A DNA stretch of 16,616 nucleotides from Candidatus Bathyarchaeia archaeon (GTDB taxonomy: Archaea > Thermoproteota > Bathyarchaeia > Bathyarchaeales > Bathycorpusculaceae). The translations under genes were made by a program, and so were the position numbers. Positions 1-16,616 of the stretch are shown here, piece after piece. Position 1 is the first letter of the stretch, and each line of letters begins with the position of its first letter. Where the stretch lies: assembly GCA_038883795.1 (NCBI GenBank), contig JAVZLK010000035.1, forward strand, positions 1-16,616, in the 5' to 3' direction. The notes beneath the pieces were generated by a model that ran no database searches, had not been told where the DNA came from, and saw nothing but the letters and a program-made list of their open reading frames with translations.

Positions 1-304
1 GTATAAAAACACTGATTCTTCTATCCTTAGAATTGGACGGGTTGCTGCCTTGCAAATCGTCCATCCTGCAAAGTCTCCAAACCTATGTTAATAATTCAGC
101 TTTTTTGTTTTACGCATAACTACGTCTTCCAGAATATTCCCAGAAAGAAATATCGCCAAACTAAGCCATCAACAACCTTTTTAGCTCTGCCGAAAACACC
201 AAATTTATGGCTAATTTCAACGCAAATTGGCTAGCCCTCTAAATTCTGTTCAACCGCATTACAAGACACGAAACAAAACTCACCAGCGCCCTTGATCACA
301 GTAG

Positions 305-331
305 TGGTGGGGTAGCTGGGATTTGAACCCA
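305..331 (-). repeat. Distal att site of element A: 27-bp duplicate of the tRNA-Pro 3' end
   Basis: TGGTGGGGTAGCTGGGATTTGAACCCA at 305..331 is identical to 10898..10924 (CCA, acceptor 3' strand, T-arm). The sequences diverge on both sides. Confidence 0.95.
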
Positions 332-343
332 AAATAGCGACGG

Positions 344-368
344 ATGGAGATATCTCCCGCAAAATCCC
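344..368 (+). repeat. Conserved element-end motif, copy 1 (candidate integrase arm or accessory site)
   Basis: ATGGAGATATCTCCCGCAAAATCCC matches the reverse complement of 16218..16241 at 22 of 25 positions. It lies 12 nt inside the att core and is followed by a T-tract. Confidence 0.8.
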
Positions 369-529
369 CTCTTTTTCTATTCACAACATTTTTGAAAGTT
401 TAATTTTTGTTTTTTATTTTATAGCACAAACAGAAACAGAGAATGGAATAACGCATCCCTTAAGATTAAGTTTAGTTTTCTCGAGTTTAGATAATGTTAG
501 TGATCTATGAGTTAGAATGTAATGACTGT

Positions 530-1074
530 TCACGTAGACATATAGATGCCTAACGTTACATTTGCATTTAACTGGACAGCGATAAAATCTGGTAATCGCA
601 CGAAGCTAAAGAATCCTATCCATAACTTTAGAGCTACAACCTGATATGTTTTTACTGTGAGTTATAAGTGTTATAAACAATGTAGCGGTCTTGCCACTAA
701 AAGCCACCATTAGGTACACTCCATCCAATACCTATTGATGCGTTGCCGCCAACATCTAGTGCAATTGTTATTCGTTCATAGCCTTCTACATTGAAGCAAC
801 GCCAAACTGAAGGTACTCCTCCGGGAAGGGCGACGTGAAATCTTTCGCCGTACATATATGTTGTGTGAATTATTTTTACGTTTTTTGTTGAGTTTCCTCT
901 TGTACCGAATGCCGAAACCGCCATAACTGTGTCTGTCATGCTTATTTCTCCATTATCGTCGTAGTCAAGCCATGGATCATTCCTGACAATTTGCTGCATA
1001 GACACCGAAGAGAAAGCCAAAGTTAACAGGATGGAGCTGATCAAAATTGTAACTGCAAGCTGTTTCCTATTCAT
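530..1074 (-). pseudogene. Secreted protein with a single dockerin/EF-hand-like loop, probably disrupted
   Basis: Signal peptide (MNRKQLAVTILISSILLTLAFSS) and loop DPWLDYDDNGEISMTD..AFGT. The ORF stops at TAG 697..699, but plausible coding continues (WQDRYIVYNTYN), then after a frameshift near 660 reads TVKTYQVV...NVTLGIYMST to TGA 530..532. Confidence 0.55.
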
Positions 1075-1152
1075 AAGGCTTTATCACTTTTTCCTTCTAA
1101 TCTATCATTTTCAATCATCTTTAAAAAAGAAAAAGGAAGTGTTGAAAAATGT

Positions 1153-3333
1153 TTAAGGTGAAGATGGAGGCGGCGGCGGTGGTGGCTGCCATGGCGGGCT
1201 TGTTTTTCCGAAGTATTTGCAGACGAAGCCTAGGTCTTTGGCGTCTACTTTGCGGTCGTTGTTGACGTCTGCTCTGAAGCACCATCTTGGGTGCATGTTT
1301 GGGCATGGAGTGGAGCCGAAGGCTTTGCCTACTACACCAATATCTTTGGCATCTACTTTGCCGTCATAGTTGGTGTCGCATGGTAAATAGTGGCATATCG
1401 GCTGTGGCGGCGTAATGTCGTATAATGCGTGGGGGACATAATACCATTTCCATAGGTTGTAGGCGTATATTCCGCGAAATACCGGATTATAATACCAATC
1501 TACTACCCAGTCTCGTTCCCAATGACGTCTCAGCGGTTGGCTTATTGGCACGCTTGGACAATCCTCGACAGCAAGCAACTGAATATTAAGGTATATTAGG
1601 GCCCTCTCCAATCCATCTTTTACTTTAACACCTTTCTCTATAAGTTCATCCATTGTTGGGTTACAATATCCCTGATAAGCAGCCATCCCCATTTTACTAT
1701 GATAGAAATTGCTAGCAAAGTCGTGTGGATCTGCATAGCAAAATGTATATCCGAAAATAAAGAGCGGAGCCCATTTATTTTTTATCGCCCTGAAATATTC
1801 TGGAATAGGTAAGGCTACAATATTAACATGGAACTTTGGATTAAGCGCTTCAATGTTTTCTTTAATGATCTCTGCAGCTATTCTTCTCGGCTCATTTCCC
1901 GTATTATACAGTATTGTTATTGTGAAGCCTGTCCGCCACACGCTTGCCGCTTGAAATTCCTCTATAGCCTTTGTTAGGTTGTAGGTGTAGCCTTGCACTG
2001 GAGCGTAGTAAGGCAAGCATGGGACGATAGCTGTTGGAGGTGCTATAGCCTCACCTGCATAGGCTTGCTGTAGAAATCTTTGATAGTCGAATGCGTAGGC
2101 AAAGCCTTTCCTAATATGCGAGTAGTTAAAGAAGTCTCTTGGAATACCATCCTCGCTCCACCATCCTGGAGGATATATTATACCATAAGGGGTTTCTGGA
2201 TTAACATCAAAAACATAAAATATGGCTTCCACGGCAAGTTCAGGCAGTGGATACATAAATCTCACTCCTGGTTTCTGATAAAATTCAGTTGCGCTAATAC
2301 CTGGTATATCGATTGATCCGTTAAGGAACCCTTGAATAATTTCTTCCTTTGTCAAGCCCCATTTTACAGTGAAGGATGTAACCCAACCAGCCGGTTTGGT
2401 GCCAAAACATGCAGGGAAGTCCGCTGGCCATCCTCTCCAGTAATCATAGTTTATAACAACCCTCCAGTATCTCTCCGGTTCGGATATCGTATCTAACATG
2501 AATGGCCCTGTCCCACACATAACTGGGTATGGTTCGTCTAGAGGAGATGTTGGCAAGTGATGGTAATTTATCCAATCAGTATAGTCGCCCCATTCGCCAC
2601 CCCATTCCTTCCGGTTAAGCCATCCGATCACGTATTCGTTTATCCAAGCTTTGCTCAATATGCTTGAGTATGGCTGGCATAAAATCTGTAGGAATGGCGG
2701 ATATATTGCTGGGAAAACAAAGTTGAACCAGACATGAGTAGCATTTGACTCAACAGCGTGATCTATGGCCTTTCCAACGTTAATAATGCCCTCAGGTGTG
2801 CTGAGGTTAAATTGTGGACCATATTTTATGAGGTCTTCAGCTCCGGAAGCGTTTAGGAGAGGGGTGTAAATAGTCCACGCTAGCCCTTCATCGTAAACCA
2901 TGACACGCTCAAAAGTGTACTCAACATCCTCAGGTTTAAGCGGATAGTAATGCAATTCAATGTCACGGAAGTACACTCCAGTCCTTATTTCAAAGATGTA
3001 CCTATAGAACCACGGCAACCCTTCAGGACTAACGCTTCCTGTAATGTTCTCAACAACCCATTTTGTCGCAAGCTGAGGCATAATATGATCGGATGTAACC
3101 CTTTCGCCGTCATAGAACAACAAAGTCTCATAGATATTAAAAATTAGCTCAGCACTTGCATCATCAAAACACCGCGCTGGATCAACCGTTTCAGGCCCAT
3201 CAATGGTTCCCTTAATGAGATGGTAGACCTCATTAATTGGAGGAAATGCATACGCCGGAATAATGCTAAAAACGTTTAGGCTTACTGTTATGACAGTTAT
3301 CCAAAAAATACCCACCAACAATTTTCTCCTCAT
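1153..3333 (-). CDS. ABC transporter substrate-binding protein (family 5, DppA/OppA-like) with C-terminal dockerin-like domain and poly-Pro tail, 726 aa
   Basis: Motifs GPETVDPA, NIYETLL, PQLATKW, PEDVEYTFER, GTGPF, IRKGFAYAFD and YADPHDF. Duplicated D-x-N-x-D-x-KVDAKD loops at the C-terminus. The ATG at 3333 follows GGGAGGAG and starts a signal peptide, so it is preferred over 3546. Confidence 0.92.
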   Translation of the reverse strand: MRRKLLVGIFWITVITVSLNVFSIIPAYAFPPINEVYHLIKGTIDGPETVDPARCFDDASAELIFNIYETLLFYDGERVTSDHIMPQLATKWVVENITGSVSPEGLPWFYRYIFEIRTGVYFRDIELHYYPLKPEDVEYTFERVMVYDEGLAWTIYTPLLNASGAEDLIKYGPQFNLSTPEGIINVGKAIDHAVESNATHVWFNFVFPAIYPPFLQILCQPYSSILSKAWINEYVIGWLNRKEWGGEWGDYTDWINYHHLPTSPLDEPYPVMCGTGPFMLDTISEPERYWRVVINYDYWRGWPADFPACFGTKPAGWVTSFTVKWGLTKEEIIQGFLNGSIDIPGISATEFYQKPGVRFMYPLPELAVEAIFYVFDVNPETPYGIIYPPGWWSEDGIPRDFFNYSHIRKGFAYAFDYQRFLQQAYAGEAIAPPTAIVPCLPYYAPVQGYTYNLTKAIEEFQAASVWRTGFTITILYNTGNEPRRIAAEIIKENIEALNPKFHVNIVALPIPEYFRAIKNKWAPLFIFGYTFCYADPHDFASNFYHSKMGMAAYQGYCNPTMDELIEKGVKVKDGLERALIYLNIQLLAVEDCPSVPISQPLRRHWERDWVVDWYYNPVFRGIYAYNLWKWYYVPHALYDITPPQPICHYLPCDTNYDGKVDAKDIGVVGKAFGSTPCPNMHPRWCFRADVNNDRKVDAKDLGFVCKYFGKTSPPWQPPPPPPPSSP

Positions 3334-3778
3334 TTCTCCTCCCAATAATAATGAGAACTTAAAAGAGAATATAAATTTTTCATGAAAATTTTCGTGTAAA
3401 AGGAAGGCGAGAATAGTTACCTTTAAGTTGCCAACTAGAAGAGGGGAGGGCTGAAGTTTAAGCCTTATCTTAAGGGTTTTCATGATCTTCAGTACGGAAA
3501 ATTTAGCAACAATTGAAAGTGGTGTTTGACTGCCCCCAGTTATCATCGTGGAAATGAAAATAGCTGAATCAAAAATATTAAAGAATGGCTTAAAAACGGC
3601 AAATATAAGCGAAAGACCACCACTTCAATTTTCATGAAGCTTTAGCACTCGAGCCGATTATTTCAAACATAATTTGCATGTGGTTTATAGTGAAATATCT
3701 TGGCGATTATCGTGGAAAAACCCTCATCCACGTTTTGGCTCAATTATAGTAAAACAGGTAAGTTGAAGTTATATGTAG

Positions 3779-4006
3779 TTATATTGAGTAAAATGATAAA
3801 ATTCTGCGCCTTATTCTTCTACGATTAAGCCTGTAACTCGCAAATATTTTGGAAGGCTGACTATCTGGGATTCTTAAATGTCCTGAAGGCAGCTTTATAC
3901 ACGCTATTAAGCCCTTCTTAATCCACCTGTATATGGTTTGGTCTGTCACGCCCAGCATATGCGCAACTTGCCTAACCTTATAGTAGGAAGGGTAACGTCT
4001 ATCCAT
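3779..4006 (-). CDS. Excisionase-like (MerR/HTH_17-type) helix-turn-helix protein
   Basis: YKVRQVAHMLGVTDQTIYRWIKKGLIACIKLPSGHLRIP is the typical Xis-like HTH-plus-wing pattern. Confidence 0.85.
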   Translation of the reverse strand: MDRRYPSYYKVRQVAHMLGVTDQTIYRWIKKGLIACIKLPSGHLRIPDSQPSKIFASYRLNRRRIRRRILSFYSI

Positions 4007-4142
4007 TCGATCTTCTAGGTAATATGGGTTTAACCTTCATTTAAGCTTTAAACGCATCTAAAACGCCTTTAAGCTTCAAATTTAAGCCTTTTCCGCGCGA
4101 AGCTTATATTTTCATGCTTCTTTAACGTTAAATTGGATAAAT

Positions 4143-4415
4143 ATGCCCTCTAGGAGGATACATGAGCATTTGGATATGCTGCTTTTCGGCAAACGTTACA
4201 GTTGGCTCCATAGGTGGATGGATGAGCCATGGAGAAGCCGAGGCAAAAAACATAGGCAATTGCGCCATGATCCGCAAAAAACACCAATGCAAGCCTTTGT
4301 CCTCTCTAGTGGAGACTGGAAAGCCTACATATCAGCATTATGCCACATCATGTTAGATAAACTTTCAATAAATCCTGCTGCTGTCGAATTGTTGTACTTC
4401 ATAATAAAGCATTAA
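4143..4415 (+). CDS. Small His/Asp-rich hypothetical protein, probably metal-binding
   Basis: 90 aa with HEH, HRWMD, HRQLRHD and HIMLD motifs. Divergent from the HTH gene, with an AT-rich promoter-like region upstream. Confidence 0.7.
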   Translation: MPSRRIHEHLDMLLFGKRYSWLHRWMDEPWRSRGKKHRQLRHDPQKTPMQAFVLSSGDWKAYISALCHIMLDKLSINPAAVELLYFIIKH

Positions 4416-4535
4416 AAACCTTGATCCCTTATGCCATTAGAATAATTAGAATACATTCACGAAGCTCTTCAAAAGCGGAGGTAGGATATAAGGCTGAGGT
4501 TCCTGAAGCGTTACATTTTACCATAAAATTTTTAA

Positions 4536-4610
4536 CCCCAAACCCAAACCCAACCCCGCTCGTTCTCTTTTTCTTTCTCCCCGCTCGCACGCTCGCTCGC
4601 AAGCTCGCCA
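4536..4610 (-). repeat. G-quadruplex-forming tract plus clustered GCTCG repeats
   Basis: The minus strand of 4536..4557 reads GGGGTTGGGTTTGGGTTTGGGG. On the plus strand GCTCG occurs at 4558, 4583, 4591, 4595 and 4603, and CCCCGCTCG occurs at 4554 and 4579. Confidence 0.8.
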
Positions 4611-4613
4611 CAG

Positions 4614-4745
4614 TCACAAGCAAACAAACCTAAGCTTCCATTCAGGCTTTTCGTTTCTCAGGTATTTGGCTAAAAGATAGGCTTCCTCGTTAATGAGGGT
4701 TTCAACTGTTTGGCTTTTCCCATGCTTAATTCTTGGAATATTAAT
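4614..4745 (-). pseudogene. cas1: Probable C-terminal remnant of a solo Cas1/casposase-like endonuclease
   Basis: INIPRIKHGKSQTVETLINEEAYLLAKYLRNEKPEWKLR resembles, from memory, the C-terminal helix of solo Cas1 proteins in Bathyarchaeia/Nitrososphaeria. The upstream part of the ORF overlaps the next gene and looks non-coding. Not verified by search. Confidence 0.6.
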
Positions 4746-4849
4746 GCATATCCACATACCATAACGTTTAATTTTTTGCTGCAACTTATAAAGAATTTTC
4801 GTAAAAAATAAATCTGGAAACCATGGATTAAATCGTGAGGAGAAGGGAA

Positions 4850-6484
4850 ATGAAAGAAATGGCTTATGGAATAATGCTAACAGTATTGTTGCTCGTTGCT
4901 TTCGTATTTCCGATGAATCCAGCATATGCGTCTACTCAAGTAACTTCCTTTAACCCAGCTCTATACAATATTCAGAATATCTCGAGAACTTGGATTGTTA
5001 ACACACCGAATTATAAAGAGGCTATTATAAATATTATTACAACTGAACAGACTTTTGAATTTCATTTTAACATAACTATCATTGAAGATGACTTTGAAAC
5101 AATTTTTAACGTGTCAACGTCATTACCGGATATTGGTCCTGTCTACTTTATTTCAAGATTTCCAGATACTTTGGGAGGTGCACCTTACACTGGTAGGTGT
5201 ACGACTGTTGAAGCGTTTCGGTTGGACATCCCCTCATGGCTTGTCCCAATACTCGAAAGCATTTTAGCAGCTTTAACTTGTGCGTTATTAGTTGCAATAA
5301 TAATTGTAATTGTGGACATGATTCTAGAAATTTTATGTAGTGAAGGTTTAGTTTCAGGTCCACTATGGGACTTTATTGGAAGATTTGGCACAGTTTTACT
5401 TTCTATTCCATGGATTTTCTTGACAGTTTTTCAAGAAAAAAATCCAGATGGTTCGGTGACGTTGTACTTTCCTTACATGTATACGGAAGGAAGCAATTTT
5501 GATTATGCTATTGATTTACTATTTAATTATAACGAATATGCTATTGCAAGCAACATGAGTTGGTGGAGAATTGTGAAACATGTATATCGAGTATTTTGGC
5601 TTGAGTTCATTTGGTTTTCAGCTGAATGGTATGGATTTGTTTACCCTCCTGAAGAGTGGTGTAAACCAACTCCGCCAATTATAATACTTCCACAACCATG
5701 GATTTATAAACCAATGCCATTATTTGTTTATGGTCCGCAACCGCCATTTGTGGGAGACGCTGTAACATTCATTTCAGCGAGCTATTCACCAAATGGAACT
5801 ATAACATACGTGCATTGGTCTTTTGGAGATGGTTATGACGCTGAGGGATTCAATGTTACTCATGTATATGGAAAACCTGGAAAATATGTTGTTACAATGG
5901 ACGTAATTGATAATTGGAATTCAATAGCCACAATTTCATATGTTATAGATGTTCTGTTACCAGCAACAGTTGACATAGAACCTGCATGCCTTATTTTAAA
6001 AACTGGAGGTAACTGGACCGCTGCCTATATCGAGCTTCCAGAAGGCTATAATGTAAGTGATATTAACGTAAACTCGATAATGCTGAACGGCACAGAACCG
6101 GTGGTCCCTACAGCTCCCACCTTATTGGGAGACCATGACCGCGACGGCTTTCCAGACTTGATGGTTTTATTTAATAGAACAGCCGCTGTACAGCTCATAA
6201 TTTCACAGGGCATTATGGTTGGAAATGTGGCAATAACTATAACAGGTCAGCTTGCTGATGGTGCGGGGTTTATGGGAAGCGGCGTTATAAGTGTTAGGAT
6301 GCCAGGAGACCTAAACATGGACGGCATGGTAGACATGAAAGACATTTCCTTAGCAGCCAGAGCTTTCGGTTCATACCCCGGCCATCCAAGATGGAACTAT
6401 GTGGCTGACGAAAACGAAGACGGCATAATAGATATGCGAGATATAGCCTTAACATGCAGAAACTTCGGAAAAACCTACACATGA
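4850..6484 (+). CDS. Secreted or membrane protein with PKD domain and C-terminal dockerin-like domain
   Basis: Signal peptide ending AYA; internal hydrophobic helices; PKD motif VGDAVTF...WSFGDG...VTHVYGKPGKYVVT; dockerin-like GDLNMDGMVDMKDI...ADENEDGIIDMRDI. The ATG at 4850 follows GAGGAGAAGGG; GTG 4835 is an alternative start. Confidence 0.9.
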   Translation: MKEMAYGIMLTVLLLVAFVFPMNPAYASTQVTSFNPALYNIQNISRTWIVNTPNYKEAIINIITTEQTFEFHFNITIIEDDFETIFNVSTSLPDIGPVYFISRFPDTLGGAPYTGRCTTVEAFRLDIPSWLVPILESILAALTCALLVAIIIVIVDMILEILCSEGLVSGPLWDFIGRFGTVLLSIPWIFLTVFQEKNPDGSVTLYFPYMYTEGSNFDYAIDLLFNYNEYAIASNMSWWRIVKHVYRVFWLEFIWFSAEWYGFVYPPEEWCKPTPPIIILPQPWIYKPMPLFVYGPQPPFVGDAVTFISASYSPNGTITYVHWSFGDGYDAEGFNVTHVYGKPGKYVVTMDVIDNWNSIATISYVIDVLLPATVDIEPACLILKTGGNWTAAYIELPEGYNVSDINVNSIMLNGTEPVVPTAPTLLGDHDRDGFPDLMVLFNRTAAVQLIISQGIMVGNVAITITGQLADGAGFMGSGVISVRMPGDLNMDGMVDMKDISLAARAFGSYPGHPRWNYVADENEDGIIDMRDIALTCRNFGKTYT

Positions 6485-6798
6485 AATACTTTTCCAACAC
6501 CCATCTTTTTCTAAAAGCCAGAACGTCAAGAAATGGGCCTTAAACTTAGACCCCTTTTTTATTGTGTATGGTGCAAAATACTTTACCTCTTCTTCTTTAA
6601 TTCTGACAATAATAATTTACTTTATTGCTTCAGGATTTTCGCTTGAAAAAAGGTAAAACTAAATGGTTATCGAAGGAAGAGGCTGATGAATTCAGGAACT
6701 GCGCCAAGAGCAAGCAATTGAGGTAGGCTTAGTATATAACACCTCGCCCGAAAAATTTAAGGTTCATTAAATATATTATCTTTGGTTTGGTTTATGGG

Positions 6799-7677
6799 CT
6801 AATTGTCCGGAACCGGACAGCCAAACACCTTAATAATTAGAGGTCGAATTTCACTTTCTGTTAAGGAATCAACATGTTGTGCTAAAAGTTCAGGTTTAAA
6901 GCCTTTAAAGTTGCTCCATAGGTCATCGACATCTGGTAGGTCTGGAATTTTTAGACCGTTTCTTTCAATTATTTTCATTGAACGTTTGATTATCTCGCAA
7001 ATTTCTTCGAGAAACTTTGGCTTTTCTTTTAACATTAAAATACTAGAAAACAGAATGCTCGATCTTTTCAAGTATGCCTTCATAATGTCAATTGAAGGTG
7101 TACTTAAAAGGTAGTCGATAAGTCTTTGCTTCTCATTCTCATTTAAAATGTTATATAATTCAGCGGGGGAATTTTTAGGCAGCACCACAACACATTTACT
7201 TGGTCTACCACCCCTATCAAGAATTAATCCCGTGAATTTTTTTGGTCTGCCTATCTTTTTTGGTATAAAAACTGGTTTGCCAGAAACATATCCGCGCTTC
7301 AAGCCAAATTCCTTATCATCAAAAAGTTGGATATTAACATTTTCGTAGAAAGATTTCAGAGAAGAATACTCATGTTTAAAAATTCTTATAACTTTATGGA
7401 GTTTAACGCCTGAGGCTTCCGCTATCTCGCTATATGCCCCTCCCCTGCCCAAAAATGCTTCTAAAATCTCGCTAGCAATTAAAACCTTTACTTCATCAGG
7501 CAATTCAAACCGAGCAAACCCTTCTAAATTCTTATTTTCAATTTTTCGATTCAATTCATCGGTTAAAAGCAAAATACAGTTTAAGAATCCAGCAAATATC
7601 CTGGAAGGTAGGTTTTCCACGTTTTTTAAAGATTCGCTGCCTCTAAAGTTCAAAGTTTTACCCTCTCTAACCATCAT
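6799..7677 (-). CDS. Hypothetical protein, possible HTH regulator; true start probably downstream (e.g. TTG 7503)
   Basis: Long open frame with HTH-like YSEIAEASGVKLHKVIRIF. The maximal start leaves no room for divergent promoters. Confidence 0.6.
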   Translation of the reverse strand: MMVREGKTLNFRGSESLKNVENLPSRIFAGFLNCILLLTDELNRKIENKNLEGFARFELPDEVKVLIASEILEAFLGRGGAYSEIAEASGVKLHKVIRIFKHEYSSLKSFYENVNIQLFDDKEFGLKRGYVSGKPVFIPKKIGRPKKFTGLILDRGGRPSKCVVVLPKNSPAELYNILNENEKQRLIDYLLSTPSIDIMKAYLKRSSILFSSILMLKEKPKFLEEICEIIKRSMKIIERNGLKIPDLPDVDDLWSNFKGFKPELLAQHVDSLTESEIRPLIIKVFGCPVPDN

Positions 7678-7689
7678 TAGGTGGCACCT

Positions 7690-7872
7690 ATGGAGGTTAA
7701 AAATTTGACGCCTGTAAAAGTGACTAGGGTCACATCAAATGATCGTTGGCCTTTGATATACATTCCAAAAGAGGCTGTTCAGGAGCTGGGGCTTAAAAAG
7801 GGTCAGCGTGTTCTAATGCTTGTTGACCATTCAATCGGAGCTCTAATCATAAAACCTGTTTTCAAGGAGTGA
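7690..7872 (+). CDS. AbrB/MazE/SpoVT-family DNA-binding protein
   Basis: PLIYIPKEAVQELGLKKGQRV swapped-hairpin signature. AGGTG precedes the ATG at 7690. Confidence 0.85.
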   Translation: MEVKNLTPVKVTRVTSNDRWPLIYIPKEAVQELGLKKGQRVLMLVDHSIGALIIKPVFKE

Positions 7873-7879
7873 ACATTAC

Positions 7880-8560
7880 ATGAATTGTCCATCTGAATCC
7901 AGGATAACCGTAATAAAAAATTGCGACATTGAGCTGCGTTTCCAGATGAGAACTGATGTTTCAGAGGCCCTTTCTAGAAGCATAGGTGAACACGGCGTTT
8001 TGGTTCCTCCCGTAATATTGCAGCTTACAGATGACTTAAAAAGAAAATTTCATACCTCAAAATCGTATGTTTGCATTGACGGACATTCAAGACTCAGCCA
8101 GCTGCCTGAAGATTATGAGGTCGAGTGCCAGATCTTAACGTGGGAACAGCTATTCTGCGATTTTGAGAAATTCTGCCGTAGGGCGGGTGTTGACCCGTTA
8201 AAACTTAAAGAAGACGAGATTATAAAAACCTATATTCTTCGACTTCATGCATGCCGGGAGCCCTTGCCCAAAGATGTGTATGTGAAACAAGCGGAAAAAC
8301 TGAAGGAACTAGGCTTTAGTCTGAGGCAGATTGCTGCTTTCCTCGGCATAGCTAAATCCACATTGCATGACTGGATGCAAAAGAAGCCCCTTGGCAATGA
8401 AGACTTAGAGGGCGAAAGTCGCTTGATAAGGAGGCAGTGCGGTTTTTGTGGCAAGTGGATTCGTCAGGGGGCTAAGCCCATATGGTTTCATCCTGAATGT
8501 CACGATAAGGTCACAATTTTAATTGAAAAGGCTAAAGGAGGTGAAAACAGGAATGGGTGA
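7880..8560 (+). CDS. ParB/Srx-domain protein with HTH and C-terminal Zn finger
   Basis: LSRSIGEHGVLVPPVI...CIDGHSRL (ParB N-terminal motif), GFSLRQIAAFLGIAKSTLHDW (HTH) and CGFC...HPEC. RBS GGAGTGA. Confidence 0.82.
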   Translation: MNCPSESRITVIKNCDIELRFQMRTDVSEALSRSIGEHGVLVPPVILQLTDDLKRKFHTSKSYVCIDGHSRLSQLPEDYEVECQILTWEQLFCDFEKFCRRAGVDPLKLKEDEIIKTYILRLHACREPLPKDVYVKQAEKLKELGFSLRQIAAFLGIAKSTLHDWMQKKPLGNEDLEGESRLIRRQCGFCGKWIRQGAKPIWFHPECHDKVTILIEKAKGGENRNG

Positions 8561-8831
8561 AGAGAAATTACCATTAACTGATGAAGACTTCTTCGGGCTG
8601 GTTGATGTTTTGCTTAAGCGTCCGCCAATACAAAGCCAAAGCATGCCAAACATCAAAATCCTCATCGTGGACCACAATGGACAAGAGTATAGAATAGGCG
8701 TGATAGGCAAAGAAGCCTTTGAATCAGTTAAAAAGCATGGCTACAAGGACAGCGACGGCAAAATACACCTTCAAATTCCCAAGACATGCCTGAGGGAGCA
8801 AGGATGCGGATGGATAAACACTCCGTATTAG
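8553..8831 (+). CDS. Hypothetical protein (element A backbone)
   Basis: GGAGGTGA at 8537..8544 precedes the ATG at 8553, which overlaps the previous stop codon region. Confidence 0.75.
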   Translation: MGEEKLPLTDEDFFGLVDVLLKRPPIQSQSMPNIKILIVDHNGQEYRIGVIGKEAFESVKKHGYKDSDGKIHLQIPKTCLREQGCGWINTPY

Positions 8832-8843
8832 AGGTGCGGTTGA

Positions 8844-9182
8844 GTGGCAGGCAAAGCCCCAGTCTACCTACAACTTGCAAATCTTGAATCATTCATTGAG
8901 GAGCTTAAGCACAGAAGCCTGTCTGAAGCTAGGCTATCGGAATGGATCCAGCGCCGTGACATGTTTGAACGGCGAAAGTTTAGAGTTACAGCCTTAGACC
9001 CATATTATGGTCTAATACTACGCTACGAAAGCGTATATTATCAGGGCTTAGCTGTTGACGGCGAAACTGCAGAGCTTAAAAAATCTAGGGAAGAAGCCAA
9101 AAAGCGCATTACTGAAAGGCTTGAGGCTGAGGGAATACGCCTATTTGAAGGCGAATACCACGCTGGAAAGGCTGAATGGTAA
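8844..9182 (+). CDS. Hypothetical protein (element A backbone)
   Basis: GAGGTG RBS before a GTG start; operon spacing; 112 aa, charged and soluble. Confidence 0.75.
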   Translation: MAGKAPVYLQLANLESFIEELKHRSLSEARLSEWIQRRDMFERRKFRVTALDPYYGLILRYESVYYQGLAVDGETAELKKSREEAKKRITERLEAEGIRLFEGEYHAGKAEW

Positions 9183-9304
9183 AACAAGCAGCCTAGACCC
9201 GTCAATGCTGAAATTTTCATTGTCTACGGGTTGCATTTGGCATCTTTGGGTTGCCATTACAATGGGACTGTCGCTCAATCCTCGCTGATTCGGGGCTGCC
9301 ATGA

Positions 9305-9703
9305 GTGAGAAGCTTTAAAGCCTTAAAAGAGCCTAATTTCTCAAACTGCGACGTTTTCAGGCTTCTCTTTAGAAACCATAAGACCATTCACGCTTCAAGG
9401 CTCCTTTTCGGTTGGATGCTGAATAATGGCGGTTACGCAACACCATCCCAGCTAAGCCAATTCGCATGGAAACTACAAAAAGGTAAGGTTGAGGAAGGCT
9501 ACAATTATCGGCGTTCAAGCCTTTACAGAACAGTTTTGAGGCGCCTCTTGGATTTCGGCTTCATAAACCAACAGCAGATCTACGACAAGGAAACTGGCAA
9601 AATTGTCCAAGCCTACGTTCTAATAAAGCAGTCCATACCAAAACGCGCTCCCCTTGGCGGAGCCAGCTTCTGGAAGCTGGCATGGCACATATGCAAAGCG
9701 TAG
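9305..9703 (+). CDS. Putative winged-helix DNA-binding protein, possibly shortened by a premature TAG
   Basis: TPSQLSQFA...RSSLYRTVLRRLLDFGFI followed by a beta-wing. The frame continues NEQLEKAKG to TAA 9731..9733, just before the integrase ATG. Confidence 0.65.
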   Translation: MRSFKALKEPNFSNCDVFRLLFRNHKTIHASRLLFGWMLNNGGYATPSQLSQFAWKLQKGKVEEGYNYRRSSLYRTVLRRLLDFGFINQQQIYDKETGKIVQAYVLIKQSIPKRAPLGGASFWKLAWHICKA

Positions 9704-9740
9704 AATGAACAACTCGAAAAGGCGAAAGGCTAAGGCGAAC

Positions 9741-10867
9741 ATGACAACGCCAATCCATTGTCCACAGTGCGGTTCAACGCTTTTTTGGAAGGATGGAATG
9801 CGTTATCTATTCGATGGCTCAGCTGTTCAGCGTTATGTTTGCAGAAATTGTGGACACCGCTTCTCTGAGCCGAGCAATAAAATTGAAAAGCAAAACCGCA
9901 AGCCCATACTTTTGGAGAGGGCTCCCTTGACCCTTAAAGCCCAAACAGAAAAGCGGGCTGCGGGAGCCACAGAAAAGCCAAGCATTGCGGAGCTTCAGGG
10001 AAAAATCGTTGAGTTTCTATGGTGGATGAAGAAGCAAGGATATAAAGAGACAACGATAGCTGGTAAGGAAAAAGGCTTCAGAGGCTTGTTAGGCTTGGAG
10101 CCAACCTTTTAGATCCTGAAAGCGTAAAAGAAACAATAGCGAGGCAAAACTGGTGCGATTCAGGAAAGGAAACAACGGCATACGCTTATGACCTCTTTGC
10201 AAAATACGCTGGGATTAAATGGGAGAGACCAACCTACAAGCCTCCGAGAAAGCTTCCATTCATACCACATGAAAGGGAGATTGACGACCTAATAGCTGGC
10301 TGTAATAATAAACATGTGGCAGCGTTCCTTCAAATTGCAAAGGAAACTGGAGCAAGGGCTGGAGAAATCTTCGATCTAAAATGGACGGACATAGACTTTG
10401 AAAGGAAAACGTTGTCGATAACCCCTGAGAAGGGAAGCGATCCTAGAATCTTGAGGATTTCAGACAAGCTAATAGCCATGCTTCAAAACATGCCAAAAAA
10501 GAGTGAAAGGGTATTCAGCAATTACAAAAGCTTAAAAACCTTAAGCTTAGCCTTCCAGCGCTATCGCAAAAGAATAGCCTTCAGGCTTGGAAATCCGAGA
10601 CTTCTAAGGATAAGCTTCCACACGCTTCGCCATTGGAAAGCCACAATGGAGTATCATAGAACAAAAGACATACTTCACGTAATGCAGATGCTCGGACAAG
10701 AAACATCAAAAACACGCTGATATATACCCAGCTTGTCAAATTTGAAGGTGAAGACGAGTACATTTGCAGGGCGGCTAAAACAGTTGAACAAGCTTAGCCC
10801 TAATCGAGGCTGGATTTGAATACGTCTGCGACATTGACGGAATCAAGCTGTTTAGAAAACGAAGTAG
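9741..10867 (+). pseudogene. int: Tyrosine integrase with N-terminal Zn ribbon (IntA), four apparent 1-nt deletions
   Basis: CPQCGS...CRNCG, then KLPFIP, ETGAR, PEKGS, FHTLRHWKAT, IYTQL and GFEYV...KLFRKR, collinear with IntB. Frame breaks near 10068, 10698, 10794 and 10862. Confidence 0.9.
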
Positions 10868-10897
10868 CTTACACCTGCTGGGGTTTTATCCAAAGGA

Positions 10898-10976
10898 TGG
10901 TGGGGTAGCTGGGATTTGAACCCAGGATCGCCAGCGCCCCAGGCTGGTATCCTAGACCAAGCTAGACGACTACCCC
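10898..10976 (-). tRNA. tRNA-Pro, anticodon GGG, intron-less, CCA encoded
   Basis: GGGGTAG-TC-GTC TAGCTTGGTCTAG GAT-A-CCAGC CTGGGGC GCTGG-CGATC-CTGGG TTCAAAT CCCAG-CTACCCC-A-CCA folds as a full cloverleaf. Confidence 0.97.
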
Positions 10977-10998
10977 ATTTTCGTGGACGGGTACCCTG

Positions 10999-12228
10999 CT
11001 ATTTTCGTTTTCTAAAAAGTTTGATGTTGTTTATTTCTGTTACGTACTCAAAGCCTGCCTCTATAAGTTGGGTTGCTTCTTCTATGGTTTTTGCTGCTTT
11101 GCAGATGTATTCGTCTGTTTTGAAATTGACTAGTTGGGTGTATTTTAGGGTGTTTTCGATTCTTTTGTGGCCTAGGCATTGCATTACGTGTAGGATGTCT
11201 TTTGTTTTGGCGTATTCCATGGTGGCTTTCCAATGTCTTAAAGTGTGGAAATGTATTTGCAGTAGTCTCGGGTTTCCTAGTTTGTAGGCTATTCTTTTGC
11301 GTTGGGTTGTGAATGTTTTTCTTAGATAGAAGGTGTTTTTGTATGTGAAAACTTTGAGGTCTTTCTTTGGTAGGTTGTTAAGCATGCTTGCAAGTTTTCC
11401 CGATATTTTGAATATTCTTGGGTTGCTTCCTTTTTCTGGCGTTATTCTAATAGTGTTTGTTGCAAAGTCTATGTCTGTCCATTTTAGGTTAAAGGCTTCT
11501 CCGCATCTGGCGCCTGTTTCTTTCAGGAGTTGTAGGAATGTTGCTATTTGGTGGCTGCAGCCTGCTATTAGCTGGTCTATTTCTTCCTCTGTTGGTATGA
11601 AGGGCAGTTTTTGGGGAACTTTGTATTTTGGCATTGTTAGGTTTATTCCATATGTTAGCTTTAGGAAGAGTTTGTAGGCTTTGAAGGCTTGATTTTTTCT
11701 GGCTGGGCTCCATTTTTCTTGTTTGGCTATTATTTCTTTGACATTTTCGGGGTCGGATAGGTTGGCGCCACGTTTATGCAAAGTTTCTAGAATGTAGGTG
11801 TAGCCGGCTACTGTTGCTTCTGAATAGGCTTCTTTTTTGAGTTTCCACATGAATTCTATGACTTTTCCTTTAACGTCGGCGGCTGTATGCTCTGTGGCCC
11901 CCGCAGCCCATTTTTCGCTTTCTTTTGTGGCTGCGGCCAAATTTTTCGCCCCCAAAGGCTGGGAGGCGCATATTTGGCGGTGATAGGCTATGGCTTCCAT
12001 GCTTTTTAAAATCTGCGTATGAATTTTCTGAACTTGTTTAGAGCCCTTTGAGGTGTTGAGGCTGGCTGGCTTTTGTCTGTTGGGTTCTGAAAAGCGGTAG
12101 CCACAGTTCCTACAAATATAACGTTGTACTTGGCCTGTCGCAGTGTAGCGGATTCCATCCTTCCAAAGTTTTTGGGAGCCGCATTCTGGACAGGCCAGTG
12201 GCTTGTTTTTGGCTTGCCGTGAAGCCAA
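10999..12228 (-). CDS. int: Tyrosine recombinase/integrase with N-terminal Zn ribbon (IntB), 409 aa
   Basis: Complete catalytic set: R (TGAR), K (PEKG), HxxR (HTLR), H (LGH), Y (KYTQ). N-terminal CPEC...CRNC. TTG start with upstream GAGGGT. Confidence 0.95.
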   Translation of the reverse strand: MASRQAKNKPLACPECGSQKLWKDGIRYTATGQVQRYICRNCGYRFSEPNRQKPASLNTSKGSKQVQKIHTQILKSMEAIAYHRQICASQPLGAKNLAAATKESEKWAAGATEHTAADVKGKVIEFMWKLKKEAYSEATVAGYTYILETLHKRGANLSDPENVKEIIAKQEKWSPARKNQAFKAYKLFLKLTYGINLTMPKYKVPQKLPFIPTEEEIDQLIAGCSHQIATFLQLLKETGARCGEAFNLKWTDIDFATNTIRITPEKGSNPRIFKISGKLASMLNNLPKKDLKVFTYKNTFYLRKTFTTQRKRIAYKLGNPRLLQIHFHTLRHWKATMEYAKTKDILHVMQCLGHKRIENTLKYTQLVNFKTDEYICKAAKTIEEATQLIEAGFEYVTEINNIKLFRKRK

Positions 12229-12236
12229 TAGCGGGC

Positions 12237-12473
12237 CTACCCTCTAGGTTTTTGGTGCTGTTGCCAGTCGCCTAGCACGCCTTTTTGCACTGCGGCCATA
12301 AGTTGGTCTGCTTTTACGTAGATGGCTTTCCAGTGGTAGGCGTCGCAGTCCATCATGAAGGCTATTAGCACATAGCCTATGACTTCGTATTGTCTGTTTG
12401 CCCATTCAAAGTCGTCTATGTGCAATCCGCCTACAATGAGAATGTCAATTTTAGGCTTGTCATCAACTGTCAA
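12237..12473 (-). CDS. Hypothetical protein upstream of IntB
   Basis: 78 aa; GAGGGGG before a TTG start; the stop lies 8 nt before the IntB start. Confidence 0.6.
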   Translation of the reverse strand: MTVDDKPKIDILIVGGLHIDDFEWANRQYEVIGYVLIAFMMDCDAYHWKAIYVKADQLMAAVQKGVLGDWQQHQKPRG

Positions 12474-12756
12474 AATTGATAGCCCCCTCTAGATTTTTCG
12501 CCTGGAAAATAGACACTGCCAGAAAACCATTTTCGCCTCCCCCTCTAGTCTTTCGGGGCGATGTCATGGTTGTGGCTGTTTCGGCTTAACAAATACACTA
12601 CCCCTTCTCTAGTTTTGGCTGAAAGCGGAAAGGCTGTGCATTCTGGTTTTTCGGGTCTGTTACTTCCATTTTTGAAAAGGAGAGTGAAAGAGAGAAAGAG
12701 AAGAAGAGAAAATGCATAGGCATAAGCACACACGCACACATACACACGTTAGAAAG

Positions 12757-13158
12757 CTATTGCTGGTTATCCTCGGAGCTCGGCAGCGTCTCAAGGAGTT
12801 CCTGGTAAAGTTTTAGGGCTTTCTCTCTAACAGCCGGGTCTTTAATGTTATCTATGCGCTTGAGCAACGGTATAACAGACCTTTCTTTTTCCTCTTGGGC
12901 TATTATATGTTTCATGGCTGACCGCTGCTTTTCTGTGAGGTGATAACGCGCATAGGCATCAGCCTTAATAATACCTGCGAGTGTTAACTCCTTTACCATT
13001 TCGCTGGTGGTTTTGAACTTTAACCCAAACACTGTCAGCATATACGCTTGAATCTGTGTTATTGAAACGCCATGCGGCTCATTCAAATTAATGAAGGTTA
13101 AAAGCTCCATCATACGACTATGCCGCTGAGTGGCACCGTCAGGAACGTCTGCACTCAA
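12757..13158 (-). CDS. Winged-helix DNA-binding protein
   Basis: ELLTFI...GVSITQIQ...TTSEMVKELTLAGIIK...RYHLT wHTH pattern; GGAGGT RBS. Confidence 0.78.
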   Translation of the reverse strand: MSADVPDGATQRHSRMMELLTFINLNEPHGVSITQIQAYMLTVFGLKFKTTSEMVKELTLAGIIKADAYARYHLTEKQRSAMKHIIAQEEKERSVIPLLKRIDNIKDPAVREKALKLYQELLETLPSSEDNQQ

Positions 13159-13187
13159 CGCGCTTACCTCCTATAAATGCTTCAGTT

Positions 13188-13388
13188 TCAACCTTGACCT
13201 TGACTATCAATACCCAGAGAAGGCTTAAACCCTAAACGTTCAAGCTCTCGGCGGACAGCTTCCCGGATAAACTCTGTTTTGGTTCTATGCCAAACCCGAC
13301 CAACAGCCGCCTCCAAAGCGTCGTCCAAACTCTTTGGAACAGCAACATTCCAAAACCGCACACCCCGACCGCTTTGTTCCTCACCCAA
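13188..13388 (-). CDS. Ribbon-helix-helix (CopG/Arc-like) regulator
   Basis: WNVAVPKSLDDALEAAV...TKTEFIREAVRRELERL. GGAGGTG lies 6 nt before TTG 13388; the longer N-terminus in the ORF track is just translated repeat DNA. Confidence 0.85.
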   Translation of the reverse strand: MGEEQSGRGVRFWNVAVPKSLDDALEAAVGRVWHRTKTEFIREAVRRELERLGFKPSLGIDSQGQG

Positions 13389-13448
13389 CACCAACACCTC
13401 CACGCCAGCGCTTAAACAAACAACAGAAAACACAAAACAAAAACCAAA

Positions 13449-13508
13449 TTGGACCATACATTGGCCTACACAAGGCACAACAAAATGGCCAAAACAGTGG
13501 CCCACAAC
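13449..13508. promoter_or_regulatory. Five degenerate 12-bp tandem repeats (operator or iteron array)
   Basis: TTGGACCATACA / TTGGCCTACACA / AGGCACAACAAA / ATGGCCAAAACA / GTGGCCCACAAC, located between the divergent RHH and methyltransferase genes. Confidence 0.6.
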
Positions 13509-13582
13509 ACAAAAAATGAGCATATAACATGCAAAAGCAACACTTAATTAGCAATTCTTATAATAGGACACTGGAGAAAGTG

Positions 13583-14467
13583 ATGGAAGCAGTCCAGAAC
13601 AAGAGAAAAATTATTAACAAACTTAACGAGTTAAGCGGCAGAGAATGGATTAAATTCACCAAAACATGGTTTATCCATCGCCCAGCCCCTAGAGAAAACG
13701 CCAAACTTTTACACCCAGCAGCTTTCCCTGAATCACTTGCAAAGGAGTTTATCGAATTTTTCACAAAAAGAGGACAGCTAGTTCTAGACCCCTTCCTGGG
13801 TACAGGTAGCACACTAATTGCTTGCATTGAAAGCGAAAGATCCGGTATAGGTGTGGAAGTTGTAAAAAAATGGGCTGATATTGCTGAAATGAGAGTAAAA
13901 AATCTATTAAGCCAAAGAAAAGGCTCAGAATATTTGCTAAATTCAATGGGATTAACCCCCGAAAAACTGCTAATAAAGGTTATCCACGGAGACTCTAGAA
14001 GATTATGTGAGATATGGAAAGAAAACAATTTTCCACCAGTAGACTACTGCATTACAAGTCCGCCCTACTGGAATCAGCTCAAAAGAGATTATCTCAGGCA
14101 AAAGGAGAGAAAGGAAAAAGGTTTCGAAACAAAATACAGCGAAGACCCCAACGACATAGGCAACATCGATGATTATAATGAATTCCTGAAGGCGCTGAAG
14201 CAAATATTTAATGAAGTTTATAAGATAACCAAAAACGGCGGCTATTTAACAGTCATAACAAATAACGTATTCTACAATGAAAGATTATACCCCTTAGCCT
14301 TTGATACTCTAAAAATTTTAAGCGAAGAACCCTATGCATGGGTTCCAAAAGACGAGAAAATTTGGCTGCAAGACGACAAACCTCTACTTCCCTTAGGTAT
14401 ATACAACGTATGGATAGGAAATAGAGCACATCAATATTGTCTAATTTTCAGAAAAGAAAAGGGATGA
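13583..14467 (+). CDS. Amino-DNA methyltransferase, probably N4-cytosine
   Basis: HPAAFP, then SAM-binding VLDPFLGTGST, then catalytic ITSPPYW. The ATG at 13583 follows GGAG; 13529 is an alternative start. Confidence 0.92.
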   Translation: MEAVQNKRKIINKLNELSGREWIKFTKTWFIHRPAPRENAKLLHPAAFPESLAKEFIEFFTKRGQLVLDPFLGTGSTLIACIESERSGIGVEVVKKWADIAEMRVKNLLSQRKGSEYLLNSMGLTPEKLLIKVIHGDSRRLCEIWKENNFPPVDYCITSPPYWNQLKRDYLRQKERKEKGFETKYSEDPNDIGNIDDYNEFLKALKQIFNEVYKITKNGGYLTVITNNVFYNERLYPLAFDTLKILSEEPYAWVPKDEKIWLQDDKPLLPLGIYNVWIGNRAHQYCLIFRKEKG

Positions 14468-14470
14468 AAC

Positions 14471-15619
14471 TTGGGGGTCCAATACACTCTAACTGGTGAA
14501 GAGCTGGTAAGTGCTCTTTCGCATGATGAAATGGCATTTGAAGTTGCTCGCACAATCAGAGATTTGGTTTTAAAAGGTATAGACCCTTGGAAAACATTAT
14601 ATAAACCAACAATAGTCATTACATCATCCTCAGAATGGCCAGAGCCAGATTTTGTATTTGATGACAGAAAAGGAATAACTTACAGCTTTGAATTTAAGCC
14701 TCCTGAACAAGTCAGGCGAGAATACCTACTAGGAATAGGACAAGCCGTAGCTTATCTGACACATTTCTCTCATTCAACCATAATTCTTCCCAAAACGGCT
14801 GAAAATTTCAACATAGCTGATTATATCAGTAGCATTGTACGTAGCCTACCGCTAAAAATAGGCGTAATAGCCTATGAACCTACCGACATCAAACAATTAG
14901 AAGTTCTCGTTCCATATCCCCCTCAACCCGTAGGCCCCCTAGAAAGAAAGGCGGCCATAGGAAAAGTTTTCTGGGCATTCTGGATGGATGAATCAATACA
15001 CGAATTTTACCTCATGCTAAAACGCTCATATGAGCTAAGAAACGAGCCAGGAGATATAAAAGAAAAAGTGTTCAAAGATATCTTTGCTTTAATGCAGCAA
15101 GGACAGACATATGCGAATGATGGTACTCCTAGAAGGTTGGGAGGCCGCTTAAAGTTTTCCTCATGGTTTCTAAATTACCGCTTACCCTTCCTTCACTGCG
15201 GATTATGGAGCCTAGACGGAAAACCAACCTTAACCGGAACAAGAATCCTCTCCATCGGAGACACATACGGATGGGACTCAGAAGAATTCAGAAACGCCCT
15301 AGCAAAAGCATACCTAACCAACGGAAAACACTTACTCCTACTAAAATACATATGGGACATCCAAATAAGCATGATAAACAACAACATCAAACACCAAACC
15401 CAAAACGAATACCTAAACAAAATGGCAGACGAACTCATGAAAAGAGGATTCGGAAGAGCCCACAGAGGCGTAAGAAGAAACCTCCAAGCCATGATATCAC
15501 TATGGGGAGGCGGATTCAAAATCCTAAAAACCAGAAAAAACAGTTACTACTTCAGAGGCTTTGGCCTAGTCCCAGACTGGGGCAAAATAACCACAATCCT
15601 CCAAACACAATACTGGTAA
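14471..15619 (+). CDS. Putative restriction endonuclease, PD-(D/E)xK fold
   Basis: PEPD-x13-EFK followed by GIGQAVAY (QxxxY helix). Starts 3 nt after the methyltransferase stop. Confidence 0.75.
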   Translation: MGVQYTLTGEELVSALSHDEMAFEVARTIRDLVLKGIDPWKTLYKPTIVITSSSEWPEPDFVFDDRKGITYSFEFKPPEQVRREYLLGIGQAVAYLTHFSHSTIILPKTAENFNIADYISSIVRSLPLKIGVIAYEPTDIKQLEVLVPYPPQPVGPLERKAAIGKVFWAFWMDESIHEFYLMLKRSYELRNEPGDIKEKVFKDIFALMQQGQTYANDGTPRRLGGRLKFSSWFLNYRLPFLHCGLWSLDGKPTLTGTRILSIGDTYGWDSEEFRNALAKAYLTNGKHLLLLKYIWDIQISMINNNIKHQTQNEYLNKMADELMKRGFGRAHRGVRRNLQAMISLWGGGFKILKTRKNSYYFRGFGLVPDWGKITTILQTQYW

Positions 15620-15678
15620 AAAGAAAAGGGGAATAATCGCACTTTCAAATCTTTATTAGGCTTTAAGAATACATCTTG

Positions 15679-15867
15679 TCATTCTTTATAGATGTAAACT
15701 AACAACCATCCGAACTGCAAAAGAACACCTATTGCAACAAGACCCCACCCTGCGTTTACCATACCGTTGTTGCCTAGTAAACTGCCAAAGAAAAGCAAAA
15801 CGAATCCAAGCGCTAAACAGATCGCTGGCGGGCTTCTAGCAATAACGTCCACCAACACGTCGAGCAT
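15679..15867 (-). CDS. Small two-helix membrane protein
   Basis: 62 aa with two hydrophobic segments; GGAGGG RBS before the ATG. Confidence 0.7.
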   Translation of the reverse strand: MLDVLVDVIARSPPAICLALGFVLLFFGSLLGNNGMVNAGWGLVAIGVLLQFGWLLVYIYKE

Positions 15868-16217
15868 TACACTACCCTCCTAGGGTAACGAGTACCCGCA
15901 TTGATTGGGACGGAAAAAGCTTAAATTTAAATGCCTCTTTATCTAACAAGCGCTGACTCGCAGATGACGATGAGATTGGTTGGCCCAACCAATCGAGTAT
16001 TCTCATTTTACCCCGAGTTTTCCGAGACGATAATACACAAACTTATTAGATTTTTCAACAAGAATTATTAAAAAAGAAGATAAATCAGAGCATACGTATG
16101 TTGTTTCTCATAACTGAACATTATAGAAGAAGGCTAAATTGCGCTTTTTATGCACAAAAGGCTCTTAAAAGGCCGATTTTATAAAAAATCAAATAAAAAA
16201 GATAGAATAAAAAAAAT

Positions 16218-16241
16218 GGGATTTGCGGGGGATTTCTCCAT
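16218..16241 (-). repeat. Conserved element-end motif, copy 2
   Basis: The minus strand reads ATGGAGAAATCCCCCGCAAATCCC followed by a T-tract, 8 nt inside the att core. Inverted relative to 344..368. Confidence 0.8.
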
Positions 16242-16249
16242 TTCAGTTT

Positions 16250-16274
16250 TAGACCAAGCTAGACGACTACCCCA
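16250..16274 (-). repeat. Distal att site of element B: 25-bp duplicate of the tRNA-Pro 5' end
   Basis: TAGACCAAGCTAGACGACTACCCCA is identical to 10953..10977 (position -1 through the D-loop). Confidence 0.95.
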
Positions 16275-16616
16275 ATATTACAGACCAGCGCCCTCATACT
16301 TATTTTCTTTTTCTAAGCCAAGATTTTGGGGTTATGGTTGTGCTGTTATGCTTTTACAAAACACTAGCCATCTTAGTTTTTCGGAGCGACTTGAAGCATC
16401 TTCGTGTTGCGGGTTTTAACGTTGACATTCGTCCTGCCAGCACATAGTCAAATTTAGGCCGCTGTGGCATTTAAATTGAGTACCCTCTCTAGGTTTGTCT
16501 CATTATGTGGCCAGAAAATATGCTTTTGGCTTCTGTGGAAAATGGGCTTTCAAGGGCTTTATTTTCCCTACCCCCTCCTCTCTATGTTTAGTTGAAAAAG
16601 CAACAACTTCAAAACC

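What the first reader, a model, noticed from the sequence alone, without database searches (positions are those of the whole stretch)
305..16274. One tRNA-Pro gene occupied at both ends by two related, mirror-image integrative elements
Seen: the tRNA 3' 27 bp is repeated 10.6 kb to the left and the 5' 25 bp is repeated 5.3 kb to the right. Two collinear Zn-ribbon integrase genes converge on the 79-nt tRNA, stopping about 30 and 22 nt from it. Established: tRNA-targeting tyrosine integrases mostly duplicate the 3' part, and 5'-side integration is much less common. Inference: one integrase family has members that use either end of the same gene on opposite strands, so both elements coexist, each can excise independently, and the tRNA stays intact.
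Basis: partly seen in the sequence, partly recalled or inferred. Interest (0 to 1): 0.9.

Follow-up and report, generated by a model that had tools for sequence, protein, structure and literature searches.

The report
Two mobile elements flanking one tRNA
One proline tRNA gene of a hot-spring archaeon carries an integrated mobile element at each of its two ends, inserted by related integrases whose lineages each use only one end; this is an unusual layout built from known parts.

Summary
tRNA-Pro(GGG) (10898-10976, minus) has its 3' 27 bp repeated exactly at 305-331 and its 5' 25 bp at 16250-16274. Two homologous Zn-ribbon tyrosine integrase genes converge on it.

One correction: the left integrase is a pseudogene with at least four frame-breaking 1-nt deletions. 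Only the right 5.3-kb element, which carries a methylase module, looks able to move by itself.

The layout is not a one-off.
- The same MAG holds a second doubly flanked tRNA-Pro(GGG) on contig C63.
- 3 of 80 related loci, mostly from Bathyarchaeia MAGs, show convergent integrases on tRNA-Pro, -Phe and -Leu.
- Among 113 integrase copies examined, 59 abut a tRNA 3' end and 17 abut a 5' end.
- Side is lineage-bound: two changes on the tree, and a single 5' clade is not rejected.

Both types share one attP plan. A degenerate copy of the 12 nt next to the acceptor stem lies 20-21 nt on the integrase side of the tRNA, in 13 of 17 5' loci and 24 of 57 3' loci. This fits a mirror-image use of the acceptor stem.

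5'-half integration is already known in archaea for pTN3-like suicidal integrases. This is a new variant, in a Xer-like non-suicidal family. No empty site or circle was shown, and an assembly chimera is not excluded for this contig.

The parts
1..304 (.). Left flank beyond the displaced tRNA 3' fragment. It holds the start of a minus-strand gene at about 69 to 1.
   Evidence: Bases 1-139 match G001:C23 at 83% identity. Bases 301-331 match the tRNA 3' end plus 4 downstream bases of G012 at 100%. No other synteny was found.
305..331 (-). Displaced copy of tRNA-Pro positions 53-79, the far att site of the left (3'-side) element.
   Evidence: Exact 27-bp repeat of 10898-10924.
332..10897 (.). Left element, 10.6 kb. 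Cargo: a dockerin-bearing solute-binding protein (1153-3546, minus) and a PKD-dockerin protein (4835-6484, plus). Backbone: HTH_17/MerR-like 75 aa (3779-4006, minus), MazE/AbrB-like 63 aa (7681-7872, plus), HTH_23 226 aa (7880-8560, plus), and small ORFs 8523-9703.
   Evidence: Pfam hits. Backbone genes o90, HTH75, o112 and o132 recur at 67-79% amino-acid identity in an 11.9-kb element at a non-tRNA site in G001:C4. o102 homologues lie just upstream of integrases in L136, L097 and C19. The interior was not found as core DNA in the 40 relatives searched; only partial matches of 750 nt or less in 6 of them.
9690..10867 (+). Left integrase pseudogene of the 3'-side type.
   Evidence: It lies in four frame pieces. 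Against the intact orthologue in G011 (L049, 71% nt identity) there are 1-nt deletions near 10068, 10698 and 10861, and a net -1 at 10790-10796. Logan's contig of run X1 gives the same sequence over 9944-10909 with 0 differences.
10898..10976 (-). Intact tRNA-Pro(GGG). Its 3' 27 bp and 5' 25 bp are the near att sites of the two elements.
10986..10997 (-). Degenerate copy (9 of 12) of the first 12 nt of the tRNA, 21 nt upstream of tRNA position 1, in the spacer after the right integrase stop. Candidate integrase-binding site.
10999..12228 (-). Right integrase, intact, 409 aa, 5'-side type: Zn ribbon, Xer-like core-binding and catalytic domains, and a C-terminal extension of about 45 aa ending FRKRK.
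   Evidence: Pfam PF00589 at 1.4e-20. NCBIfam XerA 103.7 bits, below the 220 cutoff, and an IS1/IS1595 Zn domain at 29 bits. PDB XerA 5hxy at 1.3e-17. Conserved R241, R331, H332, H354 and Y363.
12237..16249 (.). Rest of the right element (5.3 kb in all). Small ORFs at 12237-12473, 12545-12745 and 12757-13158 (minus). An RHH/CopG-like ORF at 13188-13523 (minus). An N6/N4 DNA methylase at 13529-14467 (plus). An adjoining 382-aa protein of no known family at 14471-15619 (plus), a possible restriction partner by position only. A 62-aa ORF at 15679-15867 (minus).
   Evidence: Pfam hits. No family for the 382-aa protein. Collinear with the 5'-side element on C63 (78% nt identity; proteins 65-91%) and partly with L062.
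16250..16274 (-). Displaced copy of tRNA-Pro positions 1-24 plus 1 upstream base, the far att site of the right (5'-side) element.
   Evidence: Exact 25-bp repeat of 10953-10977.
16275..16616 (.). Right flank. Bases 16275-16301 weakly resemble an integrase end plus spacer: they read LRKRK-stop on the minus strand, followed by a GAGGGCGCTGGTC copy. This may be a vestige of an older 5'-side element.
   Evidence: Repeat D2 extends to 52 nt at 75% identity; sequence view. Weak and not tested further.

Best explanation
Two separate site-specific integrations have occupied the two ends of one tRNA-Pro(GGG) gene in a hot-spring archaeon. By its closest relatives the organism is probably a Bathyarchaeia member.

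The left element:
- It is 10.6 kb and entered at the 3' end by the classical route. Its attP carried tRNA positions 53-79, probably with crossover in the T arm.
- It displaced the old 3' end to 305-331.
- Its integrase has since decayed, so it is now a stranded relic unless a related integrase acts in trans.

The right element:
- It is 5.3 kb and holds an integrase, small regulators and a methylase module.
- It entered at the 5' end. Its attP carried tRNA positions about 0-24, and it displaced the old 5' end to 16250-16274.
- Its integrase and repeats are intact, so it is probably still mobile.

The two integrases belong to one Zn-ribbon, Xer-like, non-suicidal family in which the end used is a property of the lineage.

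Inferred mechanism:
- Both types share one attP plan: integrase stop, then a degenerate copy of the target's first 12 nt, then about 8-9 nt, then the acceptor-stem strand and the adjoining hairpin.
- The acceptor stem is an inverted repeat. Read from the integrase gene, the same 7-nt word is therefore met at either end, followed by the T arm on one side and the D arm on the other.
- A lineage can thus flip ends by re-specifying only the next few bases. This gives the mirror-image layout.
- In the 5' type the reconstituted tRNA has lost its native upstream DNA. It must be transcribed from element DNA, probably from the A-rich stop-codon region of the integrase gene.
For: Shown:
- Exact 27-bp and 25-bp repeats, with none expected by chance.
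- Intact right integrase and broken left integrase.
- Family survey over 80 fetched loci, 16 regions of relatives and the window's own 81 contigs. Of 113 integrase copies, 59 end within 150 nt of a tRNA 3' end and 17 of a tRNA 5' end; 20 had no tRNA called, 10 had no room on the contig and 7 lack the C-terminus.
- 5'-fragment repeats were found for 6 of the 17 5'-type copies. All cover tRNA positions about 0-24: C35 25 bp, C63 22 bp, L062 21 bp, L064 20 bp, C4 and C19 14 bp.
- Other doubly flanked tRNAs: C63 (Pro GGG) in the same MAG, and L116 (Pro), L120 (Phe) and L136 (Leu), which is 3 of 80 loci. Remnants of both integrase ends lie around tRNA-Pro in G008 and G029.
- Tree of 96 copies with at least 250 aa. 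Side needs 2 changes among 15 5'-type and 54 3'-type rows; the shuffled mean is 13.7 and 0 of 500 shuffles are as low. A single 5' clade is not rejected, p-AU 0.83.
- The right integrase sits among 5'-type Pro/Gly/Arg/Trp copies. The left one sits with 3'-type Pro and Gly copies.
- Degenerate target copy. The best 12-nt match lies 20-21 nt before the acceptor start in 13 of 17 5' loci and 24 of 57 3' loci. Shuffled spacers give means of 0.67 (max 5) and 2.26 (max 8) in 1000 shuffles.
- Positions 8-12 of that copy match the element's own side rather than the other side: 3.38 against 1.38 of 5 in 8 5'-type loci, and 2.26 against 0.93 in 27 3'-type loci.
- Both interiors are non-core in the 40 relatives searched. 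A related left-type backbone lies at another site in G001 with a 22-bp repeat.
- tRNA-Pro(GGG) in G001:C2 and G012:C1 has no family integrase and no extra tRNA fragment within 10 kb on either side.
Against: - No empty site with these flanks, no circle and no junction-spanning read was obtained. Logan's contigs break at the tRNA, and none of the 15 listed joints is 331/10925 or 10977/16275; 29 further joints were not shown.
- The flanks are only 304 and 342 bp long and are not syntenic with the tRNA-Pro loci of relatives.
- The MAG holds duplicate tRNAs and two versions of this locus, so it mixes strains. A chimeric join inside the 79-nt tRNA cannot be excluded for this contig.
- No repeat of 13 bp or more was found within the 10 kb or less held for 48 of 59 3'-type and 9 of 17 5'-type copies.
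- In the left element's own clade the degenerate copy is weak: 5 of 12 at 22 nt.
- The binding-site role of the copy, the crossover place and the promoter are inferences. Nothing shows that the protein binds there.
- The tree is a quick LG+G4 search, and its free topology was worse than the constrained one.
Confidence: 0.8

Rival explanations
1. Assembly chimera. Two strains each carry one element at this tRNA, and the assembler joined them through the shared 79-nt tRNA.
For: The MAG holds two versions of the locus (C35 and C63) and many duplicate tRNAs. Logan's contigs of run X1 stop inside the tRNA, and none of the listed pieces bridges it. Depth at the tRNA and flanks is more than ten times that of the element interiors, so several genomes in the sample share these parts.
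Against: The same convergent layout is assembled independently in C63 and in L116, L120 and L136 from other studies. Remnants of both integrase ends flank tRNA-Pro in G008 and G029. The 25-bp repeat includes the tRNA position that differs between C35 and C63.
Confidence: 0.08
2. Side is not fixed by lineage. The same integrase can use either end of the gene because it reads only the acceptor-stem word, and the two elements simply landed on different ends by chance.
For: The 7-nt acceptor word is identical at both ends when read from the integrase gene. Both Pro(GGG) and Gly(GCC) are targeted from both ends within the family.
Against: Side is strongly clustered on the tree: 2 changes against a shuffled mean of 13.7. 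The degenerate copy matches the element's own side beyond the acceptor word. The attP-derived repeats carry D-arm or T-arm sequence specific to one side.
Confidence: 0.05
3. Rearrangement origin. Two elements first integrated in tandem at the 3' end, and an inversion or recombination between them later moved one to the other side.
For: Tandem arrays do occur here. C12:564-589 is a tRNA-Pro 3' fragment followed by an integrase-end remnant. L100 shows an odd inverted pair around a tRNA-Asn fragment. Integrase-driven inversions between tRNA genes are described for Thermococcales in the abstract of PMC5495485 (listing).
Against: An inversion would not create a direct repeat of the tRNA 5' end. Such repeats, 20-25 bp long, flank four separate Pro(GGG) 5'-side elements. 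The 5'-type integrases also form their own lineage or lineages.
Confidence: 0.03

Closest known systems
pTN3-like (SSV-related) integrases of Thermococcales and Methanococcales, such as pTN3 and TKV4
   Same: Their attB is the 5' half of a tRNA gene. A full tRNA is rebuilt but is separated from its own promoter. This comes from passages of PMC8371274 and a figure legend of PMC5495485.
   Different: In those, attP lies inside the integrase ORF and the gene is split on integration (suicidal type). Here the right integrase stays whole and attP lies 22 nt past its stop. The present family is Xer-like with a Zn ribbon, and it contains both 5'- and 3'-side lineages. The review called pTN3-like integrases 'unique in archaea' for 5'-half use.
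Other reported 5'-distal tRNA integrations: CalSub-E1 at tRNA-Ser of Ca. Caldiarchaeum subterraneum, and the element of Zhao and Williams 2002
   Same: They recombine with the 5'-distal part of a tRNA gene, and this is described as considerably less frequent than 3' use (PMC6563490, passages).
   Different: They are single cases. Neither a family-wide split into 5' and 3' lineages nor both ends of one gene being occupied is reported in the passages read. The Zhao and Williams paper itself was not read; it is known only as a citation, and its content is recalled.
Classical tRNA-targeting tyrosine integrases (T-loop or 3'-end sublocation) and tandem arrays at one att site
   Same: The left element follows this pattern: integrase next to the rebuilt tRNA, with a 3' fragment at the far end. 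Re-use of one site in tandem is known (PMC6563490), and signs of it are seen here.
   Different: Here a second array grows from the other end of the same gene.
Archaeal XerA (PDB 5hxy, 4a8e)
   Same: It is the best structural and sequence relative of the core-binding and catalytic domains.
   Different: The score is below the equivalog cutoff (103.7 against 220 bits). This family has an added N-terminal Zn ribbon and a C-terminal extension of about 45 aa, is borne on mobile elements, and is present in about a dozen copies per genome.

Membership tests
Tyrosine recombinase / phage integrase (PF00589) | Catalytic-domain match above the curated cutoff | tested here: met
   Right integrase scores 74.3 bits against a cutoff of 27.1, E 1.4e-20.
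Tyrosine recombinase / phage integrase (PF00589) | Conserved catalytic Arg, His-x-x-Arg, His and Tyr | tested here: met
   R241, R331, H332, H354 and Y363 are invariant in 9 family members. In the left copy a frameshift separates the LG(H) motif from the Tyr.
tRNA-integrated genomic island or integrative element | Direct repeat of a tRNA part at the far end, integrase next to an intact tRNA | tested here: met
   This holds for both elements.
tRNA-integrated genomic island or integrative element | Empty site in relatives, or an excised circle | tested here: inconclusive
   tRNA-Pro(GGG) has no family integrase within 10 kb in G001 and G012, but the flanks are not syntenic. Flank scans of metagenome contigs gave 0 hits. 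No excision joint was listed.
SSV/pTN3-type suicidal integrase | attP inside the integrase ORF, so that integration splits the gene into N and C parts at the two ends | tested here: not met
   The right integrase is one 409-aa ORF, and the repeat lies outside it.
Archaeal XerA (NF040815) | Equivalog score cutoff | tested here: not met
   103.7 bits against a cutoff of 220.
Type II restriction-modification module (cargo of the right element) | DNA methylase together with a recognisable endonuclease | tested here: inconclusive
   The N6_N4_Mtase hit is 1.7e-27. The adjoining 382-aa protein matches nothing in Pfam, NCBIfam, PHROGs or the PDB.

The most novel reading that the evidence does not exclude
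An abundant archaeal integrase family uses a mirror rule. Its attP always carries a degenerate copy of the target two helical turns before the acceptor-stem word. The acceptor stem is palindromic across the gene, so lineages can flip between the 5' and 3' ends of the same tRNA. Every tRNA gene then offers two independent docking sites, and arrays can grow from both ends. In the 5' type the integrase's own stop-codon region serves as the promoter of the rebuilt tRNA, and such vestiges have become the resident promoter of tRNA-Pro in some relatives.
Probability: 0.4. Interest if true: 0.7.

Novelty: new variant of a known kind. Interest (0 to 1): 0.55.

Why it matters
It would add a second, unrelated archaeal integrase family that uses the 5' half of tRNA genes, this time a non-suicidal one. 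It would also be the first family seen here in which sister lineages use opposite ends of the same gene.

That makes a long-standing question directly testable: what decides which part of a tRNA gene a tyrosine integrase uses? Close relatives with opposite sidedness, and a shared and simple attP plan, can be compared in recombination assays.

It also explains why tRNA-Pro(GGG) breaks so many Bathyarchaeia assemblies. If specificity is as modular as it looks, the family could give pairs of orthogonal landing sites on one small, conserved gene.

Tried and rejected
Empty site through synteny:
- The window flanks (304 and 342 bp) match nothing else in the MAG.
- Only bases 1-139 match a relative, G001:C23, and that is not next to its tRNA-Pro.
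- The tRNA-Pro regions of G001, G012 and G016 share no flank with C35, C63 or C12.
- Exact scans of metagenome contigs with 24-nt flank words found 0 stretches each.

Reads:
- All four runs laid were Logan's contigs, not raw reads. No listed piece bridges the tRNA.
- No listed joint corresponds to excision of either element.
- Runs X2-X4 showed depth over much of the right element (X4 only in a few bins) and almost none over 555-8310.

Function of small ORFs: Pfam, NCBIfam, PHROGs and PDB searches gave nothing for the 382-aa, 292-aa and 133-aa proteins, o78, o102, o112 and o132.

Other points:
- Composition: the GC content of both elements equals that of the genome (0.41), so it says nothing about origin.
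- L100 (10001/11279) first looked like a fourth doubly flanked tRNA. On reading it is two 3'-type ends around a tRNA-Asn 3' fragment, so it was dropped from that count.
- The mixture-model tree did not finish in 288 s, so LG+G4 was used instead.
-, an exact-match script, timed out and was replaced by blastn-short.
- Literature: searches listed no paper whose title or abstract (start, as listed) describes both ends of one tRNA gene being occupied, or this Bathyarchaeia family; of the listed papers only the four below were opened, by term search, and one of them, PMC10848311 on Bathyarchaeia viruses, mentions integrases only in passing. Only passages of PMC6563490, PMC8371274, PMC5495485 and PMC10848311 were read. 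Their supplements were not seen, and those may list att sites that bear on this.

Full report
WHAT IS THERE. The window is a whole 16,616-bp contig (C35) of a MAG with 81 contigs, 2.18 Mb, 87% completeness and 3.4% contamination. It has one tRNA gene, tRNA-Pro(GGG), at 10898-10976 on the minus strand; it is 79 nt with CCA encoded. Its 3' 27 bp are repeated exactly at 305-331, and its 5' 24 bp plus one upstream base at 16250-16274. Neither repeat is expected by chance: 0 of 200 shuffles gave a second match, even allowing 3 mismatches. Two homologous genes converge on the tRNA. The right one (10999-12228, minus) is an intact 409-aa tyrosine recombinase that ends 22 nt from the tRNA 5' end. The left one (about 9690-10867, plus) ends about 30 nt from the 3' end.

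THE LEFT INTEGRASE IS DEAD. Its coding sequence lies in four different frame pieces. I aligned it with an intact orthologue that sits next to tRNA-Pro(GGG) in relative G011 (71% nt identity). The window copy has single-base deletions near 10068, 10698 and 10861, and a net -1 at 10790-10796. One of these falls between the LGH motif and the catalytic Tyr. Other long ORFs of the contig are intact. Logan's independent contig from the best-holding run gives the same sequence over 9944-10909. Systematic sequencing error is therefore unlikely. The left element cannot excise by itself.

THE TWO ELEMENTS. The right element (10978-16249, 5.3 kb) carries the integrase, three small ORFs, an RHH protein, an N6/N4 DNA methylase and an adjoining 382-aa protein of no known family. 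It is collinear with a second element in the same position on contig C63. There the proteins are 65-91% identical, and the cargo is closer (88-91%) than the integrase (65%). It is also partly collinear with one in a Bathyarchaeota MAG, L062. The left element (332-10897) carries dockerin-bearing surface proteins and a backbone of small HTH genes. Parts of that backbone recur at 67-79% amino-acid identity in an 11.9-kb element in same-genus genome G001. That element sits at a non-tRNA site with a 22-bp repeat and a different integrase. Neither interior is core DNA in the 40 relatives searched. Only partial matches were found: 6 relatives for the left element and 3 for the right one. GC content does not set either element apart.

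THE FAMILY.
- The integrase has an N-terminal CPxC...CxxC Zn ribbon (IS1/IS1595-like, 29 bits), Xer-like core-binding and catalytic domains, and a C-terminal extension of about 45 aa ending FRKRK.
- Its nearest solved relatives are archaeal XerA proteins, but it fails the XerA equivalog cutoff.
- The MAG holds about a dozen copies.
- A scan of one genome per species found 538 relatives. The best 80 come almost all from Bathyarchaeia MAGs. Seven more were found in IMG/VR viral contigs.

WHICH END IS USED. I classified every copy held: 80 loci, 16 regions of relatives and the whole MAG, 113 HSP groups in all. The classification used the tRNA that lies within 150 nt of the integrase C-terminal end, called by ARAGORN with introns allowed.
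- 59 abut a tRNA 3' end and 17 abut a tRNA 5' end. 20 have no tRNA called, 10 have no room on the contig and 7 lack the C-terminus.
- The 5'-type copies sit at Pro GGG (8), Ser GCT (3), Arg GCG (2), and Gly GCC, Trp, Phe and Leu TAA (1 each).
- Two IMG/VR contigs add 5'-type copies at tRNA-Ser(GCT).
- Repeats of the tRNA 5' end (positions about 0-24) were found for 6 of the 17. Four of these are separate 5-8 kb elements at Pro(GGG): 25, 22, 21 and 20 bp. Nine had none within the DNA held and 2 had no upstream DNA.
- For 3'-type copies, repeats were seen in only 5 of 59, with 6 lacking room. Most such elements probably exceed the 10-kb flanks.

DOUBLE OCCUPANCY RECURS. Contig C63 of the same MAG has tRNA-Pro(GGG), which differs at 2 of 79 bases, between a 5'-type and a 3'-type integrase. 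Among the 80 fetched loci, L116 (Pro), L120 (Phe) and L136 (Leu TAA) show the same convergent pair. In each of these the 5'-side copy is truncated, frameshifted or carries stops. Around tRNA-Pro(GGG) of G008 and G029 lie remnants of both integrase ends. On the 3' side there are signs of tandem arrays: C12 has a 26-bp 3' fragment followed by an integrase-end remnant. Short LFRKRK-stop vestiges lie upstream of the otherwise unoccupied tRNA-Pro of G001 and G016, and perhaps at 16275-16301 of the window. This tRNA is a hot spot from both ends.

SIDE IS A LINEAGE TRAIT. The tree holds 96 copies with at least 250 aa; 17 shorter groups were left out. It was built with quick IQ-TREE under LG+G4.
- Side needs only 2 changes among 15 5'-type and 54 3'-type rows. 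The shuffled mean is 13.7 and none of 500 shuffles is as low.
- Holding all 5' rows together gave a better likelihood than the free search (by +45.5; p-AU 0.83). One origin is therefore not rejected, and there were one or two switches.
- The right integrase lies among 5'-type copies at Pro, Gly, Arg and Trp.
- The left one groups at 99% support with 3'-type copies at Pro(GGG) and Gly(GCC).
- A second, distant 3'-type clade also targets Pro(GGG).

A SHARED attP PLAN (my addition). Between the integrase stop and the tRNA there is a degenerate copy of the first 12 nt of the target as read from the integrase side. That is the acceptor-stem word plus the start of the D arm (5' type) or the T arm (3' type).
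- The best copy lies exactly 20-21 nt before the acceptor start in 13 of 17 5' loci and 24 of 57 3' loci. Shuffled spacers give 0.67 (max 5) and 2.26 (max 8) over 1000 shuffles. A second mode lies at 31-32 nt.
- Copies with at least 9 of 12 matches occur in 9 of 17 and 12 of 57 loci. In shuffles they occur in 14 of 3,400 and 103 of 11,400.
- Beyond the shared 7-nt acceptor word, the copy matches its own side and not the other.
- The same two-turn spacing is seen at the non-tRNA site in G001.
- In the window the right element's copy is at 10986-10997 (9 of 12). The left element's clade has only a weak copy.

I infer that the copy is an integrase-binding site, and that ends can be swapped because the acceptor stem presents the same word at both ends. 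This is not shown.

PROMOTER (inference). After 5' integration the tRNA is cut off from its native upstream DNA. The only DNA within 35 nt upstream is the spacer and the A-rich last codons of the integrase, which lie about 23-42 nt upstream. Unoccupied tRNA-Pro genes of relatives have TTTAAT/TTTATT-like boxes at similar distances. For pTN3-like elements the literature likewise says the rebuilt tRNA is separated from its own promoter.

COMPARISON WITH WHAT IS KNOWN. Passages of PMC6563490 state that 5'-distal recombination is 'considerably less frequent', and they list a handful of cases, among them one at tRNA-Ser in Ca. Caldiarchaeum. Passages of the review PMC8371274 call pTN3-like integrases unique in archaea for using the 5' half. 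Those are SSV-related suicidal enzymes whose gene is split on integration, which the present one is not. Five literature searches listed no title or abstract (start, as listed) describing one tRNA gene occupied from both ends, or this Bathyarchaeia family. Supplements were closed. The finding is therefore a new variant of a known kind.

LIMITS.
- No empty site, circle or bridging read was obtained.
- The flanks are very short.
- The MAG mixes strains, so a chimeric join within the tRNA is possible for this contig, though the recurrence elsewhere argues against it as a general explanation.
- Only the best 80 of 538 relatives were classified.
- The tree is a quick one.
- Binding, crossover place and promoter are inferred.

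VERDICT. The double occupancy is real with probability about 0.8. The left element is a relic and the right one is probably active. Side use is lineage-bound in a large Xer-like Zn-ribbon integrase family. Interest is moderate (0.55).

Noticed in passing
G000 contig C63:359-6920 (loci L002, L006): A second tRNA-Pro(GGG) at 5893-5971 in the same MAG is flanked by a 5'-type integrase (4635-5864) with a 22-bp 5' repeat at 357-378, and by a 3'-type integrase (6006-6899) that runs off the contig. Cargo genes are 88-91% identical to the window's right element, but the integrase is only 65% identical, which suggests module exchange.
   Followed up: partly
G000, whole genome: Several tRNAs occur in 3-4 near-identical copies on small contigs: Ser GCT x4, Glu TTC x4, and Cys, Ile GAT and Arg TCG x3 each. 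Many lie beside family integrases. The bin probably mixes strains, and element-rich contigs inflate it.
   Followed up: no
L046 (G001:C2) and L048 (G016:C15), 45-65 nt upstream of tRNA-Pro(GGG): Otherwise unoccupied tRNA-Pro genes carry a short stretch that reads LFRKRK-stop or RKRK-stop, the family's C-terminus, with no further integrase similarity. These may be vestiges of old 5'-side elements that now lie where the tRNA promoter should be.
   Followed up: partly
L149 (G001:C4:24000-43999), about 7470-19400: An 11.9-kb relative of the left element's backbone sits at a non-tRNA site. It has an intact family integrase, a 22-bp direct repeat and a CCCTTTAC word repeated 21 nt apart after the integrase stop. 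The attP plan is therefore not limited to tRNA targets.
   Followed up: partly
G000 C4:25149-25385 and C19:29601-29836: At the far end of the two 15-18 kb 5'-type tRNA-Ser(GCT) elements, next to the 14-bp repeat, lies a stand-alone 51-aa frame that matches only the integrase Zn ribbon (about 60% identity). It may be a remnant or a separate small gene.
   Followed up: no
window 282-291, 16284-16293 and 10931-10939: The word ACCAGCGCCC occurs in both flanks, and a 9-nt part of it occurs in the tRNA's anticodon arm. This may be chance, or a trace of older and longer att fragments; relatives hold 36-45 bp fragments.
   Followed up: no
window 1153-3546 (minus) and 4835-6484 (plus): The cargo of the left element includes a family-5 solute-binding protein and a PKD protein, each ending in a dockerin domain. 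Both are surface proteins carried on a mobile element of an archaeon.
   Followed up: no
L100:11150-11320: Two family integrase genes converge on a gap of only 91 nt. The gap holds just a tRNA-Asn 3' fragment, with an inverted copy of the spacer on each side. This looks like a rearranged pair of 3'-type elements rather than a doubly occupied tRNA.
   Followed up: partly
L062:11258-11358 and L135:909-1008: The tRNA-Pro(GGG) genes next to 5'-type integrases in these MAGs carry a 21-22 nt intron at position 42, while the window's gene has none.
   Followed up: no

Follow-up and report, generated by a model that had tools for sequence, protein, structure and literature searches.

The window, a 16,616-nt stretch of contig JAVZLK010000035.1, contains an intact tRNA-Pro(GGG) gene used as a common target by two integrative elements, A and B. 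At its far end, each element has a displaced piece of this tRNA gene and, just inside it, one copy of a conserved motif followed by a T-run. The main features are:

305..331, minus strand: displaced 3' piece of tRNA-Pro(GGG), the distal att core of A; 27 nt comprising T-arm, acceptor strand and CCA
332..343: 12-nt spacer between core and motif, element A
344..368, plus strand: motif copy 1, ATGGAGATATCTCCCGCAAAATCCC; dyad at 346..357, then CGCAAAA and a C-run
369..382, plus strand: T-run of copy 1, CTCTTTTTCTATTC
3779..4006, minus strand: small HTH_17/MerR-type protein of element A (Pfam HTH_17, 5e-11)
9750..10862, plus strand: IntA, an integrase gene broken into four pieces in different frames and directed towards the tRNA 3' end
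10877..10891, plus strand: pseudo-core of A, GCTGGGGTTTTATCC, a direct but degenerate repeat of core word GCTGGGATTTGAACC; integrase side of the core
10898..10976, minus strand: intact tRNA-Pro(GGG) (ARAGORN; Rfam tRNA, 58.2 bits), the regenerated target common to A and B
10986..10996, minus strand: pseudo-core of B, GGGTACCCGTC against core GGGTAGTCGTC, immediately past the IntB stop codon
10999..12228, minus strand: IntB, an intact tyrosine integrase of 409 aa, pointing to the tRNA 5' end
16205..16217, minus strand: T-run of copy 2, ATTTTTTTTATTC
16218..16241, minus strand: motif copy 2, ATGGAGAAATCCCCCGCAAATCCC; dyad GGAGAAATCCCC, then CGCAAA and TCCC
16242..16249: 8-nt spacer between core and motif, element B
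16250..16273, minus strand: displaced 5' piece of tRNA-Pro(GGG), the distal att core of B; 24 nt comprising acceptor strand, D-stem and D-loop

The piece at 305..331 reproduces the final 27 nt of the intact tRNA (10898..10976) with 100% identity. Element A entered the tRNA gene at its 3' end (T-arm side) and element B at its 5' end (D-arm side), and their cores differ. The pseudo-cores scored p = 0.018 (A) and p = 0.04 (B) against shuffles in local alignment. The integrase is the sole protein common to A and B (all-against-all BLASTP, ORFs of at least 45 aa), in agreement with an earlier, sequence-only reading of this locus, which had noted no shared cargo. As the two motif copies are inverted relative to each other, one next to a 5' piece and the other next to a 3' piece, split tRNA halves of the Nanoarchaeum type were also considered. 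We rejected them because the pieces measure 24 and 27 nt and have no anticodon arm, and an intact tRNA-Pro lies between them; the same motif also stands singly next to pieces of other tRNAs.

Read directly, the two motif copies agree in 22 of 25 columns and differ by two substitutions and a 1-nt gap, and a repeat search returned them as one inverted repeat (33 nt, 79%). The sequence-only reading had described this match together with distances of 12 and 8 nt to the cores, a palindrome in copy 1 and T-tracts ending in TATTC. All four held: the tRNA-identical blocks at 305..331 and 16250..16273 give the two distances, the dyad GGAGATATCTCC occupies 346..357 of copy 1, and TATTC ends both T-runs (369..382 and 16217..16205). 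Chance is excluded as the source of the match because the word GGNGANNTCNCC occurs in the window only in the two motif copies, with 0.27 expected from shuffles, and a 20-nt pattern with up to two mismatches was found at 8 places in the genome, with 0 for the reversed control. The motif is missing from the intact tRNA and the host flanks and lies inside the element, 8–12 nt from the displaced tRNA pieces. Each element has exactly one copy, and no half-sites were found in the window near the integrase-proximal arm.

Conservation and distribution of the motif

The motif belongs to an island of ~31 nt that occurs at 13 places in the 2.18-Mb genome, 11 of which adjoin orphan end pieces of tRNA-Pro, Arg, Cys, Leu, Ser and Phe. 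The island consensus reads T-GGnGA-nn-TCnCC-CGCAAA, then a C-run and a T-run. Over ~30 nt its information content is 1.3–1.8 bits per position, against 0.05–0.2 bits in either flank (41 sites); most loci from relatives were retrieved with the motif as bait, and conservation of the 18-mer is thus partly selected. The variable positions mirror each other (3 and 10, plus the centre) without covarying: position pairs 3/10 are A-C in 13, A-T in 11 and A-A in 6 of 43 sites. With no covariation at these positions and only 2 nt at the dyad centre, a conserved hairpin is absent from the motif. Such mirror-image variation fits protein binding to a DNA dyad and does not fit a hairpin in RNA.

Polarity and spacing are constant. 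Wherever a tRNA piece is present, the order is core, motif, T-run; a T-run of 5–8 follows every genuine copy, and the motif never occurs without one. Among 13 3'-type sites, 8 have 10 nt between the T-loop and the GG of the motif and 4 have 11 nt; the remaining site, atypical at 16 nt, is that of element A. An attP-like order of integrase C-terminus, core and motif on one DNA was seen in G000 C25, L042, G253:C2 and the IMG/VR record G502.

Across the order, 151 of 201 genomes contain at least one match (up to one mismatch), with as many as 22 per genome; the reversed pattern gave at most 2 per genome. The motif also occurs outside the window's class, in family f25, whose genomes likewise have 7–20 integrase matches each. 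G202 and G264, the two genomes checked from other orders of the window's class, have 0 motif matches and 1 integrase match each. Distant integrases in the window's host family (41–43% identity) are accompanied by motifs that have diverged too, and the motif is kept in elements with unrelated cargo and integrases just 45–65% identical. On this distribution, the motif appears to follow the element and not the host.

In an integrase-anchored sample of 20 loci, picked independently of the motif, 8 gave a direct repeat of at least 13 nt, and 7 of these 8 have the motif or a variant no more than 75 nt inside the distal repeat. Judged by eye, 21 of 43 sampled sites have no recognisable tRNA piece outside, and some of these are flanked by ordinary host genes (ribosomal L3/L4 in L054) and cargo-like genes. 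The link between motif and integrase is loose at genome level: 12 of the 20 listed integrase-negative genomes have 1–6 pattern matches, and some genomes with 8–9 integrase matches have zero motifs at up to one mismatch. Variants and chance coding matches account for part of this looseness.

The sequence-only reading had regarded the motif as apparently retained just inside the att sites and had proposed searching this genome and the Bathyarchaeia for its co-occurrence with tRNA fragments, with a dispersed host repeat unrelated to att sites as the counter-possibility. Conservation of the island throughout the family supports retention under constraint, the search placed 11 of the 13 genome sites beside orphan pieces, and the counter-possibility fails, the motif being dispersed yet located at att sites. 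By these patterns, the motif is a family-wide signature just inside the far end of small Bathyarchaeia elements that insert into tRNA genes.

The integrases and free-standing zinc ribbons

IntB consists of a zinc ribbon (aa 9–50), a disordered tether (aa 51–115), core-binding and catalytic domains and a small C-terminal domain. In the AlphaFold2 model, the ribbon has a pLDDT of ~80, aa 51–115 fall below 50 and the body begins at residue 116. The protein matches PF00589 (E = 1.4e-20), and its catalytic residues, R241, K266, H328, R331, H354 and Y363, do not vary among 14 sequences. With its full catalytic set and intact ORF beside the tRNA, IntB is of the unsplit pNOB8/XerA-like type within PF00589. 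IntA, by contrast, is no intact integrase: its four pieces (9750–10064, 10076–10702, 10699–10794 and 10791–10862) lie in different frames (tblastn), with Pfam matches on two ORF fragments. The two integrases are 60% identical over the catalytic part.

Among 10 compared elements, the integrase is the only protein common to all (all-against-all BLASTP, ORFs of at least 45 aa). An HTH protein is encoded by 1 of the 10 and an RHH protein by 3, and BLASTP and phmmer found no small-protein family common to all 10. Among the integrases, the ribbon and the catalytic domain both show a mean pairwise identity of 0.58, as against 0.44 in the core-binding domain and 0.28 in the tether; the ribbon thus matches the catalytic domain in conservation, while the cores vary. 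Free-standing zinc-ribbon genes of 45–70 aa lie 50–150 nt inward of the motif and T-run, in the same direction, at G000 C4 and C19, G183, G482, G165 and G027 (at least 5 genomes). Small zinc-ribbon genes have Shine-Dalgarno-like words and start 60–90 nt past the T-run.

Two suggestions of the sequence-only reading fared less well. The HTH protein at 3779..4006 is an unlikely partner of the motif, with a homologue in 0 of 9 other elements (phmmer, E ≤ 0.05). Action of IntB on the defective element A is unsupported because the cores differ, A having a T-arm/3'-end core and B a D-arm/5'-end core, and a common accessory motif alone would not confer core recognition.

Candidate roles of the motif and T-run

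From the observed anatomy, conservation, polarity, spacing, integrase-family linkage and domain layout, we infer what binds the motif and what the T-run does. We tentatively favour a single accessory site in an attP arm, putatively bound by the integrase zinc ribbon and joined to a T-run terminator. The motif would be the conserved arm module of attP in a large family of small Bathyarchaeia integrative elements, all moved by one tyrosine integrase family. A free element carries, in order, the integrase gene, its stop codon, a degenerate core copy, the core (20–29 nt identical to one tRNA gene end), a 7–14-nt spacer, the motif and the T-run. Integration leaves the motif just inside the displaced tRNA piece at the integrase-far end, in 3'-type (A) and 5'-type (B) elements alike. 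The N-terminal zinc ribbon, on a flexible tether of ~65 residues from the core-binding/catalytic body, would dock on the dyad GGnGA-nn-TCnCC and its CGCAAA/C-run extension. Protomers seated on the core could in this way grip a site at a fixed distance of about two helical turns from the crossover, marking attP and the distal junction as distinct from the bare tRNA target. In elements with free zinc-ribbon paralogues beside the motif, these may compete for or regulate the same site. The T-run would probably stop transcription across the core, arising for example from integrase read-through in the free form or, in 5'-type insertions, from the tRNA promoter left orphaned.

As a binder of the motif, the N-terminal domain of the integrase is the best candidate because the integrase is present in 10 of 10 elements, its ribbon is conserved and tethered, and free paralogues adjoin the motif. 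The sequence-only reading had proposed an arm-type site for this domain; the binder still appears the best choice, whereas the site is not strictly lambda-like.

The resemblance to the arm sites of lambda (P1/P2/P'1-3), Tn916 and CTnDOT lies in an element-side sequence outside the core and absent from the chromosomal target (likewise at 11 of 13 genome sites), in its retention at just one of the two junctions, and in an integrase with a separate, putatively DNA-binding N-terminal domain on a linker besides its core-binding/catalytic body, as expected of a heterobivalent enzyme. The differences are equally clear. The system here is archaeal and has a single composite site, on one arm and 7–14 bp from the identity block, while theirs are several, on both arms and tens of bp away. 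Its N-terminal domain, a zinc ribbon attached through a disordered tether of ~65 residues, is unlike the small beta-sheet arm-binding fold of those integrases, and no bending-protein sites were identified here. Several observations go against an arm reading. Classical arm-type sites are multiple and on both arms, whereas each element has one copy on one arm, its integrase-side arm having a degenerate core copy instead; and the constant partner of the motif, the T-run, is a transcription-type signal. The sites with no recognisable tRNA piece, the loose genome-level link to the integrase and the terminator-like loci L136 and L036/L047 described below count against it as well.

The body of IntB matches archaeal XerA/pNOB8-type integrases (PDB 4a8e and 5hxy; hmmsearch E = 9e-26 and 3.5e-25; top Foldseek matches), which likewise target tRNA genes and whose genes are not split by integration. 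The solved XerA-like structures align to the body alone (profile positions 125–391); IntB adds the N-terminal ribbon, the tether and the small C-terminal domain. The ribbon has the form CxxC...CxxC with the word QRY-x-C-x2-C-x-x-F, as in the heads of IS1 InsA/IS1595-type transposases (Zn_ribbon_InsA), which read conserved element-end repeats. Here it is fused to a tyrosine recombinase, its Pfam match (on an IntA fragment, E = 0.0045) is weak and below the cut-off, and any end-binding is putative. According to the part of a 2021 review drawn on here (PMC8371274), characterised archaeal integrases do not need helper factors, which goes against an arm reading too; no helper or arm sites are reported there for them, and the term 'arm-type' has 0 occurrences in the review.

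It is unlikely that the module is only a terminator or insulator, ending transcription across the att site. It would then be the integrase terminator in the free form, standing, like lambda tI/sib, on the other side of attP from int; in the integrated form it would block transcripts entering the element from the host or from an orphan tRNA promoter, and the conserved letters ahead of the T-run would tune termination or RNA stability. The unfailing T-run and the unvarying geometry of integrase, core, motif and T-run argue for this, as does the native tRNA promoter that the displaced 5' piece of 5'-type insertions retains, aimed into the element. At L136 the motif tail and T-run lie 11 nt past the stop of a small zinc-ribbon gene, and at L036/L047 the motif lies 17 nt past a host-like ModE-type gene; both arrangements look like terminators. 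As in tI/sib, the order is int, attP, signal, integration parts the signal from int, and the 3' end of int differs between free and integrated forms. The position is thus that of a retroregulator, but the conserved RNA hairpin is absent: the signal would be a plain T-run, and the conserved part is a DNA dyad. An oligo-T tract suffices for archaeal termination, which leaves ~24 conserved letters, the mirror-image degenerate positions of the dyad and the 10–11-nt register to the T-loop unexplained. A genome also has only ~10 copies of the module, and ordinary host genes generally do without it.

A promoter or operator of the first inward gene is quite unlikely. The T-run would be TATA-like and the motif an operator, possibly for the small zinc-ribbon protein, marking the start of the first transcription unit of the element with no part in recombination. 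The small zinc-ribbon genes just past the T-run are in keeping with this, and the nearest inward ORF (at least 70 aa) is co-directional in 18 of 34 sites, 14 of the 18 starting within 190 nt; however, 18 against 16 in the opposite orientation is at chance level. In element A the first inward ORF is convergent and in element B it starts ~350 nt away, tRNA genes of this genome have promoters resembling YTTTTAAA/CTTAAAAA and not a C-run with a plain T-run, and a promoter needs no fixed register to the core. We also consider it improbable that another protein owns the site, be it a directionality factor of the element, for instance the HTH_17 protein (3779..4006), or an IHF-like architectural protein of the host that is sequence-specific. 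Lambda Xis sites lie next to the core, in the arm away from int, which is where the motif stands; element A encodes an excisionase-family HTH protein, a 12-bp dyad would suit a dimeric regulator, and fast-evolving small factors could evade BLAST and phmmer. Yet no small protein is common to all elements (HTH_17 in 1 of 10, RHH in 3 of 10), and the site is not accompanied by a cognate factor gene. The joint occurrence of motif and integrase in another class and the lack of motif matches in G202 and G264 disfavour a host factor, and diverged integrases of the same host family have diverged motifs. Least probable by far is a neutral relic of shared ancestry between A and B: their integrases are homologous and their ends could be too, but the island is conserved across the order and in another class with flanks at background, and has been kept despite the divergence of integrases and cargo.

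An extended form of the accessory-site reading is possible, if doubtful. IntB and its relatives would be the first archaeal heterobivalent integrases, whose tethered ribbon reaches a dyad two helical turns away; adjacent free ribbons would act as built-in regulators or directionality factors, diversified core-reading bodies would allow sister integrases to attack either tRNA end, and the 31-nt module would be a universal, searchable end-tag. If the accessory site is real, its conservation and precise placement would revise the helper-free picture of archaeal integrases given in the part of PMC8371274 drawn on here, in an archaeal class that ranks among the most abundant uncultured ones. It would tie such a site to a tethered zinc ribbon and free ribbon paralogues, and a short probe with a small domain would make a simple biochemical test system. 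The family also supplies paired 5'-end and 3'-end insertions into one tRNA gene. The ~31-nt signature shows where these elements end on the integrase-distal side; together with a tRNA piece, it makes it possible to delimit mobile DNA, to account for contig breaks and to count insertions in metagenomic Bathyarchaeia genomes, as with the 13 sites in 2.18 Mb here.

Two elements at one tRNA-Pro gene

The window holds a single intact tRNA-Pro(GGG) gene, toward which two tyrosine integrase genes are directed, one from each side. In both integrative elements, A and B, the integrase gene adjoins the regenerated tRNA, and a displaced tRNA piece, the distal core, lies at the opposite end. The copy of the tRNA 3′ end at 305..331 and that of the 5′ end at 16250..16273 place the insertion of element A at the 3′ end (3′-type) and that of element B at the 5′ end (5′-type).

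Features of the window
305..331, copy of the tRNA-Pro 3′ end, 27 nt
~332..10897, element A, inserted at the tRNA 3′ end
344..368, + strand, motif copy 1, ATGGAGATATCTCCCGCAAAATCCC
~9750..10862, + strand, IntA, a homologue of IntB in four frame pieces
10898..10976, − strand, intact tRNA-Pro(GGG)
~10977..16249, element B, inserted at the tRNA 5′ end
10999..12228, − strand, IntB, an intact 409-aa ORF with a Phage_integrase domain and an N-terminal zinc ribbon
16218..16241, − strand, motif copy 2, ATGGAGAAATCCCCCGCAAATCCC
16250..16273, copy of the tRNA-Pro 5′ end, 24 nt

In DNA run X1, which covers most of the window, word depth was ~230–330 in the host flanks (1..554 and 16067..16616) and ~10–45 in the element interiors (555..10526 and 11081..16066). 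A contig joint (10926>16245) runs from the tRNA straight into the right flank and skips element B. The depth gap and this joint show that the insertions are polymorphic, being carried by a minority of the population. No circle junction was found among the joint rows listed for four DNA runs, and none of the public runs listed as containing the window was an RNA run.

The two motif copies had been noticed in a sequence-only reading, and its description held: 22 of 25 columns are identical, a match that shuffles and a reversed-pattern control place beyond chance; the copies lie 12 nt (copy 1) and 8 nt (copy 2) from the tRNA-identical blocks; and a T-run ending in TATTC directly follows each. The elements indeed have no cargo in common, the integrase being their only shared protein. 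In element A, 1153..3546 and 4835..6484 encode an SBP_bac_5 protein of 797 aa and a PKD protein of 549 aa, each with a type I dockerin; this gives an archaeal mobile element cellulosome-style cargo. In element B, 13529..15619 comprises the gene of a 312-aa N6_N4 DNA methylase and, after it, an ORF of 382 aa without a Pfam match; the two may form a restriction-modification pair. Each element has one motif copy only, and a search for further copies or half-sites within the window found none.

Anatomy and distribution of the motif

We aligned 41 motif sites on the dyad GG, and information content was 1.3–1.8 bits per position over ~30 nt and 0.05–0.2 bits on either side; the way in which the loci were retrieved imposes part of this signal. 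The consensus reads (R)T-GGnGA-nn-TCnCC-CGCAAA, followed by 1–3 variable letters, a C-run of 3–5, 0–2 letters and a T-run of 5–8. Within the dyad, two mirror-image positions (3 and 10) vary, as do the two letters at the centre. The mirror pair shows no covariation (A-C 13, A-T 11 and A-A 6 of 43), which speaks for a DNA dyad read by a protein and against an RNA hairpin. Apart from the tRNA, an Rfam search of the window at E ≤ 1 gave a single sub-threshold sRNA match, which lies elsewhere, and a known RNA at the motif was rejected.

Coding readings were also considered, as the variable letters fall at wobble-like places whether the motif is read inward (RTG-GAG-..-TCN-CCC-GCA) or outward (TTT-GCG-GGN-GAY-RTC-TCC, FAGD[IV]S). 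They were ruled out by length changes of 1–3 nt between CAAA and the C-run and by the lack of a conserved start codon. At copy 1, no ORF of at least 60 aa crosses the motif; ORF 16150..16419, which spans copy 2, was taken as spurious. A split-tRNA leader or trailer was rejected for the inverted copies because the anticodon arm is missing from both pieces and the window has an intact tRNA-Pro.

Beside every tRNA piece the order is constant: core, motif, T-run. Among 13 3′-type sites, the distance from the T-loop word to the motif start is 10 nt in eight, 11 nt in four and 16 nt in one. This outlier is window copy 1 (spacer 332..343), which lies in the element with the broken IntA. At 5′-type sites, the GG lies ~32–37 nt from tRNA position 1, as judged by eye. 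At the other end of the elements, a degenerate direct copy of the core's outer 11–15 nt lies right after the integrase stop, ~20 nt to the integrase side of the core, in six of nine elements at shuffle p ≤ 0.05. Such copies, which may be a further integrase site, occur in the window at 10877..10891 and 10986..10996, in the fetched loci L059, L066 and L068, on contig C63 of the window's own genome (G000) and, also visible, in the IMG/VR record G502. Integrase C-terminus, core and motif run on uninterrupted in four places (G000 C25, L042, G253:C2 and G502); these may be free forms or tandem junctions.

The sequence-only reading had proposed a genome-wide search for co-occurrence with tRNA fragments. 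A 20-nt pattern with ≤2 mismatches matched eight times in the 2.18-Mb, 81-contig genome G000 and its reversed control not at all; looser and tail-anchored scans raised the total to 13 sites, on contigs C35 (two), C26, C63, C20, C25, C49, C41, C12, C4, C19, C8 and C32. Eleven of the 13 lie directly inside an orphan tRNA end piece. The pieces derive from Pro (5′ and 3′), Arg (5′), Cys (3′, twice), Leu (3′), Ser (5′, three times) and a Phe-like tRNA (3′). A survey of orphan tRNA pieces in the same genome, made independently of the motif, gave eight with it and two to four without.

Across an order-level sample, 151 of 201 genomes had at least one match at ≤1 mismatch, with a maximum of 22 per genome; the reversed control never exceeded two per genome in the same set. 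On reading, ~24 of the 33 matches among the 30 loci listed were genuine, that is, followed by a C-run and a T-run, and the others stood in coding contexts. At the level of the phylum, a tail-anchored pattern matched in 30 of 301 genomes, of which 18 belong to the window's order (G000 included) and four, each with at most 12 matches, to f25, a single family from a different class. Integrase-family matches numbered 7–20 in each of the three f25 genomes searched and one in each of two genomes that belong to the window's class but lack the motif. In G239, G253 and G303, all f25, the motif occurs together with many integrase-family matches outside Bathyarchaeia, which suggests a spread of elements between classes. 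In IMG/VR, an exact 18-mer of the motif occurs in 55 loci, of which only three (L106, L110 and L129) read as genuine; the rest are unrelated, mostly coding contexts. Judged by eye, the tRNA pieces in L106 and L110 are leucine-like, so that sites of this kind stand at tRNA-Leu pieces there as well as on G000 C41. The elements are not typical catalogued viruses.

Integrases and other candidate readers

We fetched 20 loci by integrase matches alone. In eight, the target on the integrase side and the far side share a direct repeat of at least 13 nt; the other 12 have none within the fetched DNA. The motif or a variant lies ≤75 nt inside the far repeat in seven of these eight; the eighth repeat, an A/T-rich 14-mer, is probably a chance match. 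Genome G199 reproduces the exact layout of the window, with a 13.5-kb 5′-type and a 12.1-kb 3′-type element flanking tRNA-Pro(GGG); in each, the integrase is intact and the motif lies at the distal end. The same is found at the tRNA-Phe of G199. Two distant integrases (41–43% identity to IntB) are associated with non-tRNA repeats and a diverged motif that keeps the dyad and has a changed tail.

One integrase family uses both ends of one and the same tRNA gene for insertion (window 332..16249; G000 C63; L066/L067 on G199:C8; L068/L069 on G199:C1; L046), producing two convergent integrase genes around tRNA-Pro(GGG) or tRNA-Phe. PMC6563490 describes insertion at the tRNA 5′ end as considerably less frequent. 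In a conserved stacked arrangement present in two unrelated records (G000 C41:410-1318 and L110), an N-terminally truncated integrase adjoining tRNA-Asn abuts a tRNA-Leu 3′ piece with the motif.

Among ten delimited elements, the integrase alone is common to all. A large protein stands beside it in five, and the RHH protein of element B is found in three. The HTH protein at 3779..4006, put forward earlier as a binder, is without a homologue in the remaining nine elements and is not a good candidate. The IntB model (mean pLDDT 76.8) comprises a zinc ribbon (aa 9–50), a tether (aa 51–115, pLDDT <50) and, beyond aa 115, a helical core-binding domain, a catalytic domain and a small C-terminal α/β domain. 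Solved archaeal XerA structures match the IntB body only, which is XerA/pNOB8-like. The catalytic residues R241, K266, H328, R331, H354 and Y363 are invariant across 14 sequences. Mean pairwise identity is 0.58 for both the ribbon and the catalytic domain, 0.44 for the core-binding domain and 0.28 for the tether; a conserved ribbon with a variable core-binding domain is consistent with cores that vary beside a motif that is conserved. In the model, the C-terminal α/β domain is formed by the conserved tail ...EAGFEYV..KLFRKRK (10999..11045, with the stop). The last codons of IntB are A/T-rich and lie 25–45 nt upstream of the regenerated tRNA, where 5′-type elements must supply the tRNA promoter.

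Free-standing genes of 45–70 aa encode the ribbon only and are paralogous to the integrase N-domain (G000 C4:25143-25277 and C19:29595-29729; genomes G183, G482, G165 and G027; loci L136, L137, L138 and L159). They lie 50–150 nt inward of the motif and T-run, are co-directional and have ribosome-binding-like words.

A candidate docking site and its rivals

Taken up in its general form, the sequence-only reading stands as an observation that extends well beyond the window; its interpretation, an arm-type site for the integrase N-terminal domain or a directionality factor, is borne out in part. The motif works like the arm-type or accessory site of a heterobivalent integrase but falls outside the strict definition, as multiple sites on two arms are missing. 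We tentatively regard the dyad and its extension as a candidate accessory docking site for the tethered zinc ribbon of the integrase, at chances slightly short of even. Against this count the single, one-sided site, the T-run that is always attached and the loose co-occurrence of motif and integrase at genome level. So does the absence of a recognisable tRNA piece, judged by eye, at 21 of 43 sampled sites, some of which adjoin ordinary host genes. That another protein or a host factor binds there is improbable in our estimate.

A terminator or insulator and nothing more is unlikely, though it is favoured by terminator-like placement in L136, where a second motif tail lies 11 nt after the stop of the free zinc-ribbon gene, and in L036/L047. 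The location matches that of lambda tI/sib, but the strict definition fails for want of a conserved hairpin. A promoter or operator, with the free ribbon genes running inward from the motif, we consider quite doubtful; that the module is a neutral relic is hardly credible. A full-text literature search and passages of PMC8371274 and PMC6563490 yielded no description of the motif.

For the docking site, the proposed mechanism is as follows. Integrase protomers seated on the core would dock through their tethered ribbon on the extended dyad. The crossover probably falls in the T-loop or D-loop, some two helical turns away, as estimated from where the identity blocks end on their inner side. The T-run would most simply end transcription across the core. 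The docking site would be occupied or regulated by free ribbons as well, and it would set attP and the distal junction apart from a bare tRNA.

Follow-up and report, generated by a model that had tools for sequence, protein, structure and literature searches.

Can a single tRNA gene serve as attB for two integrative elements, one at each of its ends, and did one integrase reach its end by leaving the other? The question is raised by the window, as we call the whole stretch of 16,616 nucleotides analyzed here, which is a complete 16.6-kb contig of a 2.18-Mb Bathyarchaeia MAG. The runs containing its sequence are hot-spring metagenomes. ARAGORN and Rfam agree on a sole tRNA gene in the window, tRNA-Pro(GGG). 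Two exact direct repeats, each with one copy in this gene, delimit element A (305-10924), on the 3' side of the tRNA, and element B (10953-16274), on its 5' side. In both elements, the 3' end of the integrase gene is directed at tRNA-Pro.

10898-10976, minus strand: tRNA-Pro(GGG) with encoded CCA, attB of both elements (ARAGORN; Rfam RF00005, 58.2 bits)
10898-10924: core A, proximal copy, 27 nt (CCA, discriminator, acceptor 3' strand, T stem, T loop, and 4 nt of T stem)
305-331: core A, distal copy, a 100% direct repeat of 10898-10924 (the tRNA's final 27 nt with CCA, which the plus strand carries in antisense)
332-10897: body of element A, about 10.6 kb, between the copies of the 27-nt repeat
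9750-10867, plus strand: IntA, a broken integrase gene (tblastn with IntB, four pieces in frames +1, +3, +2, and +1, 41-71% identity)
10953-10977: core B, proximal copy, 25 nt, tRNA positions -1 to +24 (5' strands of the acceptor and D stems plus almost all of the D loop)
16250-16274: core B, distal copy, a 100% direct repeat of 10953-10977
10978-16249: body of element B, about 5.3 kb, between the copies of the 25-nt repeat
10999-12228, minus strand: IntB, a 409-aa tyrosine integrase that is intact and has a four-cysteine zinc ribbon at its N terminus (PF00589, 74.3 bits; cut-off, 27.1)

IntA is a pseudogene. Breaks near 10065-10076, 10700, and 10791 spread its pieces over three frames, its ancestral TAG (10865-10867) is out of frame, and internal stops were also reported by the genome search. 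Element A carries an SBP_bac_5 and dockerin protein (1153-3546, minus strand) and a PKD and dockerin protein (4835-6484, plus strand), both recognized by Pfam; large secreted dockerin-domain proteins are an unusual cargo for an archaeal integrative element. Element B encodes three other proteins, of which the second and third (13529-15619, plus strand) may form a restriction-modification pair.

13188-13523, minus strand: RHH protein (Pfam)
13529-14467, plus strand: N6/N4 DNA methylase (Pfam)
14471-15619, plus strand: 382-aa protein with no family match

IntB is a tyrosine recombinase (Phage_integrase, PF00589) in which R241, R331, H332, H354, and Y363 are invariant in five paralogs. Its nearest relative by sequence is the archaeal chromosome-dimer resolvase XerA, which also provides the closest solved structure (5hxy, E = 1.3e-17; also 4a8e, E = 3.7e-15). 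Unlike XerA, IntB has an extra zinc ribbon and linker of about 100 residues and resides on mobile elements by tRNA genes, and its score of 103.7 bits against the XerA equivalog NF040815, below the cut-off of 220, places it outside that group. In its mode of working, element B resembles the pTN3-like/TKV4 integrases of Thermococcales, which are SSV-type and suicidal and which, in the parts of PMC8371274 and PMC5495485 consulted, recombine the 5' half of a tRNA gene, so that the restored tRNA is cut off from its own promoter and expressed from the element, namely from the integrase promoter (PMC8371274). The attB of element B is likewise the 5' half of a tRNA gene, as delimited by core B (-1 to +24) and its distal direct repeat. 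In the pTN3 type, however, attP lies inside the integrase gene, 41 bp are common with the tRNA, and the gene splits on integration (sections of PMC5495485), whereas the IntB ORF remains whole after integration, core B, which starts 22 nt downstream of the stop codon, lies outside the ORF, and the tract shared with the tRNA is 20 to 25 nt long (14 to 16 nt in a His/Ser clade of the family). The use of the tRNA 5' half by core B is a likeness to pTN3-like integrases in mode of working, not membership among them.

The initial annotation had linked the two cores through an 8-mer, TGGGGTAG, derived from the self-complementary acceptor stem. Both cores do contain it: four copies occur in the window, at 308 and 10901 on the plus strand and at 10977 and 16274 on the minus strand, compared with 0.36 expected and with four reached in 0 of 200 shuffles, and all four are the two copies of each core. 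The acceptor stem, a perfect helix, accounts for seven of the bases, but the eighth is a chance base. Perfect Watson-Crick acceptor helices are found in 29 of the 46 tRNAs of this genome, and the complementarity of base -1 to the discriminator that the eighth base needs is found in 3 of the 46. In three related 5'-type elements, the -1 base is A, T, and A, so the eighth base is not conserved. The inverted identity of TGGGGTAG is an automatic property of the acceptor helix and carries little information. Similarly, the suggestion that one tRNA gene offers two equivalent targets holds over the 7-bp acceptor helix but not beyond it; past the acceptor stem, cores A and B have 2 of 16 positions in common (ungapped, counted by eye).

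Other motifs had been read as crossover signals. The dyad proposed for core A, CTGGG-ATTTGAA-CCCAG, is present at 10909-10925, but a T-arm dyad occurs in every tRNA. The one proposed for core B, CTAG-N6-CTAG, is present at 10952-10965 (one match in the window; at least one in 26 of 200 shuffles) but is not supported as a pair of half-sites, since it is absent from the tRNA-Pro of three relatives, the loci C63, L011, and L013. There, the position of the second CTAG reads CAAG (C63 and L011) or TTAG (L013) in the tRNA and ACCA or ACTA in attP, and identity stops at +20, inside the proposed spacer (16-21). The CTAG-6-CTAG dyad is therefore a peculiarity of the tRNA copy in the window. In both dyads, the final G falls outside the identity block. 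Both distal copies do enter the AAAA run with which the cores were said to end (CCCA/AAAT at 328-335; minus strand TCTA/AAAC at 16253-16246), but the run belongs to the conserved attP arm of Pro elements only (4 of 12 arms), as part of the linker ahead of the P' module described below, and does not mark the core end.

One genome per species was scanned for family members; 521 relatives were confirmed, of which the best 80 loci, nearly all from Bathyarchaeia, were kept. In 50 of these 80, the integrase stop lies 150 nt or less from a tRNA found by ARAGORN: six integrases are co-directional with the tRNA and upstream of its 5' end, and 44 are convergent on its 3' end. BLAST of the other 30 loci against a tRNA library added three 5' and 13 3' cases, with 13 loci lacking a match and one ambiguous. 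ARAGORN without its intron option missed several intron-bearing tRNAs; in some genomes, the tRNA-Pro(GGG) targeted at its 5' end has an intron (L011:11258-11358 and L082). The genome of the window has at least 10 IntB paralogs, five copies of each type, nearly all adjoining tRNA genes. That the 5' arrangement represents 5' integration follows from distal direct repeats of the first bases of the tRNA, found for element B and for C63, L011, L013, L089, and C19. The 5' identity blocks extend as follows.

Element B of the window, tRNA-Pro: -1 to +24
C63a, tRNA-Pro: -2 to +20
L011, tRNA-Pro: 0 to +20
L013, tRNA-Pro: +1 to +20
L089, tRNA-His: -2 to +14
C19, tRNA-Ser: -8 to +14
C4/C12, tRNA-Ser: -10 to +16

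For the 3' type, distal repeats outside the own genome gave two clear cases within 10-kb flanks (L042 and L086), so that the 3' boundaries come mainly from the own genome. At least four lineages have targeted the tRNA-Pro gene, which makes it a hot spot. Overlap between the targets of the two types was considered as evidence and set aside as uninformative: two of the five tRNA species used at the 5' end (Pro-GGG and Gly-GCC) are also 3' targets, compared with about 1.4 expected by a rough estimate.

Stand-alone 50-aa zinc-ribbon ORFs, about 59% identical to the IntB N terminus, occur at C19:29592-29744 and C4:25140-25292. The former lies just inside the distal att copy of a tRNA-Ser element whose integrase is without a zinc ribbon; no att copy was found adjoining the latter. 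Such an ORF could be part of a split integrase or a separate arm-binding factor. At L090:11190-11399, a 14-nt tRNA-like core comes after the end of an integrase gene, with the P' module immediately next to it; this arrangement resembles an attP that has not integrated, as in a free or tandem element. Of 72 matches in viral contigs, one truly belongs to the family (L091, of the 5' type at tRNA-Ser, 49% identity), and none of the 72 provided a free attP.

The phylogeny of the integrases bears directly on whether IntA and IntB represent one enzyme before and after a change of end. We used a careful maximum-likelihood tree of 87 rows (78 loci and nine own-genome rows), which covers the best 80 of the 521 relatives less L049 and L058, dropped because of internal stops; IntA was read through, with X at its breaks, and deep branches are weak (39/66). 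IntB falls in a six-row clade that uses the Pro-GGG 5' end only (100/90), its five nearest relatives all being of this kind. This clade lies within one of 12 rows, all 10 typed rows of which are 5' (Pro, Gly, and Arg), beside a second 5' subclade made up of Gly-GCC, two Arg-GCG, another Pro, and two contig-edge rows. The 12-row clade joins L019, a 3' Asn integrase and the nearest 3' row, in a 13-row clade (96/96). The sister of IntA is L023, at the 3' end of tRNA-Gly(GCC) (100/96, 70% identity), and the two lie within a 3' clade with Phe, Ala, and Asn targets. Elsewhere in the tree are the main 3' Pro-GGG clade, 10 rows including C63b, and a separate second 5' group with His, Ser, and the attP-like L090. 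At least three changes of end are needed among the 74 typed rows. IntA and IntB are members of one large Bathyarchaeia integrase family but are not sisters, and from their placement we conclude that ends were switched repeatedly in the family but not between IntA and IntB.

This result contradicts the switch proposed in the initial annotation, in which an IntA-like ancestor of IntB would have left the 3' end of this tRNA for its 5' end by way of TGGGGTAG, with exchange across the T-loop dyad in A and across CTAG-6-CTAG in B. Every motif named in that proposal is present, both integrases fall in one 23-row clade (support of 96 in a quick tree and 80/83 in the careful tree), and both subclades have Pro-GGG and Gly-GCC targets, tRNAs that are about 83% identical. 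GGAT also follows both cores in the tRNA, although we give no weight to this post hoc coincidence of 4 to 5 nt, which is not seen for tRNA-Gly. The nearest known relationships point elsewhere: the sister of IntA uses the 3' end of tRNA-Gly, the five nearest relatives of IntB all use the 5' end of Pro in a clade that also includes Gly and Arg 5' users, and the nearest 3' row is the Asn integrase L019. With the second CTAG and the eighth base not conserved and identity in relatives ending at +20, we judge descent of IntB from an IntA-like enzyme on this tRNA to be very improbable. The tree does not place any end switch on one and the same tRNA.

A better-grounded form of the symmetry idea emerged from the attP sites, whose organization is common to both types. 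In each, the integrase stop is followed by a P arm with an imperfect copy of the acceptor stem, the core, and a P' palindrome module, and the core always begins at the acceptor stem and runs inward. In the window, the components, together with a scar discussed below, are as follows.

10880-10888, plus strand: P-arm repeat of the start of the acceptor stem for A, GGGGTTTTA, lying 22 nt ahead of the acceptor start (five contiguous matches out of 9)
344-378, plus strand: P' module of element A, ATGGAGATATCTCCCGCAAAATCCCC and then a T run, including the 12-bp palindrome GGAGATATCTCC; aligns with the arm past the distal core in 11 of 12 family att sites, of both types
10989-10997, minus strand: P-arm repeat of the start of the acceptor stem for B, AGGGTACCC, lying 21 nt ahead of tRNA +1 (6 of 9 matches at offset 21)
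16209-16241, minus strand: P' module of element B, ATGGAGAAATCCCCCGCAAATCCC and then a T run
16275-16317, minus strand: scar of an older 5'-type element (last five codons, LRKRK, stop, and P-arm-like sequence), matching the gene end and P arm of IntB and C63a

The P-arm copy was scored as matches of core positions 1 to 9 to the spacer, registered at the first acceptor base. Scores peaked at offsets 20 and 21, with means of 4.56 and 4.25 of 9, compared with 1.7 to 3.1 at 22 other offsets and with means of 2.9 and 2.7 for non-cognate cores at the same two offsets. Copies with at least 7 of 9 matches were present in 27 of 55 loci but in 0.05% of non-cognate pairs; as the loci are related, these locus counts are not independent events. 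The mean match was 6.1 for the eight 5'-type loci and 5.6 for the 47 3'-type loci. With the offset left free, cognate matches exceeded non-cognate ones in 12 of 15 target groups (Wilcoxon P = 0.002), and there was no excess in the other three (5' GlyGCC, 3' GlyGCC, and 3' LeuTAG). C63a, L011, and L013 have copies with 6 to 8 of 9 matches at offsets 20 to 21; the IntA copy, with 5 of 9 at offset 22, is weaker than that of IntB and off the family-wide peak. The P' module, GTGGAGAnnTCTCCCGCAAAnnCCC and then a T run, is found in the distal arms of both types, 11 of 12 in all, some 28 to 36 nt from the start of the acceptor.

This common layout suggests recognition of the acceptor-stem sequence by the protein, and anchoring of the integrase on the acceptor stem is plausible on this comparative evidence. 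It also grounds the symmetry idea better than the 8-mer alone did, because an integrase that changed ends on one tRNA would exchange only the inner core and retain both the P-arm copy and the outer core. Heterobivalent integrases of the lambda type have a separate N-terminal domain for attP arm sites that are distinct from the core sites; IntB has an N-terminal zinc ribbon and a phased P-arm repeat, and this repeat is similar to the core.

An alternative explanation for the P-arm copy could be that it binds no protein and is instead a fossil that repeated integration and inexact excision left of former cores or, in 5' types, belongs to the promoter with which the element supplies the tRNA. Scars of older elements do adjoin cores, at 16275-16317 and at C12:564-607 in the same MAG (G000), and 5' types need the gene end and P arm to drive the tRNA, which is exactly the piece that the scar at 16275-16317 retains. 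Fossils would lose phase, however, whereas the copy keeps a constant distance of 20 to 21 bp (roughly two turns of the helix) whether the type is 5' or 3' and across 12 of 15 target groups, and it is also found in 3' types, which have no need of a promoter. We therefore consider a fossil or promoter origin unlikely and retain protein anchoring as the working explanation. The scar at 16275-16317 now forms the outer flank of the distal copy of core B, with no more integrase sequence beyond it, and may have been kept as the former promoter of the tRNA. Its resemblance to a gene end and P arm explains why repeat D2 reaches 52 nt at 75% identity. The sequence at C12:564-607 is an orphan copy of core A with adjoining P arm, 36 nt of it identical to the window, and no integrase gene lies alongside.

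Where would the strands cross? Identity blocks set limits on the crossover, not its exact place. In the 3' type, the inner block ends lie 21 to 23 nt from the acceptor start in five pairs, that is, 2 to 4 nt past the T loop in 5 of 5 3'-type att pairs (4 nt for core A and 2 to 3 nt for the four other own-genome pairs), in keeping with the crossover at or beside the T loop that had been proposed for element A. The tRNA segment borne by element A runs from the T loop to the 3' end, which assigns it to the T-loop sublocation. Element A and the other 3'-type members thus resemble the T-loop class of the Williams sublocations, as cited in the part of PMC8371274 consulted, in carrying the T loop to the 3' end; mycobacteriophage Ms6 in tRNA-Ala is an example of that class. 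In the 3'-type members, the T stem would be the dyad and the 7-nt loop the likely overlap. The present family differs from that class in also having 5'-end clades and the P-arm copy of the acceptor stem.

For element B, the initial annotation placed the crossover in the D loop. Recombination with the 5' part of the tRNA and an inner boundary in the D loop are borne out, but not the CTAG dyad. The inner block ends of the four 5' Pro pairs, at 20, 20, 20, and 24, would put the crossover within +1 to +20. If the geometry were as in the 3' relatives (overlap at 13 to 19), it would fall at about +13 to +20, at the start of the D loop. In the second 5' clade (His and Ser), blocks end at +14 to +16, so that there the geometry differs and crossing would precede +14 to +16.

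A further concern is that the mirror arrangement of elements A and B could be an assembly chimera, in which an A strain and a B strain were joined through their common 79-nt tRNA. The MAG has several versions of the same tRNA loci (four of tRNA-Ser GCT and two of tRNA-Pro GGG), suggesting a strain mix. In a comparison of the whole window with Logan contigs of four hot-spring runs, none of the listed pieces bridges the tRNA (10909-10991), and none of the listed joints leaves out precisely 332-10897 or 10978-16249. Beside the C63 locus there is no counterpart of the window's outer flanks, so that this comparison yielded no empty site. That locus (G000 C63:357-6899) is another tRNA-Pro(GGG) site in the MAG, mirrored in the same way but with different integrases, C63a of the 5' type, 65% identical to IntB, and C63b of the 3' type, from the main Pro 3' clade. 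Integrases facing one another across a single tRNA recur in independent assemblies (C63, L062, L083, and L049), and both repeats of each element are on the contig of the window. A chimera therefore appears quite unlikely, and even if it were real, the conclusions about the att sites would be unchanged.

Taken together, these observations probably reflect the use of one tRNA-Pro(GGG) gene by two lineages of one classical integrase family, anchored on the acceptor stem and with a common attP layout. In this scenario, two different lineages of a Bathyarchaeia-specific tyrosine integrase family, with a XerA-like catalytic part, an N-terminal zinc ribbon, and a gene that stays whole on integration, would each have integrated at this gene. 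Element A, now decaying, would have entered at the 3' end with a crossover at or beside the T loop. Element B would have come in at the 5' end, crossing over within +1 to +20, probably early in the D loop, and would have replaced the first 24 bases of the tRNA and the region upstream. The integrase may be positioned by acceptor-stem sequence read from the outside inward, and because the acceptor helix is self-complementary, this anchor would be available at both ends of the tRNA gene, which may have eased repeated changes of end in the family. More tentatively, and with rather less confidence than in the scenario above, we suggest that a family anchored on the acceptor stem, repeated in attP two helical turns upstream, could have used the same anchor at both ends of every tRNA gene to alternate, at least two or three times, between integration at the T loop (3') and at the D arm (5').

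Use of the tRNA 5' end is rare but known, from pTN3-like integrases. In the sections consulted, a 2021 review (PMC8371274) locates archaeal and bacterial integrases at the anticodon loop, the T loop, or the 3' end in tRNA genes and calls pTN3-like integrases "unique in archaea" in using the 5' half, and a 2019 survey describes 5'-distal tRNA recombination as "considerably less frequent," with one case in Ca. Caldiarchaeum. The rare other 5'-distal integrations in the parts of the literature consulted, CalSub-E1 (tRNA-Ser, Ca. Caldiarchaeum) and the element of Zhao and Williams 2002, are single cases, whereas here whole 5' clades (nine of the best 80 loci and five own-genome copies) stand beside 3'-type relatives. 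No description of Bathyarchaeia integrase att sites or of this family was found in the portions searched of a literature that included PMC10848311, PMC11697101, and PMC8371274, and "Bathyarchaeota" and "zinc" have 0 occurrences each in the portions of the review PMC8371274 that were searched. What is new is a whole clade of classical integrases at the tRNA 5' end, together with a shared, phased attP layout.

How site-specific integrases gain new targets bears on the design of integrases on demand. The family provides a natural series in which close relatives act at either end of a tRNA while keeping one attP layout, and it offers matched pairs of enzyme and site with which to separate the part of a site that the protein reads from the part that needs homology alone. 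If the anchoring reading is true, a mirrored fourth sublocation, used by classical, unsplit integrases, would be added to the three known. Integration at the tRNA 5' end is common in Bathyarchaeia, compared with its attribution to one Thermococcales family in the part of the 2021 review consulted (PMC8371274). Such elements permanently replace tRNA promoters, and in the window the scar of an older one is now the outer flank of the distal copy of core B.
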